From NCBI GenBank assembly GCA_963833425.1, contig CAWHXP010000003.1, positions 384,001-448,000 on the forward strand: a stretch of DNA of 64,000 nt. Direction: 5' to 3'. A model generated the notes under the pieces. That model did not search any database. It saw only the letters and a program-made list of their open reading frames with translations, and was not told the DNA's origin. This document shows positions 1 through 64,000 of the stretch, in pieces. Position 1 is the first letter of the stretch. Each line of letters starts with the position of its first letter. The position numbers and the translations under genes were made by a program. The DNA is from an uncultured Methanosarcinaceae archaeon (GTDB lineage: Archaea; Halobacteriota; Methanosarcinia; Methanosarcinales; Methanosarcinaceae).

Positions 1-58
1 TCGAACCTACGACATTCTGGTTAACAGCCAGACACTCTACCAACTGAGTTAAAGCGGC
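1..58 (-). tRNA. tRNA-Asn (GTT), 3' end outside the window
   Basis: Reverse complement reads GCCGCTTTAACTCAGTTGGTAGAGTGTCTGGCTGTTAACCAGAATGTCGTAGGTTCGA: D-arm, anticodon stem TCTGG/CCAGA with loop CTGTTAA, and T-loop GGTTCGA. Confidence 0.95.
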
Positions 59-639
59 TTTATTATCGAGTGTACCTTTTTTGTCCACCCTGTCGCGAAC
101 ATTCTTAAAGCGATAATCGTATTTATATATTTCGCTTGAGACTGTTCTCACAAGAGCATTTAATTTATTTGTTTCGCCACTTTCCGCTGATTTACATAAG
201 AATCATATATTCTTTAAATATGACGTAGTTTAAACATTAATCTAATCTTCATATCTATTAAATCTACTAAAAATTAGTTTAAAGTATATCTACTTTATTC
301 CAATATAGACTCCTAATTACCAACCGATGAAAAAAAATACTACCAATAGTTAATAACTAAGAAAAATAAGCTCCCGAAATTTGCTCATTGAATCCTGGTA
401 AAGATAGCCATGGATACTAATTCCCCAGACTAAAACAGTACTAACGTAGATGAATCACCAATTGAAGAAAACGAGTTCAAAAAACGATATGTAAAACCCT
501 AAATAATATAGATAACTAAATTGTGTTTCCAAAGTTGAATAGTGACATTTATTTCATAGATGTCAACTCTAAATATAATGCAACATTATTTTATATGATA
601 TACTAGATTAATTTCGTTATGAGCTTGGATATGTTTACC

Positions 640-1125
640 ATGCATGATATTTTTAAGTCAACAATTAGTTCCCGCGACAAAACCGAGCAGATTAGACTTC
701 AAGCCTTATTACTAGTTAAAAAAATGGTTTGAGGCCAGCAAAGGTTGCAGAAGATTTTTTGGTATACAACTCAATTATTTATCGTTGTGTAAAGCGCGCT
801 GAAAAAAAAGGTTTATTTATTCTTAAATGAAACATGGTCAAGGAGTAAAGTCTCATTTTAACAGAAAAACAATTTTCAAAGTAAAGGAAAGCACTTTCAT
901 AGCCAATGCTAACAGATGATGGTTATTATAGTGATTGGCAAATACAAGTCGCAATCCAATTTGTTAAATAAGAATTTAAAATCTCTTATTCCAAATCAAG
1001 GATGAGACAAATAATTAAAGATTTAGGGTACAGTAAACTGACATATAAACCTAGACCAAAAAGGAAAAAAGAAGCACCAAATGAATAATTTATCGTTAAA
1101 GTTCAAAAAAGACTCCTGATCCATA
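640..1125 (+). mobile_element. Degenerate IS630-like transposase N-terminal (HTH) remnant
   Basis: Broken frames read IRLQALLLVK..KVAEDF..IYRCVKR..EFKISYSKSRMRQIIKDLGYSKLTYKPRP; many stops and frameshifts. Confidence 0.55.
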
Positions 1126-1259
1126 ATAAGAGATTTATCGAAATCCCCATTAATATTTGCATAGATTTAATAGATAAATCCTGTTGTTCAAGCTATTATT
1201 AAAAATTTTTTAATTCATAATCGATCAAGTCTAACTCTTAATCTCTTTTTCAAGGTTTT

Positions 1260-1680
1260 ATTACCAAAAACTATCCAAAAATTACCATTGCACTTAATTC
1301 AAAGTATAAGTTCAAAATATCCTGTGAAAGCTCGCCAAATAATCATCTGGAGAAAATCGACGTAGATCGATTAAAGGGATAAATAAACGAACTATTGCCT
1401 AAAAAATGAAGCCTTTAATCAAACTTAACGCTAAGTATGAGCTTATTGTTGATTTCACAGATGATCCAGGTTAATGGCAAAAATGAATTGGGATCGTATG
1501 AGGAACACAACAGCTTCAAAAAACTGCTTCTTTGATATAAACTTGCTATCGTATCAATGCAAAGAAGAAGTTTATAATCGAAGTTTTACCCGATGGTCCG
1601 GACTCATAAACTGGTTGATTCTCCAATCACATTCAGAAAGATTATTAACGAACTCGAATACGAGTTAAAATTATGCGAAT
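1260..1680 (+). mobile_element. Degenerate ISH3-like transposase remnant
   Basis: Broken frames give KYELIVDFTDDP and KKFIIEVLP, resembling the ISH3 (F/L)AID(Y/F)TNDPYYG...FT.xVLP region. Confidence 0.45.
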
Positions 1681-2091
1681 TTATCCGGAACTCTACATAT
1701 GATATATGACTAGTAGTTACATCTAATAATAAAGATACAATTCAATAGATATAGATTAGCTATTATTCTAGCCTTATTATAATTAAAAATAGACTATTCA
1801 ATGTGTTTTTCAAAGTAATTTCAACTCAATATTTCATCATACCTTATCAGCTCGAACTTGAAACAAATACATAGGAAAAAATACTGTCTAGAGCTAGAAA
1901 AAAAATATACACCTGAAACTGTGTTTTTAGGAGAATGAGCTGAAAACCCAAAAATCTATGAATCTTTCTCCTACTTTATTTAATCAATAAAAAATATCCG
2001 AGAAAAACATTTATCCTGTTCTAACCTATAACTTCATATGTTCTCATAGATCGAAATAAAGCTAAAGTCAAAATACTCGAAATATGAATAT

Positions 2092-2182
2092 AGAGGATTT
2101 CGATAAACCTCAATTTTTTGCTGGTTGCTTATAAAACCTATATAAGTAATTTGTTAAAATTGGAGGTTTCTCGAAATCCTCT
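2092..2182. mobile_element. ~91-bp MITE with IS5-type terminal inverted repeats
   Basis: AGAGGATTTCGATAAACC...GGTTTCTCGAAATCCTCT, flanked by AT on both sides; ends match the IS5 copies at 15921 and 41359. Confidence 0.8.
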
Positions 2183-2446
2183 ATACTAAATAGATATCTG
2201 TGATCGAGGGTTAGAGGGCTAGTTTAAGAGATTAGCTTACAATAGAACTATTTAGTGTATATAATGAATTATAAATCCACAAATATATCTTAAATTTATG
2301 CCTTCAATTTAGACTTAAACAAGTTACGGCTAGGAAATTGCAAATTAGGATAAAATTAAGTTTCCAGCCGTTTAGACATAATTTAGATACAATTAAGACT
2401 ATATCCTGAATTGAATAGAAAAGGAGTAAACAGGATAGGATAACAA

Positions 2447-3454
2447 ATGGTTAAAGCAAAGATTGCAGTAAATGGGTACGGAACAATTGGAAAAAGAGTT
2501 GCAGATGCTGTTAGGGCTCAGGAAGACATGGAAGTTATCGGAATTTCCAAGACAAAGCCGAACTATGAAGCTGCAGTAGCACACAAGCTAGGGTATGATA
2601 TATACGCACCTGCTGAAAATATCGAAGCTTTTGGGAAGGCAGGAATACCTTCCGCAGGAACCATTCAAGAAATGATCGAAAAAGCCGACCTTGTTGTGGA
2701 CTGCACTCCAGGAGGAGTAGGGGAAAAAAATAAGCCTTTATATGAAAAAGCTGGAGTAAAAGCAATTTGGCAGGGGGGAGAGAGTCATCAGCTGACAGGT
2801 TTCTCCTTTAATGCGGTCAGTAATTATGATAAGGCTTTGGGTCGTGACCTTATGAGGGTGGTCTCGTGCAATACCACCGGACTCTGCAGAGTAATATCCC
2901 CGATAGACAGCGAATTAGGAGTAAAGAAAGTTAGGGTAACTGTTACAAGGAGGGCTGTAGACCCTAACGATATTAAAAAGGGGCCTGTTAATGCAATTGT
3001 ACTTAACCCCGTCAAACTTCCGTCTCACCATGGACCTGATGTAAGGAGCGTGCTGCCGAACATCAATATCACATCCGCAGCGCTAATAGTTCCAACAACT
3101 CTCATGCACATGCATACTGTAAATATGGAAATTAACACTGACTGCACTGCAGAAGATATCAAGAAAATTTTCAGTTCCCAGTCCAGAATACATTTCATAG
3201 GACAAGGTATCACTTCAACAGCAGAAATAATAGAAGTTGGTAGGGACATAAAGCGCCCCAGAAATGATATGTGGGAGAACTGCATCTGGCCTGAGTCCAT
3301 AACAGTTAATGAGCAGGAGCTCTACTTCTTCCAAGCCATCCACCAGGAGTCTATTGTAGTTCCCGAAAATGTGGATGCTATAAGGGCCATGATGGAACTG
3401 GAAAGTGAGGGTGCAAAGTCGATTGAGAAAACAAATAAAGCCATTGGACTGTAA
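2447..3454 (+). CDS. gap: Type II (archaeal) glyceraldehyde-3-phosphate dehydrogenase
   Basis: NGYGTIGKRVADA, catalytic VSCNTTGL, SHHGPDV, QAIHQESIVVPENVDAIRAM. Confidence 0.97.
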   Translation: MVKAKIAVNGYGTIGKRVADAVRAQEDMEVIGISKTKPNYEAAVAHKLGYDIYAPAENIEAFGKAGIPSAGTIQEMIEKADLVVDCTPGGVGEKNKPLYEKAGVKAIWQGGESHQLTGFSFNAVSNYDKALGRDLMRVVSCNTTGLCRVISPIDSELGVKKVRVTVTRRAVDPNDIKKGPVNAIVLNPVKLPSHHGPDVRSVLPNINITSAALIVPTTLMHMHTVNMEINTDCTAEDIKKIFSSQSRIHFIGQGITSTAEIIEVGRDIKRPRNDMWENCIWPESITVNEQELYFFQAIHQESIVVPENVDAIRAMMELESEGAKSIEKTNKAIGL

Positions 3455-3480
3455 GTCTCGAATGATAATTCAGCTTTTAA

Positions 3481-3522
3481 GGATTTTGGGTATTCAATCT
3501 GAATGTTCGAAATCCATTTTTA
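3481..3522 (+). terminator. Hairpin plus T-tract after gap
   Basis: GGATTTTGGGTATTCA-ATC-TGAATGTTCGAAATCC followed by ATTTTTT. Confidence 0.5.
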
Positions 3523-3882
3523 TTAGATACTGATTTCCATATCCGATAATTCTGCATTTTTAAGTAGATCTCTTCATTAATATGAAACATGGATGTTCAT
3601 ATACTATATTCTGCATCCTGAAACAAATCGTAGGAAATTTAATTAGAAACATTGGACAAAATATAAAAATACTAGATTCAAACTATTTGGAATTATTTGC
3701 AGAGGCTTTCAAAGATGCATCAGATCCCGTTCCCCACCTTGAAGACACTGATACCGAAAGTAGCTTTTCTTGAATGGTTCATCTTAAGACTTTCTGAAAA
3801 TACGCCTTTGGGGTGAGAATTATTGCAGCCCAACGGATATTTGTATAAGAGACATTTAAGATTATTATAAAAAAGGGATAAA

Positions 3883-4710
3883 ATGGCGATAAAAAAAATC
3901 GGTATCTCCTCACGCTGCGATAGGTCTGAAGTAATTGAAATGGTGAAAGAAATTCTTGTACATTTCAGCCCGAAGGTGCAGATTTTTGTCGCCACTCCCA
4001 CAGCTGACATACTTGGAATAGAAGGTACTCCTATTGAAAAAATGAGAGACAAAGGTGTCGAACTGATAATCAGTGTAGGAGGTGACGGCACAGTACTTCG
4101 GAATATTGCCAAGATGAAAGATCCTCTTCCGATACTCGGTATTAATATGGGAACTCTCGGTTTTCTCGCAGACGCGGAACCCGAAGACGCTATCGAAACT
4201 ATAGAAGAAGTTTTATACGGTTTTTCTTATCTAGAAAGGATGCGAGTAGATGTTTTCCTTAACGAAGAAATGATTGAGACCGCAACTAACGAGATTGCTA
4301 TAATGTCAGCAAAACCTGCAAAAATCATCCAATTTCAGGTTCGTATCGGGGATTGCCTTCTTGATGATATACGTGCAGATGGAGTGGTTTTCGCAACCCC
4401 TACAGGCTCGACTGCCTATGCAATGAGCGCAGGCGGTCCTATAGTAAACCCTAGAGTAAATGCGATAGTAGTTGTTCCTGTTGCCCCTTTCAAACTCTCC
4501 TCAAGGCCCTGGGTAATCCCATCTGACAATGAAATAACAGTTAAATTATCAGCCCAAAAAAAGGAAGCTGTCATTGCAATTGACGGACAGAAATCCTATC
4601 GAATCAGGACAGGCGATGTAGTCAAACTTAAAAAATCCAAATACCCAGCACGCTTTGTGAAGATTTCAGATATTTGCTTTTATGAAAGAGTCCAAAGAAA
4701 ACTTACCTGA
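3883..4710 (+). CDS. nadK: NAD+ kinase
   Basis: GGDGT, GINMGTLGFL, NE, DGVVFATPTGSTAYAMSAGGP motifs. Confidence 0.96.
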   Translation: MAIKKIGISSRCDRSEVIEMVKEILVHFSPKVQIFVATPTADILGIEGTPIEKMRDKGVELIISVGGDGTVLRNIAKMKDPLPILGINMGTLGFLADAEPEDAIETIEEVLYGFSYLERMRVDVFLNEEMIETATNEIAIMSAKPAKIIQFQVRIGDCLLDDIRADGVVFATPTGSTAYAMSAGGPIVNPRVNAIVVVPVAPFKLSSRPWVIPSDNEITVKLSAQKKEAVIAIDGQKSYRIRTGDVVKLKKSKYPARFVKISDICFYERVQRKLT

Positions 4711-5770
4711 TAAAGTATTTTTCAAAATTAAGTTTCTCTTTTGAACTTTAAGGATTCAAATAAGCTCCTTAATTATGCTATATTCTTAGAAATAGTATAT
4801 AAATGACTCATTAATCAGAGGTTTATCGAAATCTTATATCATTTTTCCTGTAAGCTTGAATTCTTGGAACTTCTCAGCTCAACAAATATTTTCAATCCGA
4901 GTTTGACAGAAGCATACATTTTATGATCAAATTTAGACAGTTCCTATTAATTTCTAATGGGAATCAATTTTATTTTTTAGCTTAAGTTAATTTAACAAGA
5001 CTTATGGATATATAAAATTTGAGAATATATTCTATTGGATGGCCCCCATTTTAGTTACAATTAAGCTATTACTACTAGCAAAATTAGCAAAAATATATTG
5101 TTGATCCCATTTTTCATTAAGTTGATTGTCAGTGTCAGGTTCATCAAACTTTTTGTGATGAATTTTGTAGGCATATATTTATTCTCCTTGGATTCGTACC
5201 CAATTGATTATGGCTCATTTTCCGCGGATATGTACAAGAGTGCGATCTATTCTCTCAAAATAATAGTAGCTTAAAAATTAATCGAACTTTCAATGAATAA
5301 TAGTGAGTAATTGGATAAACAAATTCTAAATTTGCGTATCATCAGAACGTTGGAAGAGCTTTTAACGAGAATAAAAAGGTACATTATGAATGCAAGTATT
5401 AAGTTTAAAGATTAAATTTTGAATAAATTAAAGCATTTGGAGGAATGCTCAATTTTATAATCATGAAAGGAAATTGAGAAAATCTGCCTTCTCTAAACAC
5501 ACAAAAGCAAGAAAAAAGTGATGCAGATACAAAAACACTATCATTTACACTTTAATCCCAATTCCATTTGTAGAACAGTTCCTTCAATAAGTCCAAAAAT
5601 ACAGAGCAAAAGGCGCAGAATTTTAACTGATTACTGTTTAACTAATTTTTGTTACAATTTATCTGCTTGTTTTCAATATAAAGTTTTTTTCATAAAGAGA
5701 AATGGGCCGTATTCTCACTTTTAATGAAGCCGGGATTCCAGTATGAATAAATAATAGTGAGTATAAACTT

Positions 5771-5806
5771 TCAACCTAAGAGTACAACTCAACCTAAGAG
5801 TACAAC
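5771..5806. repeat. Perfect 18-bp tandem duplication
   Basis: TCAACCTAAGAGTACAAC x2. Confidence 0.85.
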
Positions 5807-6363
5807 TTTACAGCATTAGCTATCAAATAATTTAGATCAAATATTATAGGTCTTTTAAAATTTAAGAAGATCCAAAATAAAATTAGAAAAACTCCAAATT
5901 CCATTCAACGATATGATTTATTGGATTACTTTTTAACCAAAATCAACCCTTTTCTTTCGATGGTATAATGTTCAAATTCATCTGAATGTTTTACCATTCT
6001 TCAATTTTATCTAGTTTTTGGATTCTGAAAATTCAGGAACAACAGAAAGATAGGAAGTGCATAAGTTAATCCCCCTAAGGAATAAACAATATTATAATTT
6101 AAAGACACTTACATCTTCCAGCACATCTGTATCGGATTTAGATAAACCTTTGCTTTTAGTGAGTCATTTTGAAATCAGCAAATCAGAACTGCTAATTCAT
6201 GGCTATATATATATAGGATAAAGAGCACTTTATTTTTCCCTTATGATTAGCTTATTTTTTTATCGGCTAGAAAATGATAATTATTAAAATTAGTTTTGGA
6301 AAATAGATTTGAGCAATAGAAGTACTTATAGAAATAATTTTATCAAATTCAGGATGACTCAGG

Positions 6364-7635
6364 TTGAAATGGATCAAAAAGTTCTTCGGAAAAAAAGAAT
6401 ATTCCAGTGAAGAAGCTGATGTCAGAGAAATCGATTTTGAAGACCTGCCAGCGTGGCTGGATGATAGTTATCAAAAAATATCCTCCAGAACAGGAAAGGA
6501 TGCTTCAAATCTTTTAAGGAAACTTGAGGTTTTGCTTTTGGAGCTTAAGGAAAGCAATTCCATGCTCTCAGAAGCAAAAGTCAAGGGAGACTTTGATGTC
6601 AGAGCTGTAAAACTAGCCAAGAGCAGTCGAGAAAATGTGACGAAGCAAATCGCAACGCTGATCTATAAAATCAATTTGGTAGAGAATACAGATTTCAGAG
6701 CTCTGAAAGAATTTTACGAGACAGCTATGAAGAACTTTGATATTTGTCTGGAGAATATAGATCGGAGTTTCAAGTATACAAAAGGTGTTTTTCCTCAGGA
6801 GTCAAAAGAAGTTAATGAAAGTCTTTCCAGCTTAGGAAGGGTCTTTAACGATCTTAGAGAAATGATTTTGGAAAACATAACGGAAATAGAAGCTATTGAA
6901 GCAGCTTATTTGGACATGAAAGAAATCCAGAAACTTTCGACTTTAATAGCAGAGGAAAAACGGGAATGTGAGTCTAAAAAGAGACTAATGCGAGCTCTTA
7001 AAGACGAATTAGGCATAGCAAGCCAAGCTGTCGAAGAATTCCGAAAAGAAGATGCATGGAATAATTTGTATAATCTGCAGAAAGAATCAGATACAGTTGA
7101 GAAAAAACTTAGGAAAGCAGAAGAAGATTTGAGTTCTTTTGTACTTTCACTCTCAAGCCATCTCTCCAAAATAAAAAAACTTCACGAAAGTGGCAGATAT
7201 AACTTGAAGCCTGAAGTGAAGCAGCAACTTTATAGCTGTCTTGAAGATCCGATAAATGTTACTTCCTCTTTTTTCCCAGAACTTCAAAAGATTTTTGAAG
7301 ATCCAACCCTGGAGATGCAAAATCAGAAAAAAAATAAAGCTCTGATACAGGTCAAAACTGCAATTTTGGATTTTTCCGAAAGGAATAAAGATTACCTTAA
7401 AGTTCTGCAGGAATTTGAAGCAAAGAAAATTGAAATCGCGGAATTGGATACTGGAAAACTCTTAGCGCTTGAACACAAAGAGGAAGAGCTTCAGAATAGA
7501 TTTCGCTTACTTGAGGAAGATATCGAAAATTCCGAAAAAAAACTAGCCTTTTTAATAAATGAGCTTGAGAACAAGAAGAAAAAACTTTTTGCTAGCATTA
7601 ATTTAATCGATAACTATGTGAAATTGAACTTTTAA
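6364..7635 (+). CDS. Coiled-coil hypothetical protein
   Basis: 423-aa E/K/L-rich ORF with heptad-like composition; no catalytic motif seen. Confidence 0.8.
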   Translation: MKWIKKFFGKKEYSSEEADVREIDFEDLPAWLDDSYQKISSRTGKDASNLLRKLEVLLLELKESNSMLSEAKVKGDFDVRAVKLAKSSRENVTKQIATLIYKINLVENTDFRALKEFYETAMKNFDICLENIDRSFKYTKGVFPQESKEVNESLSSLGRVFNDLREMILENITEIEAIEAAYLDMKEIQKLSTLIAEEKRECESKKRLMRALKDELGIASQAVEEFRKEDAWNNLYNLQKESDTVEKKLRKAEEDLSSFVLSLSSHLSKIKKLHESGRYNLKPEVKQQLYSCLEDPINVTSSFFPELQKIFEDPTLEMQNQKKNKALIQVKTAILDFSERNKDYLKVLQEFEAKKIEIAELDTGKLLALEHKEEELQNRFRLLEEDIENSEKKLAFLINELENKKKKLFASINLIDNYVKLNF

Positions 7636-7842
7636 TCTTAATTTAACAGTTTAATTTTTATGTTTAAAGACTATTTTATATTTGAGATAACTGGGGAATT
7701 TACATTCTGGACAACATATTTTTGATCCAATTTTATTGAGAATACTTGGGAGATAATTCTTTTGCCCTTGATCGTTAATTTTTCAAATTTTAATTGAATT
7801 TTTGATATCGAATTTAACAGATAATATGAATCTTGTAATAAA

Positions 7843-7932
7843 TGGGGATTCCGATTAACCCTAATTTATGGCTTGTTGGTTATAAAGCCCATGTAAGCAA
7901 TTTGTTGAAATGAGAAGTTTAATTAAAAATCT
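7843..7932. mobile_element. MITE copy (degenerate)
   Basis: GGGGATTCCGATTAACC...TAAGCAATTTGTTGAAATGAGAAGTTT; internal sequence matches the 2092 and 63156 copies. Confidence 0.65.
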
Positions 7933-8279
7933 AAAATATATGATACTGTATTAAAAGTTGAATACCAAAAATAATAAATTGAATAAAAAATGTATACTTA
8001 AATATTCTCCCTAGTATAGGAAATTGGAACTGATAAATAATCAACAATTGGAGTAAATTATAGAATTTTGTCAAGTTATTTTTGACTCAAAGATCAGATT
8101 TCTTTCCACAAAAATATTGATTTATTAAGGTAACAATTAAGCTGTTGACGTTTTCAAAATTAGCAAAGATATACTTTCTGAGCCCATTTTTATAAAATGA
8201 TTATAAGCATCGAATTAATTAGGCTTTTTTGATGAATTCTGCGAACACATGTTTATTTCTCATTCAGATATCATTAGTC

Positions 8280-8369
8280 GAAGAATTCGATAGACTTCGA
8301 ATTTTTCACAAGTGACATATATAATTTATAAGCGTATGACAAAATTCAGAGGTCTATCCAAATTCTCAG
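8280..8369. mobile_element. MITE copy (opposite orientation)
   Basis: GAATTCGATAGAC...TTTATAAGCGTATGACAAAATTCAGAGGTCTATCCAAATTCTC. Confidence 0.65.
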
Positions 8370-9999
8370 AGATGTGATTAATTGAGCAATAAATATTAAG
8401 AAAATAGCTATATAAATAGTCTTTTTTGACCACATCATAAATCCCACATCCCAAAATGTACACAAAATACATAATTATCTCAATATGCAGCGACATAATT
8501 TTCCGTAAATTCTACTAACACATGATTTTTTTATGATTACTATTCCACTACAATATTTAAAAAAAAACCAAGTAATCAAATTGTGAATTTAATCTTTCTT
8601 ATCAAAAATAAAATAATATCTTATGAATGAGGAAATATTAACCATTAACTCGGCACCTTTTTTGTAGTGAAAGAAAAATGACCCACAGTCAATAGATATT
8701 ACAAATTTTTTTTGAATACTGTTTATCAATATGACAGTATCTTAAAATAATCTGACTTTAAATGAATAATAATTGGCAAATAGGCAAAAAATTCCACATG
8801 TATACATCTACAGATCCCTGATAAATGGCCCAATCTAATTTCCTTTATTTAAAGAATTAAACACCACATTAATATAATTATTTTAGGATAGATTTCAAAT
8901 CCCCCTCGCAGTTGAGAAATCCGTGTTTAATTTTAGACAAACAAATCATCTCTATTTACAATCGAACACTCAAATAGTTCGAACGTTTTCTAATCACTAA
9001 GTTCTTCGAGCTTAGTCCTAAAAGAGCAATCAATCTAAATCAAATAGCTGTTTATTCTGAATTTTGATGGTTAAAATAAAAAAAATAATATGTTTTAACT
9101 TTTGTGCATCAATTTCCAAAAACCTACGAAAACGTGACTTTTAAGAGTCAGTGTTTTTGCCCGCACATATGAGCTTTGGTAAGTTCTGGCAGGAAAATTT
9201 TCAAAAAATGATTATTGATAAGTGTAGTAGGCTGAATAAGCCTTCTAAAAAGTCAGACAAAAAAAATTAGGACAAAATTAAACAAGTGGCAATATCAAGT
9301 CAATGAACACCACAGCTATAAATATATCATAAATAAGTACGCTACAACATTAGCAAATAATGCTACTAAAACCTGATTTTGCACATGTGTAATATCTAGC
9401 ACAATGATCACAATTATTACATCACAATCAATACCACTAAAACCAATAGCGAATATAGCACCTATCTCATCAATAATAAGTCTAACCATAGTAGAAATCA
9501 TACCTCTCATCGATTAAATGAGAGCGTGCATAATTTTCTGTAAAAATACGAAAAAGTCATAGGCCCAATGCAGTCAATACTAAAAACATTTGGGAATTAG
9601 TGGTCACTATTCAAAAGTACAAACGTTCAATACGCAGTTTCTTTTGTGGAAAAATCTATGTATTTTTCCAATTTCAGTCAAAACTAAAGGATATTTTTAG
9701 TCAAATTTAGAAAATATCACAAAAAATTTACAGAAAAATCGGCTCACTATTTAAAAACTGATATTTCGATTCCAAGTACAAAAATCACTCGATTTTGAAA
9801 CAGAATTATTTAGTAGCACATAAATAATTTGCATATAATATAAATAGAACTTACCAATAATTATACTTTCAAAAAAACAAATCAGGATGATTAATTAAAA
9901 TATAATATTTAATCATTGAATCTGACGAGGAGAAGTTGATTGGAAGACGGAAAGCATAAAACTTGGGCTAACTTGGCTGAAGGTTTGAGGAACGGACAA

Positions 10000-10335
10000 A
10001 TTGGAAAACAGCCATATGACAGACTAATAAAAATACTGATTATTTTACTGGCAGTTTTTTTTGTAGTAGTATTAACAGTGACAGTAGCAAACGTATGGGG
10101 CGTGAAAAGCCCCAAATACGAACAAGGCTAGGAAGCAGGCTACAGAGACAGTTACAGAGCCGTTGTCAACAGCAATTCTTATGATATCAAAACTGGTTTA
10201 GGTCAGAATGTTAGCTATAACGAAGGCTACAGAAACGGCTATGATGAAGGCTATCCTGCAGGCCAATTAGATCTAAAAGGCACCACCAATGGGACAATAA
10301 AGACAAGTGACATTACAAATTTTCAACTAAAATAG
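10000..10335 (+). pseudogene. Secreted GY-repeat protein with in-frame amber at 10129 and ATT in place of the likely start codon
   Basis: IGKQPYDRLIKILIILLAVFFVVVLTVTVA...YEQG*EAGYRDSY...YNEGYRNGYDEGY; the frame stays open 67 codons past the TAG. Confidence 0.7.
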
Positions 10336-10729
10336 CAAAGAGCTAATAAATCTAATCTATCTAGCTTCTTTAGGAAAAGCATAATGTTAGATTCAAGACT
10401 CCCGAAATGACATAAATTATCTTTGATATCCAATCGTTTTTTGATTGTGAAAAATATTATGACAAATTATTTTCCGTTTAGAAATTATTTTCCTTATAAT
10501 TAATTTAAATTTCCTTATAATTAATTTAAAGTAACTTGGATGAGAAAAATGGACATTTAAACGGTATCACCAGTACATAAAAAAAATGAAATTTACATCG
10601 GCAGCATATCATCAGTGCATAACAAGAGAATGGAATTTATAACATAAAGACATTTAGACAGTACCACCAGTACATATAAAGAGAGTGGAATTTACAACAT
10701 AAATTAAATAAATTGGACGTGTTTGTTTA

Positions 10730-10871
10730 ATGGAAAACAAGTACTTAACAGAACAAAAAAGATACTGGTTTTTTTAGTTGTGATTTTTTTTTGTAGCATC
10801 ATTGGTAACTGTGGGAGTGAGTGCTGCAGCCCGTCACGGTGGACATGGTGGACACGGAACATCATCACTAG
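10730..10871 (+). pseudogene. Collapsed, frameshifted paralog of the His/Gly-rich secreted protein
   Basis: Frames give (M)GKQVLNRTKKILVFLVVIFF/VASLVTVGVSAAARHGGHGGHG..HHH*; 3' flank matches that after 14853. Confidence 0.7.
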
Positions 10872-11444
10872 ATATTAAGAACACTTGCCGAGTCTAAGAT
10901 CTATTGAGTATGAAATGAAACAGTAACATGGCCATTTTCAAGGCATTGTGAATAAATTCATGATAAGTTGCCTTGAATTGATGGCTATATTTTTATTTTC
11001 CTTGAAGGTTGGTTCCTCATTGTTTTGTGCGGGTTGAAAATAATTATTCAGTTGAAAAAATTCGTTGAAGGATTAATGCGTATTGTACATCCATTTAGAA
11101 AGTGAATTTATTTAATGTTAAATTCTGGAGAGTTCAAAAATAATAAAAAATAAGAATTAATATCTAATTGTTTCTTGAGTGGGAATAATTTTTTGCGGGA
11201 TTATTTTTCGGTTAGGAACTATTTTTCATAGGATTAATTTAAAATAACTACTAGGATAAAATTATGAAAACCCTACAAATTGTAAGAAGCCTAATAAATA
11301 TCCATAACAGCAGTTGCTGTTAGTGCTGCACACAGCCTCAAGACCACGATCACTACTGGCATTACCATTGGCATCTCATCATAACGATGACTGTTAGGTG
11401 TGGGATTGTTAATAGAATAATGACAAAAACTGCAAAAGAGAGAA

Positions 11445-12293
11445 TTGAAAATGAACAAAACTAAATGTGATACAGCAAGTGGAAAGAATACAATCATAAC
11501 GATTTTAGGAATCACTGCATTGGCGCTTTTAATGCTAATGAGTATCGCAAGTGCGACGCAACTAGCAGATATTCCGAAATTTAACAGCAACAATGTCTCT
11601 AATTTAAATAACACACTTGAAAATGACATAAAAACTCAGGACAAAGCAATTGAAATTAATCCAAAAGATTCAATGGTTTGGATCAATAAAGGACTTGATC
11701 TAGATTATTTAAATAAATCTGAGGAAGCGATAAAAGCATATGACAAAGCAATTGAAATTGACCCACAGAATTCAGATGCTTGGATCAATAAAGGACTTGA
11801 TCTAACTGAGTTGAATAAATCTGATGAAGCAATAAAAGCATATGATAAAGCAATTGAAATTGACCCACAGAATTCAGATGCTTGGATCAATAAAGGACTT
11901 GCTCTAACTGAGTTGAATAAATCTGATGAAGCAATAAAAGCATATGATAAAGCAATTGAAATTGACCCACAGAATTCAGATGCTTGGATCAATAAAGGAC
12001 TTGCTCTAACTGAGTTGAATAAATCTGATGAAGCAATAAAAACATATGATAAAGCAATTGAAATTGACCCACAGGATTCAATAGCTTGGAGCAATAAAGG
12101 AAACGCTTTATATGACCTAAATAAATTTGATGAAGCCATTAAAGTATATGATAAAGCAATTGAAATCGACCCACAGAATTCAGATGCTTGGTATAATAAA
12201 GGAGAGGCTTTAGGTAGATTAAATAAATCCGATGAAGCAATAAAAGCACACGACAAAGCGATTGAAATTGACACACAAAATTCAGAAGCTTAG
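11445..12293 (+). CDS. Secreted tetratricopeptide repeat protein (~6 near-identical TPRs)
   Basis: Signal-like TIITILGITALALLMLMSIASA then 34-aa repeats AWINKGLALTELNKSDEAIKAYDKAIEIDPQNSD. Confidence 0.92.
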   Translation: MKMNKTKCDTASGKNTIITILGITALALLMLMSIASATQLADIPKFNSNNVSNLNNTLENDIKTQDKAIEINPKDSMVWINKGLDLDYLNKSEEAIKAYDKAIEIDPQNSDAWINKGLDLTELNKSDEAIKAYDKAIEIDPQNSDAWINKGLALTELNKSDEAIKAYDKAIEIDPQNSDAWINKGLALTELNKSDEAIKTYDKAIEIDPQDSIAWSNKGNALYDLNKFDEAIKVYDKAIEIDPQNSDAWYNKGEALGRLNKSDEAIKAHDKAIEIDTQNSEA

Positions 12294-13024
12294 CACAATA
12301 AAAATAATTTATCTAAATAAAACAAATCGCATTAACAGATGCTTGGTATAATAAAGGAACTTTATCTAAATAGATTAAATAAATCCAATTTATAGGTTGA
12401 CTAGTTACTTAATTTTTATTTATTTTTTTTGCTAGATAAATATAGCAACTTTCTCGCTTCCAATCACAAAATACATTTTAAAAAAACCGTTTATTTTCTA
12501 CACAATCAGGTGAAAATATCCTATAATTTTGGGAAGAGATGAGAAAATACATCGATTTTGCCACAAAAACGTTGAATGTGCTGAAAAGACAAGGATTAAG
12601 ATAGTAATGGAGTAGTTGATATAATTGGAGGGCAAAAAGTGAAGAAGAAAGTTTAGCAAATTACTTAACTTGTATGCATCAAACTCTCAACAATGCCATC
12701 CAAGTTACATGGTTGCTATTTTCATGATAAGTTTTTCAGTTAATGAACACTTGCATTTTCATGCATTAAATCAGATAATATTGCCACACCAAGACGGAAC
12801 AAAAAAGATTGATGATGAAACATAGAAGTATCCTGGAAATAACATCAATCAGAGAGTAGAAGATGACCTATGACTATGTTACACTTATTTCATCATTGGA
12901 TACTGGAACTGAGTCAAGAAATAAATAGATACATGTGAAAAACGTCGGATTTAAATTGATATATATATAGCTTAATCTAATTTAATATTCTTCTTTAATT
13001 TTTTCATATTTTATGCTATTTTAG

Positions 13025-13340
13025 GTTAATTAGTCCAAACATTGCAATACAAATCATGATCAAGCCAGCGATAAAATTGACTTCCCGCTCGAATAAATGA
13101 CCAACTTTAGACCCGAAAATTATACCAATTAAAAGACATAAAAAAGGTTACAAAGCCCATAATAATTGCAGGCTCAATAATAGTTGTCTTGAGGAATGCG
13201 AAGCTCATTCCCACAAAAGGGAATCTATACTTATTGCAACTAGGTGCAAGAAGCACCAAATAACTGAAAGAATTTATCTTTCTTTCCCTGCTTCCATAAA
13301 AAGAAGGATTGAGGAATATAAAGACTGTGCCAAGCTTGCA
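13025..13340 (-). pseudogene. Manganese efflux pump MntP-like remnant
   Basis: Joined frames read VAISIDS..VGMSFAFLKTTIIEPAIIMGFVTFFMS/LIGIIFGSKVGHLFEREVNFIAGLIMICI, resembling the MntP C-terminal ATSIDALAVG..FAFL..IIG.VTF..G.K.G pattern. Confidence 0.65.
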
Positions 13341-14226
13341 ACCAAATACCAAGCTATCAGATAACATATTACCATAACAATGATTACCAAATTGTGATGT
13401 ATATAGTATGCGATTACACACTTTGGGACTTTTTATTATTTCATGGTCTCCCAATTTTTTCTCAATCATTCAAAACAATGAAATTTTAATTTCATTAAAA
13501 TAAATTCTGAAACTTTTCTTTTGGTTTTGAGCGTATTGACTGATTTTCGCTTATGCTACTTCACGATTCTCGCGATGATTCACTTTTACGTTCTTTGTAG
13601 TACTTTTATCCTAATCAGTTATAAAAATCAGATTCCTTGATTTATTGATATGATTTTAAACAAGCTTACATTTTTTAATTTTTTTTGTACTTATTAGGAG
13701 CATAATAATCGATTGAAACTTGTATATTTCTATGAGCTTTGAAATGATCTAGTTTACAGACACATAGGCGAAAATCTGGTTCTTTGCGGTTTGTTGAATT
13801 GAAAATAATTGTCCAGTTGAGAAGTGACCATGCTAAAGATGTAAACATCGAATAGAAACCTGCTTCTGTCACAATAAATTTTTTGAAAACGTATGCCTAT
13901 AAAAAATTATGTTAGTAAATAAAAGTATTAAGTCTTCATCTAAAATAGCAAACAGCTTACAAAATTAACCTGTCTTGCTTCTTTAGAGAAGTGATGGTTT
14001 TAGATTCTGAAGACTTCGAAAAAAAATCATTATTAATATTTAATTGTTTTTCGATTATAAAAAATTTTATGCAAGATTATTTTTCGTTTAGAAACTATTT
14101 TTCGTATAATTAATTTAAAGTAATTTGTATGATAAAAACGGACATATTAGACAGTGTATCATCAGTACAATAAGAAGATAATCGAATTTACAACATAAAT
14201 TAAAATAAATTTTGGAGTCCAAGCAA

Positions 14227-14808
14227 ATGGGAAAACAAATATTTAATAGAAATAGAATAAAAAAGGTACTGGTTACTTTGGTAGCAGTCCTTGTGACAGC
14301 ATCCTTGACAGGAATGGTAGCTGTTGCTGCACATGGTCATGGCGGACACGGTGGACACGGGCATGGACACGGACATGGACACGGGCATGGACATGGGCAT
14401 GAGCATGGACATGGACATGGACATGGGCATGGACACGGGCATGGACATGGGCATCATCACTTCCACCATTGGCATGATCACAGGCATCACAGCTATCATG
14501 ATCACTACTATGATGGCGTGTACTTCGCAGGTTATGAATGGGTATATAATCCTGTTACTCTAGTGTGGGACTGGACTTACATAGGCGGAGATGACGGCGA
14601 CGTTGTAGCAACACCCGTTGTAGCAACACCCGTTGTAGCAACACCCGTTGTAGCAACACCCGTTGTAGCAACTCCTGTTGCAGAAACACCCGTTGTGGTA
14701 GGCGAATATGACGGCGGATACTATGACGGCGGATACTATGGACATGGACACGGGCATGGACATGGACATGGCGGACACGGACATGGGCATGGCGGACACA
14801 GACATTGA
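14227..14808 (+). CDS. Secreted His/Gly-rich low-complexity protein
   Basis: Signal peptide MGKQ..KKVLVTLVAVLVTASLTGMVAVAA, (HG)n tract, aromatic segment, (VVATP)5, DGGYY x2, second HG tract. Confidence 0.85.
   Translation: MGKQIFNRNRIKKVLVTLVAVLVTASLTGMVAVAAHGHGGHGGHGHGHGHGHGHGHGHEHGHGHGHGHGHGHGHGHHHFHHWHDHRHHSYHDHYYDGVYFAGYEWVYNPVTLVWDWTYIGGDDGDVVATPVVATPVVATPVVATPVVATPVAETPVVVGEYDGGYYDGGYYGHGHGHGHGHGGHGHGHGGHRH
14602..14691 (+). repeat. 15-bp coding tandem repeat (VVATP)
   Basis: GTTGTAGCAACACCC x4 plus two variant units. Confidence 0.9.
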
Positions 14809-15441
14809 CACGGTGGTCATGGAGGACACGGGGGACACGGCCATCATAGATAGATATTAAGAACATTCTCCGAGTCTAAGAGCTGTTGAGTATGAAATGA
14901 AACAGTATCATGGCCATTTTCAAGGCATTAAGAATAAATTCCTGATAAAATGCCTTGAATTGATGGCTGTATTCTTATTTTCATATAAGTTTGGTTCTTC
15001 GTTGTTTTGTGCGGGTTGAAAATAATCATCCAGTTGAAAACTGACCATACAAAGAGATGAAGAAAGATTATGCATATTGCGTACTCACTTCGAAAGTGGA
15101 AGTATAATCCCCAACTTAATATAGTAAAGTTCGGAAATAAAAAAATCATCATTAATATTTAATTGTTTTTGATTATGAAAAATATTATGCGGTATTATTT
15201 TTTGTTTAGAAACTATTTTTCATATAATTAATTTAAAATAACTACTGGGATAAAATTATGAAAATCCTACAAATTGTAGAGGCCTAATAAATATCCAGAA
15301 CAGCAGTGGCTGCTATGGTGCTGCACATCGTCGTCACGACCACTATCCTGGATCACCATTGGCATCATCATCATAACGATGACTGTTGGAGGTAGGATTG
15401 TTAATAGAATAATGACAAAAATTGCAAAAGAGAGGATTAAA

Positions 15442-15772
15442 ATGACCAAAACTAAATTTGATACAGCAAGTGGAAAGCATAATAGATAGCTGTTTTAGGA
15501 ATCACTGCACTAGCACTTTTAATGAAATGATTATCGCAAGTGCTGAGCAACTTGCAGATATACCAAACTCTAGCAGCAACAATGTCTCTAATTTAAATAA
15601 CGCACTTGAAAATGACATAAAAACTCAGGACAAAGCGATTGGAATTAACCCGCTGAACTCAACGGCTTGGAAAAATAAAGGACTTGTTTTAGATAATTTA
15701 AACAAATCAGATGAAGTCATTAAAGCATATGACAAAGCAATTGAAATTGACTCGCAAAACTTAAAAGCTTAG
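15442..15772 (+). pseudogene. Degenerate TPR paralog of 11445-12293
   Basis: Frameshifted signal region and only ~1.5 TPR units; same terminal GCT-TAG-CAC-AAT-AAA. Confidence 0.8.
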
Positions 15773-15920
15773 CACAATAAAAAGAATTCATCTAAAGAAA
15801 ATAAATCCCATTAACAGATGATTATACAATAAAGGAACTTTACCTAAATAGATTAGATATATCCAATTTATAGGTTGAATAGTACTTAATTTTATTTATT
15901 TTTTTTGCGAGATAAAATAT

Positions 15921-17058
15921 AAAGGATTTCGATAAACTTCGGTTTTATTTCTTAGCAGTAATTTCTCGTATCTTCCCCTCAATTTCTCTATTTAATTCCT
16001 CTTTTTGGCTTTACTTATTCTCAATTCTTTGATTTTAAAGATAGCTTCCGCTATCTTCAATATACTTTTTTTTTATTTTCAATGTCCTTAATTGATAGAG
16101 ATTATAACAAAAAGCCGTACACAACATTTTTAGATTTACTATTTTAACAGTAGTAACAAAAACTCTTCCTGCTTTGAAAATTTCTTTCGTTACTGAATAA
16201 ACTCTTTCCCCTTGGACTCTTTTTGAGTTAATTCCCTTATTTCTTAATATATCCTTTATTCCCAACGTATGTCCTTTGACCGCTCTTTTCATTGTTGCAT
16301 TATACCCTTTCGTTTTTGCTCCAAAGTATCCTCTGTCCCTATAAACCACTTCGTTTTCCTCTGTTATATCTACATACGAATCATGTACGGACGCAGTTGT
16401 TGTTTTGAATCTTCTGATCAGCTCATAATCTCTGTCTATTATATTATGACGCTTATATCCAAAGTGAGACTTACCTCCCTCCTTTGTCCATGGTTCCATC
16501 TCTGCTTCTTCTTGTTTTTGCCTCATCTCTCTGCTTTTGCATGTCCTGGATCTGAATGGATAAAAGTAGCATCCTGAATAATTCCCTGCTTTATCTGTAA
16601 ACCCAGAGCATAAAGTTGGCTTTGCAACTTTACCCATATTTTCTTTGAAATTCTCGATAATTCTCTCCCTAAATAGCCATACAGTAGTACTGTCAGGCAT
16701 GTATTCCGGAAATCCAAGGAATTTCCTAAAAGAAATTCGATCTATACAATGTTTCTCAAGTTCAAAATCAGAGAGACCATGCCATTGTTGTAAAACAAGC
16801 ATTTTGAATATCACAATGACATCAGTTTTAGGTATCCCTCCTGAAACGGTTTTGTTGATATATATAGACTCAAGAATAATACGAAACGCTTTCCAATCAA
16901 TTCAGGAAGCAATTTCAGCAAGCTTATCTCCAACAGATTCAAGACGTTTATACTCTTCTTTAAGAGCAAAATCAGTAAGAGTTTTCATGAATATACATAA
17001 ATATTGACAAATTTAAAACCAACCATGCTCAAGAGCAGGGAGTTTATCGAAATTCTCT
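15921..17058 (-). mobile_element. IS5-family element, copy A, defective transposase
   Basis: 1138 bp with terminal IRs; FKMLVLQQWHGLSD..DRISFRKFLG, QDATFI, YRDRGY motifs; internal stop and frameshifts. Confidence 0.92.
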
Positions 17059-17736
17059 ATAGAATGTATTTTTTCTGAATCGTATCTTTATCCATTAAAT
17101 AACAATTAGACTTTCTCATCTTATTTAATTGTCTTATCAGAGCATTTGCATGTTTGATTTCATTGTCTGTTTTTTGACTAATTTTCCATCCCAATATTAC
17201 CTTTTTATTTGTGTCTACTGATATTGAAGTTCCCTGCTCTTATGGAATAGTAATAACTTGCATATAACCTCGTAAATTCTGTTGCGTCAATCACTGCAAT
17301 AGAGATATTCACTCCATATTAGTAAAACAGTTTTAGAATCCTTGACAGAAGAAGGTTAAACAGGGAGGAGGGAATTCTAGCTACAAACTTTTGAAGGGCA
17401 GTGAAATGTGGAATCTTATCTAAGAAAGTTTTTCTTTTATATCGCTCATAAGGTCAAATAGTTCTACAAAATCTCGATAGTCTGTACTAATATACTCTTT
17501 CAATAAAACCAGTACAAGAAGTTTATGCTTGGTATAAACGTGTTTTGAATACTTGCAGGAATAAAGCTTCAGTCTCGAAGACTGAACAGTTAAGGCTGGT
17601 ATGAACAAATTTAAAGTACTTTTTAAATTTCTATATAGAATGTTCCTTCGTTTTATCAGAAAAATAAGAAGAGTATTCTAACGGAACATTATAAACTATA
17701 ATGTAAAAGTTCAATTTAGAGCATTTCTACAGAGCC
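17059..17736 (-). mobile_element. 5' part of a second DDE (IS5/IS4-like) element
   Basis: End GGCTCTGTAGAAAT; frames give YSCKYSKHVYT..LKEY..DYRDFVEL, IPHFTALQKF, AVIDATEFT, CYLMDK..YDSEKIHS up to the IS5 junction. Confidence 0.8.
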
Positions 17737-18028
17737 AAGATTTGGTTTTTAGTCAGGACAACTTTTGACAAAAATGCTTATGTACATATTAATACATTAG
17801 CACACAAAAATTTGAGATATTTATAACTTAACCAAGTGTGAGATGTGAGATTCGAAGACTAATTTTAAGTCTGGCTCTTTGACCTAGCTGTACAACTCTC
17901 GCAAATTGAAGGATAGTTTTTTATTTTTTGCTTCTCTCCACTTTTTTATTTTTTTCCCAATCATTCTGGTTTACTTCAATCTATTTTTTAGTCCAATATA
18001 TTTTTTGATAACCCAACTTGGTAATTTT

Positions 18029-18646
18029 CTAAAATGGGATTTCCCATAGAGGATACCACTTTTCTATATTTTTTTCAATGGACAATTCTCTTTCCATTTC
18101 TGCTCTGAGCCTGAATTCGAAAGAGCTGTCCCTTTGCTTATCTGAGAGAGGAATAAAAGGGTAGTAATTTCCCTGCTTGAAGTTATATATCCAGTATACA
18201 GCTTTTAGTCTGTCAATTTTTTCTTCGCTATTAATAGTCAAATCCACAGATTCGCTGTCAAATCTGTAAATGGCACATAGGATCTGTTCTCCAAGTCCAC
18301 GCTCTTCGAGGGTCTGGCTTACAAGGTAGATATTTGCAACAATATTTTCAAAATCTGGATCTTTAAAAATAACCCAGAGGAAATTATATTTATCCTTTTC
18401 AATTCTGAACTCTGTCCCTTTATCCTTCGAGCTATATTCCAGAAGCTCCTGAATTTCTTTTCTAGTGGATTCGTAGGCTGAGGTATCGATGGGCTTAAAA
18501 CAGATACCTGCATATTCTGATGGTTTCAAGCCTAGATTACTTTCCAAAGTAATGCAAGCCGTGGAAATTTCAAACAGCTTTTCACTCTTTGCTTTAGGAA
18601 GCCTACTCCTCCCAAGAACTGCATCCATAAAATCCTGGAAACCCAT
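18029..18646 (-). CDS. Conserved archaeal protein downstream of htpX (PspA-associated PspAB-like)
   Basis: YWIYNFKQGNYYPFIP, RD..FEFRL, WYPLW C-terminus; adjacent to htpX. Confidence 0.75.
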   Translation of the reverse strand: MGFQDFMDAVLGRSRLPKAKSEKLFEISTACITLESNLGLKPSEYAGICFKPIDTSAYESTRKEIQELLEYSSKDKGTEFRIEKDKYNFLWVIFKDPDFENIVANIYLVSQTLEERGLGEQILCAIYRFDSESVDLTINSEEKIDRLKAVYWIYNFKQGNYYPFIPLSDKQRDSSFEFRLRAEMERELSIEKNIEKWYPLWEIPF

Positions 18647-18862
18647 TTAGCTTATCTCCTCAATTTCTGAGACTTTTAATATCTCCTAGTATCAACAAAA
18701 TATATCATTGCTTTCAATGTTAATTGATTGCGATTAATAAAAAGCTCAAAAAATAATAAAAAACCTCTGAGTCTCCTGCTTAAAAATATCTATTAAACGT
18801 ATTAGCACAACTTATCTGCTCAAATTATTTATTTTACATGTCTGCTTAACTTATACGCTTAT

Positions 18863-19744
18863 TTAATACATTTCCCTTTGCATTTGTTCAAGCTTTGCTA
18901 TCCTTTTTTCCACAGATGGATGAGTGGAAAATAGATTCATAATCGAAGAACTTGAGATTGCAGGGATGATGAAAAAGCCATTCATTCCTTCCATCTTCCT
19001 TAGATCTTCATCAGGTACCCTGTCCATGAGCCCACTTATTTTCATGAGAGCAGATGCAAGATCAGAAGGCTGTCCAGTAATAATGGCCGAGCCTCTGTCT
19101 GCAGAATATTCCCTGTAACGGGACAGAGCGCGAATCAGCAGAAAACTTATAATCCAAACTGCGATTGAGACCAGCCAGACAAGCACAAAGCTTCCCCCTT
19201 CACGCCGCCTATCTCCTCCAATGTTGAAGTAAAGGCTATAGCGGACAAAGTAAAAAGCTACTGTTGAAATAAAACTGGCAATAGTCATGACAGCCATATC
19301 TCTGTTCTTAACGTGGCTTAGCTCGTGGGCAAGTACAGCCTCAAGTTCAGCTGAAGAGAGTTTATCTAGAATTCCTGTCGTAACTGCTATAAATGCTTTA
19401 TTCGGGCTCCGACCTGTCGCGAAAGCATTTGGGACTTCGGTATTGACAATTGCAATTTGAGGTTTTGGTAAGTCAGCGAGTGCACAAAGCCTTGTTATCA
19501 TCCCATGAAGCTTTGGTGCCTCGATTTCGGAGACTACCTGCGCTCCAGTCGTCCAGAGTACCATTTTATCTGAATAAAAATATTGAACGCCCATAAAAAG
19601 ACCAATAAATATAATCATAACAATCGAAGGGGTTCCATAGTACGAAAGGAATGCAAGGAAAAATAGGTAAACTACCGCCAGAAGAAACATTGTGAAAAAC
19701 ATCCGTTCCTGTAGTCCTAAGTCTCGTTCCCACTTTCTTTTCAT
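18863..19744 (-). CDS. htpX: Zinc metalloprotease HtpX (M48)
   Basis: PNAFATG, AVLAHELSH (HEXXH), SRYREYSAD, STHP. Confidence 0.96.
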   Translation of the reverse strand: MKRKWERDLGLQERMFFTMFLLAVVYLFFLAFLSYYGTPSIVMIIFIGLFMGVQYFYSDKMVLWTTGAQVVSEIEAPKLHGMITRLCALADLPKPQIAIVNTEVPNAFATGRSPNKAFIAVTTGILDKLSSAELEAVLAHELSHVKNRDMAVMTIASFISTVAFYFVRYSLYFNIGGDRRREGGSFVLVWLVSIAVWIISFLLIRALSRYREYSADRGSAIITGQPSDLASALMKISGLMDRVPDEDLRKMEGMNGFFIIPAISSSSIMNLFSTHPSVEKRIAKLEQMQREMY

Positions 19745-19819
19745 ATGTTATTTCGCCTATCCAGATATTTAATTTATTTAATTTCAGCTTAAACAATAAT
19801 CAAGCTAGGTTAAATGATA

Positions 19820-19909
19820 ACGAATTTCAATAAATCCCTAAATTTCGTTGCATGTGGATAAATTTTATGTAATAGAACTGTAGAAATCAGAATTTTGTCG
19901 AAATCCTCA
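19820..19909. mobile_element. MITE copy
   Basis: GAATTTCAATAAATCC...GAAATCAGAATTTTGTCGAAATCCTC. Confidence 0.65.
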
Positions 19910-20109
19910 ATAATTAAGTATAGGTTAAGTTGACATATTAAATGAACTACCTATAGATTAAATGAACTACCTGTAAATTAACTAAACCTAAAACAAAACT
20001 GCAAAGATAGCTAATAAAAATTATGGTGTCGAACCCGGCAGAAAACAACTTGTATCTTTTCGCCAACTCCTTGAATATAAAGGAATTATTACGGATCAAA
20101 TATTTTCAT

Positions 20110-20710
20110 TCACTTATAAGCTCCCTTCTTCTAGTTTTCCTAACTTCCAACATAATTTTTATTACATTTGAAGTTGTACCATTACCCTTAATTCCAATAT
20201 AACTTATATAACTCTATAATTCACTAGTAGAACTGTTTTTAATTTGAGAATGATACTTAAAGATTTTTCTTGCTGGGATACGCTATATTAATCTGCATCA
20301 CTCTTGAAGGAGAATACTTTTGGTTCAGCAACAATAAAAGATGTATAATCGCCATCATCATTATTGAATTAAACTCAAAACATTACCTTTTACCAGTCTA
20401 AATGATAGATATTTCAAATAGTTTATAATATCATTGTTTTAAATAAATTTTTCCCGATACTTCATACAAAAAACATGTGATGTATTGAAGAGGATCTCAA
20501 TAGACCTCTGATTTTCACGATTAATTCGTATACAATTTATCAACAACGGAAATGGAGAAGTTTATTTAAATATTCTCTATTTTATAAATATAATTATTTT
20601 AATTACATTGTTCTTTAAGTAGGCAAACGTACTTAAAATATAAACCAGTTATTTAATAACAGTTATCGGGAACGTTTCCATATCCGCAGCAAGCTGAGGT
20701 ATTTTTGGCT
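20110..20710 (-). mobile_element. Degenerate IS200/IS605 tnpA remnant carrying a MITE
   Basis: Frames give HM.FCMKYR..CFEF..AEPK.SPSRVMQI..ARKIFK..YIG..GNGTTSNVIKNYV; end-like hairpin ATCCGCAGCAAGCTGAGGTAT near 20682. Confidence 0.65.
20489..20578. mobile_element. MITE copy inside the IS200 remnant
   Basis: AGAGGATCTCAATAGACCTCTGATTTTCACG...ATTCTCT. Confidence 0.65.
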
Positions 20711-21115
20711 GGAATAAAAATAGTCATTCGGAACTGCAACAAATTGGAAATAGTTAATCACTCAGTATAACTAAACCAAATGAAGATAGCTTTATTTTGA
20801 ACTTTGGTATGCTGTTCCAATCTTATGCACCAATAAAATTGGCCAAGTGAAATCTTTTGTTTAATGGGTTAATTTTCAGGTCTTGATGCGTGTATAAAAT
20901 TATTTATACATATATTTAATGTTCTATGCAGAAACTATAAACTGCTTCACTAAGATTGGCTATACAGATCAAGGATAAGAGCTAGGGAAAAATATGTAAT
21001 TCCCAAGTATTTCAAGGCATATTTTGATAGTTTTAATTTATTTAAGCAAAAATAGCAGCTAAGCCAAACAAATTTGCAGGTAGGCAGAGTTATTAAAAAA
21101 GTATTTATCGGCAAA

Positions 21116-21931
21116 TTAATAAAGTTTGATCGGCTCAATTCCCATTTTTTCCATCAAGCAGGCAGGGATATCAATTACTTGCGAAACTGAATCGATCACA
21201 ATTCCATCTGAAGTTGCCACGAAGAGGTCGTTTTTCGAACGTCCTTTATATTCCTTAAGTTCGAAATCAGTGGCTTTTGAAATTCGAGCATCACCTGGAA
21301 TTCCATGTTCTTCCATTTTGTAGCGAATGAAACTTGCAAGTTCCCCACTCCGACTGATTTGAGCATCCAGTAGAAAAACAACTGATTTAGGATTGGCTTC
21401 GCACAGAAATTTAATAACTAGATCCAGGGATTCCTCAAGATTTTTTACATTTTTTGCTTTACTGAAGTAACGGCGAGTATCTCTTACATAACCGTCATCA
21501 CATAACCACATCGGTTTTTTCCTAAGAAGATTATCCACTCCAAGAAGAACGTTATACCCATCTAGTAGAATATCTTTATACTTTATGTCTGTATAGGTTA
21601 CTTTTTTACTAATTCTGGGAACTATCCTGTCAGGAGATACAATAATCCTTGTAAGAATGTGCCGTTCTTCTACGTTGAGCTGAAAATGGTCAGCTACGAA
21701 ACGGATGGTAACAAACTTTGGGTAACCCAATAAAAGTATTCTTCGAATATCTCTGGCAGGTTTGAGTAATTTTTCTCTTATAGCAGAATCGTATAAATAA
21801 AAGGAACCTTCATACATATCTTTCACACATACTTGTCTCCTTTTAAAAAGGGAGTACTTTAAATGAATGAACAGATATCTAACATATACATATTTGCGCA
21901 AATAAAAATAGCAACATATGACATTCGGCAT
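21116..21931 (-). CDS. DUF434-like PIN-fold protein; true start probably ~21820-21830
   Basis: LL.GYPK...FVADHFQL, DGYNVL, CDDGYVRD, SRSGELA, ATSD. Confidence 0.8.
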   Translation of the reverse strand: MPNVICCYFYLRKYVYVRYLFIHLKYSLFKRRQVCVKDMYEGSFYLYDSAIREKLLKPARDIRRILLLGYPKFVTIRFVADHFQLNVEERHILTRIIVSPDRIVPRISKKVTYTDIKYKDILLDGYNVLLGVDNLLRKKPMWLCDDGYVRDTRRYFSKAKNVKNLEESLDLVIKFLCEANPKSVVFLLDAQISRSGELASFIRYKMEEHGIPGDARISKATDFELKEYKGRSKNDLFVATSDGIVIDSVSQVIDIPACLMEKMGIEPIKLY

Positions 21932-21975
21932 TCAATTGCCTGTGAAGTCCTTTGCTCCGGTTCTGTTCAGTTTAA

Positions 21976-22069
21976 AGAGGATTTCGACATACCTATTCAT
22001 TTTTTCACATGCTGTTCATAAATGGTCATTAAATAATTCGTGAAAATAAGTGGTTTATCGAAATTCTCT
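21976..22069. mobile_element. MITE copy ~50 bp upstream of ala
   Basis: AGAGGATTTCGACATACC...GGTTTATCGAAATTCTCT. Confidence 0.75.
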
Positions 22070-22121
22070 AGAGTTGGTTTTTAGCTGAGGTCAGTTCAGG
22101 GCTCAGGATGGGGGTTATGCT

Positions 22122-23102
22122 ATGGAAGTATTATGGCTGTCTCAGGAAGAAGTAAAAAGTGTTATAGATATGCTTTCTGTTATGCAAGTTGTGGAAAGAG
22201 CTTTCAGGCAACACGGGCTTGGTAAGGTACAGATGCCTCCCAAATCCTATATTTACTATACTGCTTATAACGGGGATCTGCGCACAATGCCTGCATATCT
22301 TGAAGAAGAGAATATCACTGGCGTGAAAATTGTAAATGTTCATCCCGAAAATCCAACTCTTGGGATTCCCACCGTAATGGCGTTAATAGTCCTTATTTCT
22401 GCGGAAACAGGTGCCCCTATGGCAGTTATGGACGGAACATGGCTGACAGATGTCAGAACCGGAGCAGCAGGGGGAATTGCGGCGAAATATCTGGCAAGAA
22501 GGAATTCAAAAATTATAGGGCTGATTGGGGCTGGAAATCAGGCAAGGACCCAACTTGAAGCTCTTTGTGAAGTATTTGACCCTGAACTAGTGAAAATAAC
22601 TTCCAGAACGAAAAAAAGCTGTGAACAATTTATCCGAGACATGGCAGGCACTCAGCCTTCAGAAATTCGCTACGAAGAAAAAATAGAAAATGTATGCGAT
22701 TGTGATATTTTGGTGACAACAACTACAACCCGCAAACCGATCGTGAAAGCCCAATGGATTAAAGAAGGTACTCATATAAATGCAATTGGAGCCGATGCAG
22801 TGGGAAAAGAAGAACTCGATCCCGAACTTATTATCCACTCCAAGATAATTGTAGATGATATGGTCCAGGCGCTTCATTCGGGTGAAGTAAATGTTCCTCT
22901 TTCGAAGCACTACATTTCTGAAAATGATATCCATGCTCAGCTCGGTGAAATAATAGTAGGTCTGAAACCTGGTCGGGTCAATGAAGAGGAGATTACAATC
23001 TTCGATTCAACAGGTCTTGCCATTCAGGACGTTGCAGCTGCACATCTGGTTTATGAGAGGGCTGTCAGTAAAGGGATCGGAAGTCAAGTACACATGTTCT
23101 AA
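22122..23102 (+). CDS. ala: Archaeal alanine dehydrogenase (ornithine cyclodeaminase/mu-crystallin family)
   Basis: QMPPK, GDLRTMPAY, KIVNVHP, RTGAAG, GAGNQA, FDSTGLAIQD. Confidence 0.9.
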   Translation: MEVLWLSQEEVKSVIDMLSVMQVVERAFRQHGLGKVQMPPKSYIYYTAYNGDLRTMPAYLEEENITGVKIVNVHPENPTLGIPTVMALIVLISAETGAPMAVMDGTWLTDVRTGAAGGIAAKYLARRNSKIIGLIGAGNQARTQLEALCEVFDPELVKITSRTKKSCEQFIRDMAGTQPSEIRYEEKIENVCDCDILVTTTTTRKPIVKAQWIKEGTHINAIGADAVGKEELDPELIIHSKIIVDDMVQALHSGEVNVPLSKHYISENDIHAQLGEIIVGLKPGRVNEEEITIFDSTGLAIQDVAAAHLVYERAVSKGIGSQVHMF

Positions 23103-23785
23103 AGATATATGTTCTCACTAAACTTCAGTCCCCTTTATTCCTTGTTAATTTCCTCAACTAATAACTATATAGCAGCTTATAAGAATATAATTTGATTAGT
23201 ATAAATAATCTTCAAAGTAAAAATTGGCACTTAATAAATTTAGAATAATAAATTTAATTTCAAGTGCATAAATTTCTCCGCTGATCACAAAATGATTATT
23301 TCAATAAATTTCACTTGACATAAAGACGCCTTCGTATCCCATTATATGTGACGAAAAATGTCCATATTTCCTTTATATTTGAGAACTGCACTCAACTGAA
23401 GACTAAGTAGCTTTTTTATCCATTTTTTCTCTTTTGAGAACAAATTCCCAAGTACATTCTTCGTATTCTATGGGTGTTAGATTCCAATTAAATTTTGATC
23501 AATGAGAAAGAATTTTTTGATGTTAATTGCAGCTTTAATATCTCTATGATGTTTTCTGTTGAGGCAAATTGTAAACTAATAAAAAAGTCATTCATAACTA
23601 TACAACAAACTGGAACTACTTAGGAGATACGAGATTATTTATATCAGGCTGGCATTTAGCAGGCAAAAAGGTTATCCTATCTTTTTATTCAATGCAAATT
23701 TATTCGAATATACAATTCATCAATACTTTGTATATATCATAAATATCACATATTCTACACATATTACATATTTGAGAGGTAAATT

Positions 23786-24964
23786 ATGTTTCAGATAGGA
23801 GAAGCATTAATGGGGCAGGGCTCAGAGCTTGCCCATGTTGATTTAATGATAGGAGATAAGGTTGGTCCTGTGGGACAGGCTTTTGCAAACGGCCTGACTC
23901 AACTTTCGGCCGGACATACTCCACTTCTGTCCGTCATCAGGCCGAACCTACCACCCAAACCTTCCACCCTTATAATTCCAAAGGTCACGGTAAAGAATAT
24001 GGAGCAGGCAGCAAAGATTTTCGGACCTGCCCAGTCAGCAGTTGCAAAGGCAGTAGCAGACTCTGTCGAAGAAGGCGTAATCTTGAAGGAACAAGTTGAA
24101 AACGTTGTTATCGTAGCAAGCGTCTTCATTCACCCAGAAGCTCGAGACTATAACAAAATTTACAGATATAACTATGGAGCTACAAAACTCGCAATTAAAC
24201 GTGCTATGGAAGGCTTCCCGGATATTGACAGAGTTCTCGAGGAGAGTAATAAGTCCACTCATGCCATTATGGGATTCAAAGTCGTTAGGCTCTGGGACCC
24301 GCCCTATTTACAGATCGCTTTTGATAACCCTAACTTGGAAGCTGCACTTTCTGCGATTTCCCAGATTCCTAACAGCGATCATGTGATCATCGAAGCGGGT
24401 ACGCCTCTTATAAAACGCTATGGTGTTGATATAATCTCAAAAATTAGGCAAGTAAGACCCGATGCTTTCATTGTCGCTGACTTAAAAACCCTTGATACCG
24501 GAAACCTTGAAGCAAGGATGGTAGCAGATGCTGCAGGTGACGCCATTGTAGTCTCTGCTCTTGCTCCAATCAACACTATTGACAAGCTCATCGAAGAAGC
24601 CCATAAAACAGGTATTTATGCAGTCATGGACACCCTCAACCAGCATGATCCAATTTCTGTCCTAAAAAATCTTAAGATTATGCCTGATGTCATTGAACTC
24701 CATCGTGGAATTGACATTGAAAGTACTGAACATGCCTGGGGAGATATTGCTGAGATTAAGAAGGTTGCTCAAAAAGCTTTAATTGCCGTTGCTGGGGGAG
24801 TCCGTCTTGACAAGGTACCTGTGGCTCTAAATCAGGGTGCTGACATTCTTGTTGTCGGACGTGCAATCACCAATGCAAAAGATGTTAGGGAAGTTGCAGA
24901 GCAGTTTATCAACAGCCTTAATAAGCCTGAAATTGACCAGTTCAGAATTATGACGGACTTTTGA
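23786..24964 (+). CDS. fae-hps: Bifunctional formaldehyde-activating enzyme / 3-hexulose-6-phosphate synthase
   Basis: IGEAL..ELAHVDL, GPAQSAVAKAV (Fae); EAGTPLIK, ADLKTLDTG, VVGRAI (Hps). Confidence 0.96.
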   Translation: MFQIGEALMGQGSELAHVDLMIGDKVGPVGQAFANGLTQLSAGHTPLLSVIRPNLPPKPSTLIIPKVTVKNMEQAAKIFGPAQSAVAKAVADSVEEGVILKEQVENVVIVASVFIHPEARDYNKIYRYNYGATKLAIKRAMEGFPDIDRVLEESNKSTHAIMGFKVVRLWDPPYLQIAFDNPNLEAALSAISQIPNSDHVIIEAGTPLIKRYGVDIISKIRQVRPDAFIVADLKTLDTGNLEARMVADAAGDAIVVSALAPINTIDKLIEEAHKTGIYAVMDTLNQHDPISVLKNLKIMPDVIELHRGIDIESTEHAWGDIAEIKKVAQKALIAVAGGVRLDKVPVALNQGADILVVGRAITNAKDVREVAEQFINSLNKPEIDQFRIMTDF

Positions 24965-25097
24965 GATGATTTTAAATTCCGTAAAAAGCTGCTAAAAAAG
25001 TAAAATATAACACAACTATTAGTAGAAAACTATAAGAGAAAGCGAGAATTTTAATGCTTTCTTTCCATTTTCTATTCGTTTTTCAGGAGGAGATTTT

Positions 25098-25766
25098 TTG
25101 GGTTTACCATTCATTTTACTGAATTTCAAGACTTATATACAGGGCACGGGTCAGAATGCTGTGGAAATTGCAAAGGCCTGTAAAATAGTATCTGAAGAAT
25201 CTGGTATCCAAATTGCGGTGGCTCCCCAGCTTCCGGACATTTACAGAGTAGCCTCGGAAGTTGAACTTCAAGTATTTTCTCAACACATGGATGGAATAGG
25301 AGAAGGAAGCTTTACTGGACATATTTTTGGGAAATGCATAAAAGACGCAGGAGCCTTTGGGACTCTTATAAATCATTCTGAAAGGCGTCTTACCCTTGCA
25401 GATATTGAAGCTTCTCTGAGGGCAGCAAGAGACTTTGGACTAAGAACAGTTATCTGTACTAATAATATCCCTACCACAGTAGCAGCAGCAGCCCTTGGTC
25501 CTGATTATGTTGCACTAGAGCCCCCAGAGTTAATAAGTAGTGGAATCTCAGTCTCTAGGGCCGATCCTGAAGTCGTTAGTGGCTCGGTTGAAGCAGTTGC
25601 AAAAATCAATCCTGAAGTAAAAGTACTTTGTGGAGCCGGAATCTCAAAAGGTGAAGATCTCAGAGCGGCTCTAGATCTTGGATCTGAAGGTGTGCTCTTG
25701 GCATCAGGAATCGTTAAAACAAAAGACCCAAAAATTGCACTTGAAGATCTTATTAGTTTAGTATAA
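25098..25766 (+). CDS. tpiA: Triosephosphate isomerase (archaeal)
   Basis: NFKTY, NHSERR, EPPELI, CGAGI, GVLLASG. Confidence 0.96.
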   Translation: MGLPFILLNFKTYIQGTGQNAVEIAKACKIVSEESGIQIAVAPQLPDIYRVASEVELQVFSQHMDGIGEGSFTGHIFGKCIKDAGAFGTLINHSERRLTLADIEASLRAARDFGLRTVICTNNIPTTVAAAALGPDYVALEPPELISSGISVSRADPEVVSGSVEAVAKINPEVKVLCGAGISKGEDLRAALDLGSEGVLLASGIVKTKDPKIALEDLISLV

Positions 25767-26249
25767 GTTTCACTTTCTATATTTTATTCAAAAAAGTATG
25801 GATGTTATGAAATATATAGACCTATTTAAAAATAATTGGACTTGTCAGCCATTTTTATTTTAATATTCTACGATTATTCCGATATATAATCCAAATTTTT
25901 GACGTTTTTTCAAGTTATCACAAGTCTTTAATTGTAAATTCATTCAACTTGGCAAACATAATTCATCGCCAATGATTAAAGAAAATAAGCTCAAAAAACT
26001 TGCCCGCTATATCTTGAATCCGACATTTTGAAGATATGTACGTGTATAAAAAATTAGTTTATTATTTCTGCTAATTAAATTACCAATTTATTGGGCAGTG
26101 AAATTGTACAAAAAACCAATTTAACATCCCTAGCACAGTAATATTTGACTCTTCTATGGCACTTGCTGATTACTTTTTAGACAGGTTTGGAAAATAAAAC
26201 TTGGGATAAAATTCTTGCCCACAATAATGATGAGTCAATTTAAATTGGT

Positions 26250-26570
26250 AAAGGGCATTTTTTTGAGTTTGATGCAATCGGTATTAATGATCACAATGTA
26301 CGTTTTTTCTTCGATTCTGAACCAAAATATTCTCCTCCAAGAGTGATGACGATTGTAAAAAGCATCACAAAAGGAAAAATCTTTAAAGAATACTCTAAGA
26401 TTAAAAACAGTTAAATGATTGTGAAATATGGATTAATGGTGACTATATGGAACTATGAATAATTATACAAATTCCGATATATAATTAAAAAAGATATTTA
26501 AAATAATGGAAACAAGGAAGAAAAAGAGGCATATAGAAAAAAAATTAAAGTATTTAATTTTGAATAATTC
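26250..26570 (+). mobile_element. Degenerate IS200 tnpA remnant
   Basis: FEFDAIGINDHNVRFFFDSEPKYSPPRVMTIVKSIT..IFKEY; homologous to 20110-20480. Confidence 0.7.
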
Positions 26571-27132
26571 CTTTTATAATTTCTTTATATCTATAGCTGT
26601 GGCTTGACATAACTTGCAGCTTTCAGTGGGACATCAAACCGAACTTTTGATTTTGAGTCTGTTGTTTGAAGAATTTCATATTTTTTTGAGTAAATTTTTG
26701 AATATTGAGTAAAATTTATGTCAAAAGGTGGGTAAATTTAAATCGACAAAACAGGAATTTAATACTCCATTGACACCATTTTAATATTTGTTTCTATAGC
26801 ATACAATATGCAAATTCAATACCAAAAATTTGATCGAAAATTGAACAAATAACGATTGAAAAACATAAATAATCGGCCGGATAGAATCATAGAAAATTGG
26901 TCAAAAATTTAATCATATCCATGAGTTGTTGAAAATCGTACTAAAAATACTCAATCTATATTTGTATAAAGTAAAAAATACTTTTTTTTGGTTGATAAAT
27001 TACTAAAGAAACGACTAATGATTGATAACCATACTATTACTTATTTATGTCTCCGAAAATGAAAATATCCTTTTCAACATAAAATTCAAGTTGTCAAATC
27101 GAGATAAAAAATAAAAAAATGATCATAACTTC

Positions 27133-29181
27133 TCAATTCTTTTCAATTGCTTTTTTAAATTTTTTTATTAATTCTCTTACCTGAATTGCGCGCTCAAAGT
27201 CCAACCTTTCTGCAGCCCCCCTCATTTCAACATCAAGCTCGATAATTACATTAGGTATGTCTGTTTTTGGGATGTGTTTGATATCGGTTATATCCACTAC
27301 TTTTTCTCTAATAGGTTTGCAGATAGTTGTCGGTATTATGCCGTGTTCTTTATTGTAAGCTATCTGAATTGAACGACGACGCTCTGTTTCTTTAACTGCT
27401 TTTTTGATGGAATCGGTCATATTGTCTGCATAAAGGACAACCTTTGAACTGGAGTTACGGGCTGCACGGCCTATTATCTGGATGAGACTTTTTGAATTCC
27501 TCAAAAAACCTTCTTTATCGGCATCCAGAATACCAATAAAACCTACTTCTGGGATGTCAAGTCCCTCTCTGAGCAGATTGATACCTACAAGAACATCGAA
27601 TTTGCCAAGACGAAGTTCTCGAATAATTTCGGTTCGCTCTATTGTCTTAATATCAGAATGCAGATAACGAGCTCTAATATCGTTTTTAGCAAGGAATTCA
27701 GTAAGTTCCTCAGCAAGTTTTTTAGTCAGGGTGGTTACAAGGACTCTATCTCCCCTTTTCACTATTTTCCGGATTTCCTGCATAACATCCCTGACCTGAC
27801 CTTCGAGAGGACGAATCTCTACTTCAGGATCAACAAGACCCGTGGGCCTGATTATTTGTTCCACCACCTGGGATGAATGCTCCAGTTCGTAGTCCGCGGG
27901 GGTTGCTGAAACAAATATCACATTTCTCATATACTGTTCGAATTCGTCAAACCTTAGAGGTCGGTTGTCATAGGCGCTTGGAAGCCTGAAACCATAGTCT
28001 ACCAGGCTCTTTTTCCGGGACTTATCTCCGTTATACATTCCATGAAGCTGCGGGATGGTCTGGTGGCTTTCATCAATGACGAGGAGAAAATCTTCAGGGA
28101 AATAATCAAGTAGGCAGAAAGGTTTCTCTCCCTGTTGGCGGTGGTCAAAATGCCTTGAATAGTTCTCGATGCCCTTGCAGTTCCCTGTTTCCTCTATCAT
28201 TTCCATATCATAAAGAGTGCGTTGCTTCAGCCGATGAGATTCAAGTAACCCGAGTTCCGGCAGTCTTTCTTCAAGTTCCTCTATGATGTGCTGAATTGCA
28301 ATTTTTTGTTCCTCCTCTGGAATTACATAATGTTTGGCGGGATATACGAAGAAATAATCCAAGTTTTCAGTTCTCTGTCCGGTCTGCTTATCAACTTCGG
28401 AAATTCGGTCAACCTCATCTCCGAAGAGTTCAATCTTGATGATATTATCAAAGTATCCTGGAATGATGTCAATAACATCCCCTTTTACCCTGAAGCGCCC
28501 TGGCATGAGCTCGAGGTCATTGCGCTCAAACTGGATTTCAATGAGCTTTTGCAGAATTTCTTTTCTTTGAACCTTGTCTCCAACTTTCAGTTCAAACCCC
28601 ATTTCTTGGAAGTTTTCCGGATTTCCAAGACCATAAATACAGGATACTGATGCTACAACTATAACGTCCTGGCGAGACATCAGCGAAGCTGTGGTAGCAA
28701 GGCGCATTTGCTCAATTTTTGGGTTGATCTGGGCATCTTTTTCAATGTATTGATCCTTCGCTGGGAGGTATGACTCTGGCTGATAGTAATCATAATATGA
28801 GACAAAATACTCCACTCTATTCTCTGGAAAAAATTCTCTGAACTCGTTATAAAGCTGTGCAGCAAGGGTCTTATTATGAGCGATTACAAGGGTTGGTTTT
28901 CTGAAATGGTTTATTACATTTGCAACAGTATAAGTTTTCCCGGATCCGGTCACCCCAATAAGAGTCTGAAAATGCTCCTTTTTCGTCATCCCTGTCAGAA
29001 GTTTTTCTATTGCCTCAGGCTGGGAGCCCCTGGGCTCAAAATCGGAAACCAGCTTGAACTGCGGGCTATCACGATATCGGGCATCATGCATTGTTTCGTA
29101 TTTTTCTTTTGATGATTTTTTGGATGATGGTTCGAGTAATGACTCGGATGATAGTTCGTATTTTTGACGCGAGAATTTCAT
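27133..29181 (-). CDS. uvrB: Excinuclease ABC subunit B
   Basis: GVTGSGKT, FVSYYDYYQPE, DESH, GINLLREGLD, GRAARN. Confidence 0.98.
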   Translation of the reverse strand: MKFSRQKYELSSESLLEPSSKKSSKEKYETMHDARYRDSPQFKLVSDFEPRGSQPEAIEKLLTGMTKKEHFQTLIGVTGSGKTYTVANVINHFRKPTLVIAHNKTLAAQLYNEFREFFPENRVEYFVSYYDYYQPESYLPAKDQYIEKDAQINPKIEQMRLATTASLMSRQDVIVVASVSCIYGLGNPENFQEMGFELKVGDKVQRKEILQKLIEIQFERNDLELMPGRFRVKGDVIDIIPGYFDNIIKIELFGDEVDRISEVDKQTGQRTENLDYFFVYPAKHYVIPEEEQKIAIQHIIEELEERLPELGLLESHRLKQRTLYDMEMIEETGNCKGIENYSRHFDHRQQGEKPFCLLDYFPEDFLLVIDESHQTIPQLHGMYNGDKSRKKSLVDYGFRLPSAYDNRPLRFDEFEQYMRNVIFVSATPADYELEHSSQVVEQIIRPTGLVDPEVEIRPLEGQVRDVMQEIRKIVKRGDRVLVTTLTKKLAEELTEFLAKNDIRARYLHSDIKTIERTEIIRELRLGKFDVLVGINLLREGLDIPEVGFIGILDADKEGFLRNSKSLIQIIGRAARNSSSKVVLYADNMTDSIKKAVKETERRRSIQIAYNKEHGIIPTTICKPIREKVVDITDIKHIPKTDIPNVIIELDVEMRGAAERLDFERAIQVRELIKKFKKAIEKN

Positions 29182-29342
29182 GAAACCAAGACCTTAAAAC
29201 GTAAGATATTTTATTATTTACTGGGTTTCTGGCTTTTTACAGTCGCAGAATTTGGGAGATTAAAATGATTTTTCGCGATCCTAGAAAATGAAAAAAAGGT
29301 CTCCAATATGTTGAAAAATTAAATGGAGAAATGTATCTATAA

Positions 29343-30899
29343 TTACTGGATCAATGATTTTTGCCTCAACAGCCGGTTATAGTTGATTGCAAATCTGTGA
29401 GCCTCATCCCTAATCTCTTGAATAAAGAGTGAAGCCTGTTCGTCTCTTTTGATGCGGAGAGGATACTTAAATCCAGGTACATAAATTTCTTCTTCCTTTT
29501 TGGCAATAGAGATGATCGGAATTTTAATTTTCAGCTTTTTAAGTTCCTGAAAAGCTGAAGAAAGCTGTCCTTTTCCTCCATCTATAATAATTAATTCAGG
29601 CATTTCATGTTTGTCTTCAAGCAGGCGGGAATAACGCCTACGAACAACTTCGGCAATGGAAGCAAAGTCGTCAATTCCTTCCACACTCTCGATTTTGAAG
29701 CGACGATAATTATGTTTATCAGGCCGGCCTCCCCGGAACTGCACCATGGAACCTACTTTAGCCATACCTGAAAAATGTGAGATATCGAAACATTCAATAA
29801 CATTCGGAAGCTTGGGCAGAAAAAGCTTGCTTTGTAGAGCTTCTAGTTTATTCTGATCTCCAAAAAATCCTATTTCAACATTCCTCAGTGCAAGGTCGAG
29901 CAGCTCTTTTTTTTCGCCCTGCTTCGGAACCGAAATTTTCACCCTTTTTCCTTTAACTTGCGATAAAAAATATACAAGAGATTCTTCGAGAAGCTCAGGC
30001 AAGATCAGCTCTTCAGGTGGATCATTCTCCGAATAGTACTGTACCAGAAATTCTTCCAGGAAATTTTCCCCAAAAGCAAAGACATAGTCTTGCTTATCTT
30101 CAAGCGTACCTTTATAAACCTTGAAAAGCATGAGATAGATGTTATCATTCCTGATAATATAGTTTAGGACGTCTTCATTATGCTTTTTCTGCCTCTCCAT
30201 ATTTTGTTTTTCATTGAGGTTCTCAAGGGCTGAGACCTCGTTTCTGAGGATCATAGCCTGTTCAAATTGTTGCTTTGAAGCTAGATCTTTCATTTCCTTT
30301 TCCATGGACTCAATAAGCTCTCTGATATTCCCTTTCAGGACATCAGCAGCCCTTTTTACTTTATCTCCGTATTCTTCTGAGGAGATTCTCCCTATACAAG
30401 GTCCGCTACATGCTCCGATATGATATCTAAGACAGGCACGCATCGGCATTTTTTTACAGGTCCTTAGCTGGAATGTCTTTCTTACAACTGCAAAAATGTA
30501 ATCTCTCTCCTTTGCAGAAACAAAGGGCCCAAAGAAATTTCCACTTTCTATTTTCTTCCTGGCAAGCCTGATCCTTGGAAATTTTTCTTCTGTTAAATGG
30601 ATGCAGGCATATCTTTTAGAATCCTTGAGTGCGATATTATACCTTGGCCAGTGTTTCTTAATCAGAGTATTTTCCAGGAGGAAGGCTTCTACTTCAGTAT
30701 TTGTGACAATGAAATCAAGGTTTTTGGCAGCGTGCACAAGGCTCTCTGTTTTCGGGTCAAGATCTCTTTTCTGGAAATAGTTACTCACTCTTTTTTTAAG
30801 ATCTTTTGCCTTACCTACGTACATTACAGCACCCTCTTCATTCTTGAAAAGATAGCATCCGGGCAGGTGAGGAAGAGACTTTAGATCAATCATCTTCAA
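29343..30899 (-). CDS. uvrC: Excinuclease ABC subunit C (short form, no C-terminal HhH seen)
   Basis: GIY-YIG PGCY..YVGKA, ECFDISH, IDGGKGQL, RDEAHRFA. Confidence 0.96.
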   Translation of the reverse strand: MKMIDLKSLPHLPGCYLFKNEEGAVMYVGKAKDLKKRVSNYFQKRDLDPKTESLVHAAKNLDFIVTNTEVEAFLLENTLIKKHWPRYNIALKDSKRYACIHLTEEKFPRIRLARKKIESGNFFGPFVSAKERDYIFAVVRKTFQLRTCKKMPMRACLRYHIGACSGPCIGRISSEEYGDKVKRAADVLKGNIRELIESMEKEMKDLASKQQFEQAMILRNEVSALENLNEKQNMERQKKHNEDVLNYIIRNDNIYLMLFKVYKGTLEDKQDYVFAFGENFLEEFLVQYYSENDPPEELILPELLEESLVYFLSQVKGKRVKISVPKQGEKKELLDLALRNVEIGFFGDQNKLEALQSKLFLPKLPNVIECFDISHFSGMAKVGSMVQFRGGRPDKHNYRRFKIESVEGIDDFASIAEVVRRRYSRLLEDKHEMPELIIIDGGKGQLSSAFQELKKLKIKIPIISIAKKEEEIYVPGFKYPLRIKRDEQASLFIQEIRDEAHRFAINYNRLLRQKSLIQ

Positions 30900-30956
30900 A
30901 CCTCGTTCATTTAAGTTTTAAAAACATCCCGTAGATTTTTTCAAATTATTTGCTCT

Positions 30957-33935
30957 TCATAATACTTTGGCTGCCCTATGTTTGAATTCTTGAGATTCCT
31001 CTTCAAAGCCTTTAGAATTTTCATTAATGACATCTTCAAACTCTTCAGAATCTACATCAAGAGATGACTCCTCTTCAGAAATTGTCCCAATGGCCTCTGA
31101 ACCCAATATCTTCAAATCTGAGACTCCTCTTGAAAGCTTGGTAGCAAGGAAACACGCAGTATAGCTCCCCTTAACCAAGGAAACTTCCTCTGGGGTTCCT
31201 ATAGCAATAATTTCTCCGCCAGCATTTCCACCTTCGGGACCTAGATCGATTACATAATCTGCTGATTTAATCACGTCTAGGTTATGCTCGATCACAACTA
31301 CTGTATTATTTTTTGTAACTAAACCATTGAGAACCGAAATCAGTTTTTGAACATCATGAAAATGCAGACCTGTAGTGGGCTCATCTAGAAGATAGATTGT
31401 CATTCCAGTGCCCTTTTTGGAGAGCTCTCTTGTAAGCTTGATTCGCTGCGCTTCCCCTCCAGAAAGGGTTGTTGAACTTTGGCCAAGTTTGATATAACCA
31501 AGCCCGACCCTTGTTAAGGTATCGAGCTTACCTTTAATACCAGGGATATTTTTGAAATGTTCTGAAGCTTCTTCTACCGTCATATCCAGAACTTCTGCAA
31601 TCGATTTGCCCCTATACTTTACTTCTAGGGTTTCCTGATTGTAACGCGTACCTTTACATTCCTCACACTCAATATATACGTCAGGCAGAAAGTTCATTTC
31701 AATTTTTATCAATCCGTCTCCCTGGCAGGCCTCACAGCGTCCTCCCTTTACGTTGAAAGAAAAACGCCCACTTTTGTAACCCCGGATCTTTGCTTCCTTC
31801 GTTTCGGCAAAGGCCTGCCTGATAGTATCAAAAACTTTTGTATAGGTTGCGGGATTCGAGCGTGGAGTCCTACCAATTGGACTCTGGTCGATAACGATTG
31901 CCTTGTCAATCTCAGAATCAAAAACTAAAGTATCATAGTTCCCAGGTGTTACACTCGAATTATATATCTTTTTCATCAGGGCTTTGTACAGAGTATCATA
32001 AATGAGAGTAGATTTACCCGACCCCGAAACACCTGTAACCACAGTCAATATTCCTATTGGAATGTTCACGTCGATATTCTTGAGATTGTTTTCCTGACAA
32101 CCTTTAAGCCGTATGAACGCATCACTCCGTCGACGGAGAGTCGGAACCTTTATCCGCCTTTCTCCGGAAAGATACTGACCTGTTAAAGATTCTGGATTCT
32201 TTTCGATCTCCTCAGGCGTACCTTCTGCTACTACATAGCCCCCATGAATACCTGCTCCAGGCCCGATATCTAGTACATGATCAGCAGCTCGGATAGTGTC
32301 TTCATCGTGCTCCACAACTATCAACGTGTTCCCAATATCTCGTAGTGTCTGGAGTGTCTGGATCAGCAATTCGTTATCCCGCTGGTGCAGTCCTATAGAC
32401 GGCTCGTCAAGCACGTAGAGCACCCCCATAAGATTAGATCCAATTTGCGTAGCTAGCCGGATGCGTTGAGCTTCTCCTCCGGAGAGGGTCCCTGCACTCC
32501 TGGATAGGGTGAGGTAACCGAGTCCGACATGTTTTAGGAACCCAAGCCTGGAATGAATTTCTTTCAAAACCTGCTTTGCGATCTCGCCCTTCTTTTCTGA
32601 GAGTTCTAGAGTCTCGAAAAACCGGATACATTCTTCTATTGAGAGATCTGTGACATCTACAATTGATTTATTTTCAAGCTTTACTGCAAGCACTTTTTCC
32701 TTCAGTCGCCTTCCTTTACATTTCGGGCAGATTCGAACTTGCATGAATTTTTCTAAGTTCCTTTCGTCTGTACTCGGACTTAGTCTGGCTATATAGCCGT
32801 TCGGCCTGAGGGAGAAGCCCTTCCCAGGTTCCTTTATGTGACCAGTGAGCGTCCCCGTTCTTCATGCTCATACTGAAATGAATGCGTTCGTCTGAGCCGT
32901 ACATAAGAGCTTTGTACTGCTTTTCTGAAAGAGCATCAAGATGAGTAAAAATATCAAAACCAAAATGCTTTGCCACAGCTGCCAGATGCTGGCTTCGGAA
33001 GCTATCCAGGAAATTTCTGTACAAGGCCACAGCTCCATCTGCAAGACAGAGAGTCCGATCAGGAATGATCAGATCAGGATCGAATTCCATTTTGATCCCG
33101 AGTCCATTGCAAGCTTCACATGCTCCGAAAGGACTGTTAAAAGAAAACATCCTGGGCTGAAGTTCTTCAAAAGCCATATCACATACTGGGCAGGACATAT
33201 TTGATGAATAAAGGTGGGCTTCTTCCTTCCGAATCAATCAGCAATTAAAAGCCCTTCTGCCTTTTCGAGGGCAATTTCACAGGCCTCAAAAAGCCTAGAA
33301 CGATCTTCTACAGGGTTTATACGGTCAATTACTACTTCAATATCATGTTTTTTGTAGCGATCGAGAACAATCTTGTCATCGGTTCTGTAAATTTCCCCAT
33401 TTACACGAACCCTGGTAAAGCCTTCGCCATTCAGTTCCCTTAAAAGTTGTTGATAAGTACCTTTCTTTTGGCGGATTATAGGTGCAAGGATGGTGACAAT
33501 ACCTTCATATTCTTTGCGAATACTATCTGCAATTTTATCAGGAGATTGAGATTCAATTATGATATTGTGGACCGGACAGTAAGGAGTTCCGACTCTTGCA
33601 AAAAGCAGCCTCATATAATCATAGATTTCAGTAACTGTTCCAACTGTACTTCTAGGATTTTTGGATGTTGTCTTCTGTTCTATGGAAATTGCCGGAGATA
33701 GCCCTTCAATACTATCCACATCTGGCTTATTCATGAGGCCAAGAAACTGACGTGCGTAAGCTGAGAGAGATTCCACATAGCGACGTTGTCCTTCTGCATA
33801 GATAGTATCAAAAGCGAGGGTGGATTTTCCAGAGCCTGAGACGCCTGTAATAACAATAAATCTGTCCCTCGGGAGCTCTACTGTAATATTTTTCAGATTG
33901 TGTTCCCTTGCTCCTTTAATAATGATATTTTTCAT
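30957..33935 (-). pseudogene. uvrA: Excinuclease ABC subunit A split into three ORFs by frameshifts (real or sequencing error)
   Basis: [17 protein letters not shown] x2, LSGGEAQR x2, Zn-finger CxxC; frame breaks near 33235 and 32755. Confidence 0.93.
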
Positions 33936-34042
33936 TTTTCTTCTCTCGGATTCTTTTTATCTCAGTTGAATCATTTAACTGTTCATTTGGGTATTGCATC
34001 ATAATTTCGATGTATCAAAGGATCTGCAGATACATAGACTAT

Positions 34043-34136
34043 AGAGGATTTAGATTAAACCTCAGGTTTTTACGAGTTGTGTTATACATTATTCATCAAG
34101 CATATGACGAAATTTAGGGATTTGTCGAAATTCTCT
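34043..34136. mobile_element. MITE copy upstream of uvrA
   Basis: AGAGGATTTTAGATTAAACC...GATTTGTCGAAATTCTCT, flanked by AT/AT. Confidence 0.75.
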
Positions 34137-34749
34137 ATGAACAAGCAGTTTGAAAGTTTTTGCTTGTTCTTTGGACAATGCGTCAGTGGAAGATAACTTC
34201 ACGCATTTACTATTTTATATATAAATGGATATCATTGATTGAAATTAATTTCATTGATGACAGCTAGTAACAATTAGATGAAGTTCCTAAATATTAAGTC
34301 CCCAGATTTTCCAACATATACAACAAATGTGGGCTTTATATTAATAAAGTGATATAGCGAATTGAAAGTAATAATCATTAAATGAATGGATCCTATAATA
34401 AAATAGAGCAGATTAAGCTTACTGATAACAAATATAGCAGCCCTATTGTATCAAATTGTATATATGCTAATCCTCAACACTTTCATTTTAGAACAACTAT
34501 TCCCCTTACAAATTAGCATTTCTAAGCTTTTAGAGCCAAAAAAAATATGGTTAAAAAATATGTGGAGAAAGAAAATGTCGACAGATTGCGAGAAGAGTGG
34601 AGTTTAAAGCTTCAGCCATATAACGAGTTGTAAAGTATATTTATCATATAAATAATTATCGACTTAAATATGTTTTAGTGTTTTTGTATGCAATAAATAA
34701 TAAAATGCTGTAAAGTAATTTTTCATATGCTCGCTGAAATTATATTAAG

Positions 34750-35640
34750 AGAAGAAAAAAATCTGGAAAAGATGTAAAAAAAGATGAGCAACATGCATGA
34801 CTTTCTGTAAAATCTGCTCGATACCTCCAATCTTTTTCTTTTGAGTTCTTTGTGAGTCAATTCCATTAAATTTGTTTTTCTTATTTCTGTCAAGCAATAA
34901 TCCAAAAACTGTAGATAGTCCGCTACATATACTGGAAGTTTTTAATTTATACATCTGATCTTTTATCACTCCGTAATACTGAGGACTTATCATTTCATGC
35001 AGTTTCTTGCAATATATCGATGTGTCTTTTAAATTTCTCAACAACTTTTCTCCTTTTTGACAACTTCTTGAGAATTATCTCATCAGTGTAAATGACAAAT
35101 GTGTACCTTGAGTCAAGAAAGGATTCTCATATTTCTTTCTGCACTCCTGTGTTTTTACCCAAAGATTAACTTGATGCATCTCAAAAATTTTCCATTCAGA
35201 TCATCGAAAAAAATATCCCAAAAGCAAAGAGCCTTCAATTTCTGAAAATCTTATCTCCAATGATCCACGATAATCATCATCCTTTATTCCAGCAACTACA
35301 CAGAGAATAGTGTTTTAATAGTAAGCCGTATCAGTACTTCGAAATAAGTAGCATCTATAAGCGAGTAAGGGATTTTTGTTTCTATTCTTTTTGAGAGGAA
35401 TTCTTCAAACTTTTGATCAAATTCTTTAGTAATCCTGGAAACAGAAGAAGATGATATAGCACCGAACTTCTAAAATATTTATGATCTTTTCTATCCTTCG
35501 AGGTAAAGACACTTTGCAGATCAGATTCAGCTACAGCAATTCGATGAATTTCCAAGATCTTGAATATCGGAATAATAATGATTATATTTGAGAACATATG
35601 ATTGTACAAGATTTACTTAATCTAATCCACTAACATAACT
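34750..35640 (-). mobile_element. Degenerate IS256-family transposase
   Basis: Frames give SSSVSRITKEFDQKFEEF, IPYSLIDATYFEV, VVAGIKDDDYR, ICHLH. Confidence 0.7.
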
Positions 35641-35902
35641 TTCCTATGTCATGTAACTTTCCTATTTCAGTTCGACCAGTAGATAACCGAGTCCAGAAAA
35701 TTAGAAAAACAAATCGGAAAAATTTTGTTAACAAAAAGTGGAGGTTATTTCCTCTCACGACTTTTCCAATTTTCGATAGTTAACTCTGAATAAAGAAGCT
35801 GAATTGCACTTTCTGATTTGTGAAAATTAGATTCAAACAAGATTTTCTCATCTGCGTCTCCAAAAAAGTATTCAACACAAAATCTTAAAGAAAATAAATA
35901 TG

Positions 35903-35992
35903 AAAAGATTTTGATAAAACTCTGATTTTCACAAGTCATATTATATGCAATTTATAAGTCTATGACAAAATAAAGAAATTTATCGAAATTTT
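35903..35992. mobile_element. MITE copy (degenerate)
   Basis: GATTTTGATAAAACTCTGATTTTCACAAG...ATTTATCGAAATTTTC. Confidence 0.65.
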
Positions 35993-36252
35993 CAGAATTA
36001 TAACTAAAGAGAAAAGATGATATAAATTAATGCATGAATTGAATAGGATATTGAGAGATCATAAGATCATCTACAAATATTATTCTCATTTATAACCATA
36101 AAATATATAGGGGAAAAATTATAGGAAAAAAATCCCTAAAGAAATGCTCTAAAAAGTTTTTAGCCTTTCAGAGCAGTCTATTAAATCTGCAAAAACCTGG
36201 AGTGATGAGGAAAGTAATCTTCTTTTGTTACAAACAAAATTTTTCTGCCAGC

Positions 36253-36767
36253 TCAGATTCGAGTACGTCTTAATATCATCCCCAATCTGGCTTTCAGTTC
36301 CAGGGAGTTAAATGGAGGAGTAATATAATCATCTGCTCCTGCCTCAAAAGCTTTAACTTTGTCTGTCACCTCACATCTTTCACTAAGCATTACTACCGGT
36401 ATCCACCAGTACCTAGAATTGGCCTTAAGCTGCCTGCATATCTCAAAACCGTCTATATTCCCAAGTCCAGTATCTAGACAGGACAAGGTCAGGTTTTTCG
36501 GTTCTTACGGTTTCAAGGAGCAGAAGAATTACCAGGAGCTTTGACAACATTATAATTTTCAGCTTCAAGCAACGGTTTCAGGCTATCATAGACATTATGT
36601 CCATAATTAACAATAAGGATTTTTTCCCTTGTATCCTTAAAGTCTTCAATGCGCATTTTTACCAGTTCTTCAGCAACCGAAAGCTCACAGGCAATATCCC
36701 TATCACTTATTTCAGGCTTTGCTTCAATCAATTTTAATATTTTATTATCTAGCTTTATGTCGTACAT
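36253..36767 (-). pseudogene. HTH plus response-regulator receiver protein, frameshifted
   Basis: N-terminal AsnC-like HTH (ISDRDIACELSV), then KPDLVL/LDT..IDGFEICRQLK..PVVMLS..GADDYIT.PF across two frame breaks at ~36480-36520. Confidence 0.8.
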
Positions 36768-37002
36768 TTACCCTCCGCCTCTATACAGTATACATTTTAT
36801 TAGGTATTAAACATTTCTAAAATATTTAGCTTTAACTAATATAGTAACTTATATATAGTATAGATGGAACAGAGTTCTCCAATTTTTTTCATGAATAGTC
36901 TGCCTTAATCAATAGGCAGATAAGTTTATAACCCTAAATAGCAAGTTAATATTGGAAATAAAAATCACTCACGAAGAGTAGCCACCTCTGAGATGATAAA
37001 CA

Positions 37003-37284
37003 ATGGATCCACTAGAGAAAATCTTCGGAAAAACTGCACAGATGACAGTACTTGAAAACCTGATAGAACACCAGAATGAATCGACCTACCTTTCTGGAAT
37101 AGCTGAAGAAACCGGACTGTCACATTCGAGCGTATCAAGGGTTATCACACCGTTGATTGGGTCAGGGATTGTCATAGAAAAACCACTGGGAAAGCAAATA
37201 AGAACTTTCCAGCTAAACATGGAAAACGAGGCAACGAAGTTAATAATAGATTTTTACAATAAAATAAATCAGATGTTAGAGTGA
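37003..37284 (+). CDS. Winged-helix DNA-binding protein
   Basis: YLSGIAEETGLSHSSVSRVITPLIGSGIV. Confidence 0.85.
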   Translation: MDPLEKIFGKTAQMTVLENLIEHQNESTYLSGIAEETGLSHSSVSRVITPLIGSGIVIEKPLGKQIRTFQLNMENEATKLIIDFYNKINQMLE

Positions 37285-37396
37285 GCTTGAAAAATAAGAA
37301 GCTCGAAAAAGAAAAATTTAGGAATAGGACAGAACAAGACTTTCTGTCCCTTCTTTCTAGGCTTTACATAAGTGATTGAAATATAAAACAATCCAA

Positions 37397-38348
37397 TTAA
37401 GAGGGTTCCGAAGATTTATCATGAAGCCTGTTTTTTCGGCCTTCTATGTACTCATTTGCAGCGGTCGCTGCTAGTGCACCATCCCTAACTGCTGCCACAA
37501 CCTGCCAAATCAGCGTGTCACGACAGTCCCCAGCTGCATAAATGCCTTTAACTGATGTCTCAAGCGAATTGTTAGTTTGGATAAAGCCTTCTCCATCCTT
37601 GTCCACATTAAAAATTTCAGTATTAGGATGGATGCCAATAGATATAAAAACACCATCTATAGCCAATTCGTGGATTTCTCCATTTTTTAGATCTTTAAAA
37701 ATTATTTTTGCTACCTTTCGAATTTCTCCGCCGCTTCCTACAATTTCCATAACAGAAGCATTTAGAATGAATTTGATATTCGAAGTTACTGAAGCCCGAT
37801 CCTGAAGGATTTTTGCAGCTCTAAATTTATCTCTTTTGTGTAGGAGATAGACCTGCCGGGCAATTTTTGAAAGGAAAAGTGCCTCCGTAATTGCCGAGTT
37901 ACCACCGCCGATCACTACGACGGTTTTGTTTCGAAAAAAAGGTCCATCACAGATAGCGCAGTAGGAAACTCCTCTACTTATAAGTTCTTCTTCTCCTGGA
38001 ACATTAATTTTCTTTGGGTTTGCACCTGTGGCAATTATAACAGTTCTTGATTCAAAAATTCCGATGCCCGTGTAAATTATTTTCTTTGCCCCTTCATAAT
38101 GAACTGAGACGACTTCTGCTATCTTTGTCTGTACTCCTGCTTCTTGGGCATGGTTTTTGTATTTATCCATTAATTCAAGTCCTGAGATAGATTGGAAACC
38201 AGGATAATTTTCCACTATATCTGCAAGTGCTATTTGGCCACTAATTTCACTCCTTTCAAGAATAAGGGTTTCAAGGCCCGATGCGTACTGCATAAATTCC
38301 AGCTGTGAGCCCTGCAGGCCCCCCTCCTATGATTATCAGGTCGTACAT
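37397..38348 (-). pseudogene. trxB: Thioredoxin-disulfide reductase with a 5' frameshift near 38283
   Basis: MYDLIIIGGGPAGLTAGIYAVR in another frame from ATG 38348 (RBS GAGGT); CAICD, GGGNSA, YAAGD. Confidence 0.9.
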
Positions 38349-38404
38349 GCTACCTCACAAGTCCAAAAAAATTGTTCCAGAAAAGTCCAAAATGAGTTAA
38401 TAAA

Positions 38405-38647
38405 TTAGCTAATGCTAGCAATAGCGTCGGCTTTTTTAGGAAGACCTGTAAAAGCTACCTTCCCATCAATGATGGTTGTAGGCACGCCAGCTATCCCATA
38501 TTTATCTATCAATACCTGGCCCTGCGGAGTTTCCACATCGACTTCCTCATACTCAAAATCATAGTCTGATTTCAGATCTTTCCAAAATTTGCGAGCTGAT
38601 GGACAGATAGTGCACCAGCTGGCGTGAATAAGTGTAACTTTAGCCAT
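38405..38647 (-). CDS. Thioredoxin/glutaredoxin-like redox protein
   Basis: WCTICP, GVPT; upstream of trxB. Confidence 0.9.
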   Translation of the reverse strand: MAKVTLIHASWCTICPSARKFWKDLKSDYDFEYEEVDVETPQGQVLIDKYGIAGVPTTIIDGKVAFTGLPKKADAIASIS

Positions 38648-39408
38648 GATAAAAGCACCTCTAGACAAAAACACCTCTAAAAACTGCGATGATCTTTACT
38701 ATATTTAGAATTTCTGATTTATTGCATTCGATTACCAGTTTTATTAGGATAAATTTTTATGATTTTAGAATATATTAAAAAGCCTCAAAAATGTTCGCAA
38801 AATCATTGTACTAATCAATTTACAGATATAAATAAGTTAAGCATCAGTCGCACTTCTATTTGCTGTAGTTTAAATGGCTACTATCATTTGGTTACAATTT
38901 TCCCCTAATAGTTCACAAGAAAAAACTTTATCCGTAAATCTTAATTCCATTTTATTGTAATCCCTCTAGAAAATTCAATACTGTAGAGTTCTAAAATAGA
39001 AATTATTTGTGAGCCTTGGCTAGGCTATTTTGTGCTTTTTTTCCCAAGTATTTACCGAAATATTCTTTAAATTAAGGTTAGATTGAAAAAATAAATCACA
39101 TTCTTGTTTACAAATGTGAAAACTAGGCTGGATAAATAAACATCATATGCTTAAATGTTTTTTATTTGCTTTATTTCAGAATTATTTTTGTGTTCTAATT
39201 TATTTGTAAGCGATATCAAACTTTGTTTTTTAACTTTAGATAAACATATCACGAAGCAAAAAATATATCTAATTTTGAATTTCGGTTCATCTTGCAGGTT
39301 TTTAGATTGAAGCCTTAAAATGAACATTATTAATTTCAATAGATAATATTGTAACCGGAAATAATTATATTTATAAGTGGGTGAGTAATAAAAGGCAGGA
39401 GAAAATAA

Positions 39409-40047
39409 TTGATAGCTGAAAAACTCGGATTTTTAATATATACATTCACAACCATCCTTGTTGTTGTCAGCCCCATCAGTGGAGTTGTAACTTTCATCTC
39501 CCTGACATGTGAGATGACAAATGAGGAAAAAAATGAAATTGCAAAAAAGTCCGTCACACTTGCATGTTTGATTGCCCTTTTTTTTGCTATTACAGGGGAC
39601 ATAATGCTCAATCTGTTCAGCATCAGTGTGGATTCACTGCGAGTTGCAGGAGGAATCCTTCTATTCAGCATTTCTTTTGATATGATGCATGCAAAGATCT
39701 CACGAGAGAGTATTACTGAAGAAGAGATTTCTCAATCCCAGGAACGTGACGATATATGGATATTTCCGATAGGTCTTCCGCTCCTGACTGGGCCAGGAAC
39801 GATCAGTACAGTGATTGTCCTAATGGGAGGAGCACAAAATATTGAGCAAAAAATAATGATCATTGCATCGATCATATTGGCGTTTGTCGTATGTATTTGC
39901 ATTTTCCTATTCTCAAGGAGTATTCATAAGTTGATTGGGTATAACGGAATATTGGTTTTGACCCGGCTCATGGGACTTTTGCTTGCAGCTCTTGCTGTAC
40001 ACCTAACTGTTACCGGAATCATAAATATTTTTAAGTTAACAGTTTGA
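39409..40047 (+). CDS. MarC-family membrane protein
   Basis: AGGILLF, FPIGLPLLTGPGTI, TRLMGLLLAALAV. Confidence 0.92.
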   Translation: MIAEKLGFLIYTFTTILVVVSPISGVVTFISLTCEMTNEEKNEIAKKSVTLACLIALFFAITGDIMLNLFSISVDSLRVAGGILLFSISFDMMHAKISRESITEEEISQSQERDDIWIFPIGLPLLTGPGTISTVIVLMGGAQNIEQKIMIIASIILAFVVCICIFLFSRSIHKLIGYNGILVLTRLMGLLLAALAVHLTVTGIINIFKLTV

Positions 40048-40964
40048 GACAGTCATATGGATAAATGTAAGTTATGAAACAATAACCAAAAAACAGACGT
40101 GGAGTAGAAAGCAAGCTTTCAGAACTTTCGGTACACTATCTGATTTAATATTAATTCATCAATAAAATAATTGAAATATCTGCAGTTACCATCTTTAGGA
40201 AAAAATTTTCAGCTATGAGCTGCACAATAATTATATTACTTTTTTGTGTCCTTCAAATCGTGGCAATTTTACAGTCAGTGAGATTAAAATTAGTTTGAAT
40301 ATTTTTTTGTTCAAATAAATATAACGTACTTGAGTCGGCTTATTCCCACCAATATATATGTCATATCATATTTTAAAGACAAACAATCTCGAGAAAAATA
40401 TTTATAAAATAGTTAAGCTAATACCACTTTACAGAAAAGATAAATAAAATTTCCGAAGTAAATAAGATACTATCGATGCGTGCAACATAAACAGTAGTTC
40501 TCAAACCAATTCATGATGAGGTCTGATTGCCACCATAGTTAATTTGTTTAAAGCTCGCATCCATACCACGTGTTCCATCGTATTGCAATAAGCATTAGTT
40601 GGATTCCATGTTACAAGATATACTATTTTTGTTTCAATTTCTCCGCCTTTGATAACTTCTATATCCTGATAGCCCAACGAACTATCAAATGTTATTTAAT
40701 TGTACCCACACTTAAGCCCAACAGCAATCAAATTCCAACCGCTTGGTTTGTTGTTATATTTTGATCACCTTCATTTTTGAAATATTAAGTTCCAACTACA
40801 TATTCGCAATCTTGGGGAAAAGTCTTATATTTTTCAATATTAGATGCCAGATCCAACTCCATATCATAATAACAAGCATTGTCAGCCTGGAGATTAGAAG
40901 ATATCTTCCTAATCCAATAATGTTTATTTTAGTTCCAAACAAATCAACACTCATGGATACTCGG

Positions 40965-41170
40965 AGAGAAAAGAGCTCCGATGATCTAATTTTATAGAAA
41001 CTAACTCCCAAGAAGCTGCTCTAGATTGGGCTAACTTGCGGAAGCTAACCCTATGGAGGCAAACCTTGAGAAGTGACCTTAGAGAAAATAATTCATTAGG
41101 GCAGCAGTTTCTAGAGTATCAAAGAAATTTTTAGAAGCTAACGTAGACAACAATCTTGAGAGAAGCTAGG
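40965..41170 (+). pseudogene. Pentapeptide-repeat protein remnant
   Basis: Broken A(N/D)Lxx units: TNSQE AALDW ANL, ANPME ANLEK. Confidence 0.5.
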
Positions 41171-41175
41171 CCCAT

Positions 41176-41266
41176 AGATTATTTCGATAAATTCCTTAAT
41201 TTCGTCTTATGCTTATAAATGGTGTACATGTGACTCGTGAAAATCAGAGGATTTTTTGAATCCTCT
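41176..41266. mobile_element. MITE copy
   Basis: AGATTATTTCGATAAATTCC...CAGAGGATTTTTTGAATCCTCT. Confidence 0.7.
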
Positions 41267-41358
41267 TTAACTATATTTTTGAACAATATCTTTGAAATAG
41301 TGTATCTTTTTATGTGTAGTTTTTTATTTTATTGTGCAGGAAATAGAGTATTTATTAA

Positions 41359-42496
41359 AGAGAATTTCGATAAACTCCATGCTCTTGAGCATGGTTGACT
41401 TTAAATTTGTTAATATTTATGTATATTCATGAAAACTCTTACTGATTTTGCTCTTAAAGAAGAGTATAAACGTCTTGAATCTGTTGGAGATCAGCTTGCT
41501 GAAATTGCTTCCTGAATTGATTGGAAAAAGTTTCGTATTATTCTTGAGTCTATGTCTATTAACAAAACCGTTTCAAGAGGGAGACCTGAAACTGATGTCA
41601 TTGTGATGTTCAAAATGCTTGTTTTACAACAATGGCATGGTCTCTCTGATTTTGAACTTGAGAAACAGTGTATAGATCGAATTTCTTTTAGGAAATTCCT
41701 TGGATTTCCGGAATACGTACCTGACAGTACTACTGTATGGCTATTTAGGGAAAGAATTATCGAGAATTTCAAAGAAAATATGGGGAAAGTTGCAAAGCCA
41801 ACTTGCTGCTCTGGGTTTACAGATAAAGCAGGGAATGATTCAGGATGCTACTTTTATCCATTCAGATCCAGGACATGCAAAAGCAGAGAGATGAGGCAAA
41901 AACAAGAAGAAGCAGAGATGGAACATGGACAAAGAAGGGAGGGAAATCTCACTTTGGATATAAGCGTCATAATATAATAGACCAAGATTATGAACTGATC
42001 AGAAGATTCAAAACAACAACTGCGTCAGTACATGATTCGTATGTAGATTTGACAGAGGAAAATGAAGTGGTTTATAGGGACAGAGGATACTTTGGAGCAA
42101 AAACGAAAGGGTATAATGCAACAATGAAAAGAGCAGTCAAAGGACATATGTTGGGAATAAAGGATATATTAAGAAATAAGAGAATTAACTCAAAAAGAGT
42201 CCAAGGGGAAAGAGTTTATTCAGTAACGAAAGAAATTTTCAAAGCAGGAAGAGTTTTTGTTACTACTGTTAAAATAGTAAATCTAAAAATGTTGTGTACG
42301 GCTTTTTGTTATAATCTCTATCAATTAAGGACATTGAAAATAAAAAAAAAGTATATTGAAGATAGCGGAAGCTATCTTTAAAATCAAAGAATTGAGAATA
42401 AGTAAAGCCAAAAAGAGGAATTAAATAGAGAAATTGAGGGGAAGATACGAGAAATTACTGCTAAGAAATAAAATCCGAAGTTTATCGAAATCCTCT
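41359..42496 (+). mobile_element. IS5-family element, copy B, defective transposase
   Basis: 1138 bp, AGAGAATTTCGATAAACT...AGTTTATCGAAATCCTCT; inverted near-copy of 15921-17058. Confidence 0.92.
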
Positions 42497-42792
42497 ATAA
42501 TTAGAGAAGAAATCAAAGCAGATTCAATTAACTTGTAAGAGAGAGAAAAAGGAAGAAAATAAGGGGAAAATATAGAAAGCAATTGAACCTGATCTTTGAC
42601 AAAATTAAATCTAAACAAAGAAATATTGTGGAGACAATATTTTCTATAGTTAAAAGAAAATTAGGAGAAACACTTAGGACAAGGACATTCCGTTATCAAG
42701 TAAAAGAGATTAAAATTAAATTAATAATACACAACATAAACAAAAAAAGTAATAGAAATAATTTGCATAAAGTTAAGAATTTCTACAGAGCC
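42497..42792 (+). mobile_element. 3' part of the second DDE element
   Basis: IIREEIKADS..QRNIVETIFSIVKRKLGE..QVKEIKIKLI; ends ATTTCTACAGAGCC, the inverse of the end at 17736. Confidence 0.8.
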
Positions 42793-42794
42793 GA

Positions 42795-43170
42795 AGTTCA
42801 AAGATTTTATCCTTCCGTTGTATGATACCTATTAAAACGAATGATTTTGTGTGATCGTGTTAAATTGGCATTTAATGAAGGATCAATTATTGAAGAAACC
42901 ATTAATCTATGTGCTGCAATCTCAGCTAAATCACATGAAGATGCTAGGAAAGCAATTGAACTTTTAAGAGCTTCTGCGATATACACTGAAGAAAATGGAT
43001 TTTCACAAGTTCTTCAAGAACACATAGATAAAGTGTTTGATACAGTTGATGCGGATAGATTTGAAAAATTAGTTCCCATAATGGCGTTTCACACAAAAAT
43101 AGTATTGCTTGCGATTTTATAATTGATAATTCATAATAAGAAGACTACTACTACAACAAAAATCAAAGAA
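42795..43170 (+). pseudogene. Orc1/Cdc6 replication initiator fragment
   Basis: IL.DRVKLAFNEG.I.EETINLCAAISAKSHEDARKAIELLR..EHI resembles the Cdc6 lid/sensor-2 (GDARxAIDLLR) region. Confidence 0.7.
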
Positions 43171-43710
43171 TTCACTCTCAGAAAAGAGAAAAGTGCTTCA
43201 GGAAGAGGGATCGAATTAGACATTCCTTCGGAATAAAAACTAAAGAGTTGCTATACCAAGATTATAGATTGGAAGATGCTAGGAATGTAGAATCTGCACA
43301 GTTTATTTTATAAGTTTTCGCTGATTACGGTTTTTTTATGTAAATTTTGATTGATGCGTATCTGTTTTCTTCATCACAAAAAATGGGATTTATTATTTTT
43401 ATTGATGAATAGGTTTTGCTATATAACCTATGCATCCGTAATTTTGGCATTGATCAATAATTTAAAGGCACTATTTACTTACATATATTTTAAAAATAGT
43501 AAGAAGTTTTTTGACCCCTTACTTTTTAACTGTTATTAGGACGTTGGATACTTATTCCAAATAATTTCTATTTACTTAACTTGATTGCTTAAAGTATCAA
43601 TTGTAGTATTATACTGTATTAATGTTTTTCTCTTTGTTGACACCCCCTACCTAGTTGATCTCTTACCTAGTTAATAGTTTTTCAGGCTAATTAGGAGTCT
43701 ACTATGTTGG

Positions 43711-46700
43711 TTATGTCACAGTTATTGTAACTGTTGATATTTTTGTACTTGTACCAACTACATTGCTTGCTGTCAGTGTAGGGGTATAGATCCCTGCTGT
43801 ATTGTAAATATGCTCTGGGTTCTGTTGTGTAGAATTCGTTCCATCTCCAAAGTCCCAGTACCATGATGTTGGTTCTCCTGTAGTTCTATCAGTGAACTGT
43901 ACATCAAGTGGAACAGGACCTTCGGTTTGATTGATTCTGAAATGTGCATCAGGCATACTCATTGCAGTTATTGGAACTGTTGATATTTTTGTACTTGTAC
44001 CAACTACATTGCTTGCTGTCAGTGTAGGGATATAGATTCCTGCTGTATTGTAACTATGCTCTGGATTCTGTAGGGTAGAATTAGTTCCATCTCCAAAGTC
44101 CCAGTACCAAGACGTTGGTCCTCCTGTAGTTTTATCCGTGAACTGTACAGTAAGTGGAACAGTACCTTGGGTTTGATTGATTCTGAAATGTGCATCAAGA
44201 ATACCCTCTGTAGTTATTGGAACTGTTGATATCATCGTGTTTGTACCAGCTATATTGCCTGCTGTCAGTGTAGGGATATAGATTCCTGCTGTATTGTAAC
44301 TATGCTCTGGATTCTGTAGGGTAGAATTAGTTCCATCTCCAAAGCCCCAGTACCATGATGTTGGTGATCCTTTAGAGTTATCCGTGAACTGTACATCAAG
44401 TGGAACAGGACCTTGGGTTTGATTGATTCCGAAATTTGCAGAAGGCATACCAAGTACATTGATTGAAGCAGTAGCAGATGTTATATTATAGTCTACAAGA
44501 TCATCTGGTAGGAATAAAACATTCAGCAGTTGTTGACCTACACTCAATACATCCCCTGCTGGCAGAGTGTAAAAAAAGAATCCAGGTACTGAAGCTCCCG
44601 ATATTGGATCTAAAGCAGTTGCATCTAGCTGAATGTTGCTCAATGCTGTTCCATATGCTATGTTAGCAGGGTTACTCCAGGTAATTGTAGGAGTAGCTTG
44701 TGTCACATTTAGTGAAACACTATCTGTTGCTATAGTATAGTTTGCAGAATCAGTTGGCGTTAAAGTAGCATTCAAGGTATGGGTACCTACACCTAATATA
44801 GTTCCTGCTACTGGATTATAGCTAATAGGTCCAGGTACAGATCCAGTTGCATCTAGCTGAGTGTTGCTCAATGCTGTTCCATGGGTTATGTTAGCGGGGT
44901 TACTCCAAATAATTGTGGGAATCGCCTGGTTTACAGTGATCGAATTAGTAATTATCCTTCCACTAGTATAGTTTGTAGAATCACTTGGTGTGAAAGAAGC
45001 AATTAATGTCTGTTTACCAGCACTTAATACAGTTCCTATTTTTACTACAGTTCCAGTTGAATTTGTATAAACAAATGACCCAGCTAATGGTTTTCCATTG
45101 AATGTAGCACTTGCATCTAGCTGAACGTTGCTCAATGGTGTTCCATAGACTATGTCAGCAGGGTTATTCCAGGTAATTGTAGGAGTCGCTTGCTGTACAG
45201 ATATTTGAGATGTCATTGAACTTGTGCCGTTTGCGTTGCTTACAGTCTCATTGACGTTGTAGTTTCCTGCTGCAAAAGTATGAATGGGATTCTGCTGAGT
45301 TGAGTTCGCTCCATCACCAAAGTCCCAATTCCATCCGGTCGCATTTTCAGAAAGGTCTGTAAACTGCACAGAAAGAGGAGCATAACCACTGTTTACATCT
45401 GTGCTAAAGTTGGCAACAGGATAAATTGGTGTAAGAACCAAACCGACATCTAGATCAGTAACTGGTGGTGGGACAGATACCCCAATACTATTATTAAATT
45501 CATATCCAGGAGCTTCTACATGTACACGATAAGAGCCTGGAATAACGTCCCATTGATACATTCCATCTGCATCAGAAGTTAATGGATTTATATCGGGTTG
45601 AGCAATAGGTGGAGATTCACCTGTAGGAACATTCTCCCATGCTGTACCATTAGGCTGCTGCAGCCAAACAGATGCACCAGCTATACGTTCGAAGGTATTA
45701 GCATCATAAATATATCCCGCTGGGTCAACATAAATATTAAAGGTCACATTTTGAACACTACATCCATACACTGTATAATTTACTCTTGCATTGCCATGAT
45801 GTTGTGGGTAGAACGTTGTTGTGTAGGTCCAGTTTGGTGATCCTCCAGCCATACTTCCAACAACACTCGTACCGTCGTCAAATAGAATATCTATGTCTAC
45901 TCCCGTCGCAGCAGCACAGCTATTATACGAAAAGGTTGTCGGATTACCCCAATAAACAGAAAGTTGGCCTATTCCTCCATTATTTGGTTCAACTGTAACG
46001 TTTTGTGGAAGTGGATTTTGAATAACAGATGTATTGGCCTGTACTTTATTGGATGCGTAGAACCCAGAATATGACCCACTAATGTTGGCATTGTTAGTAA
46101 TCACAGTTCCAACTGGAACATCTTCCGGTATTTCAACTGTTAAGTTTTGGTAACCAGAATTATTTAGAGTGGACCCTATGTCCCATGTAATCGTTCCAGT
46201 AGAAGAGTCATAATTTCCGTTATTTGAAGCAGACACAAACGTAACATTGTTAGGTAATGTGTCTGTAAGAATTACATTTGAAACAGGTATCTGTGTATAA
46301 TTTGTGTAGTACAGCCAATATGTCATTGAAGTTCCGTTGTATGCACTCAATGGTACCTGTTTGGTGAGAACAAGTGGATTTAATACATTTATCGAAGCAT
46401 TCGCTGATGTTGTAGTATAGTTTGCAGTATCATTTGGCGTGAAAGTAGTATTCAATATCCATGTACCTCCACTTAGTACAGTCCCTGATGGCGGACTATA
46501 AACAAAGTTTCCAGATACTGTGGCTCCAGATACTGGATCTGAAGCAGATGCATCTAGCTGATCGTTGCTTAATGGTGTTCCATAGTATACATTAGGCGGA
46601 TTCCAGTTAATGATAGGAACCCCCTGTGTTACATTGATCGAAACATTTGCTGATGCTGTAGTATAGTTTGCAATATCTGTGGGTGTGAAAGTAGTATTTA

Positions 46701-49386
46701 GTCTCTGACCTGAACCCATATTCAGTATAGTTCCTGACGTTGGAGAGTAGACAAAGGTTCCAGGTACGGAAGCAGTTGCATCTAACTGAACGCTGCTTAG
46801 TGGCGTTCCATATGTTATGTCAGCAGGACTACTCCAGAAAATTGTAGGATTCGACTGTGTTGTATTGAGCACATTGATCAAAACAGTCGCTGATGCTGCA
46901 GTATAGTTTACCGTATCATTAGGCGTGAAAGTAGTATTCAATGCCTGATGCGAACCTGCATTCAATACAGTTCCTGCGACTGGATTATAGGAAAAGGTTC
47001 CAGGAACTGAAGCATTTGCATCTAGCTGAGTGCTATTTAATGCTGTTCCATATGTTATATCAGCAGGATTACTCCAGAAAACTGTAGGAGTCGCAGGTGT
47101 TACATTTATCGAAACATTCGCTGATGCTGTAGTATAGTCTGTAATATCAGTTGGCGTGAAGATAGTATTTAATGTATATGTACCTAGATCCAGTACAGTT
47201 CCTGAAGGTGGAGTGTAAACGAAAGTTCCTTGTATGCCCCATCCTCCATGTCCTCTGCCTCCTCTATGGTTGCCGCCGCCTGCAGGGGATATGGTTGCAT
47301 CTAGCTGAGTGTCGCTTAATGCTGTTCCGTAAGTTACGTTAGCAGGGTTACTCCAGATAATTGTAGGAGTTGACTGTGTAACATTGATCGAAACATTCGC
47401 TGATGCTGTAGTATAGTTTGCAATATCAGTCGGAGTGAAAGTAGTAGTTAATATCTGATTCAAACCTGCACTTAGTACAGTTCCTGATTGTGGAGTGTAG
47501 ACAAAAGTTCCAGGGACTGAAGCATTTGCATCTAACTGAACGTTGCTCAATGGTGTACCATAGATTATGTCAGCAGGATTGCTCCAGGTAATTGTAGGAG
47601 CCACTTTTACATTGATCGAAACTGTCGCTGACGCTGTAGTATAGTTTGCAGTATCATTTGGCGTGAAAGTAGCAGTTAATGTCTGATTCGAACCTGCACT
47701 TAGTATAGTTCCTGATGGTGGAATGTAAACAAAGGTTCCCTGTAAGTGCCGTTCTCCATGTCCTCCGCCAGTTCCTGAAGCATCTGCATTTAGCTGAATA
47801 TTGCTCAATGGCGTACCATAGGCTATATCAGCGGGATTACTCCAGATAATTGTAGGAGTCTCCTTTGTTACATTTATCGAAACATCTGCTGATGCTGTAG
47901 TATAGTTTGCAATATCAGTCGGTGTGAAAGTAGCAGTTAATGTCTGATTCGAACCTGCACTTAGTACAGTTCCTGGTGGTGGAGTGTAGATAAAGGTTCC
48001 AGGTACTGAAGCAATTGAATCTAGCTGAGTGCTGTTCAATGCTGTTCCATAGACTATATCAGCCGGGTTATTCCAGGTAATAGTAGGAGTCGACTGTGTT
48101 GTATTGATAACATTGATCGACACATTCGCTGACGTTGTAGTATAGTTTACAGTATCATTTGGCGTGAAAGTAGTACTTAAGGTCTGCTGCATGCCCACAT
48201 TTAGTACGGTTCCTGATGGTGGAGTGTAGATAAAGGTTCCAGGTACTAAAGCTCTAGATATTGGATCTAAAGCATCTGCATTTAACTGTGTGCTGTTCAA
48301 TGGTGTTCCATAGACTATGTCAGCAGGATTATCCCAGGTAATTGTAGGAGTTATTAGCCTGGGGCCTATAAATTGGCCAAGAGCATATGGATAGCTTCCT
48401 ACATTCACGGTGTCTGTAACAGTATTTGGAGTAGTTGTTGTGTCAATTACAGAGACATCTCCAGGGTAATCTTCCCAATTTGCTACATATACCTTTTTTC
48501 CATCCGGAGTGACTGAAACTCCTTCAGGCCAATGTCCTACATTTACACTTGTAACATTATTTGGTGTAGTTGTGGTGTCAATTACAGAAACAGTATTGAT
48601 GCCTGCATTCGCTACATATACTTTTTTTCCATCCTGACTAACTGCAACTCCTAAAGGATTGCTACCTACAGGAATACTTGTAACATTATTTGATATAGTT
48701 CTAGTGTCAATTACAGAAACATTGCTACTCATAAAGTTACCCACATATACCTTTTTTCCATCTGGGCTGACTGCAACTCCAAAAGGATTGCTGCCAACAG
48801 GCACTGTGGCTGTAACATTCTCTATGCCTGTGTCAATTACAGAAACAGTGCCGTCGTTCCAATTTGTCACATATACATTTGTTCCATCTTGTGTGACTGC
48901 AACTCCTTCAGGACCACTTCCCACAGGCACCGTGGCTGTAACATTCTCTGTGCCGGTATCAATTACAGAAACAGTGTTACTGGCCTCGTTCGCCACATAT
49001 ACTTTTTTTCCATCAGAAGTGGCTGCAACTCCCATAGGCATATATCCTACAGGCACTGTGGCTATAACATTCTCTGTGGCGGTGTCAATCACAGAGACAG
49101 TCCAGTCTCCCCAATTTGTCACATATGCTTTTGTTCCATCTTTGGTGACTGCAACTCCTTCAGGCAAGGTTCCTACAGATACACTGGCTGTAACATTGTC
49201 TGTGGCTGTGTCAATTACAGAGACATTATCGCTTTCCCAATTTGTAATGTATGCAAATGGCGCTGCGCCTGCAGTACTCACTAGCATAAAAACCAAAACT
49301 ATTAAAACGATGGCTATCGAAAACAATTTGTTTTTATGGATCATATATTCCAACTCTCTTACTTTTGATAATAAATTAGTCGTCAT
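43711..49386 (-). CDS. Large cell-surface protein: YVTN beta-propeller, ~84-aa Ig-like repeats, DUF11-like domain, PKD domains; start probably ~49344
   Basis: Signal peptide ..VSTAGA/APFAYITN, seven YVTN/YVAN blades, repeats PTITWxNPAxIxYGTxL, DTLPxNVTFVSA, WDFGDG. Confidence 0.95.
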   Translation of the reverse strand: MTTNLLSKVRELEYMIHKNKLFSIAIVLIVLVFMLVSTAGAAPFAYITNWESDNVSVIDTATDNVTASVSVGTLPEGVAVTKDGTKAYVTNWGDWTVSVIDTATENVIATVPVGYMPMGVAATSDGKKVYVANEASNTVSVIDTGTENVTATVPVGSGPEGVAVTQDGTNVYVTNWNDGTVSVIDTGIENVTATVPVGSNPFGVAVSPDGKKVYVGNFMSSNVSVIDTRTISNNVTSIPVGSNPLGVAVSQDGKKVYVANAGINTVSVIDTTTTPNNVTSVNVGHWPEGVSVTPDGKKVYVANWEDYPGDVSVIDTTTTPNTVTDTVNVGSYPYALGQFIGPRLITPTITWDNPADIVYGTPLNSTQLNADALDPISRALVPGTFIYTPPSGTVLNVGMQQTLSTTFTPNDTVNYTTTSANVSINVINTTQSTPTITWNNPADIVYGTALNSTQLDSIASVPGTFIYTPPPGTVLSAGSNQTLTATFTPTDIANYTTASADVSINVTKETPTIIWSNPADIAYGTPLSNIQLNADASGTGGGHGERHLQGTFVYIPPSGTILSAGSNQTLTATFTPNDTANYTTASATVSINVKVAPTITWSNPADIIYGTPLSNVQLDANASVPGTFVYTPQSGTVLSAGLNQILTTTFTPTDIANYTTASANVSINVTQSTPTIIWSNPANVTYGTALSDTQLDATISPAGGGNHRGGRGHGGWGIQGTFVYTPPSGTVLDLGTYTLNTIFTPTDITDYTTASANVSINVTPATPTVFWSNPADITYGTALNSTQLDANASVPGTFSYNPVAGTVLNAGSHQALNTTFTPNDTVNYTAASATVLINVLNTTQSNPTIFWSSPADITYGTPLSSVQLDATASVPGTFVYSPTSGTILNMGSGQRLNTTFTPTDIANYTTASANVSINVTQGVPIINWNPPNVYYGTPLSNDQLDASASDPVSGATVSGNFVYSPPSGTVLSGGTWILNTTFTPNDTANYTTTSANASINVLNPLVLTKQVPLSAYNGTSMTYWLYYTNYTQIPVSNVILTDTLPNNVTFVSASNNGNYDSSTGTITWDIGSTLNNSGYQNLTVEIPEDVPVGTVITNNANISGSYSGFYASNKVQANTSVIQNPLPQNVTVEPNNGGIGQLSVYWGNPTTFSYNSCAAATGVDIDILFDDGTSVVGSMAGGSPNWTYTTTFYPQHHGNARVNYTVYGCSVQNVTFNIYVDPAGYIYDANTFERIAGASVWLQQPNGTAWENVPTGESPPIAQPDINPLTSDADGMYQWDVIPGSYRVHVEAPGYEFNNSIGVSVPPPVTDLDVGLVLTPIYPVANFSTDVNSGYAPLSVQFTDLSENATGWNWDFGDGANSTQQNPIHTFAAGNYNVNETVSNANGTSSMTSQISVQQATPTITWNNPADIVYGTPLSNVQLDASATFNGKPLAGSFVYTNSTGTVVKIGTVLSAGKQTLIASFTPSDSTNYTSGRIITNSITVNQAIPTIIWSNPANITHGTALSNTQLDATGSVPGPISYNPVAGTILGVGTHTLNATLTPTDSANYTIATDSVSLNVTQATPTITWSNPANIAYGTALSNIQLDATALDPISGASVPGFFFYTLPAGDVLSVGQQLLNVLFLPDDLVDYNITSATASINVLGMPSANFGINQTQGPVPLDVQFTDNSKGSPTSWYWGFGDGTNSTLQNPEHSYNTAGIYIPTLTAGNIAGTNTMISTVPITTEGILDAHFRINQTQGTVPLTVQFTDKTTGGPTSWYWDFGDGTNSTLQNPEHSYNTAGIYIPTLTASNVVGTSTKISTVPITAMSMPDAHFRINQTEGPVPLDVQFTDRTTGEPTSWYWDFGDGTNSTQQNPEHIYNTAGIYTPTLTASNVVGTSTKISTVTITVT

Positions 49387-50159
49387 CTGGTTGTAAATAC
49401 GAAATTTGTTATTTCACTATTCATTCATTTATTTTGATTAAAATCAACATCAATCGAAAGGATAGTATAATTAAATTAGAAGTGATGGCTTGAAAAGGAT
49501 TGACTTTATAAAATTTTTTACATTTACTAAGAATTTATAGATAATATACTTATCTATGTTTTTACCAAAGAAGGAATCTACATATTATTCTGTTAACATT
49601 ATTTTGTTCGTTCATGTTACCCACGAGTGATTTGAAAAATCGGTAGTTTTCTATTATTTTATTAATATTAATTTTTGGATATAAAAATATGTAAAAAATG
49701 ATGTATTCTACCCTGATAGGTATTTTGCAAAACACGAAGAATATAGATATAGCAACTTTTCGGCTATTTGAATTGACATATATTTTAAAAAAAGCTATGT
49801 ATTTCCTGCACAATCAGGTAAAAATATCCCCGGATTTAGGGTTAAAAAGTAGAAGATGCAGAGTTTTTGGCACAAAAAAAAACTGTGCATAAGTGAAACT
49901 CTAAAAACAGAAGTTGGGTCAGTACAACTATTGACTCTAAATCTTGATTTTTGCAGTGAAGGATGTTGTAAAGAATAAATTAAATTTAAAAAGACAACTA
50001 CATTTTTGATAATAGATTTTGTAATAGCTTATTTTGCAGCTACAGCATGAAGCTTAAGCTACAGCGACGGTAAATGTAGCGCCGATGACTGTGGTATGAG
50101 AAGTGGTAACTTCAGTCCTGGCAGGAGCTTCCACATTTTACCATATTATTTCACATCTG

Positions 50160-51239
50160 TTATTCTTCTGGAATGGATTCATACAGTTTTCTTCTTTCTA
50201 TAGGCATGGATTTGATATACTCTTCTGCTTCTTCCGGAGATACAACTCTACGGGTTCCATCAGGTTCCTGTATGATCACACCGCTTTCTATTAGCATCTT
50301 GTATCTTGCTTTTCGGACTTCCTTGTCAGGATGACAGACTAAATGGCAGTTGGAACAGGTGTATTCCATCCGGGATCCTGGAATCAAACATATATAAAAT
50401 CCACCTTTGAACTTCGGTCTGCCGAGATATGCTTGTGTAGCAGTGGGTATTGCAGCAATGAAATCTTCATCTTTTTCGGGGATTTTAAAGCGTGCTGGAG
50501 ACCATGTGGACCATTTTCCTGTGGCATTCAAACCTGTAAGACCGCCGCAGATAAGGAAACAGCGGCTATTACTTCTTCGCTTTCCGTAACTAAACTCCTT
50601 TCCACCAAGGGTTACAGTAACTTTCTCAATTGGATCCACATAACCAGATGAACATACTGAAAGGCAGAGCCTGCATTCGTCACAATAGTTTTCTTCTTCT
50701 GGCAAGGGGTCTGTTGGGATAAGTTCCGCATCCGTAACTACTGAGGCCAGAACAATAGCGGATCCATATTCCTTTGTAATAATATTCCCTGAATATCCAA
50801 AATGCCCGATCCCGGAGCGTACTGCCAGATACCTATGAGAAATGGGGGGGTGCATATCTAGAAGCCAATTTTCTGTATCCCTTCGATAAACGAAATTTGC
50901 AGACTGTGGGACAGCTTTGTATCCAGATTGTTTCAAGAAATCTGCCATCTCAAGTGCTATTCCATTTGCAAGGGTAGTAGTTCGTACCTTATTAGTTTCA
51001 AGGGATTCATGATCCATTTTTCTGAAATAAGGTTCGATAAGGTCCTGATCAAAAGCCAGGGCAAAACAGACAGCAGATTTTGCTTCTGGAAGCACATAGG
51101 TCAGGTCGGCAGAAGGAGGACCGCCTAAAAGGGTTTCGGTCGTTGCAATGCCTACTTTGAAGGCTCCAAGGGTCAGAGCCATCTCTTTTAAAGTTTCAGT
51201 CAATTCTATTATTTTAGATTTATCTGTTAACTCTTCCAC
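50160..51239 (-). CDS. Epoxyqueuosine reductase-like / reductive dehalogenase-like Fe-S protein
   Basis: ISHRYLAVRSGIG..G.SG, VVTDAEL, CDECRLCLSVC, CSNCHLVC. Confidence 0.8.
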   Translation of the reverse strand: MEELTDKSKIIELTETLKEMALTLGAFKVGIATTETLLGGPPSADLTYVLPEAKSAVCFALAFDQDLIEPYFRKMDHESLETNKVRTTTLANGIALEMADFLKQSGYKAVPQSANFVYRRDTENWLLDMHPPISHRYLAVRSGIGHFGYSGNIITKEYGSAIVLASVVTDAELIPTDPLPEEENYCDECRLCLSVCSSGYVDPIEKVTVTLGGKEFSYGKRRSNSRCFLICGGLTGLNATGKWSTWSPARFKIPEKDEDFIAAIPTATQAYLGRPKFKGGFYICLIPGSRMEYTCSNCHLVCHPDKEVRKARYKMLIESGVIIQEPDGTRRVVSPEEAEEYIKSMPIERRKLYESIPEE

Positions 51240-51572
51240 TTTTGATTCCCCAGTAGAATTATTAGAGCATATTAGATTTAGAATAATTTATAGGCTATAA
51301 TTGAAATCTCTTTAATTTATATTAAAATATTCTCTTTTTCTAGAGTTATAGTTCAATAACTTTATAGACAGTTTTGTGCATGACCATCCCTAATCTAAAA
51401 TTAAGAAAGTGAATTATTTCACTAATCTATAAACTTAATTTGGATAAATATTCTATATTCATTTTAGTGTCATTTTCAATACTCTGTGTTAGAATGCTTA
51501 GAAAAAACGTGAGACTAAATAAGTGAGAAAAAAATCTCAAAAATTGTATCTAGAGTTATATGAGTTATATAC

Positions 51573-52347
51573 GGTTCCGTTGCAAAAATTGTCCTATTAA
51601 ACGTAAGGCGGTATCTAAAATTCCCATTAAGCTATCGGAATTTAAAGGAAATGATGATAGAAAAAGGAGTACAAGTTGATCATACTACTCTAATGAGATG
51701 GGTGCATCAATATTCTCCTGAGATCGAAAAGAAGGTGCGTAGATACTTAAAGCCAACCACCGACTCTTGGAGAGTTGACGAAACCTACATCAAGGTAAAG
51801 AGTGAATGGAAATATCTTTACAGAGCAGTTGATTCAACTGGAAGCACAGTTGATTTTATGCTAAGTGCAAAGCGTGATAAAACTGCTGCGGAACGTTTTT
51901 TTAAGAAAGCTTTGAGTTCTAATCATAATCAAATTCCAAAGGTAATAACTGTAGATAAAAATCTAGCTTTATCCATCTGCAATAAGTGAACTCAAAAATG
52001 ACAAAGTACTACCTAAAAACGTAAACCTTCGGCAAATCAAGTATTTGAATAATGTTGTTGAACAGGATCATAGATCTATAAAACGGATAATTCGTCCAAT
52101 GTTAGGCTTTCAGTCTTTTTGTACAGCTATCAAGACTTAAAAAGGAATTGAAATCATGCATATGATAAGAAAAGGACAGATTGATGCTCTAAATCGATGT
52201 GTTCTTTCTGAAGTAAATTTTATAAATAAGTTATTTGGAATAACTGTCTAAATCTAAATGTTATCTGAGAAATATTTTGCATTTTTATGTTTTTTTGCTG
52301 TAAACTAAAGTTTTTACTTCAATAGTAGGATTTTTTGCAACAGAACC
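51573..52347 (+). mobile_element. IS6-family element, 5'-deleted and frameshifted
   Basis: IRs GGTTCCGTTGCAAAAA / TTTTTGCAACAGAACC; WRVDETYIKVK..YLYRAVD, TVDKN, KYLNNVVEQDHR. Confidence 0.92.
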
Positions 52348-53051
52348 CAGTACTTTAGATTCAAGCTTGCTTATTATACAATTAGAAAAAAAATGATTTC
52401 ATTTTAAGCCATGCTTTTATTTGAAAGATTGCTATCATAATTTTATCTTTGAGATTCTGCAGCTTCTGACACCATAGGGGTATCCTATAGAAGCCAGTAG
52501 CAGTGAATAAATGAAGTGTTATGAGCATAAGTGATGCACAAAAAAAAATAGATCTTGTAAGTTGTGAGTAAGACATACTATTTATCGAAGAGATCTTTGA
52601 TATTTTTTTGCTTTTAGACGCATAACTACACTCCTACATTCAAACATTTTATTTTTGCATTTATGCAATAGTGCATTTATGGATCATTGTATAATTGAAT
52701 GTGATAAAATATATATCTTTTGGATTAAAGATACATATAAAAATTTCAACTATATAGTTTATAGATATTGTACTATAAATATATTAGGTCTATGAACAGG
52801 GGCAGCAACTCTTTCACTATTAGCCAGAAATGAAATTTCATCAAACCTGGTATTTCAGAAGATTTTTCAGAGACTTTATTACTAACCTTCAGAAGCCTTG
52901 ACAACGGCTGAAAACATTGATAGAATATGTGCAATCTTTTGGTTTTAGTACTTCTAAGTAAGTATTAGAACATGTGAGAACCTATAAATTCAATTCTTAA
53001 TTAAAAAGCTAAAAATCACTAAATTTTAGAACTTAGTAGACAGGTGAAATA

Positions 53052-53376
53052 ATGTCTGAACAATTAAAAGCCAAGAAACTAAAGCTAGAAGATTTGATTG
53101 AATACCAAGAAGAGTCCGTTGTAAGTAGAGAAATTATCCATAAAAACACAGGAACCGTATCCATATTTGCCTTCGATAAAGGAGAAGGATTAAGTGAACA
53201 TACTGCTCCCTTCGATGCCATAGTTCAGGTAATAGATGGAAAAGCCGAAATAACTATCTCAGGGAATAAAAATGTTCTAGAGAAGGGGGGATATGATTAT
53301 ATTACCTGCCAACGAAGCTCACGCACTCAACGCAATTGAAAGGTTCAAAATGGTTCTAACCATGATCCGTTCTTAA
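53052..53376 (+). pseudogene. Cupin-domain protein with a frameshift in a G6 run
   Basis: FAFDKGEGLSEHTAPFDA; continues GDMIILPANEAHALNAIERFKMVLTMIRS in another frame. Confidence 0.85.
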
Positions 53377-53776
53377 TATTATAGTTTACATCAAAATTAC
53401 TCAGTTCCAAAACTACCATGAAATTCTCCGAATAACAGGTACAAACAAATGAAAGTACATATCAACCTAGCTTTGCAAAAGCTCCAAATTTTGTAATTAA
53501 CTATCTGATGATTCATAAATCCTTAAATAAAAAAATCTTATTATTTTTGCTGAAACTGAGAAATACATAGATTTTATAGCAAAAACTATGCATCAGTGAA
53601 ACCAAAAAGATCCTTTTTTGTAATGAAAGAATAGTATGGAAAACAGTTATTTTCACAGAACTTTTAATACGCTGTATTCAGCCAAGAATGCATCCTTTCT
53701 CCACATCATCGCCTTATCCTTTAAATCTAGTATCCCTTGGAGTCTTGTGTTTTCTTTTCAATACTACTTATTTGCA

Positions 53777-54440
53777 TTAGGACTGAAAAATAAGCATGGT
53801 CATTTCTATAAATACTGTACAGATGAGCATAAATATGGGATATATACAAAAAATATAAACTATATGACTAATGTTATAATCTATTGGAGCAATAATGGGT
53901 ATTCCATTGATTAAAATACTTATTAAAAAAAAGTTTCCCATTGTGAAAAAAGCCGCATATATATAAGAATAAAAAAATGATATTACTTCTTGTTTATATG
54001 TCTTCAGTGACTCAGTATAGTCTTCTGTATCTTGTAAATGTACAGAGCTAATCGGAAAAACTGATGGAAAATTAGCTGTGAGTTTGATTACTGCTAGAGT
54101 CACAAGCGTTAGAAAATAGGATGGATAACTAATTTGATATAGGTCTATTTTATTTTGTCCAAATATATTAAAAACTGAAAAAGAATAGGTCATCATAAGA
54201 ATAGGGGATAAATATAGATTAATTGTAAACACTTTGTGAATTTTTTTCAGAAAACGATTCTAGTCCATCTTTTTAAGATCTAAGAAATCCCATCGTTTTC
54301 CTGGTAAATTAACATTATGATAAATTCCCAATAAAGATACTTTCTCTAATAGAATTCCATAATAAAAGTGGTATGTCCATACCGAAGCTGCAAACAAAAA
54401 AAACAACTTTAAGTAACTCATAATTAAAAACATTCAGCAT
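53777..54440 (-). pseudogene. Hydrophobic membrane protein, probably broken
   Basis: 151-aa hydrophobic ORF plus an upstream GAGGT-ATG start at 54440 interrupted by stops. Confidence 0.4.
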
Positions 54441-54479
54441 ACCTCAGAAAATACTTTCAGTCATATTAATAAAATATTG

Positions 54480-54570
54480 GGTTCCGTTGCAAAAACTTGA
54501 GAATAAGTATATAAACCTATGACTAATGGACAAAAATCAAGATCTTCGAGGAACATTATCAATATTGTAA
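54480..54570 (+). mobile_element. Isolated IS6 end, possibly with a transposase start
   Basis: GGTTCCGTTGCAAAAA followed by ATG GAC AAA AAT CAA GAT CTT. Confidence 0.65.
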
Positions 54571-54709
54571 ATATGTTTCAAATAGTTGATTTATATATTT
54601 GACTTCACCAAGAACAGAATATTAAATTTTTGACTTACATCTTTAACCATAATTGCTGAAAATATCCAAAGTAATACACAGATTTCATCACAAAAACTGT
54701 GTATATTAT

Positions 54710-54874
54710 ATCGCAGGTGCGACGCAAGAATCGGCGAGTTGGGTTACTAAAGGACTTGCTCATTTTGATTTAAATAAATATGATGAATCAATAAAAGCGT
54801 TTGAAAAAGCAATTGAAATTGACCCACAAAATACAGATGCTTGGATCTATAAATACGATTATCAGGCTGCATAG
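54710..54874 (+). pseudogene. TPR fragment related to 11445-12293
   Basis: IAGATQESASWVTKGLAHFDLNKYDESIKAFEKAIEIDPQNTDAW. Confidence 0.7.
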
Positions 54875-55015
54875 ATCATTTATTTAGAATATCCAGGTAA
54901 AAAACCTGGACATCGAAACTACTTTAAAATAATTTGTTGATGATGTAGAATTTTGGATTTCGGTTGTAGAAGGTCCACTAGTATACACATTGGGTTCACC
55001 GCCGTACCCATTAGG

Positions 55016-55246
55016 TTAATTGCTAAACATCGGGCTGCTAGACATTGGTCCAGGGATCATAGGAATTACAGTACCGCCATAACCACCATAACCAGGTCCG
55101 CCATAGTTATTTCTGTCACCAATGTGATCGTCTTCATTGTGCTCTTCCTTCTTGGTTGGCTGTTTATAGCGAACTAACGCAACTGTTAATGGTGAACTTA
55201 TTGGGTTGTTGTTGAATAAGCCTTTTGCATATGCTGCATTGGTCAC
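55016..55246 (-). CDS. Small hypothetical protein with Gly/Tyr/Pro-rich tail
   Basis: 4-nt overlap (GTGA) with upstream ORF; NNYGGPGYGGYGG. Confidence 0.5.
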   Translation of the reverse strand: MTNAAYAKGLFNNNPISSPLTVALVRYKQPTKKEEHNEDDHIGDRNNYGGPGYGGYGGTVIPMIPGPMSSSPMFSN

Positions 55247-55446
55247 AGAACCTGCACTTCGCTTCGATTGAAAGAAGAGTCTTTGAGTTTATTCTTGTAA
55301 TTTTCAAAAAGAGCTCTTTGAACTTGTTCGTTACGATACGTGTCCAACGTCATAAACACATATCCAGCCGATAACAGTATGTTAGCTTCTGTGAGGATCT
55401 TGGCAACGCTTGCTCTCACAAAACTTGTAAGTAACGAACCTTTCAA
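55243..55446 (-). CDS. Small hypothetical protein
   Basis: GGAGG RBS before TTG start; 4-nt overlap (TTGA) with upstream ORF. Confidence 0.55.
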   Translation of the reverse strand: MKGSLLTSFVRASVAKILTEANILLSAGYVFMTLDTYRNEQVQRALFENYKNKLKDSSFNRSEVQVL

Positions 55447-55694
55447 TTCCTCCGGTTTATAGGGAGACGCTTCTTTCCCTTACGTATGTCCCCATAAATT
55501 CTTAATGCGACATATGCTGGCGGTATTAAAGCTCCAACGGAGCCCGTAAGATACCATCCCACGAGCGATAGGAGTTCGGTCACGACCACGCCTACAGCTA
55601 ATTGAGCTTTAGCTTTTTCATACGAAAGGCCAATAGGTTCATCAACGGATTGTTCTCCCTTTGCTTTGGGGTGTAAAGGTCGATTTTGCGACAT
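55443..55694 (-). CDS. Small membrane protein (1-2 TM)
   Basis: GGAGA RBS, ATG at 55694; hydrophobic LAVGVVVTELLSLVGWYLTGSVGALIPPAYVAL and basic tail. Confidence 0.65.
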   Translation of the reverse strand: MSQNRPLHPKAKGEQSVDEPIGLSYEKAKAQLAVGVVVTELLSLVGWYLTGSVGALIPPAYVALRIYGDIRKGKKRLPINRRN

Positions 55695-55724
55695 GTTTAT
55701 CTCCAATATAAATGCAATATATTA

Positions 55725-55818
55725 GGTTCCGTTGCAAAAAATCCTTTCTAATGATACGATAGAATAAAAAGAAAACCAAAGATAGTAATATGGTATCTAA
55801 TTGGTTCCGTTGCAAAAA
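55725..55818 (+). mobile_element. Two further isolated IS6 ends in direct orientation
   Basis: GGTTCCGTTGCAAAAA at 55725 and 55803. Confidence 0.8.
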
Positions 55819-56163
55819 TGAATGATTCACAATTAGCTTTTCTGATTTCTTATTTATGATTGTGATTCAGTTAAATTAATTCCAAATGTTCCATGGGTTC
55901 CAGGTGTTCTATGAGCTTTATAAGTTCCAAAAGTTACATAACTCTATAAGTTTCACGAGGAGTAAACCAGCAATTTTGTATTCTGGATGGAACCTAGGAA
56001 ATTCATAGATTTTCTTACAAAAACTATGTATGAATTCTGATGAAAAAATAATTACAAAATTAGAAGTACTAAACAAAAATTTAATTTCGAAATTACAACA
56101 AACTTGCAAGACTCCTTTTTTTCCATTCTTTGCTGAACTTTGGAGTTAAGTCAGCTAGCTTAC

Positions 56164-57255
56164 TCATAAACTTCCTTCATTTCTTCGATATAGGTTAAGT
56201 TGTTTGCAGATAACTACGGAAACCCAGATTGTAGATACAGGAATGAAGGTTTTCAGAAACCCTATTTCTTGGTTTGTGAATTGTAGGTAATTGGTCATTC
56301 CTGCTGTCCCAAACCAGCACCCGAGAATAATTTGGGACACTTCAAATAGCAGGAGTGCGATAAATGCTCTTGTAGCCCGCTGCTCTATATTGCCGATGTC
56401 ATCTGGTATTCCTTTTCTTATAATCAGGAGATATGCAACATTCACGCCAAAGAAATATCCTACCGTATCGGATTTTATCAGGGACAATACTAGGAATACG
56501 AGAGGAATAACGAACATAAAACCGTAAAAAAATAAATTTTGGCGTCTGAAAGCTAATTCAAAATTCTTTTTTTTGAAAAAATTATTTTTAAGAGGGCTTT
56601 TGAGAAGATATGCAAAAACGACTAGGGAAACTAACCCTACAATAGTCCCACCTAATACATCTCCTATGAAATGTTTCCCTAAGTATAGTCTTGAAAAAGC
56701 CATTAATACTATCACAAAAGGAGTTAATATTTTGAGTATCCGAGTGTTAAAAACAGTGGCAATTTTTCCCCATAGTGCAGTTGTCCTAGACATATGTCCT
56801 GAAGGAAAACCATAAGAATCAGGTTTAAAAGCTTCATGAAGACGAAATGATGTAAGAATCTGTTTGTCAGGAAGAGCGAAAATGCTTTTTATTCTATTCC
56901 CAGTAAAAGGAGATATACTTTTTATTCCATCTTCTAAGTTCATGACCCTATTGTCCACAAAATATGGTCTCGGAAATCCAACTAATATTTTTAGAGTCTC
57001 AGTAAACAGGGTTGTCCACAGAAACAGCTGAAACAAAAGAAAACCTTTTTTAAAATCAACACCAAAAATGGCTATAATTATTATAGGAACTAAGAATGAT
57101 GAAGATCCCATTTGAGTTATCTGAATCATGTGATCTGTAATACATTGAGTTCCATGGGATTGTAGGTAGATTATAGGTTCAGTTTGGAACATTTGTACAT
57201 CTCTCAAACGAATAGTTTTTCCAAATTTAAATTCTATTAAAGAACACTCTAACAT
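56164..57255 (-). CDS. PAP2-family membrane phosphatase; start probably ~57192
   Basis: K......RP, GFPSGH, SRLYLGKHFIGDV. Confidence 0.92.
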   Translation of the reverse strand: MLECSLIEFKFGKTIRLRDVQMFQTEPIIYLQSHGTQCITDHMIQITQMGSSSFLVPIIIIAIFGVDFKKGFLLFQLFLWTTLFTETLKILVGFPRPYFVDNRVMNLEDGIKSISPFTGNRIKSIFALPDKQILTSFRLHEAFKPDSYGFPSGHMSRTTALWGKIATVFNTRILKILTPFVIVLMAFSRLYLGKHFIGDVLGGTIVGLVSLVVFAYLLKSPLKNNFFKKKNFELAFRRQNLFFYGFMFVIPLVFLVLSLIKSDTVGYFFGVNVAYLLIIRKGIPDDIGNIEQRATRAFIALLLFEVSQIILGCWFGTAGMTNYLQFTNQEIGFLKTFIPVSTIWVSVVICKQLNLYRRNEGSL

Positions 57256-57759
57256 TTTTATATCATTTAATACCTCTTTTGAGCCAAGGCTAGCAGTCAG
57301 CTTTCAATGGCATTCATGCTACTAACTTATGGTGGTAGGGAGAAGATCAAAACCCGAAAATGATCTAATCTTCCATTAAATTGTGTATTTTTGATATTTA
57401 TATATTGGAAAAGGTATTGAGAACACCTATATCAAAACTAACCGTGATACGAGACCTTCAATATATTGCTCTTATTGACATGCAATGGCCTGGTCATATA
57501 GGGCAATTATGTTTGTTTTGTTAATAAAATTATATACTAATATATATAAATTATTTAGTTATGGATTATAATCCAATAAATTTCAAGTAAAGAGGTTAAA
57601 TTTAAATTTATGATGTATAATTATAGTATATCTATATACGTGCCTGTTGCAAATCCAGGCACTTAATCAAGTGATTAAACCATTCTAGACAAGAGGATTC
57701 TCATTTCAATCCTAAAAAATAAAATTTTGATCATAATAATCCAAAATAGGATCTATTTC

Positions 57760-58083
57760 TTAGTTTTTGGCAGCCTTCTTTCCTATGAAATATAAAAGAC
57801 TACCACTAACTATTACACCTATTACTGCGGACATGATGTATGCTGCTGAAGCTACGAGCTTCGAATCCGCGAAAGAAGGGCCGTTGGGGATGTTATAATC
57901 CTGCATTGGTGCATGCCATAAGCCAGAGAGTTCCTCCAATCCAGGAGGCGTATACCCAACCTTATTCTTAAGCTCATCTGGTGCCCATTCGCCATATGCA
58001 GTGCCTGCTGCAAGCAGACCTATAGGCACAAAAATTACCAATAATACCAAACCAATTGTTAAGTTTCTTACCATCTTATCCAC
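57760..58083 (-). CDS. ECF Co/Ni transporter accessory subunit (NikN/PDGLE-like)
   Basis: Two TM segments around GEW..PPGLE..APMQDY; follows cbiM. Confidence 0.8.
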   Translation of the reverse strand: MDKMVRNLTIGLVLLVIFVPIGLLAAGTAYGEWAPDELKNKVGYTPPGLEELSGLWHAPMQDYNIPNGPSFADSKLVASAAYIMSAVIGVIVSGSLLYFIGKKAAKN

Positions 58084-58092
58084 ATTTTCACC

Positions 58093-58818
58093 TCAGAATG
58101 TGACTTCCCTTTTCAGTTCGGTTCTATTGATCCCCGCTTCAGATTTCTCTCCATAAAATACAGAAGTATCTGTTCTTTGGATATAGGTAAAAATAATTGC
58201 TGTAAGCAGTGCTTCAAGAATGCTGAATGCCATAGCATGTTCAAGTACCATGGCAGGAATAGTCACGCTCAAGGTATATGGCATATAAATCGGGACTCCT
58301 TCAGCCGTGTGTTCCAAAATTGGCTGTATCCCTAATTCAACGCCCGCACAAAGCGATGCCATGGTCAGAGAAAGCCACCCAGCAATAGCCGCAGCAATAA
58401 CTCTCGTACGGGATGTAATCACTGAATTACCACTAATCAACTTATAAGCGTAGTAAGCGACAAAGGGTATCACCACTCCCATATTGAAGCAGTTAGTAGC
58501 TATGGCTGTTATTCCTCCATCACCAAAAATGAGTGCCTGCAATACCAAAGTTACAGAAATAGCTATAACTGCTGCATATGGACCTATGACTAAGGCGATA
58601 ATTCCACCTCCCACGGCATGGCCTGTGCTGCCTCCTGGAACAGGGACGTTAAACATCATTATTACAAATGAGAATGCGGCTGATAGCGCCAGCAGAGGGA
58701 CTTGTCTGGACTTTAACTCTGCGGTCAGCTTCTTTCCTGCATGATACCATATCGGGATCATAATGATCCAGAACGCAATATATGTATGCGGCCCTAAATA
58801 TCCGTCTGGAATGTGCAT
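58093..58818 (-). CDS. cbiM: ECF Co/Ni substrate-binding component CbiM/NikM
   Basis: N-terminal MHIPDGYL, PGGSTGH, QALIFGDGGITA. Confidence 0.93.
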   Translation of the reverse strand: MHIPDGYLGPHTYIAFWIIMIPIWYHAGKKLTAELKSRQVPLLALSAAFSFVIMMFNVPVPGGSTGHAVGGGIIALVIGPYAAVIAISVTLVLQALIFGDGGITAIATNCFNMGVVIPFVAYYAYKLISGNSVITSRTRVIAAAIAGWLSLTMASLCAGVELGIQPILEHTAEGVPIYMPYTLSVTIPAMVLEHAMAFSILEALLTAIIFTYIQRTDTSVFYGEKSEAGINRTELKREVTF

Positions 58819-59164
58819 TTGTCTCTCTTCCCCTAGCTGATTTCTTATGGTTTTAAGATTACAATGGTTATGTTGATTGAGTAATTTTTCATGACATTAA
58901 AAATTAGCCTTATGAGAAGAATACGAACATGCTTAGGCGAGTATTTATTAAAGTATCTTCGAAGACAACTCTGCTCTCTGAAATATTTAAATAAATTTGT
59001 CATTCATTGTTTCTAAAATATGTAAAATTAACACGCTTTGGAAACAAAATTGAGTTCAATATACTCGGTCTGTTCAATTTTTATTTTAAACAGTTAAATC
59101 TTTAATTTTATTTTTAGTTCAACTGCATAAGGCATAGAGTGTTCTTATAAATCCATATTGTTGA

Positions 59165-59192
59165 GTATTACATATGCATAAATTTATATTAC
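59165..59192. promoter_or_regulatory. Candidate NikR-type operator upstream of cbiM
   Basis: GTATTA-N16-TATTAC; spacing matches the NikR-type GTATGA-N16-TCATAC. Confidence 0.4.
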
Positions 59193-59687
59193 TTTTTTGG
59201 ACAAATTATAATTTTATTCATAAGTAAAGCAAAATCCGTATTCCTACTTCGAATTATTCCCACAAAGAAAACAGAACCCATAGATACCAATAGACTGCAG
59301 TTCTCAAGGGTAACTAATGATTTACTGGCTTAAACTCAATTCATATACATGTTTTGTGCTGAAGTCCCCGAATTTTCTGACTTCTATATAGAGTAAAAAA
59401 GCATTGCAAATATTTTACTTACGGAACATTTGAACTAATTACCATATATCACAGTAAAAAAAAATTGATTTAAATTGAGATGAGTATTACAATTTTTTAG
59501 TATTATATTATAAAATATAAAAAAGATTAAAGAAAATATTAAATATAAAGTTGTCATAATTTATATGTCAATTCAAAAAAAATACAAAAACATTAGCAGT
59601 TGCAGTAAAATCAACCGATCTTTCAAGTTGTATTTTTCTGTATTTCAACATATTATTAATTTGAACAAAATATAAAAGGTGAAGTAA

Positions 59688-60026
59688 ATGTTAAAACAAT
59701 CATCTAGTAAAATGAAAAAGGTCCTTGCTATTTTGCTGTCGGTTCTTTTCGTAACATCTTTGTTAGCTGTAGCTGTCGAAGCACATGGCGGCGGTTCCTG
59801 GGGTTATCCTGGCTGGGGCTGGGGCAGACCCTGATGGGGTGGCTGGGGCTATGGTACTGGTTGTAGGTGGGTGGGTGGTGATAATTGGCTCTGCCCTGGA
59901 TTCAATTTTACATCGGGAATGCCATACACTATTCAAAATTCAACACCTGTAGCTCCAGCTCCTGCGGCTCCGGATCTAGGTCCAGATGCGGGACTAGCTA
60001 TATTTCCAAAAAAAGCGTCAACATAG
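59688..60026 (+). pseudogene. Secreted Gly/Trp-rich small protein with in-frame TGA at 59832 (missing from the ORF track)
   Basis: AGGTGA RBS; MLKQSSSKMKKVLAILLSVLFVTSLLAVAVEA-HGGGSWGYPGWGWGRP*WGGWGYGTGCRWVGGDNWLCPG..PVAPAPAAP. Confidence 0.75.
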
Positions 60027-61536
60027 ATAATTTCTCCCAGTACGTGATTAAAACAGTGTGAATAATGTTACCCTTAGTCATTGTATAGGATTTTGATAAG
60101 CAAGGTATAAAACATTTTAAAATTGACAAAAATTTAATATTAATTTTATTTTTTATTATTTCTAGATAACATCACAAGGTTATCAACAAATTACAAATTT
60201 TACTAGAAAACAACCATTATCATAAAATATTGCTATTCTTCAAATTTTGCATTTAATTTAGATATGTTTCTTTGATGGTTTAGCTGAAGTTCTGTTATAT
60301 CTGATGAGCTCAGTATCGTTTTCTTTCACTTCAAAAAAGCAGGATGCTGAAGTAGTAGTTATACTAATTAAATTTTTGTTATTTTATTCTTATTTATACA
60401 CAGTTTTAGTGTGTAAACCTATGTACATTCTCAATTTAAATTCTTCATTACTATTTTTGATGGAAATTTGGTAAGTAATATTATTATTAAGTTTAATATC
60501 ATAAAATATGAAAAAAATAAAGAAAAATAATAAATATGAGTTTGTCATACATTCAAATGTCTATTCAAAAGCTCTAGAAAAATAAGAAGGTCTGAAATCT
60601 ATTCATCGAATCTATTGTGCTGGAATTCCCTGTGGTGATGGAATTAGTGAAAATAGGTAGAAAGTTTCAGATTTTTAAAACAAAATACCAAGTGCCATGG
60701 AAGAGTTTCACTCCGTTTTCCTTCCAGCTACTCTCTTTCAAATAGGCACAATATCAAACCCAGTTTCTTATAATATATCCAATATGCTTCCCTGCCACAA
60801 ATCCAGATGCTAAAGCAAGTAATTGAGCCCTTTTGAATATACTTTCCTATAGCTTGAATCCATTTTTCGTAATATAAATACAAATGGAAATAAGTGTACA
60901 TTTTGATATTCTGATCGCTGAACAAGCGCATAAAAAATATGGAAGAATTTGATGTTAATTACCAAAACTTCCACTAGGGCTTTTTTATTTTTGGATTTTC
61001 AGGAAGTAACTTAATATTTAACCTTATGTTATCCTGGATCAATTTTTGAATGTTAATCTCTGGATTATGCATATGTTTTGCTATAAAAACTATGCATCAG
61101 TAAAAATGATAAATCCTATTTTTTTTGTGGCAAACAAAAATGTATATCAAGTGAATTTCTCAATTTTACCTATGAGTTTCTAATACTTTTTTGTATTTAC
61201 TGAGATAAATCGATGGAAACATGCATATCCCTGCATGCAATGGAATAATTTAATTAAAAAAGAATAGGCAAATTTCGGCATTGAATAATTAATTAAAGGC
61301 ATGATCTACTTTCATTTATTTTAAAAATAGCAAGGAGTTTTTTTGGCTCCTTACTTTTTATTTATTTTTAGGTATTTTGGATACTTATTCCAAATAATCG
61401 CTTTTTTACCTAACTTAATTGCTTAAATTATCAATTACAGTATTAATACTGCATTAATGTTTTTCTCTTTGTTGACATCACCTACCTAGTTGACCTTTTA
61501 CCTGGTTAATAGTTTTTCAGGCTAATTAGGAGCCGA

Positions 61537-62913
61537 CTATGTTGCAGTGATTGGAACTGTTGATATTTTTGTACTTGTACCAACTTCATCGCTTGCTGTC
61601 AGTGTAGCCCAATAGATCCCTTCTCTATAGTAAGTATGCTCTGGATCCTGTAGGGTAGAAGTAGTCCCATCTCCAAAGTCCCAGTACCAAGACGTTGGTC
61701 CTCCTGTAGTTCTATCAGTGAACTGCACAGTAAGTGGAGCAAGACCGTCGGTTGGATTGATTCTGAAATGTGCATCAAGCGTACTCTCTGTGGTTATTGT
61801 AACTGTTGATATTTTTGTACTTGTACCAAGTGCATTGCTTGCTGTCAGTATAGGGGTATAGATCCCTGCTGTATTGTAAATATGCTCTGGGTTCTGTTGT
61901 GTAGAATTCGTTCCATCTCCAAAGTCCCAGTACCAAGACGTTGGTCCTCCTGTAGTTCTATCAGTGAACTGCACATCAAGTGGAACAGAACCTTCGGTTT
62001 GATTGATTCTGAAATGTGCATCAAGCGAACTTTCTGCAGTTATTGTAACTGTTGATATTTTTGTACTTGTACCAACTTCATTGCTTGCTGTCAGTATAGG
62101 GGTATAGATCCCTGCTGTATTGTAAGTATGCTCTGGATTCGGTAGGGTAGAAGTAGTTCCATCTCCAAAGTCCCAGTACCAAGACGTTGGTCCTCCTGTA
62201 GTTCTATCAGTGAACTGCACAGTAAGTGGAGCAAGACCGTCGGTTGGATTGATTCTGAAATGTGCATCAAGCGAACTCTCTGCAGTTATTATAACTGCTA
62301 TTGGAACTGTTGATATTTTTGTACTTGTACCAACTTCATTGCTTGCTGTCAGTATAGGGGTATAGATCCCTGCTTCATTGTAAATATGCTCTGGATTCTG
62401 TAGGGTAGAAGTAGTTCCATCTCCAAAGTCCCAGTACCAAGACGTTGGTCCTCCTGTAGTTCTATCAGTGAACTGCACATCAAGTGGAACAGAGCCTTCG
62501 GTTTGATTGATTCTGAAATGTGCATCAAGCGAACTTTCTGCAGTTATTGTAACTGTTGATATTTTTGTACTTGTACCAACTTCATTGCTTGCTGTCAATA
62601 TAGGGGTATAGATCCCTGCTGTATTGTAAGTATGCTCTGGATTCTGTAGGGTAGAAGTAGTTCCATCTCCAAAGTCCCAGTACCAAGACGTTGGTCCTCC
62701 TGTAGTTCTATCAGTGAACTGCACATCAAGTGGAACAGAACCTTCGGTTTGATTGATTCCGAAATTTGCATCAAGAATTCCCACGTTCATGGTAAGACTC
62801 ATAGAAAGTGGTTGTGATGAAATAGTCATTGCTAAAGCAGTGATAGGTCCCAGACCACAAATCACAACTAAAATGAGTAAAATATTAAAAATCGTTCTTT
62901 TATTTTTGATCAA
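61537..62913 (-). CDS. Secreted protein of five tandem PKD domains
   Basis: Signal peptide, then 5x LDAHFRIN..VQFTDRTTGGPTSWYWDFGDG..EH.YN.AGIY. Confidence 0.95.
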   Translation of the reverse strand: MIKNKRTIFNILLILVVICGLGPITALAMTISSQPLSMSLTMNVGILDANFGINQTEGSVPLDVQFTDRTTGGPTSWYWDFGDGTTSTLQNPEHTYNTAGIYTPILTASNEVGTSTKISTVTITAESSLDAHFRINQTEGSVPLDVQFTDRTTGGPTSWYWDFGDGTTSTLQNPEHIYNEAGIYTPILTASNEVGTSTKISTVPIAVIITAESSLDAHFRINPTDGLAPLTVQFTDRTTGGPTSWYWDFGDGTTSTLPNPEHTYNTAGIYTPILTASNEVGTSTKISTVTITAESSLDAHFRINQTEGSVPLDVQFTDRTTGGPTSWYWDFGDGTNSTQQNPEHIYNTAGIYTPILTASNALGTSTKISTVTITTESTLDAHFRINPTDGLAPLTVQFTDRTTGGPTSWYWDFGDGTTSTLQDPEHTYYREGIYWATLTASDEVGTSTKISTVPITAT

Positions 62914-63155
62914 TTTTTAATCTCCTTTATATTTTTTTAGTAGAATTATTAATTCGCTAGACTTCCCCTAAAGTATGTTAAAATTTATGGCAAAGTTTGA
63001 ATTTTTTTATATATTTGATGTTTTAATTTGAATTGATACTTTGTATTGGGTAAAATCTATTTAAGTAAAAAATTTGATTCGAAGACTAATTTATGCACAA
63101 TACTATTTAAATAATTTGATTCTGTTTGTGTATTACCAAGTCAGTGTCGAACTGT

Positions 63156-63246
63156 AGACGATTTCGATGAACCACACTTTTTAGTAGATAGTTTATAAAG
63201 TGTATATAAGCAATTTGTTGAAATCAGAGGTTTATCGAAATCTTCT
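63156..63246. mobile_element. MITE copy
   Basis: AGACGATTTCGATGAACC...GGTTTATCGAAATCTTCT, flanked by GT/GT. Confidence 0.75.
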
Positions 63247-64000
63247 GTAGACTATGAATTTATTGACTTTTAGGATAGGGATTTTAGCCAAGTTCTTTTT
63301 ATAATAAACTGCAGATCTGTTAAATTATTTGAATGATAAATCACGTTAAATCAGGCAGTATTGTGAAATTTATATATAGGATAAAGATTATTACAGCTAT
63401 TTTTACCGTAATAAACAGGATTTATTGACTTTTCTGATGCACATGCTTAAGATTAAAACCTGTGTATAAAAATATGCAATAATTTTTTGATATTAGCGAT
63501 TTTACAAAACTTTCGGCACAATGTTTGTTATTGGATTGGAAATAGCATGAGACATCTAATGTAAGAGATACCAAAGTTCCATCAGTACAATAACATTTTA
63601 AATTGTAAGGCAGTTATCAGGAAAAAGATTCAAGTCTGAATTCAGACACTACTTAAAAAAAGTTTAATTTTAAGGCAAAACATAGCTATCAAAAAAAATA
63701 ATGATTAATAGATTTTGGTATTATGCACAAAATTTTATAAATTGCGATTGTTTCTCAATTCCAGTCTTTCGCAACAAAAAAACACAATTTCGAGTTGATT
63801 GTTCTGCTGACAAAGTTTTGTCTTTATCTTCTTCACCGATGTATAGATCGTGCCTAAAAACTTATGTATCAGTGAGAAAATAGAAACATAAACTTTGTCA
63901 GTAAAACTATTTGCTCTGCATCCTGCTTTTTACAGTGAAAGAAAAGGATAAAGAGCAATCATATTTTACAGAACTTTAACTAACTGGCCTCCCAATCAGA

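Follow-up and report, generated by a model that had tools for sequence, protein, structure and literature searches.

A probable 24.3-kb inversion between two opposite IS5-family copies in a Methanosarcinaceae archaeon, marked by a second insertion sequence split across the breakpoints

The stretch of DNA analysed here (the window; 64,000 nucleotides of contig CAWHXP010000003.1, from an uncultured Methanosarcinaceae archaeon) carries two copies, A and B, of a 1136-bp IS5-family element that face each other across some 24 kb of genes, and beside each copy lies one piece of a different IS5-family element of about 1 kb, hereafter the second element. The features are as follows, in window coordinates:

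10414..15921, plus strand: left outer flank, made up of duplicated TPR-gene modules; in relatives these are not the ancestral neighbour of window positions 1-10313
15922..17057, minus strand: copy A, IS5-family, 1136 bp, with its IRR end at 15922 and its IRL end at 17057; transposase frame broken
15943..16234, minus strand: copy A share of a private 292-bp tract (element positions 823-1114), 100% identical to copy B
17058..41359, no strand: inferred inverted segment of 24,302 bp between copies A and B
17058..17735, minus strand: 5' piece of the second element, 678 bp, whose TATA end (17058-17061) adjoins the IRL end of copy A; frameshifted
18005..23562, plus strand: block P, with the PspAB, htpX-like, DUF434/DUF5616 and OCD/mu-crystallin genes
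18029-18646, minus strand: PspAB (block P)
18863-19744, minus strand: htpX-like M48 peptidase (block P)
21116-21931, minus strand: DUF434/DUF5616 (block P)
22122-23102, plus strand: OCD/mu-crystallin family (ala-DH/OCD; block P)
23565..40092, plus strand: block F, with fae-hps, tpiA, uvrB, uvrC, uvrA (three ORFs), a trxB-like gene and MarC
41360..42495, plus strand: copy B, IS5-family, 1136 bp, with its IRL end at 41360 and its IRR end at 42495; transposase ORFs 41552-41977 and 41845-42381
42182..42473, plus strand: copy B share of the private 292-bp tract; inferred crossover or gene-conversion scar
42496..42794, plus strand: 3' piece of the second element, 299 bp, whose TATA start (42496-42499) adjoins the IRR end of copy B
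42795..43170, plus strand: C-terminal part of a Cdc6/Orc1-like (pseudo)gene, truncated by the 3' end of the second element

Copies A and B are 96.7% identical and inverted relative to each other; a repeat search of the window returns the pair as 15943-17061 and 41356-42473, 96-98% complementary. Their bounds were set from the terminal inverted repeats (GAGRATTTCGATAAAC) together with 53 full-length genomic copies. The two opposite IS5 copies of the original prediction are indeed present, with each end lying 1 bp further in and a length of 1136 rather than 1138 bp. The element ends in GAGAATTTCGATAAAC and GAGGATTTCGATAAAC and duplicates 4 bp of a TA-rich target, about C|TWWA|R; the duplication is perfect in 27 of the 53 full copies, and TATA is the flank of 19. 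Pfam DUF772 and DDE_Tnp_1 are both found on the ORF fragments of A and B, including the copy A ORF at 16035-16814, and the best NCBIfam match of these fragments is NF033581 (IS5_4), with scores (115 bits for the copy A fragment, 61 and 83) that stay under the cutoff of 140 bits owing to the broken frames. A and B directly follow one another among the copies of this element on the contig; the segment 17058-41359 contains no further one.

The second element is present elsewhere in the genome as intact copies of about 1002 bp with the inverted repeat GGCTCTGTAGAAAT at both ends and an 8-bp target duplication; of 25 intact copies, 10 have it perfect and a further 6 nearly so (counted by hand). One such copy (C13:165328-166327) scores 215 bits with NF033579 (IS5_2), whose cutoff is 140, and 69.6 bits with Pfam DDE_Tnp_1. 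The sequences that had been quoted beside the two IS copies are there as given, and both window pieces finish in ATTTCTACAGAGCC. When aligned with intact copies, the two pieces occupy common TATA columns and map head to tail, overlapping by 4 bp (TATA), in about 25 of them, for example at C3:276877-277585 and C3:276880-276584; the predicted abutment of the halves therefore holds. Two of the intact copies have ...YDSEKIHSIIREEIKADS... across the split site. The duplicated sequence is the 4-bp TATA, and not the 2-bp AT first proposed. The restored element, predicted at about 970 bp with matching ends, comes to 973 bp and does have such ends; it is shorter than the intact form and, with several frame breaks, already a pseudogene.

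Partner halves for the window pieces are found nowhere else in the 21 contigs of the assembly. Among the 53 full copies of the 1136-bp IS, the only one with second-element sequence on its IRL side alone is A, and the only one with it on its IRR side alone is B. That the orphan halves sit exclusively on these two ends, of copies that are consecutive and inverted, is exactly what a single crossover predicts. One junction is restored perfectly by un-inverting the segment, with respect to both the continuity of the host element and its TATA duplication.

A second line of evidence comes from the sequence of the copies themselves. Of the 38 alignment columns at which A and B differ, 36 fall in element positions 20-822 and two at positions 1115 and 1136, leaving none in positions 823-1114. 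In this interval A and B each have at least 11 differences from every one of the other 51 full copies, and only one of 1275 other copy pairs is identical there; a BLAST search of the tract against the genome gives 96 matches, of which A and B reach 100% and the runner-up 96.2%. In the first 822 bp, many of the variants that separate A from B also occur in other genomic copies, and positions 1-600 of B are nearest to another copy (C3:332686-333818, 8 differences). The 292-bp tract private to A and B reads as a recombination scar.

From these observations we infer the following order of events. The 1136-bp IS would have inserted in the second element at TATA, duplicating 4 bp, and a further, oppositely oriented copy would have lain at a distance of about 24 kb. 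The two copies would then have undergone homologous recombination and inverted everything in between, with a crossover located in or beside element positions 823-1114 and a conversion tract that made the copies identical there. Such a flip would have left the two halves of the host element where they now lie, the 5' one beside the IRL end of copy A, within the segment and on the minus strand, and the 3' one beside the IRR end of copy B, outside the segment and on the plus strand. The flip breaks no gene, since the breakpoints fall within IS sequence and it is the 3' ends of genes (PspAB and MarC) that point towards them. An inversion of 17058-41359 by recombination between A and B is thus, on sequence evidence, probably real; as 292 bp of perfect homology remain, it is plausible that the pair could still flip.

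The reciprocal junction, between positions 15921 and 41359, is less telling. The imperfect 2-bp flanks (AT/TT) noted there at first are imperfect also under the corrected bounds, which give 4 bp: TAAA on the IRL side of B and TATA on the IRR side of A, a match of 3 out of 4 and no perfect duplication. In the present state copy A has TATA on both sides; flank tests are weak either way because TATA flanks 19 of the 53 copies. The resemblance claimed between TATTTCCTGCACAAT and the sequence following module copy 1 is a local match over 24 of 31 columns that does not exceed chance (p = 0.104, 500 shuffles), and BLAST of the module downstream of 12429 against the reverse of 41160-41359 finds no match. 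In relatives, small dispersed repeats are the sole matches to region 40048-41359. BLAST, shuffle-tested alignment and the relatives together yield no independent sign that 15921 and 41359 ever adjoined one another.

Synteny was searched in 59 genomes of the genus, five of which (G055, G056, G059, G038 and G037) are close, with 84-91% DNA identity; over the blocks shared with the closest relatives the identity is 87-91%. Neither the inverted nor the un-inverted junctions are found in these five, and neither junction can be confirmed by synteny because all five are rearranged around every block. Block F is a single collinear block in four of them, while the fifth shows only its right end (G037 C145; window 34832-40092), and block P stands next to block F in none. 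In four of four relatives examined (G055, G038, G056 and G059), block P adjoins the reverse of G000:C3:451715-471654, its low end facing the low end of that region, and both P and F are opposite in sign to the left outer block in G055. Un-inverting 17058-41359 restores the block orientations seen in those relatives. The proposed synteny check agrees with the un-inverted state in orientation only; the junctions themselves are absent from all five. A larger single inversion, C3:402005-451714, would restore the adjacency of block P and C3:451715; it was set aside as there is no repeat at its far end (C3:449700-451714) and the split halves would go unexplained. The IS crossover of the original prediction is supported by the exact abutment, the private 292-bp tract and the orientation in relatives; its second-junction argument falls away, and the outer flanks of the split element are non-cognate.

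These outer flanks, CAAATCTT and GAAGTTCA, match at 3 of 8 positions, so the 8-bp duplication is absent, and partner ends with a matching duplication are found nowhere in the assembly apart from one weak look-alike at C3:264940. More than one rearrangement must therefore have taken place here; likewise, the N-terminal counterpart of the Cdc6/Orc1-like fragment lies on another contig (C2:300089-302015), which calls for at least one further rearrangement. The crossover between A and B would be the most recent among several IS-linked rearrangements in the region.

The non-cognate flanks also lend some weight to a multi-step history, in which the halves derive from two nested elements, or from one nest split by exchanges, and the 24.3-kb segment never simply flipped. 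Two independent nests are possible because the TATA site of the second element carries the 1136-bp IS at four loci, the others being on C7, C11 and C2; at C2:372581-374056 the IS lies in the opposite orientation and the partner half is absent. The one intact nest, with second-element flank on both sides (C7:311132-313268), differs from the window halves by 10.5-11.9% in its host-element parts; the two nests are therefore not recent copies of each other. Compared with each of the five close relatives, the region is a patchwork, and the perfect duplication missing from 26 of the 53 full copies suggests many past exchanges. A test for a one-copy origin of the halves by congruence of distance vectors has no power (same-copy rho 0.61 versus different-copy 0.57), the window halves giving 0.05. 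Against a multi-step history stand the lack of partner halves in the 21 contigs, the private tract that links A directly to B, and the position of the orphans on consecutive, inverted copies, unlikely by chance among at least 53; we regard it as unlikely.

An assembly artefact, in which inverted repeats were traversed wrongly and the true chromosome is un-inverted, is more improbable still. Repeat-to-repeat inversion is a classic assembly mis-join, the assembly consists of 21 contigs at 80% estimated completeness, the nearest relatives are metagenome-assembled genomes, and, compared with four relatives, uvrA has three 1-bp insertions, compatible with an unpolished long-read assembly. However, contigs of hundreds of kb cross dozens of 1.1-kb IS copies, which implies reads longer than the repeat, and the 38 differences between A and B make reads assignable to one copy or the other; an artefact would also leave the private tract unexplained, though the tract is compatible with the un-inverted order as well. 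Intramolecular replicative transposition, with the nested copy attacking a TWWA target 24 kb away to produce the inversion and the second copy in one step, predicts the topology observed and fits far-junction flanks that are both of TWWA type (TAAA and TATA, 3/4 match), but we give it hardly any credence, as its copies should start identical whereas A and B have 36 differences in 822 bp, many common to other copies, the first 600 positions of B are nearest to a copy outside the pair, and IS5-family elements are, to our knowledge, not known for transposition of the cointegrate type.

The preferred reading, recombination between A and B, belongs to an ordinary type of rearrangement in an IS-crowded, peat-type Methanosarcina genome; the mechanism is a textbook one and nothing is mechanistically new. 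Chromosomal inversions that arise when inverted IS copies recombine by homology are widely described in bacteria and archaea (for example PMC2246112, PMC9366434 and PMC8369957). The present case resembles them in having homologous, opposite IS copies at the breakpoints, exchanged target duplications and no gene lost, and is unlike them in that the event is marked by another IS which the first one splits, that a conversion tract is visible in the copies, and that a sister genome of opposite orientation is not at hand. In Thermococcales, frequent inversions (chromosome flipping) are outlined as scrambling closely related archaeal genomes (PMC5495485); the Methanosarcina relatives considered here are similarly scrambled, with the distinction that the breakpoints hold 1.1-kb homologous IS copies and that the conversion tract points to homologous recombination. 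The locus shares with IS26-type events the final topology, an inverted segment between inverted IS copies. Intramolecular replicative transposition of the IS26 type, which gives inversions, predicts that the copies are identical and that the target duplication is in reverse complement, whereas A and B differ by 3.3% and are mosaic.

Nested IS insertions serve as relative-age markers. Here too the order of events follows from one IS lying within another, which also gives a unique junction; the nest differs from the usual case in being split across 24 kb and in that the same site is used at four loci, in both orientations. Such use of one site suggests a target hot spot. It would be a bolder and doubtful step to propose both that the 1136-bp IS has a genuine sequence-specific hot spot in the transposase gene of another IS and so repeatedly disables that element, and that A and B flip a 24-kb housekeeping segment to and fro in peat populations. 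The locus offers a clean worked case in which nested IS and conversion tracts date and orient a rearrangement without a sister genome. IS expansion has heavily scrambled this Methanosarcina lineage, one element alone having over 50 copies, half of them without matching flanks, and this is of practical value as a warning for synteny-based annotation and assembly of such genomes.

Metagenome contigs, which hold at most 0.21 of the sampled words, include none that bridges the IS over 15300-19800 and have no bearing on either orientation; a scan with a 39-nt flank pattern gave 0 matches and has no bearing on other strains. One peat-metagenome contig of 2177 nt, about 96% identical, runs from block P through to 30 nt of the second element end. 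As it carries the same junction, the joint between block P and the second element is not peculiar to this assembly.

The repeat scan finds a single long inverted pair in the window, 15943-17061 against 41356-42473 (96-98% complementarity), which corresponds to two oppositely oriented IS5-family elements, copies A and B, whose length of 1136 bp was set by reading the element ends and comparing the 53 full-length copies within the genome. Their terminal inverted repeats are GAGAATTTCGATAAAC on the left (IRL) and GAGGATTTCGATAAAC on the right (IRR); A and B are 96.7% identical, DUF772 and DDE_Tnp_1 are encoded in their broken ORFs, and the best NCBIfam match of these is an IS5-family model, below its cutoff. 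Each copy abuts one piece of a second IS5-family element. A homologous crossover between A and B has probably flipped the 24.3 kb between them (17058-41359), an inversion that would be marked by the split nested element and by a conversion scar.

Features at the ends of the putatively inverted segment
15922-17057, minus strand: copy A, IRL at 17057
17058-17735, minus strand: 678-bp piece of the second element, abutting the IRL end of copy A
41360-42495, plus strand: copy B
42496-42794, plus strand: 299-bp piece of the second element, abutting the IRR end of copy B
42795-43170, and contig C2:300089-302015: parts of a Cdc6/Orc1-like gene split between two contigs

Intact copies of the second element are about 1002 bp long, with inverted repeats GGCTCTGTAGAAAT; one of them reaches 215 bits with NF033579, an IS5-family model (cutoff 140). 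On about 25 such copies the two window pieces fall head to tail and overlap by 4 bp; the TATA columns are common to these pieces and to the two parts of an intact nest on contig C7, where the 1136-bp element sits inside the second one (alignment A1). Across the site, two of three translated intact copies (C8, C13) read ...YDSEKIHSIIREEIKADS... and the third (C3:276584) ...SDSEKIHPIIREEIKANS.... The original prediction had recognized this split element, and its anatomy stands; each boundary moves inward by 1 bp, the junction carries a duplication of 4 bp (TATA) instead of 2 bp, and the rejoined element, thought to be restored in frame, is a 973-bp pseudogene already frameshifted. In this assembly, orphan halves in the A/B orientation are carried only by A and B.

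The second trace lies within the copies themselves. In the 53-copy alignment, 38 columns distinguish A from B, 36 of them in positions 20-822, none in 823-1114 and two at 1115 and 1136. Over positions 823-1114 A equals B, yet each has at least 11 differences from all 51 other copies; a typical pair has 14 differences here and only 1 of the 1275 other pairs is identical. Searched by BLAST against the whole genome, this 292-bp tract gives 96 matches; A and B reach 100%, and no other match exceeds 96.2%. Such a private tract would be expected from gene conversion next to a crossover. A and B are consecutive 1136-bp copies along contig C3, of which the window spans 384001-448000, and the 292 bp of perfect homology that they share would provide a substrate for possible further flipping.

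A multi-step history, or independent nests at the two ends, is an unlikely alternative to this single crossover, set against the private tract and the unique pair of orphan halves; what speaks for it is that an identical TATA site in the transposase gene of the second element holds the 1136-bp element at four loci, in both orientations.

Insertions at the TATA site of the second element
Window 17058 and 42496: split halves, copies A and B
C7:311132-313268, same orientation: intact nest
C11:11868-12884, same orientation: deletion derivatives
C2:372581-374056, opposite orientation: partner half missing on the far side

The host parts of the C7 nest and the window halves are 10.5-11.9% different. 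The genome holds 33,885 TATA sites, but the 16-nt site occurs in it as an exact copy only 11 times. These insertions look like independent events, one element repeatedly disabling another at an apparent target hot spot. At least one further rearrangement has touched the second element, as its 3' half interrupts the Cdc6/Orc1-like (pseudo)gene at ...MNF|KDFILPLYDTY while the N-terminal part of that gene and its upstream DNA lie on C2 and do not adjoin the 5' half. The outer flanks of the split copy, CAAATCTT and GAAGTTCA, match at 3 of 8 positions; the 8-bp duplication of this element is perfect in 10 of 25 intact copies and near-perfect in 6 more. The Cdc6/Orc1-like gene is frameshifted also in three relatives (G037 C265, G055 C4, G038 C19).

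Once the boundaries are corrected, TATA stands at three of the four flanks of A and B: at both flanks of A and at one of B, whose other flank is TAAA. After un-inversion one pair of flanks is perfect, as the host element dictates, and the other is TAAA/TATA; the flank duplications thus cannot decide the question. A resemblance between module-adjacent sequences, formerly read as support at the second junction, amounts to a 24/31-column match that about 10% of 500 shuffles equal or exceed (p = 0.104) and for which BLAST returns nothing.

Among 58 other genomes of the genus, five are close relatives (G055, G056, G059, G038 and G037; 84-91% DNA identity across the compared blocks). Block F (23565-40092, fae-hps to MarC) is one block in the first four, and a 9-kb contig of G037 (C145) has only its right end (34832-40092). 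Block P (18005-23562, PspAB to OCD) is located elsewhere than block F in the close relatives; in all four examined, its low end faces that of the DNA equivalent to C3:451715-471654, with small repeats over about 1 kb in between; the counterpart here begins 3.7 kb past the right end of the window. That DNA adjoins PspAB, reversed, in these four genomes; here it lies 49.7 kb from PspAB, inverted relative to it, with sharp homology boundaries at C3:451715 and C3:402005. The signed order on G055 contig C1 is F(-), left outer block(+), P(-), C3:451715 block(+), the left outer block being the DNA left of copy A; the present order is left outer(+), P(+), F(+), C3:451715 block(+). With 17058-41359 un-inverted, the order becomes left outer(+), F(-), P(-), C3:451715 block(+), with the signs of G055 and P facing as in all four relatives. 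These orientations would agree weakly with the inversion, since the blocks are not adjacent in the relatives, the left outer block has a different neighbour of its own and P is still about 26 kb away from the C3:451715 block. Inverting the larger stretch C3:402005-451714 in one step would bring these two back together directly, but no repeat is present at the right end of that stretch, and the split halves would lack an explanation.

Small multi-copy MITE-like repeats occur at the P/F junction (23354-23561) and between MarC and copy B (40136-40880 and 41173-41280, the last present about 80 times in the genome). Duplicated TPR-gene modules, with repeats of a 102-bp period, and PKD/beta-propeller repeat ORFs of very large size (1891 aa) occupy 10414-15921, 43711-49386 and 61537-62913; in the relatives, TPR genes flank block F on both sides, pointing outward, and in G056 and G059 the C2-type Cdc6/Orc1-like part lies downstream of block F and a TPR gene.

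That the arrangement is a mis-join of the assembly seems quite improbable. A 2177-nt contig from a peat metagenome (identity about 96%) covers the transition from block P to the second element and reaches 30 nt into the end of the latter, so that this junction exists outside the present assembly; none of the metagenome contigs compared bridges an IS copy. Contigs of hundreds of kb pass through dozens of 1.1-kb copies, from which we infer a long-read assembly. Its estimated completeness is only 80%, and uvrA (30957-33935) lies in three ORFs owing to three 1-bp insertions (~32754, 33219 and 33238), absent in all four relatives aligned, which are either real frameshifts or assembly errors, and are compatible with residual long-read errors.

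Positions 1-600 of B are nearest to C3:332686-333818 (8 differences), which is not so for A; the two are thus mosaics, not sisters, and intramolecular replicative transposition as the source of the pair is the least probable reading. IS-mediated inversion by crossover is a well-known mechanism; the literature searched yields no description of this locus, a search insufficient to call it unpublished.

The 1136-bp element targets approximately C|TWWA|R, with TATA the commonest flank (19/53 copies), and its 4-bp duplication is perfect in 27 of 53 copies. As the 26 others lack a perfect duplication, widespread exchange between copies is suggested, a picture that fits the scrambled synteny with the relatives; the inversion is thus set in a genome where half of the copies have lost matching flanks. 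The transposase lies in two frames in all four copies examined (window 41552-42381, C3:332686, C8:385868 and C5:125262), ORF1 ending near element position 615 and ORF2 starting near 635, which would reflect either a frameshift common to these copies or a programmed one. Derivatives that have lost positions ~550-1046 (C11:12037-12676, C11:52435-53064, C13:227123-227824 and C13:162370-163064) are possibly non-autonomous elements.
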